From NCBI GenBank assembly GCA_051294905.1, contig CM119373.1, positions 3,040,001 through 3,104,000 of the forward strand: DNA of 64,000 nt. Direction: 5' to 3'. Each line of letters starts with the position of its first letter. The stretch's first letter is position 1. Origin of the DNA: Botryllus schlosseri (Eukaryota). Both the position numbers and the translations under genes were made by a program. The notes beneath the pieces were generated by a model. The model was not told the origin of the DNA and ran no database searches. It saw only the letters and a list, made by a program, of their open reading frames with translations. Below are positions 1-64,000 of this stretch, piece by piece.

Positions 1-3000
1 CTGCTTCAGAGACCTACCAATGATATTGCAGTAATACAGTTACTTCCACAAAAGAGTATGTATTCGACTTACTTACCACAAATCTAACGCACAAAACAAT
101 TTACTTTACTAACGAGAAGCACCGAGCCTCACATCAAAACAACTAGAAAGTGGAACTATATTAAAAAACGTCGCTAACCTTTGTGCACCAGCTGTAAATC
201 ACACAAGCAACATGTTTCAAGATTCTGGTTATTGAAAAACGTTAAAGTGTTTCTCCTGCACCAAGTCGTTATGTTGACGAAAGCGTATATTGTAATACCA
301 TGATCGATTTGCATTCGTTGGTCACAAACTGTCACTACTCAAAATAATTATTTTTCACTCAAACACAAAAGCATACTTGTCGCCAATCGTTTTCATCAAG
401 CACGAGTTCAAGAAGCTTACTTACTACGACATGAATTGTTATTTTTATGTTGTGTAAATAGGTAATAATTTATTTTAGTAACACTACATCAACATCATCG
501 AGTTGTGCGAATAGATTTACATGTGGTTTCAATCGAAGTACACAGCACGGTCTAATGTAGATTCATATCTATTGTACAGCAACTCGGTAATCGAAATGCA
601 TTAACATTTAAACAACGATCTTGGTTCGTCACGCGAAAAATATCTTTACTGTCGCAACACTCTGATACTCTGCACAAGATGTGTAAATCGTTTTCACACT
701 CATAATAATACACTAACGGGATACCGATGTCAAGCAACAACGTTTAACAACATCACCGACACTGAACATACGATACCTACCCAAGTAAAAATATCATTTT
801 CACCAGGAGGTCAGTCGTTACTTGTGTACAATTACCATTTTCCCTTGGGAGTTTAGCGTTACCCGAGTAACAAAACCATTTTCACTTGGAAATATATGTT
901 TTCCCTCAACAACAAACGTTTTTCACTTGGAAATATATTTTTTCCCTGGGTAACAAACCCCTTTTCACTTGGAAATATATTTTTGCCCTGGATAACAAAC
1001 CTTTTTCACTTGGAGATATATTTTTTCTCTTGGTAACAAACCTTTTTCACTTGAAATATATTTTTTCCCCGATCAACAAACCATTTCACTGAGCAACAAA
1101 CCCTTTTCTCCCCAGGCAACAATCCCTTTTCGTTTGGAAAACTATCATTTACCTGAGCACCAATACCATTTCACTTGGAAATCTATCTTCTCCCTAGGTA
1201 ATAATACCATTTTCGTTTTGAAAACTGACACACACACCGGACAATTTGATATTTTTTGTATATTGTTACAACAGACAGTGACAAAATATACACCAACAAC
1301 GACTCCGAAACATTTGTGTAATCAAATATTCACTTGCTCTGATGCATCCCATCAAAATCATTGGTTACTCACATACAATAACATTGTGCTGTTGTACATC
1401 GACATGTATGTTTTCGGAATTGGCGAATAAAGGGGTTTCTGATATGTCCGTGATGTCCGGGTTCGTGCTTTGGATTTTCCAGAGTCAAAATGTCTGAATA
1501 AAACACCTCCTGGACGATGGTTGGTATGTGGATAACGGTGTTCGGAAAACGGTTGGAATTATGTCACCCATCGCGATAACAACTCCAGGTCGAGTTTTCC
1601 TCCCGCATGTTTACTATATTGTGTCTTTATTGGTCAATGTATGTATCGACATTCAGTTTGAAATCGGAAACCCTGATAAAGTACGTAACCGGATCCGGAT
1701 ATCAACTGTGAATCGATAAACCAATGAACAATATTCAAAGTAAACATGTTACACCATGTGTTTCCACGAAAAAATACCATCCAGACATACGTCGCGCTTG
1801 TTTGCCCACACCAGTATACGCGCAAATGGAGGTGTGTGACATTGCATGCAATGTGTTGGTATACAAACATCGATCCACAGACATTATCATAGCCGGTAGT
1901 TTTGATGTAGATCGAATGTCACCCGATAACAATACCAATAAGCCACATTGCAATGACTCTGAGTTAATCTGAAGCATGACATACAGACACACAAACATGG
2001 AACCGTAACATGGGTATTCGCACGACTACCTTTGACAGGGAAAGTGAACTGTACAGTACATACCAATATTGTGATCACAGTCAAATATGCCAACCATGCA
2101 CAATCATATACCCAGGTTTATGTTGGATATGTACGAAACCGATAAATCGATACATTTCTTTTCCTTGAACATCAATAATACAATCACCATTCAAATGCAT
2201 CGCTCGAATGTGAGGTTCGTCTGGTGTAAAATCCATATCAAATAACACCAAAGTGTGCCTTCCGTGTTTTATCATTTCCACCGACGCTTCTTGTCTGTGT
2301 CGTAACAGTATGGTGCTGGGACTTGAAAAACGACAGATTGTGAAACGGATTGACATGACCAACTGAATCGATGTGAATAACCTCGCGGTGATGACAGTGT
2401 CAAAATGCTACCGATATGACGAGACCAACCCGATCTCTTGTAGCGATGACCGTTTCGAAATGTCACCGGACGAAATGGACCCTTACGATGATGTGTTTTA
2501 TGATTGTGTGTGAAATCGCGAGGTAGTGTTCTATTGTGGTGTACGATTGCAATCTTCACAGAAACATACCTTATTGGATCACAGTATCAGTCTGAGATTT
2601 GCACGATATTTATCTGGAGTCGTTATGTGGGAGTAGCGACATCGATGCATCGTGACTGAAAAACTGATCGCAATCATTTCGAGCACCGTACTTCGATAGT
2701 TCACATTGGTCAAACGCTGTAGCAGAAAACTTCGGTGTCGACAACACGATGGATATCGATCGATGCATCCAATTGGTCTGGGTGGTCTGTCTGCAGATAG
2801 GGTCATGACTATCTTGTAATGTTACAACGCGATAAAACCATCGACTAAATCAGTGAACGGTGTCGAAATATCGATGTAATAGTACGGACTCAGAGTCATT
2901 GCAATGTGGCTTATTGGTATTGTTATCGGGTGACATTCGATCTACATCAAAACTACCGGCTATGATAATGTCTGTGGATCGATGTTTGTATACAAACACA

Positions 3001-4851
3001 TTGCATGCAATGTCACACACCTCCATTTGCGCGTATACTGGTGTGGGCAAACAAGCGCGACGTATGTCTGGATGGTATTTTTTCGTGGAAACACATGGTG
3101 TAACATGTTTACTTTGAATATTGTTCATTGGTTTATCGATTCACAGTTGATATCCGGATCTGGTTACGTACTTTATCAGGGTTTCCGATTTCAAACTGAA
3201 TGTCGAGACATACATTGACCAATAAAGACACAATATAGTAAACATGCGGGAGGAAAACTCGACCTGGAGTTGTTATCGCGATGGGTGACATAATTCCAAC
3301 CGTTTTCCGAACACCGTTATCCACATACCAACCATCGTCCAGGAGGTGTTTTATTCAGACATTTTGACTCTGGAAAATCCAAAGCACGAACCCGGACATC
3401 ACGGACATATCAGAAACCCCTTTATTCGCCAATTCCGAAAACATACATGTCGATGTACAACAGCACAATGTTATTGTATGTGAGTAACCAATGATTTTGA
3501 TGGGATGCATCAGAGCAAGTGAATATTTGATTACACAAATGTTTCGGAGTCGTTGTTGGTGTATATTTTGTCACTGTCTGTTGTAACAATATACAAAAAA
3601 TATCAAATTGTCCGGTGTGTGTGTCAGTTTTCAAAACGAAAATGGTATTATTACCTAGGGAGAAGATAGATTTCCAAGTGAAATGGTATTGGTGCTCAGG
3701 TAAATGATAGTTTTCCAAACGAAAAGGGATTGTTGCCTGGGGAGAAAAGGGTTTGTTGCTCAGTGAAATGGTTTGTTGATCGGGGAAAAAATATATTTCA
3801 AGTGAAAAAGGTTTGTTACCAAGAGAAAAAATATATCTCCAAGTGAAAAAGGTTTGTTATCCAGGGCAAAAATATATTTCCAAGTGAAAAGGGGTTTGTT
3901 ACCCAGGGAAAAAATATATTTCCAAGTGAAAAACGTTTGTTGTTGAGGGAAAACATATATTTCCAAGTGAAAATGGTTTTGTTACTCGGGTAACGCTAAA
4001 CTCCCAAGGGAAAATGGTAATTGTACACAAGTAACGACTGACCTCCTGGTGAAAATGATATTTTTACTTGGGTAGGTATCGTATGTTCAGTGTCGGTGAT
4101 GTTGTTAAACGTTGTTGCTTGACATCGGTATCCCGTTAGTGTATTATTATGAGTGTGAAAACGATTTACACATCTTGTGCAGAGTATCAGAGTGTTGCGA
4201 CAGTAAAGATATTTTTCGCGTGACGAACCAAGATCGTTGTTTAAATGTTAATGCATTTCGATTACCGAGTTGCTGTACAATAGAGATGAATCTACATTAG
4301 ACCGTGCTGTGTACTTCGATTGAAACCACATGTAAATCTATTCGCACAACTCGATGATGTTGATGTAGTGTTACTAAAATAAATTATTACCTATTTACAC
4401 AACATAAAAATAACAATTCATGTCGTAGTAAGTAAGCTTCTTGAACTCGTGCTTGATGAAAACGATTGGCGACAAGTATGCTTTTGTGTTTGAGTGAAAA
4501 ATAATTATTTTGAGTAGTGACAGTTTGTGACCAACGAATGCAAATCGATCATGGTATTACAATATACGCTTTCGTCAACATAACGACTTGGTGCAGGAGA
4601 AACACTTTAACGTTTTTCAATAACCAGAATCTTGAAACATGTTGCTTGTGTGATTTACAGCTGGTGCACAAAGGTTAGCGACGTTTTTTAATATAGTTCC
4701 ACTTTCTAGTTGTTTTGATGTGAGGCTCGGTGCTTCTCGTTAGTAAAGTAAATTGTTTTGTGCGTTAGATTTGTGGTAAGTAAGTCGAATACATACTCTT
4801 TTGTGGAAGTAACTGTATTACTGCAATATCATTGGTAGGTCTCTGAAGCAG
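1..4851. repeat. Giant inverted repeat (palindrome 1): arms 1-1964 and 2888-4851, 923-bp unique spacer 1965-2887; left arm truncated by the window edge
   Basis: Base 1 (ctgcttcagagacctacc) is the reverse complement of the sequence ending at 4851, and paired coordinates sum to 4852 throughout. Mirror ORFs are identical (886..1092+/3760..3966-, 1134..1430+/3422..3718-). Pairing ends at ...caatgactctgagt (1964) / actcagagtcattg (2888). About 4 substitutions seen. Confidence 0.97.
875..1215 (+). repeat. ~42-bp minisatellite in the palindrome 1 arm (mirror at ~3637-3977)
   Basis: Repeated ttttcacttggaaatatattttt...aacaaacc. Confidence 0.9.
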
Positions 4852-7800
4852 TCACCGTGGTTTTAATTTTGAAAGATGTCGCGATGTCGGTATAATGTTT
4901 TCTAAAAGTCAAACTCGGACGGATATCATGGCTATGTCGGACTTACGATAAACATTATACTTATACAACTTTGTTACATGAACTATGATATTTCTGTAAG
5001 TGCTATAGTCGTGTGTTGGATTATTTGAATATTTAGATACGTAACCATTCTTATGAAAAAGTTCTTGTGACATCAGAACAGTTTGTAGAGTCAAACCAAC
5101 CATTCAGTTTCGTAGTGTGAGGATATCGAGTAAAGTCGATTACTTTGTGTGATGTAAATATCCTTCGTACTTTTGTAAGAGTTGTGAGGATGATCATTCG
5201 TATCCTACGAAGTAGCTAGTTGATACTACAAAATATTGAATGATCGCTAACACACTGAGTTCATAACCCAAGATAGTGAAAATTGTGTACTCTTAGACTA
5301 ACATAATTCGTATCCAGCAAAACGATAGACACCAAAGGTTCGATGGAGTTTAAATCTAGATTGTATTAAGCGAAGTGATGAGTATCTCCAGTAATAAAGT
5401 CGAAACGACCAAAACAAATTTTCTGTGTCTTGTAAATAACTATTTGGTATGATATTACTTGAGTGTGTGACAATTCGTATCCGTCGAGGTTGAATGTTTA
5501 GCCATATCGAAATGAATCCAGATCACATGAAGTATACATTAATCACAATAGAATCGACGAGAATGTTAACCACGTAGAGTGTGTTTGTTTAAAAGTTATC
5601 TCCAATACGGTTACTTCGATCGGTATTAATTCCATGTCATACAAAAACATGTAACCTTTGTACAGTTTCGTAGTACGGGAATATCGAGTGAAGTTGATCA
5701 TTTTTGTGTGACGAAAATATCTTGTATTGATATTGGACACTGGTTTCGTTACCCAAGTGAGTGAAAATTGTTCTTGGCTGGACAGATATGATTAGTATTT
5801 AGAAAAAACGACTCACACCGATTAAGCGACGCTGTTTCCTATCCAATGACTGAGTGAAATTTCTCAGGGGTTTGATTTACCGAGTTAATTGTCGGCGATT
5901 CAATCACATACAAGTATATGGTCTTTTAGTGACTGATTATTGTGACGACATTTACTTTGACGAATGGCAATGGAAAAATGTCCAATTTCTCTGATCGTTT
6001 GCGTTGCACAAATATTTCTAGTATGTAATCAGTGAACGTCATGTAAATTGACAACGACTCTCAGTAGTTTGGTTAGATGATGGAGGTTCAAATCGATATC
6101 GCTACTACGAACAGCAATACAAACACATTTTTGTAGATTTCAGTGCAGCGCACATTTCGATTTTATTAATGCTGAGAGGTTTCTGTATTACTCAAGTATA
6201 GTTGAATAGGTGGTGCCTGGCAAACATATTCCAATTAACTTTTGTAATGATCAAAGTGAGTGTGAAATGATGCGAACGGATTAAGCATTAATCAAATGGT
6301 GGTATGTCAATTCACCTAGTGCGATATCTTGACACCAGGTAATGCGCGAAAGTGTTTCAATTCTCACCGACAATAAAGTATTGCACCGGTTATTGTTCAA
6401 CAAAGGAAATTGTTGTTTCATCTTTAGTCTTGTTTACTGCAGACAATTACATTTGTAAAATATTTCCTGATATCCACAATACTCTGCGTGGTTTGTACCA
6501 AGGCTGAATAATTTTCCAATCGAGAACATTTTAGACACACATAGTTTACAACTCAATATGTTAATAACAATGGTACTGAAAAGTTTGTTGCTGTCACAAT
6601 AATCTTTACCACAACGCCAGGTCTAATTAACGCAAATAATTTAATAGTCAAGTCATGATCAACTATTACATATGTCAAATCAATGTCTCAATCCTTATGT
6701 TTACATCATGATAATTTTCAATATAACACCTGCGTTCGATTGTAAGAAATGAATTCTCAACATGTTGGGCAGACATTCAAATCTCGCATACTCAAACATA
6801 TTATGTTAATCTCAAGTCGCGGGCACCGAGAAGTAATTACTTTTATCTTACAAAATATACCGCATAGTAATTTCTTTGTCTTACAGAATAGTAACGACTT
6901 TTCAAGTTGAATAAAAAAGACATGTAGGGATATGAATACAACCAGGCTTGTTATGGATTTTAGGTTTTAGTGCTTGTATGGATTCGTGTATGTTTGGCTG
7001 TTTTTCATATTGATACTGTTGAGTTGGTCGGTTAACGGATTTACTTGACAATGTTTTCGTGGTTGATTCTTTGAATATGGTAAGATGGTCAGATGTCGAG
7101 TCGTAATACTATTTCCGTTAACTCAATTACAACAAAACATAACCAGCATTCAAATAATCCGTAAGCTACAAGTGGATTTAAAACTTGATGCTGTTTTGTG
7201 GTTAACTCAAGTCAGTGGTCATATTTGTGTTGATTTCAGGAATGATCATGACGAGTTGGTCGGGTAAATTAGTGGTAGTAACTATGACCGTACAGAGTTG
7301 CTGACATTCAAACATCTTTTACGCTGTAATATACGTATTTTATTGTGATAAATTATTTCTCAGTTATTGTTCAGACATTCAAATCTCGTATACTCAAAAT
7401 ATAATATGTTTATGTCAAGTCATTTATGTGTCGATTAGTAAATAGCTTACTTTGTCTTCAGAATAGTAACGACCTTTACAATAGAATAAAAAAGACCGAT
7501 CATATGAATACAACCAGAATGAATTAATTCAAATTTGTGAGTTGCAGTGGTATAATCAAGTAAGTGAAAACTAGATTTTGAACACTTGTTAATGTTGTAA
7601 ATAATTCTTTTGAGTATGGTAAGATGTTTAAAATGTCGCTTTGACAAACGAAAAGTCGGATCGCGAATAGAGTTGCAATGTTCCATTACTTGTTTCGAAT
7701 CAATGTGCGTATAATATCAATATGGGACTGTGGGAAAGTTGATAGCCATGTTTGTCAATCCTATTTCAATTCACACTACACCAAAGTCAAAATATTTCGT

Positions 7801-7899
7801 TTCGGATTATCTCAATTTACCTAGTACATCCCGCGAATGGATTCCGACCCATGCTATAACTAGATCGCTATGTCTGATGCATTATCCCGTCAGCGACGT

Positions 7900-9060
7900 A
7901 GGGCTTTACAATTATTTCACACCTTTTCGAATAAGCGTCAACTTCGCAAAGGATTAGGGTGGGATCAGAAATAAGTGAGAATTTGTCGGTATTCGAATCA
8001 TCGTCTGTGACGGCTCTGTTATCCGTTACTTATTAAATTTTACCAGTGAAATCCAGTTCCTGTGACATACCGATTATTAAAATATTACATTGTGGCGATT
8101 GGAATGTATGTAACAACAAGTTGGTGAGGGCTGGCTATGTCTTAGGTGTTATCTCGTGAGTGATCGTGGGATTTGCAACCTATTTCGCACCTTTTTGAAG
8201 GGTTAGTTTGTGAACGCGGCTATTGTTGGTATCGCCGTCTACGCGGGTTCTGTGGTAAACTAATTACCAAAATATTACATTGTCAACGATCGGCATGTAT
8301 GTAACAGCGAGTCGCGAGCGATGGTTATGTCTTAGGTATTATCTTGTGAGTGATCGCTGGATTTTACCAATATTTCACACCTTTTTGAAGTGTTAGTTTG
8401 CGAACGCGACTATTGTTGATATTCGAATCACCGTCTACGCCGGCTCTGGGGTAATCTAATTACTCAAACATTACCATGAGAGTAATTCCTAGACTTAGCA
8501 AACTATTTCACACCTTTTTTGCTGAAAGTACGACATGCCGCCCGCAGTCTATAAACGAAAGTACGAATCATCGCCGCGTCCATAAGAATAACGATATATC
8601 ATTGTCGTACTCGCCGTAATTTGGAATATACACATTAACTAAGGACCAATCACATGACTATTTACTTGATACATATTCAACACCGGGTGAGAGATGCCTA
8701 TACCCGAAAGTACGATATGCCGACGCACCCATAAGAACACATTGCGAATCACCACCACTGCCTATACGCGAAATACGACACGCGAAAGTACGACGTGCGA
8801 CAGATGCCTATACCTAAAAGTACGATGTGCCAACACGAGTTTTCAATACGATATGCGACAGATGCCTATACCTAAAAGTACGATGTGCCAACACGAGTTT
8901 TCAATACGATATGCGACAGATGCCTATACCTGAAAGTACGATGTGCGAGCGCACCCATAAGAACGCATTACGATGTGCGACCGAGAGGGGGGGGTCCAAA
9001 AGTACGATGTGCCACCACGAGTTTTCCATACGATGTGCGACCGCACCCATAAGAGCCCCA
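7900..9060 (+). repeat. Degenerate tandem arrays (~175-bp unit, then aaagtacgatgtgc-based units including near-exact 59-bp copies)
   Basis: tatttcacaccttttt recurs at ~7913, 8181, 8371 and 8504; gcgacagatgcctatacctaaaagtacgatgtgc occurs three times across 8796-8946. Confidence 0.85.
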
Positions 9061-9253
9061 TAGCCCGTCACGAGCGATCTATACTACTACTCAGGAGTCA
9101 ACATCTTAGTAGTACTTGTTATGACTAGTCGACGTCTCACCCATATTACACTTTTTATTCACAATTGAATGAAGGCGAAAAGCGCTATTTACAAAAGGCA
9201 TTAAAAAAGTACGTTGCAGATCAGTGTTGCATTGTCAGGCACAAGTTGCAGAT

Positions 9254-11026
9254 TACAGGCTTTTGATTAGAGTTGACTTCCTGCTGTCTCCAACTGTCTT
9301 CCTATGCTGTTCCACAGCTTGAAGCAGACTGTCTCTTTGTTGTTCATTGTCAGTCAAGATTGCAGCATAGTCTGTGCTTAGCTTTACACCTCGTTATGCG
9401 GCATCATTAACGACTTTGACAGAACTGATGTAGGAGCTCATTCTGGTGTAGGAATCTGATAAGTGCCAAACATCAACCGGTTGAGCTAGCCACGCCCCAG
9501 AGCATTCAAAAACATCAAATATGTACCACGAGTGTGGCCCAATAAAATCAGACAAAGTAGTGTCCTTGTTGATGTGTACAGTTGCATTCAACGAGGGCGG
9601 GCCTCTCCTGAAACTTGAAGTTCGCTCTACCTGCAGGAGCGTCTTTGCCATATTTTCTCGGGTTTCATTGCTTTCACTCGGCGAAAACCAGGCATGTACA
9701 GCGGTTTCCTCCACGATATACCAGTCATGCTTCAAAAGCTTCTGTGAAGCAGCTTTGGAAACTTGTTCATCATGTTCCTTGTAACTCAACATGTCCTGGA
9801 TGAATTTCAAGTCATTACCGGCTGCATCACGACCGATGCTGGAAGCAACCCAGGCGGGGATATAAAAGAGAACTAAAAATAAATTGAAGCGATACAGCAG
9901 TTCCACTTCTTCAGATTTGTAATGTAACTGATCAGCCCACATGAACATCTTCTGAGCGTACAGAATTGTGCCCATCCACCTTGCATGGTGTGTTGCACCA
10001 GGTTTGTGATGATGTATATCTCCATCTGCACCGAGAAGAGCAAGAGCATTAGTCACACATTGTTTGTAGTCATCCCGTGTGAAGAAATCTTTTCTGGCGA
10101 GTAGTAGCTTGAAGTTCTCAACCGTCATTGCTGCTCATTCTTTAAAGCATATAGGAATAGTCAGACTCTTGAATTGCTGTTTTCTGTCAAGACTGCTCCA
10201 GCTCTTCTTAAGGTGGGCAAACCATGTGTTCTCTGGTCCGGTTGTTGCTTTTCCAAATAAACATTTCCAGACGTCTTTGACTACTAGCTCATACACATGG
10301 TGCTGACACGCATGGTAAAAAACCTTCTTTCCTAGAAGGTCCTCAAGGACCTTCGCTGCACCCTTCTTCCAGCCGCTGTTGCTTGCTGTGGTGCCATAAA
10401 CCAAAGCTGTTACAGCATCCTGTACAGCAACTTAAGTCGTGTGAAACGCTTTCAACAGTTTGATCTGCAATGGCTGCTGTTTTCTTTTTGAGGTCTTTAG
10501 CCAGAATTTTGTCTCTTCCCAACATTATCGACTGGCGAGATTGCCGTTGATCTTCATAAAATGCAATGTCTTCAAGCTTTCTTTCATGTGATAGATAAAT
10601 GTCATTTTCTATTGTTGTTATGGCATCTCTACTTCCAATATCCCACAGCTTGTCCAAATTATCAGGGAATTTTCCCCTCTTACCCTTGGGATCACTTTCC
10701 TGTTTCGGATTCTTCTTCAGATCACGCCATCTTTCGTGCAGGTTTTGAAGTGATCGCACCACATGTGATTTCTGCATTGTCGCAATTCTCGCCGTTTTCC
10801 ACACTGTCATTACATCATCCACCACCACAGTACATAGTTCATGAGTAGGGGTTGACTGAGGACAATGCTATTTCAGATGCAGCAAGTAACTCATTACTTC
10901 TCGTATAGTAGATAATCTCGAGCCACAGATGTAATCGCAAGTATATCCGACCAAGTACTGCTCAGATTTGGATCTTGTTCTTCGCTGCGGCATGTGTGCA
11001 ATCTTTCGCCGTTTTGCCGCTGCCAT
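9254..11026 (-). pseudogene. Decayed DDE DNA transposase (tentatively hATm-like)
   Basis: Consecutive minus-strand ORF fragments (10343..10828, 10135..10404, 9394..10128) with motifs YGTTASNSG, ACQHHVYEL (CxxH), PGATHHARWM and VVNDAA*RGVKL. The presumed catalytic Glu codon is a TAA stop; frameshifts and a probable internal deletion. The subfamily assignment is from memory and needs a database check. Confidence 0.75.
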
Positions 11027-11595
11027 GACTGCACTATTGTTGCTTCAAATCATAAACTACTGCTATCGACTCTAAAGCATTCAAAGAACACGTGTTACAG
11101 TACTACTAATGACTCATCAACCCACAACGCGCTTGTACAGAACCACAACCGCTACTAACAGACTCTACCTCAGCCAACAGACTTTCAATTTAGTAAAGCG
11201 AAGCTCCCGAATCCGAGTCAGCTGTTGCAGTAATCAGTGAAGCTTAGCCGATTACCCAATCAAGAACCGTGGTATTAGGCCTCTGCCATACATCATTATT
11301 CATCACACATTCATATCAAGCTATTCAGCTATTGGATGCATCATGGCATCGAATAAATAGGGTAGCCTTCTTGCCACGAGTTTACCCCCACACATCTCTT
11401 ATCCAAAACATTATGCTATACAAGCACCTGCGTCCTACAGCTCTAGCAGCGGAGTATTAGACTCGCAGGAAATGCGACCCCTACCTGGGTTTAGAAACCA
11501 ATGATTGCAAGTTACTTTACAAAACTATACTTTGTCAATATCCCAATAACAGTAACCAACTAACGCCGTAGCGCAAAAGAATAAAATCGATCTAC

Positions 11596-11985
11596 CTAAA
11601 TTTTTTCTAGTCCGTGTGATGCATTAATCAGCGATTTCAGATCTCTGGGTTTCATGCCCGGAACTGCCTCGGCATAAAAGTTATTTAACTTCTGAGTAAT
11701 CGGAACCTCAAAACGGTCCAACAAAACTTTTTTAAGCAAATCGTAGCAATTAGGATCATGTGGGCTAGGAATACTCGCGTCAATAGCGGCTAAGTGTGCG
11801 TCATTCAAGTTCCTCAGCAAGATTAGATATTTAGCTTTCTGCGACCGCACCTTTTCGCCTTCAAGTTGACATTCTAACGTCATGAAATACCGTGCCGGAG
11901 CATTCTCGTTAAAAGGCCGATTGATAGTAATCTCGCGAGAAGTGAATCTATCCAGAGGTTCACTGTCACTACTTTCCACTTCCAT
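11596..11985 (-). pseudogene. Ty3/Gypsy-like gag N-terminal remnant
   Basis: 129-aa ORF with PFNENAPARYFMTLECQL...KAKYLILL...YDLLKKVLLDRF, a pattern typical of retrotransposon gag N-termini; no pol or LTR seen. Confidence 0.55.
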
Positions 11986-12565
11986 TTATGACAGTGAATA
12001 GCAATTGCTCATGCGAGAATTGAAAATGATTACCTTTTCCGTTGCCCGTACACGCAAATGTCGTACTGCACACAGACGAAGATTCAGCCGCAAAAACAGC
12101 TCAGATTCTAGCCCGAATTATTGGCTATATCACTGAGAAAACAAAATTACAGTAAGCCACCTGGAATTTACACCGAAATACTAGAATTCATCTACTTTTA
12201 ATTTACTTATTTAATCGGAAATGGAATATTCATACCACAATACACATTTACAACATATCTCGACTCGCTGACATGACTCAAAGAATGAATTCTGATATTT
12301 ATGCAATTCACTACACACTCCACCGTTTCTGAAACCGAAATAAAATGCAAAGCCCCCTCCGGGAATGCTACTTAACTTCAAAATATGTTACAATTCTCCG
12401 TATCTTCTGCGCAGGCGCTCTTCGTTGTCAATTCTTCTTGCGAGAACGTCGCGATTACTTTTGATGTCCGTCCTCGTCACTGATTGTTGATTGTACGTTC
12501 CCACCGTCGCCGTTTTGCAAGGCGAATCTTTATATTGATCGTTTCCGTGGTCCGTTGCTGTATTG

Positions 12566-14617
12566 CAGGGTTGTAATGACTCGAGTCATGACTCGACTCG
12601 AGTCAGACTCGAGTCACGATTTTTTTATGACTCGACTTGACTCGAGTCATTTTCTTGAAATGGGAAAATGACTCGACTCGACTCGAGTCAATATTTGGAT
12701 TGACTCGACTTGTACTCGAGTCATTACGCATGACTCGACCCAAGTCATTGACTCGGCTTATTTTATATGACTTGAAGATGAAGAAATTTGCGAATCATAA
12801 TGGCTAGATCAACGCATCCGACGAATTCTGCCGACATCGCTATTTGTCACCACTGCTTTCGTTGCACTTGTCTGATATCAGATATGCCGCCGTAAAAACA
12901 ACAGAAAATGATACATAGCAACAATGCATTGTACAAAATCGTCCAGTGATGAAGAGGTAATAGATCCTCCGCAATTAAAGTACTCAAGACTTTTCAATTA
13001 TACAAGCAAACAATTGAATCAAAGTTCAATTGGAGCCAATGAAATGACTCAGATGGCGAAGAGACTGATAAGCTCATGTGTAGATTTGAAGGCGATGATT
13101 CTTTGGATTTTTGGGCGACTAGAAAGAATGAGTATTCAATGCTCTTCGGTGTGGTTCAAAAATGCTTGTCAATTCCTGCATCTAGTGCACTAGTGGAACG
13201 TGTACTCAGTAGATGTGGATTCATTCTACGGCCATGCCGCTTTAACATATTTGAGGATCTCCTTTCCACATTAGTATTTATGAGGTGTAACTCATTGATT
13301 TGATCTGCTGTCTGTGAAAACACACAATGCCCCTCGTCCATTTGACGTTTTGTTAGGTATGTGCATTGTGCACGTGAGTAATAATGAATGGCTAATGTTG
13401 TGTGATGTTTGTACAATATGGCTGTTCTAAAATAACTTCTTTTTTATTTTACTGGGTGGTTACATGATAAAATTGCTATGTTGCATAAAAGGAACACTGA
13501 GTCTGGCTTAATTTGAAAAAAGTGGAGTCAATGATGTGAGAGGAGAATATTTCGGATTTGAAAATAAATGGAGTATTTTAGTGAGAAATTCTTTCATATA
13601 ATATAATTACATAGTAGTAAGCCGACTATTTTTTCATATCCAAAACATTCTACTCTAATAACTTCACTTTTTCTAGTTGTAAATGAGTCAAATTTGCTAT
13701 GAATCATATTTTTACACAATGTAACAATATCATGAGATAGCCGGTAAAATTCGAAAATCTCTATTTGTAATTAGTCTAAAATTATCTTTCATAGCATTGC
13801 TTTCTACTGGTTGGAATTGAGCCAAATTTGATTTTTAGGCAATATAGCAATTTTAAGAAGTAGCCGGAAAATTTGAAACAATGTTTTTGAACAGCCCCAT
13901 TGTACAATTATTTCTCCAATGCTGTAACTGCGATGTAGTCTGTAATGCAATTGGGAAAACCTTTAGTATAATCAAAAGGTATCTGTTCTGTTGTCACTGC
14001 ACAATGCACATAGTTGCATGCACTCTTTTACAGCATGCTGGCCTGTTGTAAATACCTCTACAGAAACATGCATCTATTGATTCTCTATCAACTAGTATCT
14101 TGACGTGAATTTGTTGGTTCTCTATCAGATAGTATGTAGACGTGAATTCATTGGTTCTCTATCAGCTGTTCGTGAGCTATCGTCGATGTGTTCATAATAA
14201 AAACTGAATGCTTGTATTGGTGATGTATCAGACTGACAAGAGAGATATTTGATTTCAAGTTCTAAGATTAGTAAAGTTATCTTTAGCATCGGTAAATGAG
14301 GCCAGGACCAGTCCGTTATCTGACTAAATAAACACGTGCCAAGACTCTGATAGGGACAAAATGAGCATGTTTCGCAAACAGGGAATTCGATATCACCCAT
14401 GCAGGATTGAAAACATGAGTTGAACATGACTTCAATACTGTGACTTGGACTCGACTCGAGTCATAACACCATGACTCGGACTTGACCCTTTAAACGGTGA
14501 CTTGGACTCGGACTCGAGTCTGTGATGTATTGAAAATGACTCGACTCGACTCGAGTCAAAACCACAAAAGTATGATTGACTCGTGACTCGGAACCATGTG
14601 ACTTGGTTACAACCCTG
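12566..14617 (+). mobile_element. Non-autonomous hAT element with a remnant of the C-terminal dimerisation domain
   Basis: TIRs CAGGGTTGTAA / TTACAACCCTG, perfect 8-bp TSD CTGTATTG, subterminal GACTCGAGTC arrays; 13076..13303 encodes LDFW...LSIPASSALVERVLS...LVFMRCN. Confidence 0.93.
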
Positions 14618-16129
14618 CTGTATTGCTCTTTCTCGCCGTCGTGCAAGGCGAATTGATTGTCTATTGATTGTCTTCGGTCGGCCGGCCGGTCGGTCTTGAT
14701 TGATTGAACGTCGCAAGGTCAACCACTTTAACGCAGAGCGAACGTTTGAACGCAACCTTCTTGGAGTCAGATATACAATTATACAACTACAAACGTTCGC
14801 TCTGCGTTAAAGTGGTGACCCCGACGTGACCCCGACGTGAATATATTTGTTTCCGTCTCCCTGACTTGTAACTTTATTGAATATCAAGTACGGTTCAAAA
14901 TGCAGTATATCTTTCTCGCAATTGGCGAAGTACTTATGAATGTCTATCCACTTCCGAACCAGCTAATAATCATGAATGTATATCAACTTCCGAACCAGCT
15001 AATAATCATGAATGTATACATACACAGTACACACGTATATCTCGAAATGAACCCGACGTCGTACGATTTCATATTTCGTTATCTACGACCACATGACAAA
15101 TTATACGACTCACACAGGTATTATCAGGTAAGGTTCACAACACTCCCTATTGTTCAAATCTTAAAATGGTGTGAACAATATATTTCGTTAAACGTGGTTT
15201 CGTGATTGCCCGCCTCTGCTGTCGGTTGCCCGCCCACTCTTCAACAACGACTTTCAAACGCATTTAGACAAATGTTAGCGGCTTTCCTGGGAGCTTCTTT
15301 CAAGCCCATTATTGTTTTTTAACAATAATCTACTGAATAAGCGATGGACACGCATAATTCCAAACATTTTCCAAATTTTGAACAACCCTAGTGGTCATGC
15401 TGCTGCGGCGCTCTCAGTTTTCAGAACAGTCGGCCTTAAACGGCTATTTTGGAGCAGTTACATTGCCCTGACGAGATTTTATTTTGTATTTTCGGAATTA
15501 GTACATCAATAGCTTACGATAAAGACCAGATGCATCAAATTTGGACGCATGGATCGCCAGCTGTAGGACTACAAAGTTTGCTGCTTTTAGCCGGCTCTGC
15601 AGTACGTTTGTCGGTGCATTCATCCGTGACTCACATCTTTAGCATCTATCCGTGGGTTGGCAATCTACAATACGATTTCAGATTACGATGCTGCTTCGTT
15701 ACTTCGTCTGGCTAACTAACCAGACCTCTGGATATTATATAACGTCTTATCTGACAAAGCACAGTTTTGTTTTTACTCCTCATCCTAATTCCTTCGTCCC
15801 TCGATAAAAATAATATTATGTCTATAATTATATACTATATACGCAAATCCAACACGTGCATATATTATAATACTTTTTCAACGACATACTGCATCCTATC
15901 CTTAATCCTAACCCATAGAAAATTAGGTAAATAACATTTTACATTTCCAATTACGTGAGCCATAATTACCGAGCATACAAAACACGCTTATATTACGTCA
16001 CAATGACATCTTACATAGCATACTATGTACGCACATAAACGCATTTATTACTACACAATCTGAACTAGACTTGAATTGTAGTTAAATACGACGCTACGGT
16101 TGTCAAGGAACACGGTTGAATTTATGATT

Positions 16130-16330
16130 ATTCAATTACATGTTCAACAGCAGCAATTGTAATTGGTATTGTAATGTAATTGAAGCATGCAAGGAGTAAT
16201 TGTAATTGTAATTGTAATTTGATATTTTTAGCATGGAGTAATTGTAATTGTAATGTAATAGAAACATGCATGAAAGTAATTGTAATTGTAATTGTAATTG
16301 AACTGAAATAATGTAATTGATCCAATTCTG
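16130..16330. repeat. (TAATTG)n-rich degenerate microsatellite, probably the end of a non-autonomous transposon
   Basis: Multiple gtaattgtaattg runs. Confidence 0.8.
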
Positions 16331-18363
16331 ATTCAATGTATAAGATCCAAGTAGGCCTTATTTGACGGCACCTTGCAGACAGGCATTCCACAAACATCGT
16401 GAAAATGTAATTTACCATTCTACTACGCTTGACACGAAAAATAAACATCGTAAAAGCTGCCGGGTTATAATATTAACGGGATCTATGACGTGCCACAATT
16501 TTATGTAGAATATCTTAAAATCTACTGAAGATTGATCTGATATCAGACCACTTGAGAGGGGTAGCCTAATCCTGGTTTTGATATAGTCGTGATAAGTATG
16601 GGCTATTCTTACTGTCATTGCCAAAGTCAAATTGAATCAGCGTTAGATTTTGCCTTCAATTGTTGGAACAGATCAATAACAACTTAAATATAATCATTGA
16701 TCCATAGTGTTAGCATATTGCTTCTTAACCTTTTTAACGATCGTACCTCTTGTGCTTCCATTGAGATTTCTCGTAGCCCCTGTCCATTTTCAACATAATT
16801 TCTTATGGTACTAATATTAAAATCTGAAAGCCCATTCACATAAAATCGCGCGTAGCGCGAAAACTATTTTCCAGTTGAGTAAATTGACCAAGAAAATATT
16901 CCACAGCATATAGGCCTAATTCCCCAATGCATCTCGAACACCCTGATGTGGTGCTTCGTACCCCGACGAGGTCTACGGACCCTGAACCTCTGGAATAGAA
17001 ATGTCCAATCGGCAAAGAATTCATTGGTGTTACAACTGTAACTACTACTACTACCTTAGTCGCCACCCATAATAACACGGATAAAGAGAACCAAGAGCAA
17101 CCAGCATGTAACCAACTATACGTCACGGGGGTCACGCAATGCCAATGGTTGCCATACTGACCTGATTAGATAGCTATATTGCCTACGCCTGATATATTAC
17201 TATTCCCCATGACAGTTTTGACAGATTGTTGGGTCCGTAGGACCAATCCGAAATCAAGTAACTTTACGAGAAGGTCGAACCAAATCAAATCACAATTTTA
17301 AGTCATGATTCATCAACGGGTCATGTTTTATCATCATGATCTAGAAATGTGACGTAATAGCTGATCTTCTACCGCATGTTAGCTTTTAAAAATGATGTGA
17401 TGGTGAAGTTTGTTGAGATTTCAGTGATTTTTATAGTTTTAGGGTGAACTTTATCAAGTTTTTTTTATCTAAAAAGCATATGACACTTGAATATATTGTT
17501 GAATACTTGAAATTCCGAAATGCCATCGCGGGAAGCACAAAATGCTCTTGCGGCCCGCATGCAGCCCGCGGGCGGCGTGTTTGAGACCTGTGCTATAGAC
17601 TCTCTGTATAGACTCAGTTTGAGAGGATTTGTCCTATTTTTTGACTTTTTTGAAAGTGTCCACGGAGGACCCCTAAATGTTCTCTTTTTTGAGAATTTTG
17701 GATAAACGTACGTGGAAATTTGACCGAGATATAGGAAATCAGCGGCCAAATAACGGTCCGAAGGGTTTACGGAGAATTGAGCCAGAAAATGACCTTTTTT
17801 TTAGTCAACTGGCCACGAATTTGGGTAATATTTACCATTTTTCAGGATTTTAGTATATATTAGTATATATTTAGTACAACGATAACGAAAAAGTAACGAT
17901 AAAATTGTAAATAACATGTAAGTAAACTGGATATATCATGTGCAACGGGTAACGACCCGGGTAAGAAAGTGTGGTTTTAATGGAAGCAGTCTATGAATGT
18001 AGCCGCTAAGTAGCCTACATGGTGCAAACAAATAATATCTACTCGAGCAGTCAAAATGAATGAAAAGACCTAATTTCGATCACACTAGAGGTGAGAAAAT
18101 AATGGCCTGGACATATTGGATTCGTACGACCGACCACAAGAAATTCATTTTCTCGTGGATTTTCATATTGCGCCTGGACCGCGAGATGGCGATATGAAGC
18201 CCTATTCCTTTCTCCTCTTTTCGCAACCTTTTGCAAATCAATCACCGCGAGACGTCGCTATGAAGTTTAAGTCAGAGTCAATACACTCAAACGTCGGTAT
18301 GACGTCATACTCATACGAAAGGATGGATCGTTTTGAAGTGTAACATATCCACAAAAGTCTAGT

Positions 18364-19683
18364 TCACAATCTTTTTCGGAACTTCATCTCCGAAAAGCGG
18401 AGGTTGTTGGCCCAACTCCGCCACAAGATTCCCTTGCGGCCTGTTTTGTTGAAGTTCCCATTCAGATTGCTCAAGCCGCAGTTGTCATACCACCAGCCTC
18501 CTTCGTAGTCGGAAGCGCAATTCACATTCCACCAACCATCGTGATCCGCGTCATTCGTTGAGAATTGCCGACTGTTGCGAAATGCGAGACCATTATAGGT
18601 TACATCTCCGGAGTATCCGGATACGTGTAGTCTGTACTTGTCGGATTCGGGTCCGATGCGGAAGGAGCTGAAAAATGAGAACCGCTGAGTGAATGTCGAA
18701 TGATTCCAAAATGGTAAATTCCTTGCCTTGTTTTTCGCTCGAATAGTTTGTATTCCAGCCTGCATGCGTAATAAGCCTATAAGCCTATAACCATTATATT
18801 ACGGATCATTAGGGTTCTTTCCTAGCAATACTTTTATTCACCAACCATGAAATTGGCAAATATACGGTGAATACAGTTATTAATCGCTAAAACAGTGACC
18901 CTAACGACGATATAAGTTGGCATATCTGTACACCCCCGTTGATTTAGTCGCAATCTGACGTTATAGCCCTGTGTGTGCGTTGTGAGAAATAAAAGATTTA
19001 TGAAATGCACCGAAATGATAATGCCAACGACTCATATTCACCTGAATTTAGCAACCCAATAAACCCCAGATTTCTTGATCATTTTGATTTTCATCTCCAT
19101 ACTCCCTGTCTTGGTCAAGTGATGCAATGCTTCCAGGCCTGGAAGAAAGTAGATTGCCAGATGATCAGATAGGCTTACTAACATATGTGCAGGAGCTCTT
19201 GGCGTGGGCGCAGTGACAAGATGGTGAAACAAACACTCCAGTAGTGCTCACTCTAAGCTCGCTCACACTGTCAATTTACTTTACCATAGATCTGCTAGAT
19301 CACGACCAATGGATGTGGCACCTCTACGCCCCTCATGCGTGTCTGGGCACACTTCATGAGAAAGTTATATAAAAAAAGTCGTACCCAACCAATGATCTCC
19401 TTGCAAATCACCGAATCCTTTCACGTAATCATCCCAACCTTTGTAGAAATCGACGTATCCGTTCGTTCTTCGCTGGAAAACCTTTCATGAAAATGGAAAG
19501 AAATCATTTGTTTTCTGCAACAATTGCGCACTCAACTCACGGTCCAGACTCCCCCGTCGTCAGTTACGTCACAGAATACCATCTTGATTCCGACTTCCGG
19601 TATGTCTAATTTGAACACACCCCCAGAATCATTACATGCTAATGCTGATTTCAATTTGGCGCCGTCACAACTTCTCATTAGAG
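18364..19683 (-). CDS. Fibrinogen-related domain (FReD) exons of an EGF+FReD gene: 19683-19541, 19481-19385, 19138-19042, 18667-18364
   Basis: All four exons have GT-AG introns with compatible phases. They splice to (P)LMRSCDG...MVFCDVTDDGGVWT|VFQRRTNGYVDFYKGWDDYVKGFGDLQGDHWLG|LEALHHLT...AKFS|SFRIGPESDKYRLHVSGYSG...FSTNDADHD...NCASDYEGGWWYDNCGLSNLNG...SEMKFRKRL*, which carries classic fibrinogen C-terminal motifs. Confidence 0.93.
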
Positions 19684-21833
19684 CTAGAAATCATAGAATT
19701 CGTTTCATAATCGTCAATCGACGAATGACGCCAATCTTTAAAGCCTTGAAATGTCAGATTGGTGGCAGTGAACAGCGTGATACTTTTCAAGTTACTAGTG
19801 CTCTGAACGTAATGCGTACTACCGGTCCGTTGATATTTTAATGCTAAACCGCGGAAGAGTGTCGGACTGTCGGTACCCCTCACCTAATCGAGACGTGTTG
19901 TGGTTAAGGCGTTGGCGTCATTTGTTAGTGCATTCATTCATGTATGTAGATTAACGAAACGTGGGATATGTTCAACCCATCTATTTTCTCTGTCTGCAAT
20001 ATCTGTGACTGAGTTGTTCGTTATAACGGTTGGCATTTCAACTGTTAAGCCATATACTATATCTTGTAATAATTCTGATTAAAATTTGTCATACTCATTT
20101 CAGGTAATCTACGAGTTATTTTGTTGCTATATTTAGCCATTATTTTACGATGGAGAGTTGGAGACTGAAGCCATGAAGTGATTGCGATATGCTCAAATAT
20201 CAGTAGCCTGTAAGTCTGATGGTGAATTGAAAAGAATGCAGCGTTGGCGAAGGCAGCAGCTCATAAAATATCGTCCTCTAAGCATTGGTTCAACCTGCAG
20301 CGACATAATGTCCATGATCAGCCGATTATCACTGCTAAAGATATCTAGCTGACAGTAGATCGTACGAATATGAGGCCAGTGGAATCACCCAGATATCAGA
20401 GACTACTCCAAGCCTAAACTTGGGAGAAATCATTCACATTTTGGCTCTGAATGAAGTAAGCGTGCCACACAGTGACTAATCTGCTGATGGTAGCTCCGCG
20501 TTGCCTTGATCCTATTCTTCCCTCGAAGGCACAGACTTGTTTGATAAACCAGATTTTGTCTGTATTTCAATTCAAGAACAGGAATATTTGTATTAAACTA
20601 AACCCAGAAAGAAGATCTCTCTGTGTCTCGACTGAAATCAATATGTCGTTTTATGAATTTTATAAGACTGTCTGTCTGTATTTGACCGGTATTTTGTATG
20701 TATGCTCATGCTGGATTTTATCATAACTAACACGATAATGAAAACATATTGTCAAATTGTGATGTCTTACAACATAAGGGTCAGTATGTCTGCCAGAAAG
20801 CAGATAGGGCTAATAGCAGCTATAAGCCGCAGTCGCGAGAGGGATAGTGGACGGCAACAAAAGGGTTAATTAGTCTGAGTGAGAAAATTGTATCTTTTGA
20901 AGCATCATTTTGACATCGAATGCGCATGATACGCCGGGCGATCGCTTTCCATTTTGTTGACTGGGTTTTGGTGTCTATGCCTCAAACTTAAAGTTTACAT
21001 GAAATACGATTAAATCCATAGGTGGATAAATACACGTTTAATGTATCAGTATAGGGACCCGACCCGCCAAGTGCTTCATTTTTCCATATCCGGCCCGCCG
21101 GCTGCAGAAGTTGCCCGCCCCTGGCTTAGTTCGGTATCAGTGTGTGGACGGTACGACGCAACTATGACATGTAAAATCGAAATATAATTAGGAATAGTCC
21201 TATTGCCATTGTTGACACTTGGAAGTTTAAGCGCAGATTAAACTCATACCGAGTTCAAAAAACAATATTTCTGTCAGGCGGCTTCGCGCCTCACCTCAGA
21301 CACCTCGTCGCCCTATAACCCTAAAATCAGTCACGAATTTGGCATTTTGCAGTTTGTCATCGCGACGCAACAATGTCGTCTTGAATAACGATTCCGCAGC
21401 TCGGGAGCAAGTGATCAGCTGCGACGAGAGTGAGAGTAATCAATGAGCAGCGCGAAAACGAGCAATGCTCTTTTGTCTCGTCACAGATACACATTGCGGT
21501 ATTAATGACAGATGTCCATAATTTCTTCTAGTCTACTTCTAGTCCACAACAACGTAGGCAATTTAGTTCACACCGATTACTTGGTGAATTAAAATTGACT
21601 CGAAAATTTTGCTTCGAGTCACGAGTCAATCCATATTTTTGAAACATCGAGTCAAGGCACGTCAAGTCATGACTCGATCCGTACCAACACTGATTCACGG
21701 TAATTTATGTATGGAGAGGAAGCGATGTATCAAACCTACTCAAGTTAGACTCAGTCAAATATTGTGGCAGTAAGCGACTCATCTCCTTCGCATAGCTCAA
21801 AATCCAGAAACAATATATAGCCTATATACTTAC

Positions 21834-21953
21834 GGCTGCAATTTTTGCCATAATATCCTTCGGTGCAGTTACACGAATAGTACGGAGTAGTGGCCTTACT
21901 AAGACATGTTCCGTTATGTTGACAGACATGCGGATGGTGTTCGCAGTAATTTT
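21834..21953 (-). CDS. EGF-like domain exon (intact, six Cys), phase 1-1
   Basis: 120 bp, AG acceptor and GTAAGT donor; NYCEHHPHVCQHNGTCLSKATTPYYSCNCTEGYYGKNCS. Phase joins the first FReD exon. Confidence 0.9.
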
Positions 21954-22575
21954 CTAGATGGAAACGAAGCGATGCGTCAAACCTACTGAATTTATACACA
22001 GCCAAGTGTTGTGGCTGCGGTTGCAATTCAAACAAACAGTTTTTTTTAAACACCTTGCTTAAAATATGTTATTAACAGTGTTTAAAACAAATGCCTTTTT
22101 TGAACATTTACGTAGTATAATACAGCCGAAATTGTGCGAAAACTTTCGAAAACGTGTAGTATGAGGCTACGGACGATTTGCACCAAATACTGTCGACGTA
22201 TACGATGTCGAGCCCTCGAAATCATCGTTGGTTCGACAGGTATAGTAAGTAGATATAGATTGGTACGTAATGGGTGTTGTTATGATGATTACCCTCGACC
22301 GTAAAAATGCTGCATAACGATGTAGCCCTGGTTGAAGATATTATCGGTCTCTTTATGACAGTAGCCGGAAGCCCTTTTCGTCGAAGCAGCCATATATACC
22401 CTATATTTTCAACTGTCAATGCCACTCCATGACTTGAAAACAAACATATTTGAACAAGGGCCATGCTTTAAATATGTTTGTTTCAAATTGGCTTTTATTT
22501 TCAATTGAACCCTAGTTATGGCACTGAGCGACTTATTTCCTGGGCATTGCCCAAAATTAGAAGCGATATACTTAC

Positions 22576-22695
22576 GGCTGCAGTTTTCTCCGTAATATCC
22601 GTCGGTGCAATTACACGTATGATACGGTTGCGTGTCATTCATTATACATGTCCCGTTATGTTGGCAAACATTGGCGTGGTGTTCACAGAAATTTT
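22576..22695 (-). pseudogene. EGF exon copy with lost splice acceptor (AG to AA)
   Basis: NFCEHHANVCQHNGTCIMNDTQPYHTCNCTDGYYGENCS with intact GTAAGT donor, but the homologous acceptor position (22696-22697) reads AA. Confidence 0.7.
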
Positions 22696-22808
22696 TTATA
22701 TATAAACGCAGCGATGTGTCAATCGTACTGAATTTATGCACAACCAGGTGCGGCAGTGAGCGAGTCTACTTCTTGACGTAACTCAAGAATTAGAAACGAT
22801 ATATCGAC

Positions 22809-22925
22809 CACTGCAGTTTCTTCCATAATATCCGTCGGTGCAGCACCTATAGTACGGTTGAGTGTCGTTATTCAGGCATGTTCCGTTATGTTGACAAACA
22901 TTAGGGTGGTATTCATAGTGATTTT
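22809..22925 (-). pseudogene. Degenerate EGF exon copy
   Basis: 117 bp (one codon deleted, YRCCT), first Cys replaced by Tyr, weak donor GTCGAT. Confidence 0.7.
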
Positions 22926-23295
22926 CTATATAGAGACGAAGCGATGTGTCAGACACATTGAATTTAGCCATGAGCAAGTGATTTGACAGCGAGTGAATAT
23001 TTCCCTGGGCGCGGCTCGGGAATTAGAAGTAACGCTGGGAAAATGATTCGAGTACTGAAAGCTGGAAGACGATAATTAATTCTAATGTTTCGAGTTTGGT
23101 AGCGCGAGATGATTTTTTTCGTGTACTGGAAGCTACTTGCCACTAAAAGTAAAGCTATCAACGAGAATTATTGTTTCGATACTACTTCACACTGTGGAAG
23201 TTTTGAAACCTGATTGCTCGCATCGCAGGACATGATCGAAACATGTAGTACCGAGCTACACAGGGTGGTATTTGAACTTTCCACATCGTTTAGAC

Positions 23296-24198
23296 CAGAG
23301 GTGTCAAACATACGGCCCGCTTGCCGCATCCTTCCCGCCAGACGATTTCATCCGGCCCGCGAGGCAATTCTGAGTAGATTTAAAAATCCTTGTATTATCC
23401 ATTAGATTTCTAACAAATGTTTACTGGCTACTATTATTGTAAGATATACTTCCCACAAGGCAGAAAATGTCAAGATCATATAGGCCACATTATAATCATC
23501 CGGCAGCGGTGTTATGCTTTCACTTAAGTCACCATCTGGAACATGTTGGTGATAGTGACATCCACCTCCAAAAACTCAAAATAAGTCCTCACTGAGTTTG
23601 GGAAAGATGAGACAAAAAGTAATTGTTCGCGAAGCGAAAAAGCTAAAGAAAAACTGGTATTATATTCAGAGGATATAATAGTTACAAAGTAGTATAATTG
23701 AAATCTATTTGGTCACAATGATGTATCTCACTCCTGACTCAAAAGGTCCCAGACAGACAGAGAAACCCGAATCACGATTATACGATTATTGAGAATGGGC
23801 CAAAGTATAACGTCCGAGTTTACAGTTGAACCAACTCTTGTATTCCGCACAAGGCATATGCAAAGTTCACGCCAGAATACGACTAAAACAGAGGTAACAT
23901 ACACGTTTGCCAACGTTAGAGTCAGTGTTTTAGCGATCGAATTCAAAAGACCAATCTTCGAATTTTGCCGAAAATTTCCGTTGTTTGCAAATAAAGGTGT
24001 TGCTAGAATATAACCCTATTATCCTTAATGTAATGTAATTTACAATTATGTATACAGGATTGATAATTAAAGTATTCAAGTGGAAAGCAAGGACGTGCAT
24101 TCTGAGGTAACATATTGAAACCAATTGACTGGTCCGGCCCTCGAGCGGTTTGAAGGTTCGAATCCGGCCCGCGGCGCAAGTTGAGTTTGACACCTCTG
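23296..24198. mobile_element. hAT (Charlie-like) non-autonomous element within the EGF exon array
   Basis: Perfect 14-bp TIRs CAGAGGTGTCAAAC / GTTTGACACCTCTG with subterminal GGCCCGC motifs; no matching TSD. Confidence 0.8.
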
Positions 24199-24256
24199 AC
24201 TCCAAGCCTAATACTCGAATCATAGATTCGGCTGTAACTAGAAGCAATACACTTAC

Positions 24257-24376
24257 CACTGCAGTTTTTTCCATAATATCCGTCGGTGCAATCATACGTA
24301 TGGTACGGCTTAGTGTCATTATTTAGACATGTCCCGTTATGTTGACAAGCATGCGGGTGGTGTTCACAATATTTCT
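24257..24376 (-). CDS. EGF exon copy (fourth Cys replaced by Tyr)
   Basis: 120 bp, CAG acceptor and GTAAGT donor; KYCEHHPHACQHNGTCLNNDTKPYHTYDCTDGYYGKNCS. Confidence 0.75.
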
Positions 24377-24497
24377 CTGCATGGAAACGAAGCGATAAAT
24401 GGGTCACACCTACTCACGTTATAGACGCAACCAAGCATTGTGGCAATGAGCTAGTCTTCTTTTGGCATAGATCAAGAATTATAAGCGATATACTTAC

Positions 24498-24617
24498 GGC
24501 TACAGTTTCTTCCACAATATCCGTCGGTGCAATTGCACGTATAGTACGGTTTAGTGTCATTATTCAGACATGTTCCGTTATGTTGACAAACATTCGGCTG
24601 ATAATTGCAGTAGTCGC
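24498..24617 (-). CDS. EGF exon copy (six Cys plus one extra Cys)
   Basis: 120 bp, CAG acceptor and GTAAGT donor; DYCNYQPNVCQHNGTCLNNDTKPYYTCNCTDGYCGRNCS. Confidence 0.82.
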
Positions 24618-25164
24618 CTGCATTGACAAGCAGCGACATCATGTTAAAGTTCCTGGTGTTTAGGTAGATGAAGCGAATGTGTTGGGTCCCGACTACATCA
24701 TTTCTTATCGGCAATGATAAACGTAACAAGAACTATCATCGGTTATCCTACGGATGCAGTTCACTGGTTCACCTGCATGTATACTCGAATAGTAGGCCTA
24801 CTGTTACTTGCATTTCCCCAAAAATCTCCCTCCTACTATACAGCGATTCGGGAAGTCCCTACGCTGTATACTGTGAACGCAGGTCCGAAACAGCACTTCA
24901 TCAGCCATCCAATAAAAAATAGAAAAACGTTGGTCTTGGGCCCCCATAGGGTGATAACCCAGCTTTTTGGGGACATAACCCGAAGACCACCCCCCCCCCC
25001 CAGGGTCTACGGGTTGCCGCTACTATCACCAACATAAGGTGCACTCATTAGCCTATATCACCCAAACGGGCATAATTCATAATCGAATCGGTCAATATGA
25101 TCGGGAATTGCATATATATTGCTATCAATTTTTATCCTCTCTCTGCTCACGTAATCAGATTTAC

Positions 25165-26395
25165 CTGTAGAGCTGAGTAAGGTGTCTTGGAAAATGTAGG
25201 GTCCGAAGATAATAATTGAACATTTATTCGGGCGGACCCGTTGGTATATTGTCTACGTTACATGATGTTATTTTGTGACTTTCTGTCTGCTATGTCAAAA
25301 GATATTGAAATCACCCAAACGTACTAAACTAAAAGACGCACACGATTTAAAATTGGTATTTCTTCACTGGCAAATGATGTTTCTCTGCGGAATGGCATTT
25401 GTCTTGTGGGGTTCCGATTTCCAACACAGGAACATTCGGCGCCCACCATTTAGGCACATACGGACAATGGAACATACATGTACGTACAATGTACATATAT
25501 CAAAGTTTTCGGTCACTATAAGGGCATTCCTTTTCGGCCAAGGTTTTCCCGCTATTTCAAACAATTCAATAACATTTACCAACATGTGTTCCTGATCTGA
25601 TTCATCCTAAACAACTAAAGAATATTAAATTTTGTTCAATTTTCATGCACATAGTTTCAAAATTTATATATGGTGTCATTGCAAATATATATTCTTATCA
25701 TTTCTATATTTATAAATATTTATGAACATGCCTTTTCCTGGTATAATAAGACGAATAAGACTGGATGTTTCACTGCTCTTCAACTTTATAATTTGACAAT
25801 AGCTCTGTGGCTCACGGTCAAGTGATGGCCCATCGGTTAAGAACCACTGCGTGAATTAGTTCAAAACCATGGTTGTTTGTTTGGTTGGTTGGTCGGCTGG
25901 TTGATTAGCAAGCGCTGGCAGCGTCGCAAGCAAGTGAATTTTCTTTTTACACCCCGAAACACATACGGAACGCAAGACATGGGCCCTTATCACATGATCT
26001 CGGTGTAGACATATTATTGGTATATTTTCTTACCTGAGAAGTCATAGGTGGAATACATCGTGGTTTCAATTTTACAGCGGCCATCGACACAGTCCGAAAA
26101 TAATTTTTGGAGCTTCACCATGTTACTCGGACCTGCGGGTGTATAAGATTTAATCATGCGATATCGAATTCAGCGTATAGCGGAGTGTTCGCCTGTTCAG
26201 TATTATAGTAAAACGCTAGTAACATGCGAATGTAGAAACGATTCTAGACACCGTTATTGTTATGGCAGAACGAGGTGACGAAGTAAAGGCCGCCTATATA
26301 AAGGAAACGGATTATATTAAATTACCTGAAGAGATACGAATATCTAAGATAACAACTTGTAAAATAAGTTATTGTTATATACAAGGTATTTTCAT
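25165..26395 (-). CDS. Candidate 5' exons of the EGF+FReD gene (26395-26326, 26132-26034, one starting near 25596, 25252-25165)
   Basis: Strong CAG|GTAA donors at 26326, 26034 and 25165, all phase 1 in the proposed frames. Open frames GPSNMVKLQKLFSDCVDGRCKIETTMYSTYDFS and TIYQRVRPNKCSIIIFGPYIFQDTLLSST. No recognised domain; the end of the middle exon is unresolved and the first candidate exon has two in-frame stops. Confidence 0.4.
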
Positions 26396-29300
26396 GGTAA
26401 TGCATATATAGGTCTATATATGATGCGAGGTATATTAAATCATTCTCATTTCGTACTGGTTTGACTTTGAGGATAGAATTAAGCATTTGGAACTCACCGA
26501 ACATGTCGTCCTAAAATATAGAAGAATGGAATTAAGTGATATTTAAGCTTTCAGCATCAACGTCACGTTACACAACAGACGAAATATAAACGCATATAAC
26601 AGTACGGGCCTTGTTATTGAATCCATCCACTATTCAGCCTGTTATGGAATTGCCCATGGGATTTGTTATGTGCATGTGCAATGTGCATGAAGTATTCTAA
26701 TAGAATTTGACATAGCCTGTCGACGTTTGCAAGCTGATATGAACACCATGAGAATACCGACCGGAAATCGAAGACTATTGCTGGATCAACTCAGGTCAGT
26801 ATGGTATACCGAAATTGTGATGAGCTTGGCCCAACGACATCCCTCACGAAAAATCAAAACTTTTGTAATTGATTGTATCAAAACTATATATGAGTTGACG
26901 GCCAAACACATAGAATGATCCTATGATTTTCGTAAATCCTGACATACCGCCATTGTCAGCTCGACTTCTTTTTCGGGTGCGCATTGGTGTTCCCCTGAAA
27001 AGGAATGCGTAATCTTTAAATGAGTCCTTAAAATGAAATACTGTTATAATTAATTTCGGTTTATCTTTACGCTCATAGCTTTCATATATTTAGACAAGTG
27101 GATTTGAATGAAATAGTATTTACGGTGACCGATTCTTTGTTTATTTATTATAGTTGTGCTCCCCGTAAATACCATTTTATCCAAATCTAAATTTTTCGAC
27201 GGCATTAACTCCGCTTCCACTGGTTGGAATTGAACCACATTTGGTGAGGATCGTTTTTATAGACAGCCTAACACTTTCATGGGGTGAACAGAAAATTTTC
27301 AAATTTTTTCAATATTTATTTTTATATAATAAATAGAAACTTACTTCTCCTGTAGCAAAGCGTTTACTGGTTGGAATTGAACCAAATGTTGTGTGTAGGC
27401 TTAAATTAGGCAACCTAACAAGTTCATCAAGTAACCAGTACGATTTGAGAGAAAAATTTTGACGAGCCCTAATGAACGTTGTGTCTCTATGGATGTTAGA
27501 TTGACACGCCGCACTGGTCGTTTCGACATTCTTTTATGAAGAGCTTCTTGGAGGTACAGAACTTCAATGTATCATTCAATAGTACATTCATATTGAAATG
27601 AATCCGAATATTTTCGGCTGACACTCGTCAGGGTTAATCGTCAGCAACTAGTAGAGAATTGGAAATAACACTGTATATCAACAATCGTATTACAAATTAA
27701 GGCGTCACCAGCATGAAATTTCGAATACAATAGCGTTTAATGCATTATTTTAGAATGTACACGAACTCCTTTTGCAGATACAGCCTTGGCTGGTGTATTT
27801 TGATAAAAGTAAGTCGACTCATTGCGTTACATTGTGTCTTGCTTATCACATTGTTCGTGTGGATGAAAATAATAGCATCCCTGGTTACATATTTTATCCG
27901 AAAATTGCCTCTTGATAGTACAGTACTGACTAAATGATTTTGTAACAATACTCTAGAACCTCTAATTCCAAGCGAGTTCATCCCGAAAAGCAACAGAATG
28001 GACGATATCCAGTGGTCGAACATTCTGAAAATATCATATATACAGAATAAACGTATTATAGATGTTAGATGTTAGATTATAGATGTTAGTAATTAAGTTT
28101 GGGGAAAATCGAGTGAGTCCGTGGTTTGAGTCTTAATCGAGTGGTATGCGTCGAGTCGAGAATTCCAGCATAGCTTATTATGACGTCATAGCAGCATGGA
28201 AGATCTGGAAAGCTCACACAAACACCTTTTACGCGACCACAAAGAACGCAATGCCACTTCTACATGCCAGCTAGCTATGTCGTGAATGAATGGTGGGAAT
28301 GCTGCACCAAAGCAAGTCATCGGTCGTCGATCCCTCTCACGCGCAATTCAAATGAACACTAACAGGCCAGTATGAGTTGTCTGATATATGATACGTGATG
28401 CATGCATTTGAAAAAAATCAATGCTGACAAGTTGTGAGCCGATGTGTAACAATATGATTACCGACTGGGAACTGTCTAAAATTTATTATTTTCCCTAGCC
28501 TCGACGAGATAGTGTAACAGTGAAGGAATGTATGCCAGAAATTTTGGAAATGGACGAAGTGATGCGTCACGTGGATATCGCACAGATCGAAGAAATGGCA
28601 TATACTTTTTTCGTGAAAATATTTTAGCTGCAGTTTGAATAATGGCCATTCGACCATGTTGGTGCGGTATCTTCGATCAGCTGAATGTTATTTCCTAGAT
28701 ACAATACGCTTTACGTATCAAAGTAACCATGGTTGAAACTCCTGACATTTGTTGGACGCATTACAAAACCGGGAATGTCATTATCATTGCATCGGAAGTG
28801 AAATTAATTAGCGGGTCGGATGGTAAAAAACAGCTGACACTTGTTGGTGTTAATATTTATTAAATATAAGAAGTTCTTATATTGAAAAACAACTAAAATC
28901 GAATGCAATTGCTTGCTAACATGTTATCCCAACAATCGCTTGTCCTGAATACCGACAATATTTTATTTTTACATTTTCAATTTAGGCCGACATGTTTCAT
29001 GTCAAAACAGTTGTCTGATCGAATGGCCGCTACAAGTCGTATTGGTTCCTTTCTATCAGGTAATTTATTCGTAATCTATTGATATGGTGGGATGGTGAAA
29101 TTATTAATGAATAAGTAAGCCGCGAACGCATCGCCCGCCTAGTTCGGCCAAGTCACGGTCGGATTACGCCTGGTCATGGAAACACGGTCGAGATGTACAG
29201 CGCAGGCTTCACGGCCTTTCGGTCGTAGATTCTTGGAAACGAAGTAAATGAAGCGACCAAGTAGTTTTCCGACAAATTCGGGCAAAGCCGTTTCTTCGCT

Positions 29301-30471
29301 TAATTCATATAAAAGTGAGCGGAACGAAACCGCTCTTCCTACTCGGAATCGACCGTGTATGTGGGACGATGAAATGAAAATGACTGTCCACTTTTGTTTG
29401 ATGACTTGTAGCTCAATACTGCGTTTGTCACATGCCTCGGCAAATCATTCATTTCACATATATGGACGTCAACTTGCAGCTAACGATTGTAAGCAATCAT
29501 TACCTTCTCAAATTTCTGATTCCAACTTCCTGCAAACGCAGCGACGTCTACTTTGCTTCTTTGTTCGCTATACTTCGATGCGAGAATACAGCATATAGCG
29601 AGAATATTATCTGTTATGTTTTAGAAGGCAGGCCCTATCAGTATGTACGAGTATATGTTTTATTTCCGTGTTGTTATGACTATTTGTAGAGTGGAGTATG
29701 GGTGCATTAAAAGTCATTCACACATCAAAATCGTTGACGTAGTTATTACGGAAATAGGACATCAGGTAGTTTGAGCTTGTGCTCCAAGCGGCAATTATTT
29801 CGAACGATTGTTTCGTTTAATGCGGATTCAGCAATATCTGTCGCAATGAAATCATCTTGTTATCGCATTCATACTGCGGAATTCCAACACAATATTAACC
29901 CAACAATTGATATCGGGACCTCTATATACCCTATACTTGTGATATAACCGTTACTGACCTGGAGAATACTTACGACAATCCTTTAGGCTTCGCGGAACCA
30001 CAGATTTTTGATGATCATAAAAACAAAACTCTCCCATGATACCCATCTATAGTACATGATTATAGATTACTGGTGCACGAAAGGAACTGTGCATCAATAT
30101 GTGGAACGAACAAAACTATTAAAAAAGGATTTTCGCACAAATCGAAAACACTGCAATTAATATTTATTGCTAATCAATGTTTTTTTCAGATTCCAGTTCC
30201 GAAATGTGAGGCTTCGCCTTGGAAAGTGGCATCGTATTATTCGGTCGAAACGCAGCAGTTTGATACCCATTAGTTGCTAGATTGCAACTGAACTTTCATA
30301 TATTGGAGATAGAATTGGCATTTAAGAAGAACGGCGTTTCCATTTCGATCCCCTGCCAATACCACTGCACATCACGTACCACCATTATGGTCACAATCCG
30401 ACTACTGATCGAGTGATCGCGCATAATTGCCTTCAGCCAATGTTGGCCAAGTCTGACGTATCATCATAAAT

Positions 30472-31795
30472 GAGGGGTCGGCAAACCCCGGCTCTCGTGG
30501 CACGCGGCACGTGGCACTTGTGGCACGCGAGATGATTCCACGCAAGCGACATATTGAAACCATCTTTTTGCAAAAAGTGAAATAGAAGTTTTCGAAATGT
30601 ACAAAGCTCCTAGGTGATCCTAAATTATTTATGTAAACCAGCATGAAACACAGTCTTTTAGGCCCAATTTTATTTATCATGAGAAATTTCTTTACGCGCT
30701 GCGCGCGATTTATTGGAACCTCATGCTTTCATTATTGCATGGTAAACCTCAATAAATACACGTATATGTATACATGAAATGTTTAAAAATATATGCATAA
30801 TGTACAGAAATGAGTCAACCGCATTAGCAGTTATGAAAGAACGTCAACCGAATATCTTATGAAACCGTTTGGATGCTTTAATCTGGGAGTGTTTAGAGTA
30901 CTGTACAGCCTACGGGAGCGCAACTATATTATATAAACCGGCATTTCCACCCTATAGAAGATACGACATAGATACATTGTTTTGGACAATATGCGACCAT
31001 ACGACTCCCGTGCGGTGTATGCATTCCCAAAATGATTGGCGGCGATAAATCATGAAATAAAATAACCCCCTCATGCTTGCCAAAACGTTCGCCATTGATA
31101 TGTCCACTGTCAAGGCGCCGGAGTGACCAGCGCCGAATAGTCCATCGACAGCAGCTTGAGCCACACGTATCAATGAGACCCACTGAGGAAAATAATGAGC
31201 ACTGTGTCCAAATGCGAATTTGAAATCGTGTTTGTCTGTCGAATGGAGATATTCTTCTAGTTTCGTCTGGTGTGCAAGCGATACAATATACATTGAGCAA
31301 CGAACATCTTGACCGCTTTACCGCGACCGTTTGCAGACAAATCAAGTGTCAGACCAACCCTGATGTGACACCAAACCGACTTGTATGATTCGGGGGTGGG
31401 CAAATTTTTCATCATCATCAGACCATATCATCGCAACAACACTCGTTGGCTTGTCATTTATTAGATATGGTACGGAAGACGGTGGACTTGGAAACGATCA
31501 AATCGAGCACAGAAGATCGAACATTGCGCGATGGAAAATAAATCATGTAAATATTACGTATATGTAGTAGGCGATAGGTAAGGTGAGGTAGCCACCAAAA
31601 TCTGTTTCCTTCGCGAATAATTCAAGAATCACTGGCGTAACGGATGCCGTTGTCAGCTGCAGAAAAACGGTTGGCGGTATTCCTTGCTTAAAACGTTAAA
31701 TATTAATACTTTGAATGTTTGGCACGCAAGCTGGTAGTAATTTGACATTTTTTAAACATTTTGGCACGCTGCACACAAAAGGTTGCCGGCCCCAG
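30472..31795. mobile_element. Old hAT-type non-autonomous element
   Basis: Degenerate TIRs gAGGGGTCGGCAAAC / GGTTGCCGGCCCCag, subterminal GGCACG motifs, flanks tcataaat/tcatatgt (6/8 match). Confidence 0.65.
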
Positions 31796-32229
31796 TCATA
31801 TGTATGAGTTGATTGTGTGTCCTGACCTCCAGTGAGCACTTTAAAGTGACACAGGAAACTTCTGGTGTTCAGGTAACACTGCTTAAGAGCCTGACAGACC
31901 AGTGCACGTTTTCGCGCGATGCAGCGTACACTGTAAAAAATAAAGGTGTCCATAGACATGTTTACACCTGGTACCTCCTAATACATGTCCGTCATGTAAA
32001 ACCATACGACAGGTTTAGTTCCACCTGTTGCCTAACATGTTTCTGCCCGTCATGTAATCTCGAAAACACGTCTGACCTGAGACTTCAATTGACCTTTCAC
32101 CTTGGACCGACTGGCACAAAATCTGTAGCCAGGATATGAATTAAAACAAGCAATTCAGTGTTGGATCAAATGATGGTATATTGAGAACAAATGCATCAAA
32201 ACAAGAAAAAATCTGAAATGGCGAGAGTT

Positions 32230-33610
32230 TCGGATAATACGTAATGAAATAAGAATTACTATAACGGCTAAAAATATTGACATGTCATGGCGCAATTAAT
32301 TTACTACTAACAGCCACAGTGTAAGTCGAAGAGTACCGAACGTTAAGAAGTTTTGGAACTTATGCAATGAAAGAAGAGTTATATACAACAATGGCTAAAA
32401 ATATTGGCCCGTCATCAATGAATTAATTTACTACAAAAAGCCACAGTGTGAGCCGCAGAGTGCCTAACGTTAAGAAGTTTTGGAACTTATGCAATGAATG
32501 AAGAATTATTACAACAACGGCTAAAAATATTGGCCCGTCATCAATGAATTAATTTACTACAAAAAGCCAGAGCAGGCCACAGAGTACCTAACGTTAAGAA
32601 GTTTTGGAACTTATGCAATGAAAGAAAAATTCTTACAACAACGGCTAAAAATATTGGCCCCTCATAAATTAATTAATTTACTACAAAAAGCCACAGTGAA
32701 AGCCGCCTATAGTACCTAATGTTTTGAAGTTTTGGACATATGTAATGAAACCAGAATTATTCCAACAATGGCTAAAAATATATGCCCGTCATCAATGAAT
32801 TAATTTCCTACAAAAAGCCACAGTGTAAGCCGCAGAGTGCCTAACGTTAAGAAGTTTTGAAACTTATGCAATGAATGAAGAATTATTACAACAACGGCTA
32901 AAAACATTGGCCCGTCATCAATGAATTAATTTACTACAAAAAGCCAGAGCAGGCCACAGAGTACCTAACGTTAAGAAGTTTTGGAACTTATGCAATGAAA
33001 GAACAATTCTTACAACAACGGCTAAAAATATTGGCCCCTCATAAATTAATTAATTTACTACAAAAAGCCACAGTGTAAGCCGCAGAGAGCCTAACGTTAA
33101 GAAGTTTTGGAATTTATACAATGAAAGAAGAATTGTTACAACAACAGCTAAAAATATTGACCCGTCATCAATGAATTAATTTACTACAAAAAGCCACAGT
33201 GTGAGCGGCCTAGTACCTAATGTTTTGAAGTTTTGGACATATGTAATGAAACCAGAATTATAATAACGGCTAAAATCATTGACCCGTCCTCAATAAATTA
33301 ATCAAATTAAATTACAATGAACAGCCACAGTCAGCCACACCTAACGTTAGAAAGTTTCGAAACGTATGTAATGAAACAAGAATTAATATACCGGCTTGAA
33401 ACATTGACCGGTCCTCGATTAATCAAGTTATTACAAGTTGTCACAGTGAAAGGCGCCGAGTACCTAATGCAATGACACAAGAATTATAACGGCTAAAAAT
33501 ATTGACCTGTCCTTGGTGAATTATTCAAATTAATTTACTACGAACAGCCAAAGTCTACCTAACGTTACAAAGTTTCGAGACAGCCGCAGTGTACTTAACG
33601 TTCGGAAGTT
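32230..33610 (+). repeat. Satellite array, ~125-bp unit, about 10-11 copies, decaying at both edges
   Basis: The motif gctaaaaatattggcccgtcatcaatgaattaatttactacaaaaagccac recurs about every 125 bp. Confidence 0.95.
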
Positions 33611-33892
33611 TCGAAGGAGAGTTCGTGACGACGGACCATGAATTAGAGGCTGATGGAGCGAACTTGATGTTGAACAGCCAGTATATTGCCAGTATTATGG
33701 CCATAGCATGATGGAAGCTTCTGACCCCTTTGATAACTTTGCCATAGAAGAGAACTTTCCATTCATTCAGGATCGTATTGTACTTGATCGTCGGATATAA
33801 TTCTTTGGCTCCTGATAAATAAAAATGATATTAGCTTAGTACTATCGATGTGGTCTGAGATTATGAATTGAGTTGAGTATGAGGCCTAATAA

Positions 33893-34268
33893 TAGAGTTA
33901 CCATGCGTCCTCTTTCAATAGGATTTGTCCTCTTTCTTGACTTTTTCAAAAGTGTCCTCGGAGGACGCCCTTTTGTCCTCTTTTTTGAGATTTTGTCCTC
34001 TTTTTTGAAAATTTAGGTCACATTTAGAGCGAAATGCGAGTGATATGCCGTAAATTAGCACAGAAGTGACTCTATTGCGGGTATTTCGGAGTGAAAAACG
34101 GTGATTGGAGCTCTGAGCGAAAAGTTGACCTTTTTTAAAAATTTTCCAGTCAACCGGTCACAAAGTGGGCAAAATTCACCGATTTTTGAGAATTCTTCTC
34201 CGGTTTTGCAAGTCTCAAATTTCTGAAAAAGTGTCCTCTTTTTAGATTTCCAAAATATGGTAAGCCTA
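33893..34268. mobile_element. hAT-type MITE
   Basis: Imperfect TIRs TAGAGTTACCAT / ATGGTAAGCCTA, perfect 8-bp TSD CCTAATAA, internal GTCCTC repeats; related fragment at ~17620-17850. Confidence 0.85.
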
Positions 34269-35460
34269 CCTAATAAGTCATTACCGCACGAGTCGGGGTC
34301 ATGCAAAGAGGTAAGAAAACGATCTTACGTGATGGTGCTTTCAAGGATATCGAGCGAGCATAATGGTACCCAGAGTGGAATGATTTTAGCATCAGTCGTA
34401 ACACTGCAACTTTCTAAGTGAAATAGGAGGGGCCAATATTGGTTTCACATCATCTTCTTTGATTGGACGCCATATACTAGTGACAATTTCACCATAGTGT
34501 CCTACAGTAGCATGGACACGGGAAAATCTCGTTACTCACTGATATTGGATTACATCATTCTTTCGATTTACAGTGACCTTTCGAGATACCAATTTTTATC
34601 AAATACAGTGTTAATACAGCAATACAGTGTTAATAGTGCCATAAATTGCCTTTTTTGTATGATGTGAATGATGTAGCCTGATGGCAGTGAGCCATGCGAT
34701 TTGCTTGTGTCCACAACACAGTGACATAATGCTTACACATACACCAAACAACTTACTTTGTCAACAAACAGGAAGCTGCCATAGTTGTCATTGAAGAATT
34801 GAAGATCGTTGGGATCCCGACCATCCACCCCAGTTTTTGACGACCTGAACGAGAAGTGTCAGAAATCAACTCAATGTATGTTTTGACGCGACTGCGACGT
34901 CGTAAAGTAAATCAGCGACTTTGAAACCTTGCGCGGGCCCCTCTAATGTTGATAAAGATTTTCAGTCATCCGACAGGAGGTAACACGGTTGGGCAAGGGT
35001 GAAAACATGACATATATTACTACGCAGCAAATTCGATGACAATTATGTTACGACAACCAAGTGTGCAGTCATGTCCTGCAAGGAGTTGCAGGTCGCCTCT
35101 GTATACCTCTGGGCTCATTTGACAAGGATTATTCCAAGCTTGGACATATGAATATCAAGGTTGCGGCGAGGCTGCGTACATCGCGTTGTGCAAAGGTTTC
35201 ACCGCTGACAATATTTCTGCGAGTACTAATAAATATTATAATCAATTTCTAGAATCGCCTTGCAGCCCGAGGGTTGGTCGCCCTTATATCTAAGGAAGAA
35301 ATGTCTACGTCTGGAAGTATGTGCGTTTAAAAAATTCAAGAAAACTAATATCTGCCCAAAAAGAACAATGTATGTTAATTTAAAAAGTATCTTTAGGTCA
35401 CCGACGAGTTTTATACATTTTGAAAACTGACTTCACTTTTTGCTAACCCATGGTAATAAT

Positions 35461-35979
35461 TAGGGCCAATCAAAGCCATATTTTGTTCTATGCATCAGCA
35501 AGTCGTGAAATCAATTTCAACACAAAACCGTATCCCTTTGAGCTATATTAAAGCTATGAAGTCACATTTTCCTGATTAGGTCATAAAGCTCAAAATTTAC
35601 ATTAAGAAGCGATTGGACAAAAACGAGGTTTAACAAATAATGGAGCTGCAAATACAAGACATTTCACCAGCGCTTTATGCACCCCTGCAGAAGTGGCAAC
35701 CCACATCAGCGTCTGTGGAGCTCTCACTTTCCTTACCGAAGTCATTTTACGTCCGAATCGTAACTTCAAAGACTTTAACATTTCACACTACTACTGTACT
35801 GCAACAGTGATTTAGAATAAAAAATGGACGTGTATAACTGTTGTTGCATAGGTTTTACTCTTTAGTTCTGTGAGTGCCGATATTTGCATGTAAAAATACA
35901 CCATTTTCACATAAATTCATATTTTCCAAAAAATAAAGTCATATTATTGATTTTCTAAGGTCATATAAAAATGGCCCTA
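35461..35979 (+). mobile_element. hAT deletion derivative
   Basis: TIRs TAGGGCCA / TGGCCCTA, TSD gtaataat/gttataat (7/8), internal remnant reading PTSASVE near 35700. Confidence 0.7.
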
Positions 35980-37480
35980 GTTATAATATATATGTCATTT
36001 GTTGTGTCATGAAAAATGATTGCGCATGCCACAAATGCCGAGGGATTGTGCCGTCAGTGACTTGATCATAACACTGCTTTATACCTACGGTACCCAATGC
36101 GCATCGATCAAGATCGGGTAAATCTCCAGCAGACTGTGTTGACATCCCATTCCGAATGGCCTCGCAACGCGATTCGAATGTTCTTTTCATCCTATCCAGA
36201 ATCGTTTCCTTGTGAGGTATTCTCCACTTGCCTCTTATTGCGTTTTGATGTATCTCGATGCTGCGCTCGTCGTCTGTGGAGAGTATACATGTTGACTCTG
36301 TAGGACAAAATAGATCCTAATCAAAACATGACCGGTTATCGGTGCTACTTCTTGCCAATGTTCCTTCTAAGCTGCTCGCATGCGCACAGACACGAGAAAA
36401 ATTAGACGTAACATTGTCTGTTGGCGTTATCAGTATCATATCAAAATATTCATATTGAAGATATCTAGATCAAGAAAGAAAGATACTAAAATGCTCACAT
36501 TGGATGTTGTGACTCGAGAATTCTTGCAGCGTTGACTAGATTTTTCCACAAGCTGCTGAGATTTCCGTTTGCCGCAGCGTCCATGCTTCTGCTATTCAAA
36601 GTTTAAGACGAGAACTTCTTTTTCATGGTGTGTTCTCCATTCCCTCAACTTGTTGCAGAGCTTGTCTTTCCATGATCCCTGCAATGTGGCATAGTTGAAG
36701 AAAGGTTTGGATTAAGTTTGGACAAACTTCTGAGATGTGTGTCACCAACATTGAAAAATTGGAATGTAATGCCGCCCCTGCTGTATGATATTACACATTG
36801 ATAATAATCGTCAATAATTGGTGCATGCATTGCATACGTTGTAGGACTAGCCTATTGCATGAACGTGGTAAGGGGATGTTATTATCATTGACTTGATCCC
36901 AACACTGCTTTATACCTGCCCAATGCGCATCAATCAACATCGGCTAAATCTCGAACAGACTTTGTGTTGATATCCCTTTTTTTCTTGTCACGTAGTCTTT
37001 TCACCCACTCGACACTTATTGCTTTTTGCTGTACCTCGATGCCGCGCTCGTCTTCTGGAGAATATACCGATTGAGGTTGACTCTGTAATAAATATCTTCA
37101 TTACAGCCAAGCCAATCATCAGCTTGCCGGTAATATCGAGTCAATTTATTGCAGAAATAACAAAAGTTTTTTCAGGCCCAACTATTTCGTAAGAACAGAC
37201 AGTTCCGACCAGAAATGAAGATAAGCAGTAGCCTAAAATTCTAAGGTAATGGTAGAAAACAGGCAATTTACATATACGAGATCACATTTTCATCAAAATT
37301 AAGATTTTTAGGCTGAAAAATGTCAAAATTGTCAGAATGTCAGATTTTATCGGTCAAAATCTTCGGTTCTTAGATTAAAATAAAATCACAATAGGAAAAC
37401 ATCACGTATTCGTTGCAGAAGTTCATATCAACATATTCTAACATATTCTATTCTATGGCAGATTAGTAATCTATATAGAC

Positions 37481-38128
37481 CAGAAATGGCCAACCTTTTC
37501 GGCTAAAGGGCCACATGCAATTGACGATCGAGTGCGCGGTCCACTAGCCACGCCAAGCAGATAAAATTTTCGAAATTTATAAATAAACAAGGTCAATAAT
37601 ATTATTACTCGAGTATTGCGGGTCTATTGTATACCGCCCGCTAGACTCAGTTTGCAAGGGCACGACTATTTGGCGTCTGGTCACATCGATATCGCCATTT
37701 CACCATTGACGATCTTTATGCGAGCGCAAACGCGTAAAGACTTTCTCCCGTAATTGCGAATACAGTTAGACTCAATCGGATAAAATAGGCGTTTTTTTCG
37801 TTTTCAGTAGGGGGAAGGCTACCAAGCAAGAAATCGTGCGAAAATTAAACACGCAAAGCGTGAAGAAAAATTTCGCTGCTATTTTACTTTATTGTAATGT
37901 ACGACGACTTACTGAAAAGGTGACTGGACCCTGGATCTGCCAATGCGTCGGAACTGATATTTTAGTCATCAACATCCCAAGTGTCGCAGCAAGAATTGTA
38001 ATTTTTTGTTGGCATTGCAAGTTCACAATCTGAGCAATTCATTTTCGATAATATAATAGGAAATTAGCTCACGGGTCACGCAAAACCCTCTCGCTGGCCA
38101 TATTTGGCCCACGGGTTGGTCACCCCTG
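37481..38128. mobile_element. hAT (Charlie-like) MITE
   Basis: Degenerate TIRs CAGAAATGGCCAACC / GGTTGGTCACCCCTG with perfect 8-bp TSD ATATAGAC. Confidence 0.85.
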
Positions 38129-38723
38129 ATATAGACAGGCCAATGCGATCATTTCAGAGCCGGAGCAGCAGCTAGAGCAGGAGCAGTTTAAATTTGCGGC
38201 TGCTCTAAAGCCCTGCATAACACGGCGTGATTTTGGCTAAAAATCTATATTCGTTTCTATTACAGATATCGAACAAGACAAGATAATTTTAGTACAGTAT
38301 GATTACCATGATCATCGCTTTATGACGATAATTCTGTTGACATGCATAGAATATAATTACTCACTTCCATCGTCAAACCAGTCATATTGTCCCATATCTT
38401 TGGCAGACAATTCATAGAAATCGCCAATCAATTCAAGCGACTTGTCGTAATATTCCGTAGTGAATTTTCTGTCCTAGATGGTGCTACGAACTGCACATCT
38501 CACAACATCATAAATCTCAATATTACCATGGATGATCAGCATTTTCATATTTAATAGCACAAGAGTAATAAATCGCTAACCAGTCTGATGAATCTGAAAA
38601 ATAGAACGTCATGTTCAAAATTACACAATTTTAATTACCGGTACTTTTCTCTATCGGCATATAGTTCACTATTAAACTTCGAAACATATTCTATGATGCA
38701 GTCTATTGTAGCGATCTCACCAT

Positions 38724-38897
38724 CAATGTTCCCTCTAAGCTGCGCACATGCACAAATGCGCAGTGCTAACACGGTCTCTGCGCACAAAAAATCAGATATG
38801 ATGACCTTTTTTTTAGTCTTTACGCACTGTTGTCCAAGGGTCTGCGCAGTGAGTTCGTGAGTGTGCGCAGACTCGTCAAAAATTAGAGGGAACATTG
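38724..38897. mobile_element. 174-bp hAT-type MITE
   Basis: Perfect 15-bp TIRs CAATGTTCCCTCTAA / TTAGAGGGAACATTG, perfect TSD CTCACCAT; a lone left end also occurs near 36356. Confidence 0.92.
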
Positions 38898-40088
38898 CTC
38901 ACCATACTGTAATTTACCAATACAGTATACCGGTAAATTATGGAGTCTCTGGTTAAATATTTCACCAGGTTGTAAAACACAAAGGAAACCGGTTTCTGTC
39001 ATAGCCTCACAGAAATAACAGTGTAAATATCGCCCAAAGCCTGACTTGAGGATACCACAAATGTGACAGTGCCCGTCAAAATCTTCATAGAAAAATATTT
39101 TACCATCTTGATCCTGATTGACAACATGAATTCTTTTTTGCCGTATTTGTCACATAATTTTACAGAGCAAACTTGTCCCTCCATATCTTGCATTCGACAA
39201 AATGCAACATATTGGCATGGTATACACATCCTCCTAATATATCAACTGGCTCAACTTTCTTAGGTTCATTATTTACATAGTTAAGCTAAGACATTCCCCA
39301 ACATGATATACTGTAATCGACTGGTTACCGTATGCACTCTGAAGCTATATATGGTAAGTGCTAAACGATATGCTGCCTCCACACGCCACACGTTACCGTA
39401 CTGCAGTTAAATGCAGCACACCAACTATGCACACCCTGTAGGCGCGCATATGAATCGGAAACACTTTCCCCGATGAAAACTGATGTGAAATGCATCCTCT
39501 ACTAACTGGACAAATACGATCAATAACCGTCAGCCGGTAATAAACTCCACACTCAGTTTCGCCAACTTTGCTGGCCGCGTAGTGATCGCCGATGGAAGTG
39601 GCTTCCCGGCACTGAAAGTTTTTCAAACTAATCGTAACGCATACGGCAATCACGTGAGTAGTGAAGTAGAACTTCCGTTTTTTTAACCAATCACGTCGGA
39701 TCGTGAAATAGTGTGAGTGATGAACTGAAATTTTACCGTCGTTCTGCAACCAATCACGACGGAGACTGAAATCGAGGACCGTGAACTAAAATTTCCTGTT
39801 TTCCAACCACGGATTCGGAAATCGTGTGAGCTGTGAACTGAAATTATACCTCAGTTTTTCAACCAATCAAGACCAATACTCAAATGTCTTTTTTTTTTAT
39901 AGATAACTAACCTACGCATAGATTCGCACCACCCATCATCACCCTTGCTCGTCGTGAGGAATTGACTACTGAAGTGCTCAGCAATCTGAACGCAGCATGA
40001 TCGGTTATCAATAGCTGAAGACCCGAACCCTCAAATTAAATAAAGTTGATCTTATTTGAAAGCTACCGTCACGCTGATTATGACAAAT

Positions 40089-40700
40089 AATACATTAAAA
40101 TTTCATTAGGACAATGGAACTAACCCGAAATAGCCTAAAAATCTGAAAATCGGCATCGTGCAGCGATGCAGCACAATCACCATAACAACGGCCTTTGCGT
40201 TGTTGCGATCGTTCAGAACAATGCCGATTTGCAGACTTTTGGGGTGCATTTCGAGGGGGTTCCATTGCCCCGATAAGATTTTAATGTATATTTCGGAATC
40301 AATGCGACAGTAGCCTATAAATAAGTTCAACTTTTTATAATTTGAGTGCTCGGATCGTCAGCGATAGGATTAGCAATTATGTTGCGTTCCAATTGGTGCA
40401 ATAAAATCCGAATCTGGTCCCACTGTATCAACATTGCGCAGAATCCCTGTCCCTGACACTATTTCCGTGTCCGTCTGAAAATATACATTAAAATTTCAAT
40501 AGGGCAATGGAATTACCCCGAAGTAGCCTTCAAAATCTGAAAATCAGCATTGTTCCAAACAGTCGCAGCGACGCAGCCCTATAACGCGTGGTTCGGAACA
40601 ATGCCGAATTTCATACTTTTGGGTGTATTTCGAAGGCGTTCCATTGCCCTGATTAGATTTTAATGCATATTTTCGGAATCAGTGCGACAGTAGCTTTCAA
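40089..40700. repeat. Two tandem copies of a ~200-bp imperfect hairpin element
   Basis: atacattaaaatttc..gcaatggaa..tctgaaaatcggcat ... atgccgattt..ttccattgccc..attttaatgtatat at ~40089-40292 and ~40481-40672. Confidence 0.75.
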
Positions 40701-42322
40701 ATCAGAGCAACGTTATTCCAATCTGAAACGTAACATGTTTTTTACATAACATGTTACGTTTCAGTTTTGAACTTGATTAATTGGAAAACACGTCGCGTTT
40801 TCGGTTTTAAACTTGTTTATTTCAAAAACACGTCGGCGTTTTCCGTCGTTTAACGTGTTATTGGAAAAAACATGCAAAAAACACGTTAAATACACGGTTT
40901 ATTTTTTACAGTGTAGCACGGAATGATGTATTCGTGACAATGAGCGGAAGCTTTGTGCCGCCAGACAATAGCAGAAACTGACAGACATAATTTAAGCAAA
41001 TGACGTGTGAGTATTGGGTTGTTGTTTGTAGTATCCAGAGACTTAGCAGCCATCTGACGGTTCTGGTTCAGTGCCAGGGTCGGCAGGCTACAAGGAGTAG
41101 GCGAAAGGAGACTATGCATTGTGCCCATAGAACGTAAAGATTGCTATTTATGGTTGTGCCTGAAGCTTTATCTTATACCATTGGTGTTTCAATTTCGAGC
41201 TGTGAGAGGAGTGTCTCAAACGTTCTAAGATAAATGATGATTGGCAATCAGCTCTATGTATTATTTCTATAGAAAGACACTACGTTCAAAAACACGGTTT
41301 TGAAGATGTTATCGCTGATTCTGCTTCGGTTAAAGCTCGATAGGTTAAATTTAGATCTTTCATTTGCCTATTAGGTTTGTTCTCCATTTGGGGACCTTAA
41401 CGCTGAGACAGCGAGGCGTCTTTCTCAAGTAATATATAACTTCCTAGACTCGGCGCATTATTTGTAATTGCTTGTACCTGAAACTATTTGAACATTTGCT
41501 GCAGTCTATCTAGGGCAGCATTCTCAATTTCCACGAAATTCAGGGGCGGAAGGATATGCTCCTACGCCACTGGTGATATCCACGGGTTTTTCAACTCCAA
41601 TGGTAAATAACACCAAGCCGATAAATATTCTTTCTCGTGATTTCGTAGCTTCCAACTAATAGGACGGGGAACTTCTAGGCTTTGTTAAGACACCGCTTAG
41701 CCAAATCAAAACGCAAGTAGGAGCCTATAGTTAAACCTGAAACACCTGGAAAAGGATTCTGGCGTCGACCTCAGTAAACTATTGGTGTTTCAGCTGTGGA
41801 TCATACCACTGCGCTATGTCGCCACACATGTGATTGTAGCGTGTTTATGGTGTATCAACCGTCATTACAGAGTTAGATTCTTCAGGGTGACAGAGAAGCA
41901 ACTTCGCGCGCACGAAGCCGGGCTAAAGAAAACAATTTAACGCCAACCCATCATCATTGTGACAAATAGCATTTAGTTTATACAACATGTAATTGCTGGC
42001 CATAAATTCAAATATATGTTCCTACTAAATTTAATTTATTTGCATTGTGCAATAACACTTCTGCCCCGTACGAAACAATAAATGCCTTTAGGACTACAGG
42101 AGTTATTTTTGTGCTGCAAATCAAACGTTGAAGCATTTCATTAAAGAAGTGAACTCCGGTTATCATCACCAGTAAATTCGACCGTACTGAAGACTTTCAT
42201 CACCTAATGTAATACCGGCAACGCTTATGCCTGTGTAATAAATATATCTATTTATTTTGCACTGCTCGTAAAGTGATGAAATCATGATATATAAACACAC
42301 GTCATACTTCGATGTTGATGTT

Positions 42323-42888
42323 GAGTCCGACTCGAGTCACGATTTTCTGATGACTCGACTTGACTCGACTCATTTTTTTTAAATACGGAAATGACTCGAC
42401 TCGATTCGAGTCAATCTCTGTATTGACTCGACCTGGACTCGAGTCATTGCGCATGACTCGGACCAAGTCATTGGCTCGAGACTCAGACGGCGAAGACCGA
42501 CATTTCATTGTAATTTCGAAGAATTGTGAAGTAACCATCCTATGCTGGGATTTCGTCTGATTGGTACTGGTACCTGAAAATGCGACCAGAAACTGCTAAA
42601 AGTGAGGAAAATTAGTATATAATAAATGCGAAACATTCTATATCACCAAATATAGTTATATAAAGTGAGTTCAACAAGACTGTAACTGGAAACTGAGCAG
42701 TCAACATAATGACTTGGAATCGGACTCGAGTCATGATACCATGACTCGGACTTGACCCTCTACTCGATGACTTGGACTCGGACTTGACTCGGTGGTGAAT
42801 TGGAAAGGACTCGACTTGACTGGAGTCAAAACAATAAAAGTGAAATTGACTTGTGACTCGGAGCCTTTGTGACTTGGTTACAACCCTG
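42323..42888 (+). mobile_element. Short, 5'-truncated member of the same GACTCGAGTC hAT family
   Basis: Left and right subterminal arrays align with 12600-12760 and 14435-14617; ends in TTACAACCCTG; left TIR missing. Confidence 0.85.
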
Positions 42889-45100
42889 AGTAAATCGGTT
42901 AGTGCGGTATGTTTTCTGTGCGCAATTCTTGATGATGAGATATCAATTTATGAATTAGGAAGTCAAATTTTGCTGCAGGTAAGGTTTTTCAGGCAGTGCA
43001 GTGCAAGCGGCATGTTATCGCGTTACATTGCAACTGGAGTAACCTGTCGTAGCTTCCTTGTTAATGTTATCGTTATCATGCTATATGTACGCCAACATGT
43101 CTTTTGTATCATATCAGACAAGTAAATATCCGACGATTCTATAATTTTTCAAAATGCGAGCGGTGACTGGCACCAAGAATCCTATTCGTACAGTCAGACA
43201 CTTCATACAATTGCAAATTTCATGGAATTTATTGAAGACCTAGAAGCCGTGGTGCAAGATGCGTATCGGTTAGAAGAATTCCATGCTTATGATCGCTTAT
43301 GAGAGGAAATGAATGGATTCGATCAACAGAAAGGCCCATTACCCCTGAATTACTGATGCTTAACGAAGACATTTTGCGGATGCATTCATCGTGGAAAAAT
43401 TTCTATGCCGGAAGTACCTGACGACGAATTTCTTTTATGGAAGGGCAGGGTTCATCTTCACATCTTGAATGGAAATCGTTTGGACTACAAAATGTCAAAA
43501 TGTGGATGCATGACTATGGTCTGGCACAAAACTGTGGCTTTTTACTCAGCAAGAGCAAAGCAAGCTATACCTTGAAGAATTCGTAATATATTGAAGATAG
43601 TGATGAACATAATGATGATACTCTTCATTCTCTGCTTCTAATCTCTAAAGCAATTTCCAAATATCTATGCTCATTAGAATAAATGAAAGACTTACGGAAA
43701 TACAGACGAATGAATGTGACAATCTTCTACATCTGCACTCAAGGGTTTTGCTCAGTATCCGCATCTGAAAACAGCTTGTTCACGGCTAGTTTGAACTGTC
43801 AACCAATCAGCTTTTGAATGATCTTTATTGCATAGTGGGTGAGGATTTTAAGAAGAGAACTGCAAGATAGATAATACTATCTTCCCCAGTGAGCTCACGC
43901 AAATGCAATTTGTATTACATGTATGAGTATGTCGAAAGGCTACTATCCTGGCTTGAAGGCAGAGATTATATTGCATGTTGGTACCATGGTAATTCCTCTT
44001 GGAAAATGGATTTGCAAAAATATATTTCAGCAAATATGTAGTAAATGCCTTCATTCTCATCACTTAAGGAGATGAGAGGGTATCTCAAATCGCAGGTACA
44101 GCGGTAGATCTTCTTGACATTTTTCAAGTCATAAGAACAAGACTTCTAAGTGGTAAGCTTCCAACAAGAACCACTTATAGTTACCTGCACAATATTTTGA
44201 TAGCATTGGATCAAGCACCAGTCAGGGTTCATATTGGCTTTATTAAATATATCCAAGAGATAATGCAACGAGTCAGCAAAATAGTTGAGACCAGAGGAAT
44301 ACTCAGAGTTGCAAATTGTATGAGGAAATTTCTATAAACCTATCTATAAATTGTATGATACAATCATTATGATCAAAATGCAATACTTTTTTGAACTAAT
44401 CCGACCGAAATTAATGCTCTGTTCTGCACAGTTTTGGACAAAAGATTTATGCTATATAAATGCGTGAATGGAGTCCCCTATGCCATTTATGCGGAAACAA
44501 TTATTCAAGTACAAAGTGCTCTAGTTTACTCAAGCAGAAAGTATAAATTGTAACTCAAGCATCTCCATCTGATTATGCAAGTTATCTTAGACACATATAT
44601 TTCACAAGAACCGACTGATGGATGACAAACATGCGTGGTTTTCAGTGTTCATATGCAGAGATCAGTTGACACCGACAGAGGATTGAGGAATTTCTAAAAA
44701 TGAATGAGATGTAAGCGAGTAACCAACCATACCAAAACTACCTTGTGTCTCTGGCTAACCATCATATTTTTGGCGCTTTCATAAAGGCTCATAACTAGGG
44801 CGATTTTTTTTTGACATGTCAAAAAAAGTTGTAGCGTTAGGTCAAAAAGTGTCAAAAAAATTGAAACTTTTTTGCAAACTGCGTTTCGATTGGGTCGTAG
44901 ATTTTACACTGTTGGTAAACTTATCATTTGACATTTCGCAACTTGTAGCATAGGCTTACCGTTTTAGATGACCTATTGTGAATTATAAACATTCAGATGA
45001 AACGTGGTGTTATGCTCAACGTACCCCAACTGAGGCGAGACTGCGTGGTCATTGTATGGCTCTTATATCAGGAAGCGCATGATTAACATTGTGATGTAGA

Positions 45101-46930
45101 CCAGTGGTTCTCAACCTTTTTCACCTCGCGGACCGGTAAAATTTCAAAAAATATTTGGCGGACCGGTGGAACTTGAAAAATTGAAATCAACCGTAAATGT
45201 AGTGTATGCAGCCGTTTTTTGCAAGTATGGTACTAGAGCAGTGGTGGCCAACCTTTTTGCTATTCACGGCGGCATTTCGATTACATATACGCCCTGCGGC
45301 CGCATTCCAGAACATAGTCGCAATGAACTAACTTGTTACCTAATACCCATGCTAACTGTCCACTGTCCATGTCCATTTCAGATGAACGCCGGACTAATCT
45401 TTTTCATATCTTCTTACTATACGCATCGAAATTGCTACATAGTGGTCATGTTACGAATAATGACTAGAACCGGTTACGGTCGCGCGGGATTGCGAAAATT
45501 ATGAATTTCGTCATTAAAATTCGTAGTTTCACTTATTACTATCAAATGTTGATCCTTTTTCAGCCAAAGAGATCAGATTCCTCGGTAGAATTGATGGAGG
45601 GATTGTTTTCAAAAATTTCGGGTGGGCCATTTGTTACTATAGTCACTTTGGGGCGTGTTGTTATTTCGTGACCTCCCATCAGGATTTTCGGTATAAAAGA
45701 AAGATTTTGAGTAGTGTTGTTATCCGTTTTTGTTGCAGGCCAATCCCCGGCCTGAGGCTATTTACGTTCATCGTGCACCACCATTCGATTATCGCGTTGC
45801 GTATTTAGCACTATTAAGTATTGATAATAACTTGCTTCCGAGAAATAGCTGTTTTGTGAATTTCAATACCGATTCTCCATGTGTATTCAGCACTATGTAT
45901 TGATAATAACTTGCCTCCGAGAAATGGCACGTCGAAGTGATCTTTGTTGGATTTGAACTAACTATTGCGTAAACGTGATATACTAAATTGTTTTGTGAAT
46001 TTCAATACCGATTCTTCATGTGTATTTAGCAATATGTATTGATAATAACTTGCTTCCGAGAAATAAATAACAACACGAGTCCAGATGCCGTTAAGTGAAT
46101 TATTTTTAGGTATTAATCTTTACGAAAAATTGACGTAGTTCCAATAATACACTATATTTTAATTTTTAAAAATTACTAATCCGCGTGAGTCGAGATTTTC
46201 TTAAGTAAACTATTTTCTTATTGTCTCCACATTTTTCCGTACCAGTTTTTGAGAATATGAATTCTCGCGTAACACACTAAATGTTGATTCCCCATGAGTC
46301 GAGATGTCGCTAAGTAATTTATCAACTACATAGCCAAACGCATTAACTTTACTGCATCTGAAGTAGAATTTCAGCGTCGTTATTTGTTATAAGCCGAGAA
46401 ATGTACCTTCGCGCAATTTTTACAGGCGGTCTCACACACTTTGCTGCGTCTGAAGTAAAATTTCAGCGTCGTTGTTTGCTATAAGCCGGGAAATTAGAGT
46501 CGCTGCTTCGCATCATTTTTATAGGTAGTCTCACACACTTTGCTGCATCTGAGCTTCATACTAATACATGCATAATTTTTGCATGACGAGAATACGGGTG
46601 ATACGGTCAATAAACGCCGGAGGTGAGTCATTTAAACCTTGTTGCTAGATAATACCGCATTCGGCTACGACAAAGTTGCCCTGCAACAAAAAATAGAAGC
46701 CCTAATGATCATGCAGAGGAAAGTTCAATTATACATCGAATTATTCGAATAGACCAGTGCTTTTCAAGCTGTGTGACGGTTCGCACTCGTGCGAATGAAA
46801 ATAAATGCAGTGCGAATGACGAAGATGGTGCGAACGGTACGAATGAAAATCCCGGATGAGTGCGAATGACGAAGGTGGTGCCAATGGTGCGAATGAAAAT
46901 CCCGGATGAGTGAGAATGAAAATCGTGAAT
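45101..46930 (+). mobile_element. Cluster of hAT/Charlie-like left ends and short tandem duplications
   Basis: CAGTGGTTCTCAACC (~45102), CAGTGGTGGCCAACC (~45239) and CAGTGCTTTTCAA (~46755); tandem duplications at 45800-46065, 46345-46550 and 46790-46925. No matching right ends found. Confidence 0.55.
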
Positions 46931-48327
46931 AATAATTGTTAATTTTTATGACCTGGAATACTTCAAATAAACCTAATTAGAAATTCAAGGGCAGTGTAAC
47001 TTTTGTTGTTGCGACGCAATTGTAAAAACTTGTTTAACTTACGACCCACCATACTAATCGTAGCTCTCCCAAGCCGTCGTGAATTGATATTTTCGCACTC
47101 TAATTATTACGTAACCAAAGGCCTGGCTTGGAAGCTTGTGTAGTGGCAGACATATACAGTATATCAGCCAGTCTGAGCCTGCGACAGGCTGAAAAATGAC
47201 GTCAAATTGACTTTATGCTTTCTTTCGCTAAACAATCATCATACTTTTGTAATAACTGTTCGATTTGTGCGAGGCACGCGGATAGTAGTAAATACCATCA
47301 TTACAGACTCACAATTGCAAGTTAGTGTAATGCAAATTTTACCCCTTCAAGGGTTATAAAAGTATGGACGGCAAAAGGTATAATTTTGGGTCGACATGGT
47401 GCCTTAGCTATCTGTCAATAGGTAAGTAATATTTGTTGAAATAGTTGCTATTGATCATAGACCAAGCTTGCTTTCAGAGCTGGAAACTAAACGCATATGA
47501 AAATTTACCTAGGTGTTCCCCACACGCATCAAATGTAGGCCTACTCAAGTGTTTATGAGGTGGCGAATAGTTCGACGGTTGTTGGCACGCAAGGACGTCA
47601 CATAGAATTGTGGAGTTTTCTGTAAACTATAATCCAGTGATCTATTTTCAATCACTATATTTTTCATTAATCTAAACTAAGTACTGTTAGTAGGCAAACC
47701 CTAGGAAAGTATATCCTCTGATAAAAGCAGGAGTAATTTGTTATCCGTGAAATAAATAGATGGTGCGACTCTAATGGACATAAAGAAATGAAAATTTTGT
47801 AAAATAGATATTTTTCGGTATGCTAAATTCGGCTACGCGCTGCTAGACTTCTTGGCCGCATGAAATAGGATGTTTTAGCTTCAACCTCAACGCATTAGCA
47901 CACCGAATTTAAATATAGGCGATAAATAATATACAGTAGCTCCCATTTTAATGAAAAAATAAAAATAAAAAAGCGTGAAAAAATTGCATTTATCCTGGAA
48001 CGCACCAAGAAAAACCGTATGAATTTGTAAAGTAGTTAGAAAACTACACTATTCCGCTACACTAAAGACTTAAACAACCCGGATTTTGTATGGTGTATAC
48101 TAATTTTACATTGCGGAGTATTCAGTAAAGTTCAATCCAGTGATTCTCCATCTATTTTCAATCACGATCCTCTTATTTGTCTAGGCTTCGAACCCCACAC
48201 CCAGTACGTTTTATGGGGATTAATATTTTCGGAGTCAAGTATATGGTATCGAGACTTCATGAAACTTACTTGCAAATAGTTACTTCTACCCTAATTTAAA
48301 AGGTTTCTCAGATATCGTTACAATGGA

Positions 48328-48410
48328 ACTGGGTTGAGCGAGCGGTTAAGGCATTGGACTTAAGTTTCAATGAACAGGTGTTCACGTGGGTTCGAACCCC
48401 ACACCCAGCT
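48328..48410 (+). tRNA. tRNA-Leu(TAA)-like gene, probably a pseudogene
   Basis: ACTGGGT/ACCCAGC acceptor stem (1:72 mismatch), GAGCGGTTAAGGC D-loop region with damaged D-stem, TTGGA-CTTAAGT-TTCAA anticodon arm, long variable arm TGAACA-GG-TGTTCA, GTGGG-TTCGAAC-CCCAC T arm; 83 nt. Confidence 0.85.
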
Positions 48411-48809
48411 TTACACGACGTTTTTTGTAAAATGAATACTAATATTATTGAAAAAATAAAAAATAAAAAGAGCAAAAAATTACATTTTATCCCGGAACGC
48501 AACAAGAAAAATCGTATGAATTTGTAAACTACTTATTCATGACATAATAATAATTCTACTTGTACACTTTTTCACACTTTATAACACTTTAAGTAGTACT
48601 TAACAGTTTCAGTTTTAAATAAAATACGGAATATAAACTAATCGAAAAATTCGGTTACCAATTTCGCGTAGGCTATGCATACAAATGAGGAAAGTTACAT
48701 CAACGCGTGTTAACTAGTTGTATCGAGTTATCGAATGATTTTTTTCTTTACATCAAAATAACTAGAGTGTGTAACTACATTAAAAACGTATCTAAATGAG
48801 CTCCAGGTC

Positions 48810-49960
48810 ATTGTGATTATGCAGCATACCAAATTTCATCACACATTTCATGATGGAACAACTTTAAAACTAACGCAGTTCTATAGCAACTTTTGCCTAA
48901 ATCTGTTTTCGGTAGCATGTACATATCCATAGTCAGATTTAATAACAGAATTACCATGCTAATATGTGACTCCTCACCTTGAAACTTGGTACATAGTTGT
49001 AGGACATTGTGATTATGCAGCATACCAAATTTCTTCACGCATTTCATAATGGAACAACTTTAAAACCAACGCGGCTCTACATCGACTTTTTTGCGTACAT
49101 CTGTTTTGCGGAGCGTATAGCACGTACCTATACATAGTCAACTTTAATAACGGAATTACCATGCTTAACATTGAATCCCAACTCTAAACTTGATTCGTAG
49201 TTGTAGGACATTGTGGCAATGCACCATGCTAAATTTCATCGCACATCTAATGATGGATCACCTTTAAAACTAACGCAGTCGAATACCGACTTTTAAGCAT
49301 ATCTGTTTTGCGTGAACATAGCATATACCTATGCATAGTCAATTTTAATAGCAGAATTACCGTGTTAAACATTGAATTCCCACCCTGAAAGCTGGTACGC
49401 GATTATAGGACACTATAACAATGCACCATACCAAATCCAATCACACATTTCATGATGGAACAACTTTAAAACGAACGCGGCTCTACATCGACTTTTTGCG
49501 TATATCTGTTTTGCGGGGGGGCGTATAGCACGTACTCATACATAGCTAACTTTAATAACGGAATTACCATGCTTAACATTGAATCCCAACTCTAAACTTG
49601 ATACGTAGTTGTAGGACATTATGGCAATGAACCATGCTAAATTTCATCACACATCTAATGATGGAACACCTTTGAAACTATCGCAGTCGCATACCGACTT
49701 TTACACATATCTGTTTTTCGTGAACATAGCATATACCCATACATAGTCAATTTTAATAACAGAATTAGCATGCTAAACCTTAAATTCTCACCTTGAACGT
49801 TGATACCCAGTTGTAGGACATAATAACAATGCACCATACCAAATTTCGTCAGGCATTTCATGATGTAACACTTTCAAAACCAACGCAGTTCTATACAGGC
49901 TTTTGGCTAAATCTGTTTTTCCGTAGCGCGTACCTATACATAGTCAACTTTAATATCAAT
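48810..49960 (+). repeat. Tandem array, ~200-bp unit, about 5.5 copies, partly within the left arm of palindrome 2
   Basis: catacc/catgct-aaatttcatcacacatttcatgatggaacaactttaaaac recurs at ~48825, 49021, 49225, 49427, 49633 and 49835; mirrored at 63500-64000. Confidence 0.92.
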
Positions 49961-50246
49961 ACATGTTTATCGTAAGTCCTACACAGTCATGATATCCGGC
50001 CGAGTTTGGCTTTTAGAAAACATTATACCGACAACGCGACATCTTACAAAATTGAAACCGCGGTGACTGCTTGAGAGACCTACCAGTGATATTGCGGTAA
50101 TCTAGTTACTTCCACAAAATAGTATGTATTCAACTTACTTTCCACAAATCTAACGCGCAAAACAATTTACTTTGCTAACGAAAAGTGCTGAGTCATCATA
50201 TCATTATCCACGCAACAATACACCTAAAACATACTATCGTACAAAA

Positions 50247-50657
50247 TGTTACTGTAGGCATTTCATGTTAATCTTGGGGGGTTCAATAATTTAGGAGCCA
50301 TACTTGTATTCGCTAGATGGCGTATGCTTGACGATACTTCCTGGTCTGGTCTAAGGGAATATTCTGGATATAGCTGTGATAGGGTACAGTTTGTCAATAG
50401 TAATTGGCCCACCGGACGTTCCCCCACTGTATTTACCGATCTTGTTGGGACAATATCTTATTCGTGCTACTACTGTGTCGTATTATAATTTGGATATAAG
50501 GAAATTCGATCAATTGGAACTTCAAGCAATATACTTTTCTACCGTACTTCAAGATCGCGTATATTTACATCGGGAAACTTATAGGACTTTGCGGCGCTGT
50601 AAGTTCAAGGGAAGACAGCTTACACAGAATCACATAGGCAGTTCAGCGACCGCAACA
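50247..50657 (+). repeat. 5' LTR
   Basis: tgttactgtagg...gaccgcaaca; no difference seen from 56849-57259. Confidence 0.96.
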
Positions 50658-50883
50658 GTAAATACAGCTAAAGGTCCGGTCGTGGAGTATTGGAATATAC
50701 AGTGCAACGCCTGGAAGCGGAACTAAACAAAGGACAGGACGGCTATCGGTACATAAGGAAAGGACAATTCCATATTGTGTGGATTGGTGCCGGTAATAGG
50801 ACTTGCTTCATTTATACTAATATTGGAGAAAAGGACACACTTCTGTTGAAGAAAACACTAAGTTGGTGTACTCTGGTTTCATA

Positions 50884-53800
50884 ATGACTCCTGGAAGAAA
50901 TAAGAAGAAGTCTGGAAAGGCTTCAGGTGGTGGCCGAAATGGTGCTAATTCAAGGAATTCTACTTTGGTGGGTGAAGATAACGTAGATTCGGATCCTAAT
51001 AGAATCATGGCCGAGGATTACAAGCATGGCCACACCGTGATATCGAACAGGAGAACTAGAGGAACCTCCGCTTATATTGAAAACATGAAGCAAGAGTTTG
51101 ACTTCCATGTCAAAGAGGTATTGCGACAGTGCAAATGTCTGAATGACCTACTAGAGTCACGGGACGGTCGGGAATATGTTTCAAAAGCATATTTAGATAT
51201 GCGAAAGAAGTTTGCTCTACTACAAGATTTTTGGATTGATCTTGAGCCTCGTCTTAGGCCAGAGGAATCGGAAGCAATTTCTTGTTCATTCAAGGATATA
51301 CAAGATCGGGTAGAAGAGACTGGCTACAACGCAAAGGATTATTTGGATGAGTACAATGGCGAAACGAAGGCTAAGTTCTCTGAGCCCACTGCGAGACGAA
51401 ATAGGCTTGTTGTACTAGAAGATTCAAACTCTCCTGATAGAGAGACTGCTCTGCTGCTTGAACAGAACCAACGAGACTACGAGCAGAAGATGAAGGACCT
51501 GTCGGCTCAGAATCAACGAGACATACAAAGGCTAATGGATAGAGGGCGGAAGTCGAAACCGAGTAGTGTACTGGATAACACCGAAAATGTAATGGATAGA
51601 GCTCCTAATAACGATGGTGCTCATGGGATATATCATGTTAATGCAAATCTGGATCAGGTTTTGAAGGAATTGGCTGTTTCGAATGCTATGTTGGCACGAT
51701 CCTGTGGTCTACCAGAAATTAAGGTTGGTGTTTTTGATGGCAATATTCTTGAATATTTAGCCTGGGAAACTTCGTTTGATGCATTGATTCAATCGAAGAC
51801 ATGCAATGTGCATGAGCTCTTGAACTATCTAGAGTCGCATCTATCTGGTGAGCCTAAGGAAATGATAAAGGGTTTACTGCTCTTGCAGAATAGAGATGCC
51901 TATGAAAGAGCACGTAAGAGATTGAAAACTAGATACGGCAACGACAATGTAATTGGAAATGCATTTTTGAATCGACTATCCTCTTGGCCAAAAATCAATG
52001 TCAAAGATGGGATTGGTCTAAGAAAATTTGCAGACTTTTTGGATCAAATAGCGGCAGCTGAGCCGAAAATACCTGCGCTTGGTGTTTTGAACTATGCCAT
52101 TGAGAGTAATAAAATCATTGGAAAACTACCGCAATTTCTGAGAGGTAAATGGCGGGATGAAGTTTACAAATGGCAAAGTAAATATGGTGAGGCGTCATAT
52201 CCACCATTGAAAGAAGTGGCAGGATTTGTCGATGTCTGTGCCGAAAAGATGAATATTCCAGAATTGGATGATCTGGATTCGCCAAATAACAAAGGGAAAA
52301 TTGACTCTCCTGAAGTAGTGAGCTATAAAGACTCTTACAAAGGAAAATTTAAGGTCACATCGTTCTCGACAGAATGTCAGGACGACACGAGTGCTACAAG
52401 GACAAAGTGTTATTTTTGTGACGAACTACATCACATTGATGATTGTGAAGGCTTTGGAAAGCTATCCCATATGGAGAAACGGGAATTTATAATGAAACGA
52501 GGACTATGTTTTGGTTGTGGCTCGTCGCAAGACCACATGGCCAAGTTCTGCACAGCAAGAATAACTTGCAGGATATGTAAAAGGAGGCATATGACATCGC
52601 TGCATATAGAAACTGATGAGGTGGACTCGAAATGTACGCAAGTGTGCTCCAAGAAAGGACAGAAGGGAGGTAAGCAAAATACTATGATCGTTCCGGTTTA
52701 TGTGAGTACTGCTGCCAATCCATCCAAGAAGGTCAAATGTTATTGTGCGCTAGATGGTCAATGTAATCGGACTTTCATGGTTGATGATCTGAAGGAAAGT
52801 TTAGGACTGGAATCTGTCAATACTAAGTTGCAGATGTCCACATTGTACAAATCTGGTGCAGTCATTAACTCAAGCAGGATCACTGGAATTATAGTTTCAA
52901 GTATCGATGAAACTTCTTCTGTCACTATTCCTCAAGTGTACACAAGAGCAGAAATTCCAGTTGAAATTTCACAAATCCCCAAACCTCAGGTTGCAAGAGA
53001 GTGGGCTCATCTTCGGAGCATTGCGGATAAAATTATGCCCTACGACCCATCTATGAAGGTTGGAATATTAATTGGTGCTGATGTTCCCAACGCGTTACGT
53101 CCTCGTGAGATTGTAGCCGGTGGTGATTCGGATCCATATGGTCAACTATCTATGTTTGGTTGGGGAATTGTTGGTAATGTTTGTAAAGACTTGACGGGTG
53201 AATCACCTAGCGTGGTATCGCATCATACTATTGTGAGAGATGCACAAATGGAAGAAGGCTTTGAAACTTCAGAAGTTGTTGGTGACGGGAATACCGCCTT
53301 TGTATACATGTCAAAGGCGAAGGAAGTTATGTGTCCACAGAATATCAATCATTTGCTAGAAATGGATTTCATCGAACATAGGAATTTGGAAGCTTCTTTG
53401 TCGGTTGAGGACAAGCGTTTTATGGACATCCTCTCAAAAGGTGTTGCAAGGAGAGAGGATGGGCATTACGAATTCCCTTTGCCATTGAAATACGACAATG
53501 TTAGAGTGCCAAACAACAGAGCTTTGGCTGCGAAAAGAGCGGAGCAGGTCAAAAGAAGATTGAGTAAAAACCAGAATCTTCATGAGGAGTATAAGGATCA
53601 AATGAATCTGACTATTGAAAAGTATGCGGAAAAGGTTCCAGAAGACATACTTGATTTAAAGAATGGTCGTATCAACTACATACCTCATTCTCCTGTTTTT
53701 CATAACAAGAAAGGAAGTCTTCGTATTGTAAATGATATGAGTGCCAAGTACGGTGGTCTGTGCATTAATGACGTACTATTGAGTGGACCAAATTTGATGG

Positions 53801-56790
53801 ACAATATGACGGGAATCTTGTTGAGATTCAGAAAGAACGAAGTAGCCATCATGGCGGACATTGAAAAAATGTTTTTTCAATTTTATGTCAATGAAAAGGA
53901 TCGTGATATGCTGAGATTTCTGTGGTGGAAAGATGGAGATATTTCAAGGGAACTTTTAGAGTATCGTATGAAGGTATTTCCCTTTGGAAGTGTCTCATCG
54001 CCAGGCGCGGCCATGTATGGCATGAAGTTGGCCGCTGATGATGGAGAGCAAGAGTTCGGCTCCAAGGCTGCAGAATTTGTTCGATCCAATTTCTACGTGG
54101 ATGATGGATTAACCTCGGTAGAAAATGTGGATGAAGCTGTTGAATTGGTGAAAAACAGCGTGGGTATATGTGGAAAGGCTGGATTGAGACTGCATAAATT
54201 TGTGTCGAACAAAATGCAAGTATTGGAATCGATTGATAAATCGGAAAGGGCGAAGGGATTGCAGGACATTGACTTCGATACTATGTCATCGTTGACAGAG
54301 AGGTCTTTGGGAATTTTATGGAATCCATCATTGGATGTGTTTCGGTTCCACAGGGAATTGGTGGATAAACCAGTAACAAGACGAACAGTATTGAGTGTCG
54401 TATCGTCTATCTTTGATCCGATGGGTTTTCTAGCCCCTGTTCTGCTGGTTGGAAAGGTATTATTGCAAGAATTGTGCAAAATGAAACTTGATTGGGACAC
54501 TGCGCTACCAGAAAGTTATGCTCGTAGATGGGAAGATTGGTTAAATGATTTGAACAATTTGGATAAAATTCAAATCAAAAGATGTGTGAAACCTGATGAA
54601 TTCGGCACCGTTGAGGGAGTGGAGCTTCACCATTTTTCCGACGCATGTGAGTATGGATACGGGCAATGCTCATATCTCCGCTTGGTTGATGATAAAGGGA
54701 AAGTGCATTGCACTCTCATTATGTCAAAATCGAGAGTTGCACCCTTGAAGCAAGTGTCAATTCCTAGGATGGAACTGACTGCGGCTGTGGTATCAGCCAA
54801 GATGAGCAAATTTCTCAACACAGAGTTGCAGTATGAAAATTTGAATGAGTATTTTTGGACTGACAGCAATGTTGTTTTGGGATATATAAATAACGTAGCG
54901 AGGCGATTTCATGTTTTCGTGGCAAACAGAGTTCAACTGATACATGATTTGACAGACTCTTCTGCATGGATGCATGTGGCAGGACATGATAATCCAAGTG
55001 ACATTGCAAGCAGAGGTACGTCGCTGGAAAAACTTTTATCACTTTCGTTATGGTGGGATGGACCGCAATTCTTGTGGAAAGAGGGAAGATTTGAAATACC
55101 AAAGGACGCTCATCCATCAGGCGAAGCTGTGGATGACTTGGTAGATGTGGAAGTCAGAAAGGCTGTGTCACTCAGTACAACTTCCAATGAAAATTCGGGA
55201 TCTAAATCTTGGAATACAAACTTGAAACAGTTTTCGTCGTGGTTCAAGGCAAAACGGGCTGTTGCAAACTGCCTGCAATTCAAAGACAGATTGAAGGGTT
55301 TGCCCATAAACAGTTCTCTCACTATTGAAAGGTTATCAGTGGCAGAAAGGATCATCTTGAAAGACTTACAGAGTGAATTCTTTCCTGATGACATGGAACG
55401 TCTTGATCCTGCATCAAAGTCGAAAAGTTCTTCTGTAAAGAAAGGCAGTCCTTTGTACAAACTAGATCCATTTGTGGACAGAGATGGCTTGATAAGAGTT
55501 GGCGGAAGAATCCGTAATAGCTCTTTGTCTTCTGAAGTCAAGAATCCAATTTTGCTGCCTCGGAAATCTCACGTAACGGACTTGATTATTCGCCATTTTC
55601 ATGGAAAGGTCAATCATATGGGACGTGGAATCACGCACAATGAGATACGTCAACATGGATATTGGATTATAGGTGGTGTGAGTGCTGTCTCTCAGCACAT
55701 CCACCAATGCATAACTTGTCGGAAATTACGGAAACCATTATCGGCACAAAAGATGTGCGAATTACCAGAGTCGAGAATGGCTGAGCAAGGTCCATTCACA
55801 TTTTGCTCGTGCGATTTCTTCGGACCATTTGAAATCAAAGAAAGGCGATCCGTATTGAAAAGGTACGGAGTTATTTTCTCTTGTTTGTCATCCAGAGCTA
55901 TACACTTGGAGACAACAAACTCTATGGACTTGGATTCATTTATTAATGCACTGAGAAGATTTCTTGCAAGGAGAGGACCGATAAAATCACTGTTGAGTGA
56001 TTGCGGAAGCAACATCATTGGGGGAAAGAATGCTTTCCAAAAGGCGATTGGTGAGATGAATCAGAAAAAGGTCAGAGATTATCTATTGTCTGAAAATTGT
56101 GATCTGATAGAATTCAACTTTCACGTGCCAAAAGCTAGTCATATGAATGGGAATGTCGAACGCCAAATTCTTACGGTGCGTCGTGTTTTGGAACCATTGC
56201 TTTGTCAAATAGGTTCACATTTGGATGATGAATCACTCAGAACCTTTTTCGCAGAAGTGGAAAATGTGGTAAATTCAAGACCACTAACTGTTATCAATTT
56301 GGGTGATGTCAATGCGCCAGAACCATTGACACCAAATCATCTGTTAACGATGAAACCAAAAATTTTGTTGTCACCTCCAGGGGAATTTGGCAAGCCAGAT
56401 CTCTATGCAAGAAGGCGCTGGAGAAGAACACAATACGCTGTGAATCAATTTTGGTTCAGATGGAGAAGGGAGTTTTTACCTGGCATGCAACAACGCACTA
56501 AATGGAGCAAAGTTAGTCGAAATGTTCGAGTGGGAGATATTGTTATCGTTCATGATGATGACCTTCCGCGAAACTCTTGGAAATTGGGAATCGTACACTC
56601 GGTTTCGAACTCGACAGATGGGCTGGTGCGAAAGGCTAAGATACGCATCGCCGACCGTACTATTGATCAGTACGGAAGAAGAATCAACGATGTGCAGTTT
56701 TTGGAGCGACCTATCCACAAATTGGTCGTGCTTCTCGCTGCAGAGGAAGTTACCGAGGATTCCACCGACGAGGAGCCACTAATGGACTAA
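50884..56790 (+). CDS. BEL/Pao Gag-Pol polyprotein (gag, three Cys-His knuckles, aspartic protease, RT, RNase H, integrase)
   Basis: The 1975-aa ORF track entry starts at TTG 50863; the first ATG is at 50884. Motifs: FDGNILEYLAWETSF (gag), CYFC..H...C / CFGC..H...C / CRIC..H...H, ALDGQC (protease), ADIEKMF and FYVDDG (RT), HHFSDAC and SKSRVAPLK (Pao RNase H), H..H..CITC and SDCGSN (integrase), PLTPNHLL and FWFRWRREFL. Domain order PR-RT-RH-IN is typical of BEL/Pao. Confidence 0.96.
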   Translation: MTPGRNKKKSGKASGGGRNGANSRNSTLVGEDNVDSDPNRIMAEDYKHGHTVISNRRTRGTSAYIENMKQEFDFHVKEVLRQCKCLNDLLESRDGREYVSKAYLDMRKKFALLQDFWIDLEPRLRPEESEAISCSFKDIQDRVEETGYNAKDYLDEYNGETKAKFSEPTARRNRLVVLEDSNSPDRETALLLEQNQRDYEQKMKDLSAQNQRDIQRLMDRGRKSKPSSVLDNTENVMDRAPNNDGAHGIYHVNANLDQVLKELAVSNAMLARSCGLPEIKVGVFDGNILEYLAWETSFDALIQSKTCNVHELLNYLESHLSGEPKEMIKGLLLLQNRDAYERARKRLKTRYGNDNVIGNAFLNRLSSWPKINVKDGIGLRKFADFLDQIAAAEPKIPALGVLNYAIESNKIIGKLPQFLRGKWRDEVYKWQSKYGEASYPPLKEVAGFVDVCAEKMNIPELDDLDSPNNKGKIDSPEVVSYKDSYKGKFKVTSFSTECQDDTSATRTKCYFCDELHHIDDCEGFGKLSHMEKREFIMKRGLCFGCGSSQDHMAKFCTARITCRICKRRHMTSLHIETDEVDSKCTQVCSKKGQKGGKQNTMIVPVYVSTAANPSKKVKCYCALDGQCNRTFMVDDLKESLGLESVNTKLQMSTLYKSGAVINSSRITGIIVSSIDETSSVTIPQVYTRAEIPVEISQIPKPQVAREWAHLRSIADKIMPYDPSMKVGILIGADVPNALRPREIVAGGDSDPYGQLSMFGWGIVGNVCKDLTGESPSVVSHHTIVRDAQMEEGFETSEVVGDGNTAFVYMSKAKEVMCPQNINHLLEMDFIEHRNLEASLSVEDKRFMDILSKGVARREDGHYEFPLPLKYDNVRVPNNRALAAKRAEQVKRRLSKNQNLHEEYKDQMNLTIEKYAEKVPEDILDLKNGRINYIPHSPVFHNKKGSLRIVNDMSAKYGGLCINDVLLSGPNLMDNMTGILLRFRKNEVAIMADIEKMFFQFYVNEKDRDMLRFLWWKDGDISRELLEYRMKVFPFGSVSSPGAAMYGMKLAADDGEQEFGSKAAEFVRSNFYVDDGLTSVENVDEAVELVKNSVGICGKAGLRLHKFVSNKMQVLESIDKSERAKGLQDIDFDTMSSLTERSLGILWNPSLDVFRFHRELVDKPVTRRTVLSVVSSIFDPMGFLAPVLLVGKVLLQELCKMKLDWDTALPESYARRWEDWLNDLNNLDKIQIKRCVKPDEFGTVEGVELHHFSDACEYGYGQCSYLRLVDDKGKVHCTLIMSKSRVAPLKQVSIPRMELTAAVVSAKMSKFLNTELQYENLNEYFWTDSNVVLGYINNVARRFHVFVANRVQLIHDLTDSSAWMHVAGHDNPSDIASRGTSLEKLLSLSLWWDGPQFLWKEGRFEIPKDAHPSGEAVDDLVDVEVRKAVSLSTTSNENSGSKSWNTNLKQFSSWFKAKRAVANCLQFKDRLKGLPINSSLTIERLSVAERIILKDLQSEFFPDDMERLDPASKSKSSSVKKGSPLYKLDPFVDRDGLIRVGGRIRNSSLSSEVKNPILLPRKSHVTDLIIRHFHGKVNHMGRGITHNEIRQHGYWIIGGVSAVSQHIHQCITCRKLRKPLSAQKMCELPESRMAEQGPFTFCSCDFFGPFEIKERRSVLKRYGVIFSCLSSRAIHLETTNSMDLDSFINALRRFLARRGPIKSLLSDCGSNIIGGKNAFQKAIGEMNQKKVRDYLLSENCDLIEFNFHVPKASHMNGNVERQILTVRRVLEPLLCQIGSHLDDESLRTFFAEVENVVNSRPLTVINLGDVNAPEPLTPNHLLTMKPKILLSPPGEFGKPDLYARRRWRRTQYAVNQFWFRWRREFLPGMQQRTKWSKVSRNVRVGDIVIVHDDDLPRNSWKLGIVHSVSNSTDGLVRKAKIRIADRTIDQYGRRINDVQFLERPIHKLVVLLAAEEVTEDSTDEEPLMD

Positions 56791-56848
56791 TGTTTTACTT
56801 AATTTGCAAAAAAGTTCTTTGTCATTTTATAACTTTTTTGGGGGGGTA

Positions 56849-57259
56849 TGTTACTGTAGGCATTTCATGTTAATCTTGGGGGGTTCAATAATTTAGGAGC
56901 CATACTTGTATTCGCTAGATGGCGTATGCTTGACGATACTTCCTGGTCTGGTCTAAGGGAATATTCTGGATATAGCTGTGATAGGGTACAGTTTGTCAAT
57001 AGTAATTGGCCCACCGGACGTTCCCCCACTGTATTTACCGATCTTGTTGGGACAATATCTTATTCGTGCTACTACTGTGTCGTATTATAATTTGGATATA
57101 AGGAAATTCGATCAATTGGAACTTCAAGCAATATACTTTTCTACCGTACTTCAAGATCGCGTATATTTACATCGGGAAACTTATAGGACTTTGCGGCGCT
57201 GTAAGTTCAAGGGAAGACAGCTTACACAGAATCACATAGGCAGTTCAGCGACCGCAACA
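56849..57259 (+). repeat. 3' LTR
   Basis: Direct repeat of 50247-50657, preceded by ttttttgggggggta. Confidence 0.96.
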
Positions 57260-60200
57260 CAAAATGGTCGCTAACCTCTTTGTGCACCAGCTGTAAATCT
57301 CACAAGCAACAAGTTTCAAGATTCCAGTTATTGAAAAAATGTTAAAGTGTTTCTCCTGCGCCAAGTCGTTATGTTTACGAAAGCGTATATTGTAATATCA
57401 TGATCGATTTGCATTCGTTGCTCACAAACTGTCACTACTCTAGATAATTATTTTTCACTCAAACACAACAGCATACTTGTCGCCATTCGTTTTCATCAAG
57501 CACGAGTTCAATAAACTTACTTACTACGACATGAATTGGTATTTTTATGTTGTGTAAATAGGTAATAATTAATTTTAGTAACACTATACCAACATCATCG
57601 AGTTGTGCGAATAGATTTACATGTGGTGTTATGGTTTTAATCGAAGTGCACTGCACGATCTAATGTAGAGTCATCTCTATTGTATAGCAACTCGGTAATC
57701 GAAATGCATGCATTAACATTTAAACAGCGATCGTGTTTCATCACGCGAAAAATATGTTCACTACTGCGATACTCTGCACAGGGCATGCAAATCCTTCTCA
57801 CACTCGTAATAGTATACCAACGGCTACCGGCGACAACGTTTAACAATACCAACGACACTAAACATACGATACCTACCCAATCTGCAAATTGTTTCGATTT
57901 ATTCTGTCTGTTTCAATTTAAGATAAGGAAGCCCATTTCACTCAATGTATCGATGCCTACGGTACTCTACAAAATTTTCTGATTAATTCTCCCTATGCTT
58001 ATTTATCACAAGAAAGATGATTTGATACCTAAAGTACGAAATACTTTTTCGCTTGAGCTAAGCCGCAGCGCCTGGAGTGGAATTTTACGGGGTATGTGGG
58101 CTCATTTCGTAGGGCTCTATGCCATAGGAGCATACTTTACGCTCCAATTCGATTCCCACACATTCCATATAATTACTAACAGAACCATTGAGTACCAGCC
58201 TTGACATTTTCCGTAGTACTAGATGGCATGTATACAATTTCACGACATCCGACATTACGACGAAGACTATCAAAATATCGAAAGAAGCCCTCTATTCTTT
58301 TCTGAAATAATCAAGGTTTTATCAGGACTTCCCTTCATATAAACTCCAGCAGAATCACTAATAACCTCCCAAGTGTACTCTATTTACTCTAATTTGATAC
58401 TCGTGTACCAAATCCCTATTTTCCGCAAGTATGATAGAGGCTATCGCTCGATACTCAACGATTCGTAATTTTGCTGGAATACAAGTACAATTAGTTTAAA
58501 GTAGTTTGAGGTTACGTTTGTATCACCTCGACAAGTGCTATTATCAAAAAATGCTTTTGCTAAACTCTTACACTTTCACTAAACTTCTACACTGAATCTT
58601 GTAAAGTAGATAGAAAAGGAAAACTATTAACATAAGGTAAGTGAGAAGCACGCAAATTTCGATTGCATACAAATGCCACAAACTGCGCTAACTTCCAGAG
58701 TTGTTAAGTATAGAAGTACTCGTACGTCTTGAGAATACCCAAGTAGGTTTTTTGCCTACATGTACCAAATACTCTCAAGTCCTTATGATATTGGAGTACA
58801 TCAACTTCATGATAGCTACAGTATTAAACAGAAATAGACCTAGAGTACTAACGTTTTTGCGCAGTGAGAGTTCGCAAATTATCGAAGTATTTTTGTTATT
58901 TTTATTGCGATAAGTCATTCTGCAGCGCAAAAATGCGTCGTAGGATATAGATGAAACTAGCACCACTCATCAAGACCGCTGATAACAGTACATTTCAACA
59001 TTTAGTTGCAGTAAATTTCGAGTAAAGTACAAGAAGTGATGATTTCCGAGTGAGTTAAAAAGTAAGTATTGCAGGTATAGTTTACCTGAAAATCGAATAC
59101 TCTGAAATAGAAGTAGATGCAGTGTAAATAGTTAATCACTTGATTAAGTATAGCGCAAGCAGATAAAACCTATACTTGAGTACTACAAAATACACGAGTA
59201 CTTCGCTATCGACTCCCTCCACGTAATAAGTGACTACGGTTTAAGACTGCTTTTACCGATACTCGTCAGTTTCCGTTTTAGATAGAATTCGGAAACCAAA
59301 TAATTTCATAAACATAAGCTAATTAAATGAATTTACTCGAATGTACTATGCCGCGCTGATAAGATTAATTATAATATACTTGTCATGTTAGAGCGATTTT
59401 TCTAGCGTAGAAAATCTTTAAAATGTAGTAAGCAGGCCAATATGAAGATATTCGTTGAGCTGAATAAACATAAAAAATACTCTAGACTACTTTATCGGTA
59501 CTTTACAGTTTCAGTTTTAGATAAAATTTGTCCCTTTCACTCCTCGCTATCTAAACATGTTTAGAATATATTATTTGCGATGATACGAACCCGTAAAGTA
59601 CTCAAGTAGCTTTTCGTTGGATATAGATGAAACTGACACCATTCACCAAGACCACTGGCCCACTGACAAAAAGTACATTTCAACATTTTAGTAACAGTAA
59701 AGTCCTACTAAAGTACAAGAAGTCATGATTTCCGAGTGAGTTAAAAAGTAAGTATTGAAGGTATAGTTTGCTCGAAAACCGAAAAAACTCTGAAATAGAA
59801 GTAGATGCAGTGTAAATAGTCAATCACTTCATTTAGTATAGCGCAAGCAGGGCAAACCTATACTTGAGTACTCCAAAATATACAAGTACTCCCTCCACGT
59901 AAAAAGCGACTAGGGTTTAGACTACTTTATCGGTACTTGACAGTTTTAGATAAAATTTGGTGAGACTTTAAATTTTAAAGTAGTTTGAGCTTACGTTTGT
60001 ATCACCTTGACAAGTATCATTATCAGACATGAAAATGATACTATCACCTAATACAGAAGTTAACACACGTCAATGTGCTTCGGAATTCACGAGAAATTGC
60101 TTACTAAGAGAAGTATATTCTTGTATACACAATAGTGGAGAGAATCTTTAAAATGTAGTAAGCAGGCCGATGGGTATTCATTGAGTTGTATAAACATAAA

Positions 60201-63200
60201 AAACATTCCCGCGCGCGTCTTAGTATTAGGTGGTAGGGTAGGAAGTGTTAGGTTTAGGAGCGCGCGGGAATGTTTTTTATGTTTATACAACTCAATGAAT
60301 ACCCATCGGCCTGCTTACTACATTTTAAAGATTCTCTCCACTATTGTGTATACAAGAATATACTTCTCTTAGTAAGCAATTTCTCGTGAATTCCGAAGCA
60401 CATTGACGTGTGTTAACTTCTGTATTAGGTGATAGTATCATTTTCATGTCTGATAATGATACTTGTCAAGGTGATACAAACGTAAGCTCAAACTACTTTA
60501 AAATTTAAAGTCTCACCAAATTTTATCTAAAACTGTCAAGTACCGATAAAGTAGTCTAAACCCTAGTCGCTTTTTACGTGGAGGGAGTACTTGTATATTT
60601 TGGAGTACTCAAGTATAGGTTTGCCCTGCTTGCGCTATACTAAATGAAGTGATTGACTATTTACACTGCATCTACTTCTATTTCAGAGTTTTTTCGGTTT
60701 TCGAGCAAACTATACCTTCAATACTTACTTTTTAACTCACTCGGAAATCATGACTTCTTGTACTTTAGTAGGACTTTACTGTTACTAAAATGTTGAAATG
60801 TACTTTTTGTCAGTGGGCCAGTGGTCTTGGTGAATGGTGTCAGTTTCATCTATATCCAACGAAAAGCTACTTGAGTACTTTACGGGTTCGTATCATCGCA
60901 AATAATATATTCTAAACATGTTTAGATAGCGAGGAGTGAAAGGGACAAATTTTATCTAAAACTGAAACTGTAAAGTACCGATAAAGTAGTCTAGAGTATT
61001 TTTTATGTTTATTCAGCTCAACGAATATCTTCATATTGGCCTGCTTACTACATTTTAAAGATTTTCTACGCTAGAAAAATCGCTCTAACATGACAAGTAT
61101 ATTATAATTAATCTTATCAGCGCGGCATAGTACATTCGAGTAAATTCATTTAATTAGCTTATGTTTATGAAATTATTTGGTTTCCGAATTCTATCTAAAA
61201 CGGAAACTGACGAGTATCGGTAAAAGCAGTCTTAAACCGTAGTCACTTATTACGTGGAGGGAGTCGATAGCGAAGTACTCGTGTATTTTGTAGTACTCAA
61301 GTATAGGTTTTATCTGCTTGCGCTATACTTAATCAAGTGATTAACTATTTACACTGCATCTACTTCTATTTCAGAGTATTCGGTTTTCAGGTAAACTATA
61401 CCTGCAATACTTACTTTTTAACTCACTCGGAAATCATCACTTCTTGTACTTTACTCGAAATTTACTGCAACTAAATGTTGAAATGTACTGTTATCAGCGG
61501 TCTTGATGAGTGGTGCTAGTTTCATCTATATCCTACGACGCATTTTTGCGCTGCAGAATGACTTATCGCAATAAAAATAACAAAAATACTTCGATAATTT
61601 GCGAACTCTCACTGCGCAAAAACGTTAGTACTCTAGGTCTATTTCTGTTTAATACTGTAGCTATCATGAAGTTGATGTACTCCAATATCATAAGGACTTG
61701 AGAGTATTTGGTACATGTAGGCAAAAAACCTACTTGGGTATTCTCAAGACGTACGAGTACTTCTATACTTAACAACTCTGGAAGTTAGCGCAGTTTGTGG
61801 CATTTGTATGCAATCGAAATTTGCGTGCTTCTCACTTACCTTATGTTAATAGTTTTCCTTTTCTATCTACTTTACAAGATTCAGTGTAGAAGTTTAGTGA
61901 AAGTGTAAGAGTTTAGCAAAAGCATTTTTTGATAATAGCACTTGTCGAGGTGATACAAACGTAACCTCAAACTACTTTAAACTAATTGTACTTGTATTCC
62001 AGCAAAATTACGAATCGTTGAGTATCGAGCGATAGCCTCTATCATACTTGCGGAAAATAGGGATTTGGTACACGAGTATCAAATTAGAGTAAATAGAGTA
62101 CACTTGGGAGGTTATTAGTGATTCTGCTGGAGTTTATATGAAGGGAAGTCCTGATAAAACCTTGATTATTTCAGAAAAGAATAGAGGGCTTCTTTCGATA
62201 TTTTGATAGTCTTCGTCGTAATGTCGGATGTCGTGAAATTGTATACATGCCATCTAGTACTACGGAAAATGTCAAGGCTGGTACTCAATGGTTCTGTTAG
62301 TAATTATATGGAATGTGTGGGAATCGAATTGGAGCGTAAAGTATGCTCCTATGGCATAGAGCCCTACGAAATGAGCCCACATACCCCGTAAAATTCCACT
62401 CCAGGCGCTGCGGCTTAGCTCAAGCGAAAAAGTATTTCGTACTTTAGGTATCAAATCATCTTTCTTGTGATAAATAAGCATAGGGAGAATTAATCAGAAA
62501 ATTTTGTAGAGTACCGTAGGCATCGATACATTGAGTGAAATGGGCTTCCTTATCTTAAATTGAAACAGACAGAATAAATCGAAACAATTTGCAGATTGGG
62601 TAGGTATCGTATGTTTAGTGTCGTTGGTATTGTTAAACGTTGTCGCCGGTAGCCGTTGGTATACTATTACGAGTGTGAGAAGGATTTGCATGCCCTGTGC
62701 AGAGTATCGCAGTAGTGAACATATTTTTCGCGTGATGAAACACGATCGCTGTTTAAATGTTAATGCATGCATTTCGATTACCGAGTTGCTATACAATAGA
62801 GATGACTCTACATTAGATCGTGCAGTGCACTTCGATTAAAACCATAACACCACATGTAAATCTATTCGCACAACTCGATGATGTTGGTATAGTGTTACTA
62901 AAATTAATTATTACCTATTTACACAACATAAAAATACCAATTCATGTCGTAGTAAGTAAGTTTATTGAACTCGTGCTTGATGAAAACGAATGGCGACAAG
63001 TATGCTGTTGTGTTTGAGTGAAAAATAATTATTTAGAGTAGTGACAGTTTGTGAGCAACGAATGCAAATCGATCATGATATTACAATATACGCTTTCGTA
63101 AACATAACGACTTGGCGCAGGAGAAACACTTTAACATTTTTTCAATAACTGGAATCTTGAAACTTGTTGCTTGTGAGATTTACAGCTGGTGCACAAAGAG

Positions 63201-64000
63201 GTTAGCGACCATTTTGTACGATAGTATGTTTTAGGTGTATTGTTGCGTGGATAATGATATGATGACTCAGCACTTTTCGTTAGCAAAGTAAATTGTTTTG
63301 CGCGTTAGATTTGTGGAAAGTAAGTTGAATACATACTATTTTGTGGAAGTAACTAGATTACCGCAATATCACTGGTAGGTCTCTCAAGCAGTCACCGCGG
63401 TTTCAATTTTGTAAGATGTCGCGTTGTCGGTATAATGTTTTCTAAAAGTCAAACTCGGCCGGATATCATGACTGTGTAGGACTTACGATAAACATGTATT
63501 GATATTAAAGTTGACTATGTATAGGTACGCGCTACGGAAAAACAGATTTAGCCAAAAGCCTGTATAGAACTGCGTTGGTTTTGAAAGTGTTACATCATGA
63601 AATGCCTGACGAAATTTGGTATGGTGCATTGTTATTATGTCCTACAACTGGGTATCAACGTTCAAGGTGAGAATTTAAGGTTTAGCATGCTAATTCTGTT
63701 ATTAAAATTGACTATGTATGGGTATATGCTATGTTCACGAAAAACAGATATGTGTAAAAGTCGGTATTCGACTGCGATAGTTTCAAAGGTGTTCCATCAT
63801 TAGATGTGTGATGAAATTTAGCATGGTTCATTGCCATAATGTCCTACAACTACGTATCAAGTTTAGAGTTGGGATTCAATGTTAAGCATGGTAATTCCGT
63901 TATTAAAGTTAGCTATGTATGAGTACGTGCTATACGCCCCCCGCAAAACAGATATACGCAAAAAGTCGATGTAGAGCCGCGTTCGTTTTAAAGTTGTTCC

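Follow-up and report, generated by a model that had tools for sequence, protein, structure and literature searches.

The window, a 64,000-nucleotide stretch of Botryllus schlosseri DNA, carries two giant palindromes (P1 and P2), and the question it raises is how the same module of about 0.9 kb came to lie in the arms of both.

Two giant palindromes share a module

The following features belong to P1.

1..1964 (part in window), no strand: left arm, with a start predicted by symmetry about 4.2 kb before position 1
1965..2887, no strand: unique loop, 923 bp
2081..2356, minus strand: 91-aa ORF in the loop, unknown family, relatives that align over its full length with identities of 82-84% and 62%
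2888..9091, no strand: right arm, 6,204 bp, its mirror verifiable for 2888-4851 only
3626..3992, no strand: inner-arm tandem array of a 41-bp unit, mirror at 860-1226
4068..4955, plus strand: module, mirror at 1-784, best-conserved core at 4325-4574
8060..9054, no strand: subterminal repeats, a 190-bp pair and then a 58-bp array
9083..9091, plus strand: right end, (ACT)3, a Maverick/Polinton (AGT)2//(ACT)2-type motif; the last base could be 9088

Those of P2 are as follows.

45710..45715, plus strand: candidate left end, AGTAGT, a common hexamer and one of three motif matches in 44500-48400; the element would be about 15.0 kb
48327..48795, no strand: outer part of the left side, tRNA-Leu(UAA)-like and then short pieces related to the P2 inner arm and the module
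48805..49958, no strand: tandem array of a 202-bp unit, mirror at 63500-64000, running off the window
49963..50246, minus strand: module of the left arm, outer piece
50247..57259, plus strand: BEL/Pao LTR retrotransposon in the module of one P2 arm only, with a 5-bp target duplication and a 1,989-aa open frame
57265..57880, minus strand: module of the left arm, inner piece, meeting the second repeat at 57880/57881
57881..60216, no strand: inner arm, left copy (the second repeat, Q), built from degenerate internal duplications
60217..60259, no strand: loop, 43 nt, G-rich, between arm ends bearing GCGCGC, partly covered by an independent contig
60260..62595, no strand: inner arm, right copy
62596..63495, plus strand: module of the right arm, with the empty site of the BEL element

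A first-pass annotation had proposed two giant palindromes built around a common module, and both are real. The P1 arms (1-1964 and 2888-4851, on either side of the 923-bp loop) differ by 4 substitutions over 1,964 sites, and the P2 arms (49457-50246 plus 57265-60216 against 60260-64000) by 4 substitutions and one single-base indel over about 3,740 sites. The module of about 0.9 kb mirrors as that annotation described, keeps the same orientation to the centre in both palindromes and ends sharply at both of the border motifs it had proposed. Its P1 copy (4068-4955) matches the P2 copy (62596-63495) at 85.6% (E 0.0), with 81 substitutions in 869 aligned bases and 12 indel runs, so that the module is indeed diverged between palindromes as against the 4 or 5 differences between arms. 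No additional copy was found in the window with nhmmer, and exact module 24-mers had 0 matches in viral and 0 in metagenome contigs. The inner arms, loops and outer arms had been judged unrelated, and six comparisons of P1 with P2 gave nothing convincing above shuffles, with one marginal match of 62 bp (29.7 bits versus a null maximum of 28.1).

The right end of P1 (9091) lies inside the window and its left end outside; the directly mirrored arm length is 1.96 kb and that of 6.2 kb is inferred, symmetry predicting an element of about 13.3 kb with 6.2-kb arms. The right end of P2 is outside the window. On its left side no P1-like end was seen, the terminal 30-mer of P1 being unmatched at up to 10 mismatches, and 48576-48795 holds brief remnants of both the module and the P2 inner arm. 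An Rfam scan of the whole window returned one match, the tRNA at 48328-48410, and no structured RNA in the module or arms.

The end of P1 points to Maverick/Polinton elements

According to the consulted parts of PMC8097293, (AGT)2//(ACT)2 is the commonest Maverick end, which the end of P1 matches after its 58-bp and 190-bp repeats, and Mavericks range from 12.7 to 24.6 kb, a span that includes the 13.3 kb predicted for P1; vertebrate Maverick TIRs are given there as 46-1,447 bp, and the 6.2-kb arms of P1 are far longer. Three (AGT)3-or-longer runs occur elsewhere in the window, so (ACT)3 can arise by chance. Neither an autonomous Maverick nor a sequence link to one turned up, viral and metagenome contigs yielding nothing when scanned, and the P1 end 18-mer had 0 matches in viral contigs. 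Apart from the BEL element, no stop-to-stop frame in the P1 and P2 parts of the window exceeds 144 aa. No Maverick core gene (pPolB, integrase, ATPase, protease and capsid) showed up, as none of the 20 frames scanned, out of 80 listed, came up to a Pfam cut-off; one Pfam match at E 0.021, below the cut-off, was taken as chance.

The P1 loop carries a conserved 91-aa gene, and P1 is therefore not non-coding. The first-pass statement that there was no protein-coding signal was wrong for this loop, and its picture of a non-coding foldback element has to accommodate this small gene. A transposase had been suggested as something to look for in the spacers, and none is present: the loops are 923 bp, with the 91-aa ORF only, and 43 nt. 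The 91-aa protein has no Pfam match, and its atlas matches (scores of 0.80-0.81, low recognition) are START-like and serve as a lead only. An AlphaFold2 model built from three input sequences was unusable (pLDDT 39). P0005 (repetitive, E 4e-4) was excluded as a relative. Searches with the protein alignment yielded no relative among 266 pattern matches in metagenome contigs and 65 in viral contigs, and tblastn found no relic of the gene in P2.

We favor, with a probability of roughly 0.6, the reading that P1 and P2 are two subfamilies of palindromic, helper-dependent Maverick/Polinton satellites and that P2 is a recombinant carrying 0.9 kb of P1-type arm. It is rather unlikely that P2, and possibly P1 too, is instead a modular foldback element of the FB/Tetris/Tm1 (Mutator-related) type, moved by a cut-and-paste transposase, with a module captured from the P1 family. 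Unique domains and the 41-bp and 202-bp arrays within long arms do resemble the domains of Tetris and Tm1 in the consulted parts of PMC4079207 and PMC3169594, and P2 is without an established Maverick end. However, the end motif of P1 is Maverick-type, which also draws it away from the FB/Galileo affinity first proposed. The arms, 6.2 kb long in P1 and no shorter than 3.7 kb in P2, compare with at most 1,735 bp in Tetris, and their identity of 99.8-99.9% with a mean of 93% in Tm1, as given in those same parts of the two sources. Cut-and-paste alone would also leave the mirrored rare alleles of P2, described below, unexplained.

The module of P2 resembles a transplanted piece of P1-type arm

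Contigs from four independent runs (X1, X5, X18 and X19), out of 20 with matching sequence, were used to read what adjoins the module elsewhere. Loose ends behind 57880 read as P1 inner arm in all four, and contigs leading from the module into P1 inner arm numbered at least 39 in X1, 2 in X5, 1 in X18 and 2 in X19, with 24 rows listed of 680. One X5 contig carries other sequence ahead of 57881, joining the P2 inner arm to a different neighbour, and a 941-nt contig of X18 matches 57881-58756 with 5 differences and has 65 unplaced letters that would lie on the module side. No contig piece bridging the 57880/57881 junction was present among 32 listed of 34,177. Because the inward neighbour of the module is P1-type in four runs, and the neighbour of the P2 inner arm differs in at least one, the module has the look of P1-type arm sequence that was brought into a second repeat. 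One loose end from the P2 inner arm matched 48413-48435 uniquely when a gap was allowed (0 of 100 shuffles), so that the sequences flanking the array-plus-module block to its left and right are kin; three loose-end motifs gave 0 matches each in an ungapped search of the window.

Summed contig depth, which is not a copy number, was higher on the module than on the adjoining 600 bp of P2 inner arm in every run: 123-416 versus 29-82 in X5, 47-93 versus 5 in X18, 112-195 versus 14-35 in X19 and 176k-486k versus 32k-64k in X1. Of the module sites listed, 12 have an X1 majority that differs from P2; P1 agrees with that majority at 10 of them and is gapped at the remaining 2. Among 40 listed variant sites (there are 257 further sites), 14 have a window letter opposed by 95% or more of the X1 depth; for 12 of these, both P2 arms carry the rare allele as mirror images, and the remaining 2 are the two arm-versus-arm differences. 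Near-identical long contigs on the P2 inner arm were found in three runs (3-5 differences in 584-876 nt). P1 and P2 are thus real multi-copy repeats: contig data and mirrored alleles bear out the earlier idea of giant, modular, multi-copy elements with homogenised arms.

The 7-kb gap in the left arm of P2 is the BEL/Pao insertion. The element has identical LTRs (50247-50657 and 56849-57259) of the form TG...CA and encodes Peptidase_A17, DUF1759, DUF5641, RT and integrase domains; compared with other BEL/Pao LTR retrotransposons, it shows all the typical features and nothing unusual. This passenger serves as a time marker for P2.

An immobile P2, formed in situ by break-induced fold-back or inverted duplication among repeat debris that included a piece of P1-type arm, seems improbable to us. 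The left boundary of P2 is not evident and relics of several kinds are pieced together on its left side, as such an origin would have it, and a single duplication event would likewise mirror private alleles. Against it, each of the four runs fills all 30 bins along the P2 inner arm and on into the loop, three of them with the near-identical long contigs described above, and an independent contig extends into the loop.

The module lies at neither the axis nor the end of a palindrome

The first-pass annotation had taken the module for a cis element that defines one family. A part of it is better conserved than the rest, the core at 4325-4574 having 11 events in 250 columns versus 13.0% elsewhere (permutation P = 0.003, for a width chosen after looking). 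The module borders show no terminal inverted repeat, no target duplication and no conserved hairpin (z of -1.6 in P1 and +1.9 in P2 at the inner border, -1.2 and +1.4 at the outer), and on these grounds an independent small mobile element of the MITE or Helitron type was rejected.

That the module is an autonomous, family-defining cis element (an origin, a packaging signal or a palindrome-forming signal) reused by unrelated arms is about as doubtful as an origin of P2 in situ. Its sharp borders, constant orientation and conserved core would suit such an element, as would the high depth on part of it. The bare borders speak against it, as do its distance from the loop (1.2 kb in P1 and 2.3 kb in P2) and its P1-type inward neighbour in all four runs. 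With P1-type arm as the inward continuation of the module in four runs, its role as a family-defining or self-contained element is not supported; the weaker claim of a better-conserved 250-bp core stands. Finally, although arm identity is very high, the P2 loop is adapter-sized and all 24 runs are contigs without a long read across both arms, artefacts of sequencing or assembly, such as hairpin adapters that were missed or chimeras from amplification, are scarcely credible. One arm holds a 7-kb BEL element flanked by its target duplication while its counterpart keeps the empty site, some changes are private to one arm where the opposite arm keeps the population's letter, the 923-bp P1 loop has a conserved gene, and loop sequence occurs in an independent run.

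A putative route to mosaic, mirrored arms

If P1 and P2 are helper-dependent satellites, their protein-primed polymerase and their integrase would come in trans from a Maverick of the same genome. Replication by strand displacement, begun at either end, would release single strands that snap back as long hairpins, and a template switch between co-replicating satellites could have transferred the module block. Hairpin repair or fold-back copying would then have rendered the arms identical, with the mosaic arm in both halves, and the few unmirrored changes and the BEL element would have arisen after integration. For the arms, we lean slightly toward regeneration during replication over gene conversion in place, on data that cannot separate the two. 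A bolder version is possible and only tentatively offered: an ascidian-type genome would harbour snap-back Maverick satellites of 13-16 kb that recombine as a population, trading blocks of their arms through template switches while a helper drives their replication and copying each new mosaic arm to both halves. The 250-bp core might there be a functional cis signal selected when swapped, and P2 a recombinant caught in the act and dated by its one-armed retrotransposon.

If the satellite reading is true, integrating virus-like Mavericks yield snap-back defective genomes, as small DNA viruses do, and these genomes persist as abundant, recombining chromosomal elements. Such elements would also give rise to very large, near-perfect palindromes that are genuine and no errors of assembly. 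The pair offers a direct test of arm homogenisation, with the mosaic junction and rare alleles mirrored and the young retrotransposon not. A "conserved module" common to two palindromes need not be a family-defining signal, since recombination can have moved it there as a block.

Comparison with known systems

Foldback transposons include FB, TU, FARE and Galileo, the TU elements being those of sea urchins, and Simmen and Bird reportedly described a foldback element of Ciona. Tetris (PMC4079207) and Tm1 (PMC3169594), in the parts of those sources consulted, are like P1 and P2 in being non-autonomous, with long modular inverted arms, internal tandem arrays and rearranged forms; here, however, the arms are several times longer and nearly identical, and P1 has a Maverick-type end. 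The target-site duplication typical of these Mutator-related foldback elements is 8-10 bp.

Maverick/Polinton elements, as portrayed in the consulted portions of the sources, resemble P1 in the (AGT)2//(ACT)2-type end and in a length range that takes in its predicted length. Mavericks end in (AGT)2//(ACT)2 or (AG)3//(CT)3 and duplicate 6 bp of their target site. P1 and P2 differ in being without polymerase, integrase, ATPase, protease or capsid frames. Maverick/Polinton TIRs measure 0.05-1.4 kb, whereas about 93% of P1 consists of inverted arms, and those of P2 reach at least 3.7 kb. Palindromic non-autonomous Mavericks are not described in the consulted parts of PMC8097293, PMC3014272, 10.1101/2023.08.22.554363, 10.1101/2024.01.15.575659 and PMC6431247. 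The literature searched held no description of palindromic Maverick satellites; they may be catalogued in Repbase or Dfam, in supplements or in subscription journals, which lay outside that search.

The snapback subgenomes of AAV, from what the consulted part of PMC8235507 reports, are self-complementary and helper-dependent, keep one end twice and are symmetric or looped. Unlike the chromosomal P1 and P2, they are non-integrated particles of a small single-stranded DNA parvovirus, and the likeness is thus an analogy of mechanism and not kinship.

Two palindromes with nearly identical arms

Self-comparison of the window bore out the two large inverted repeats claimed by the first-pass annotation. 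The first palindrome (P1) runs off the left edge of the window and the second (P2) off the right edge. Their parts are as follows.

1-1964, paired with 4851-2888: arms of P1, with 4 substitutions and a 923-bp loop
2081-2356, minus strand: 91-aa frame in the P1 loop
57265-60216 plus 49457-50246, paired with 60260-64000: arms of P2, with a G-rich loop of 43 nt
50247-57259: BEL/Pao retrotransposon filling the gap of the P2 left arm
4068-4955 and 62596-63495: module, the block of about 0.9 kb common to P1 and P2
57881-60216 and 60260-62595: inner arm of P2

The arms of P2 differ by 4 substitutions and one single-base indel over about 3,740 bp. The two LTRs of the BEL/Pao element are identical, 5 bp of target sequence are duplicated around it, and its 1,989-aa frame carries Pao domains; the right arm keeps the empty site. 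An adapter or amplification artifact cannot produce an element in one arm and an empty site in the other; P1 and P2 are real, biological features. Separately, positions 58705 to 59212 of the P2 inner arm weakly match their own reverse complement (nhmmer E of about 1e-6), possibly a relic of an older fold-back axis within the arm.

The module, apparently a piece of a P1-type arm

The two module copies share 85.6% identity. Over 869 aligned bases they differ by 81 substitutions, and 12 indel runs separate them, of which just 2 have a length divisible by three. The module lies in the orientation, and between the borders, first annotated; no terminal inverted repeats, duplicated flanks, or conserved hairpin mark those borders. 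Of 24 sequencing runs listed, all of them in contig form, we aligned four (X1, X5, X18, and X19, from four studies with four organism labels) to 57266-60262 of P2, using 33,723, 179, 84, and 125 contigs, respectively. Among the matches listed (24 of 680), loose ends behind 57880 corresponded to P1 inner arm in all four runs (at least 39, 2, 1, and 2 contigs). One X5 contig carried the P2 inner arm with other sequence ahead of 57881, and the match of a 941-nt X18 contig ended exactly at 57881, leaving 65 unmatched letters that we infer fall on the module side. None of the pieces listed (32 of 34,177) bridged the inner junction at 57880/57881. In every run, the module had several-fold more summed depth, which is not a copy number, than the neighboring inner arm. 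At the 12 listed module sites where the bulk of X1 depth departs from P2, P1 agrees with the majority at 10 and has a gap at the other 2, indicating that the P1 module is near the common type, with the P2 module as a diverged copy. The module thus looks like part of a P1-type arm, on read evidence for its inner border. Its core (4325-4574) had 11 events in 250 columns versus 13.0% elsewhere (permutation p of 0.003, at a window width chosen after inspection), a conservation that would favor some function.

P2 is a mosaic

Reads covered 30 of 30 bins of the P2 inner arm in all four runs, and inner-arm contigs from X5, X18, and X19 had just 3 to 5 differences over 584 to 876 matched bases. The inner arm is a second multicopy repeat, here called Q. 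Two stretches outside a 202-bp array (48576-48631 and 48697-48742) match the inner arm above 15 shuffles. In addition, 48750-48795 matches the P1 module at 83%, and a loose end from 59890 leads to a unique match at 48413-48435. Together these place both array and module within a Q-type arm. P2 is a mosaic. The terminal 30-mer of P1 had no match on the left side of P2 with up to 10 mismatches allowed. Three AGTAGT hexamers lie in 44500-48400, and the one at 45710, about 40 bp before which another dispersed repeat stops, is a candidate P2 end that would give a size of about 15.0 kb.

Rfam matches the window just once, at 48328-48410 (a tRNA), on a tRNA-Leu(UAA)-like sequence (48327-48411, plus strand; ARAGORN; Rfam, 32.9 bits) in the Q-related outer part of the left side of P2. 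The 3' part of this sequence has a short repeat about 200 bp upstream; the sequence may be captured cargo or the head of a SINE. Three CAGTG-type starts (45101, 45239, and 46755), with no partner end within 3 kb, resemble the ends of hAT mini-elements.

P1 would at most be a Maverick dependant

Outward along its right arm, P1 has a 190-bp pair, a 58-bp array, and an (ACT)3 end at 9083-9091. With the left end outside the window, symmetry predicts arms of 6,204 bp and a total of 13,331 bp. Vertebrate Mavericks most commonly end in (AGT)2//(ACT)2, are 12.7 to 24.6 kb long, and have terminal inverted repeats of 46 to 1,447 bp (PMC8097293). Because three other runs of (AGT)3 or longer occur within the window, the motif by itself is weak evidence. 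The 91-aa loop frame has full-length relatives at 82 to 84% and 62%, co-linear from the start codon, and the earlier statement that there was no protein-coding signal does not hold for this loop. The protein matched no Pfam family, and its structure model was unusable. Frames and a Pfam scan revealed no Maverick core gene in the parts of P1 within the window; P1 therefore does not qualify as an autonomous Maverick and may at most be a Maverick dependant.

Neighboring sequence holds the following.

9394-10867, minus strand, just past the P1 end: broken frames of 246 and 174 aa, the former with 15 unnamed relatives (43 to 63% identity) and no Pfam family; resembling a decayed DNA transposase
11596-11985, minus strand: DUF7041 frame (Pfam E of 8e-10), probably a fragment of another retroelement
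12581-12755, 42323-42478, 14432-14617, and 42701-42888: GACTC-rich short repeats, two families, each present twice
18364-18798 (minus strand) and 21694-24636: fibrinogen C-terminal exon (Pfam E of 5e-20) and EGF-like exon amid degenerate 230- to 240-bp repeats, probably a host gene between P1 and P2
32226-33581: A-skewed tandem array, 126-bp unit, about 8 to 10 copies
39964-40726: inverted repeat, nested and degenerate, about 750 bp long and kin to 15442-15612; likely an old element, MITE-like or foldback

Copying of the arms

Among 40 variant sites listed (there are 257 further), the window letter was opposed by at least 95% of X1 depth at 14. At 12 of the 14, the two P2 arms agree, and the module junction is mirrored in both arms as well, indicating that one template made both arms after those changes arose. 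The other two are the arm-private sites of the read-covered stretch; there, the right arm has the letter of 98 to 99.8% of X1 depth, so both are new mutations of the left arm. Only the BEL element and five small changes postdate the arm copying.

For this copying, we favor helper-driven replication, by analogy. A Maverick would supply a protein-primed polymerase and an integrase; in a palindromic genome, the strand displaced during replication would fold on itself as a hairpin. Blocks would move between satellites by template switching and be mirrored by fold-back copying. Gene conversion in place accounts for the mirrored alleles as well as replication does, and we put its chances somewhat below even. 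Other rivals are a Mutator-related foldback element, for which Tetris (PMC4079207) and Tm1 (PMC3169594) offer comparison; palindrome formation in place; the first-pass proposal of a noncoding foldback family with the module as its cis element; and, very improbably, an artifact.

No palindromic nonautonomous Maverick is described in the literature searched, which included PMC3014272, PMC6431247, and two preprints, with Repbase, Dfam, subscription journals, and supplements outside the search. What the window newly provides is a case of one arm type holding a delimited 0.9-kb block of another, with reads backing its inner junction. The steps suggested for helper-driven replication draw on what is generally known of strand displacement with protein priming and on an analogy with the snapback genomes of AAV (PMC8235507).
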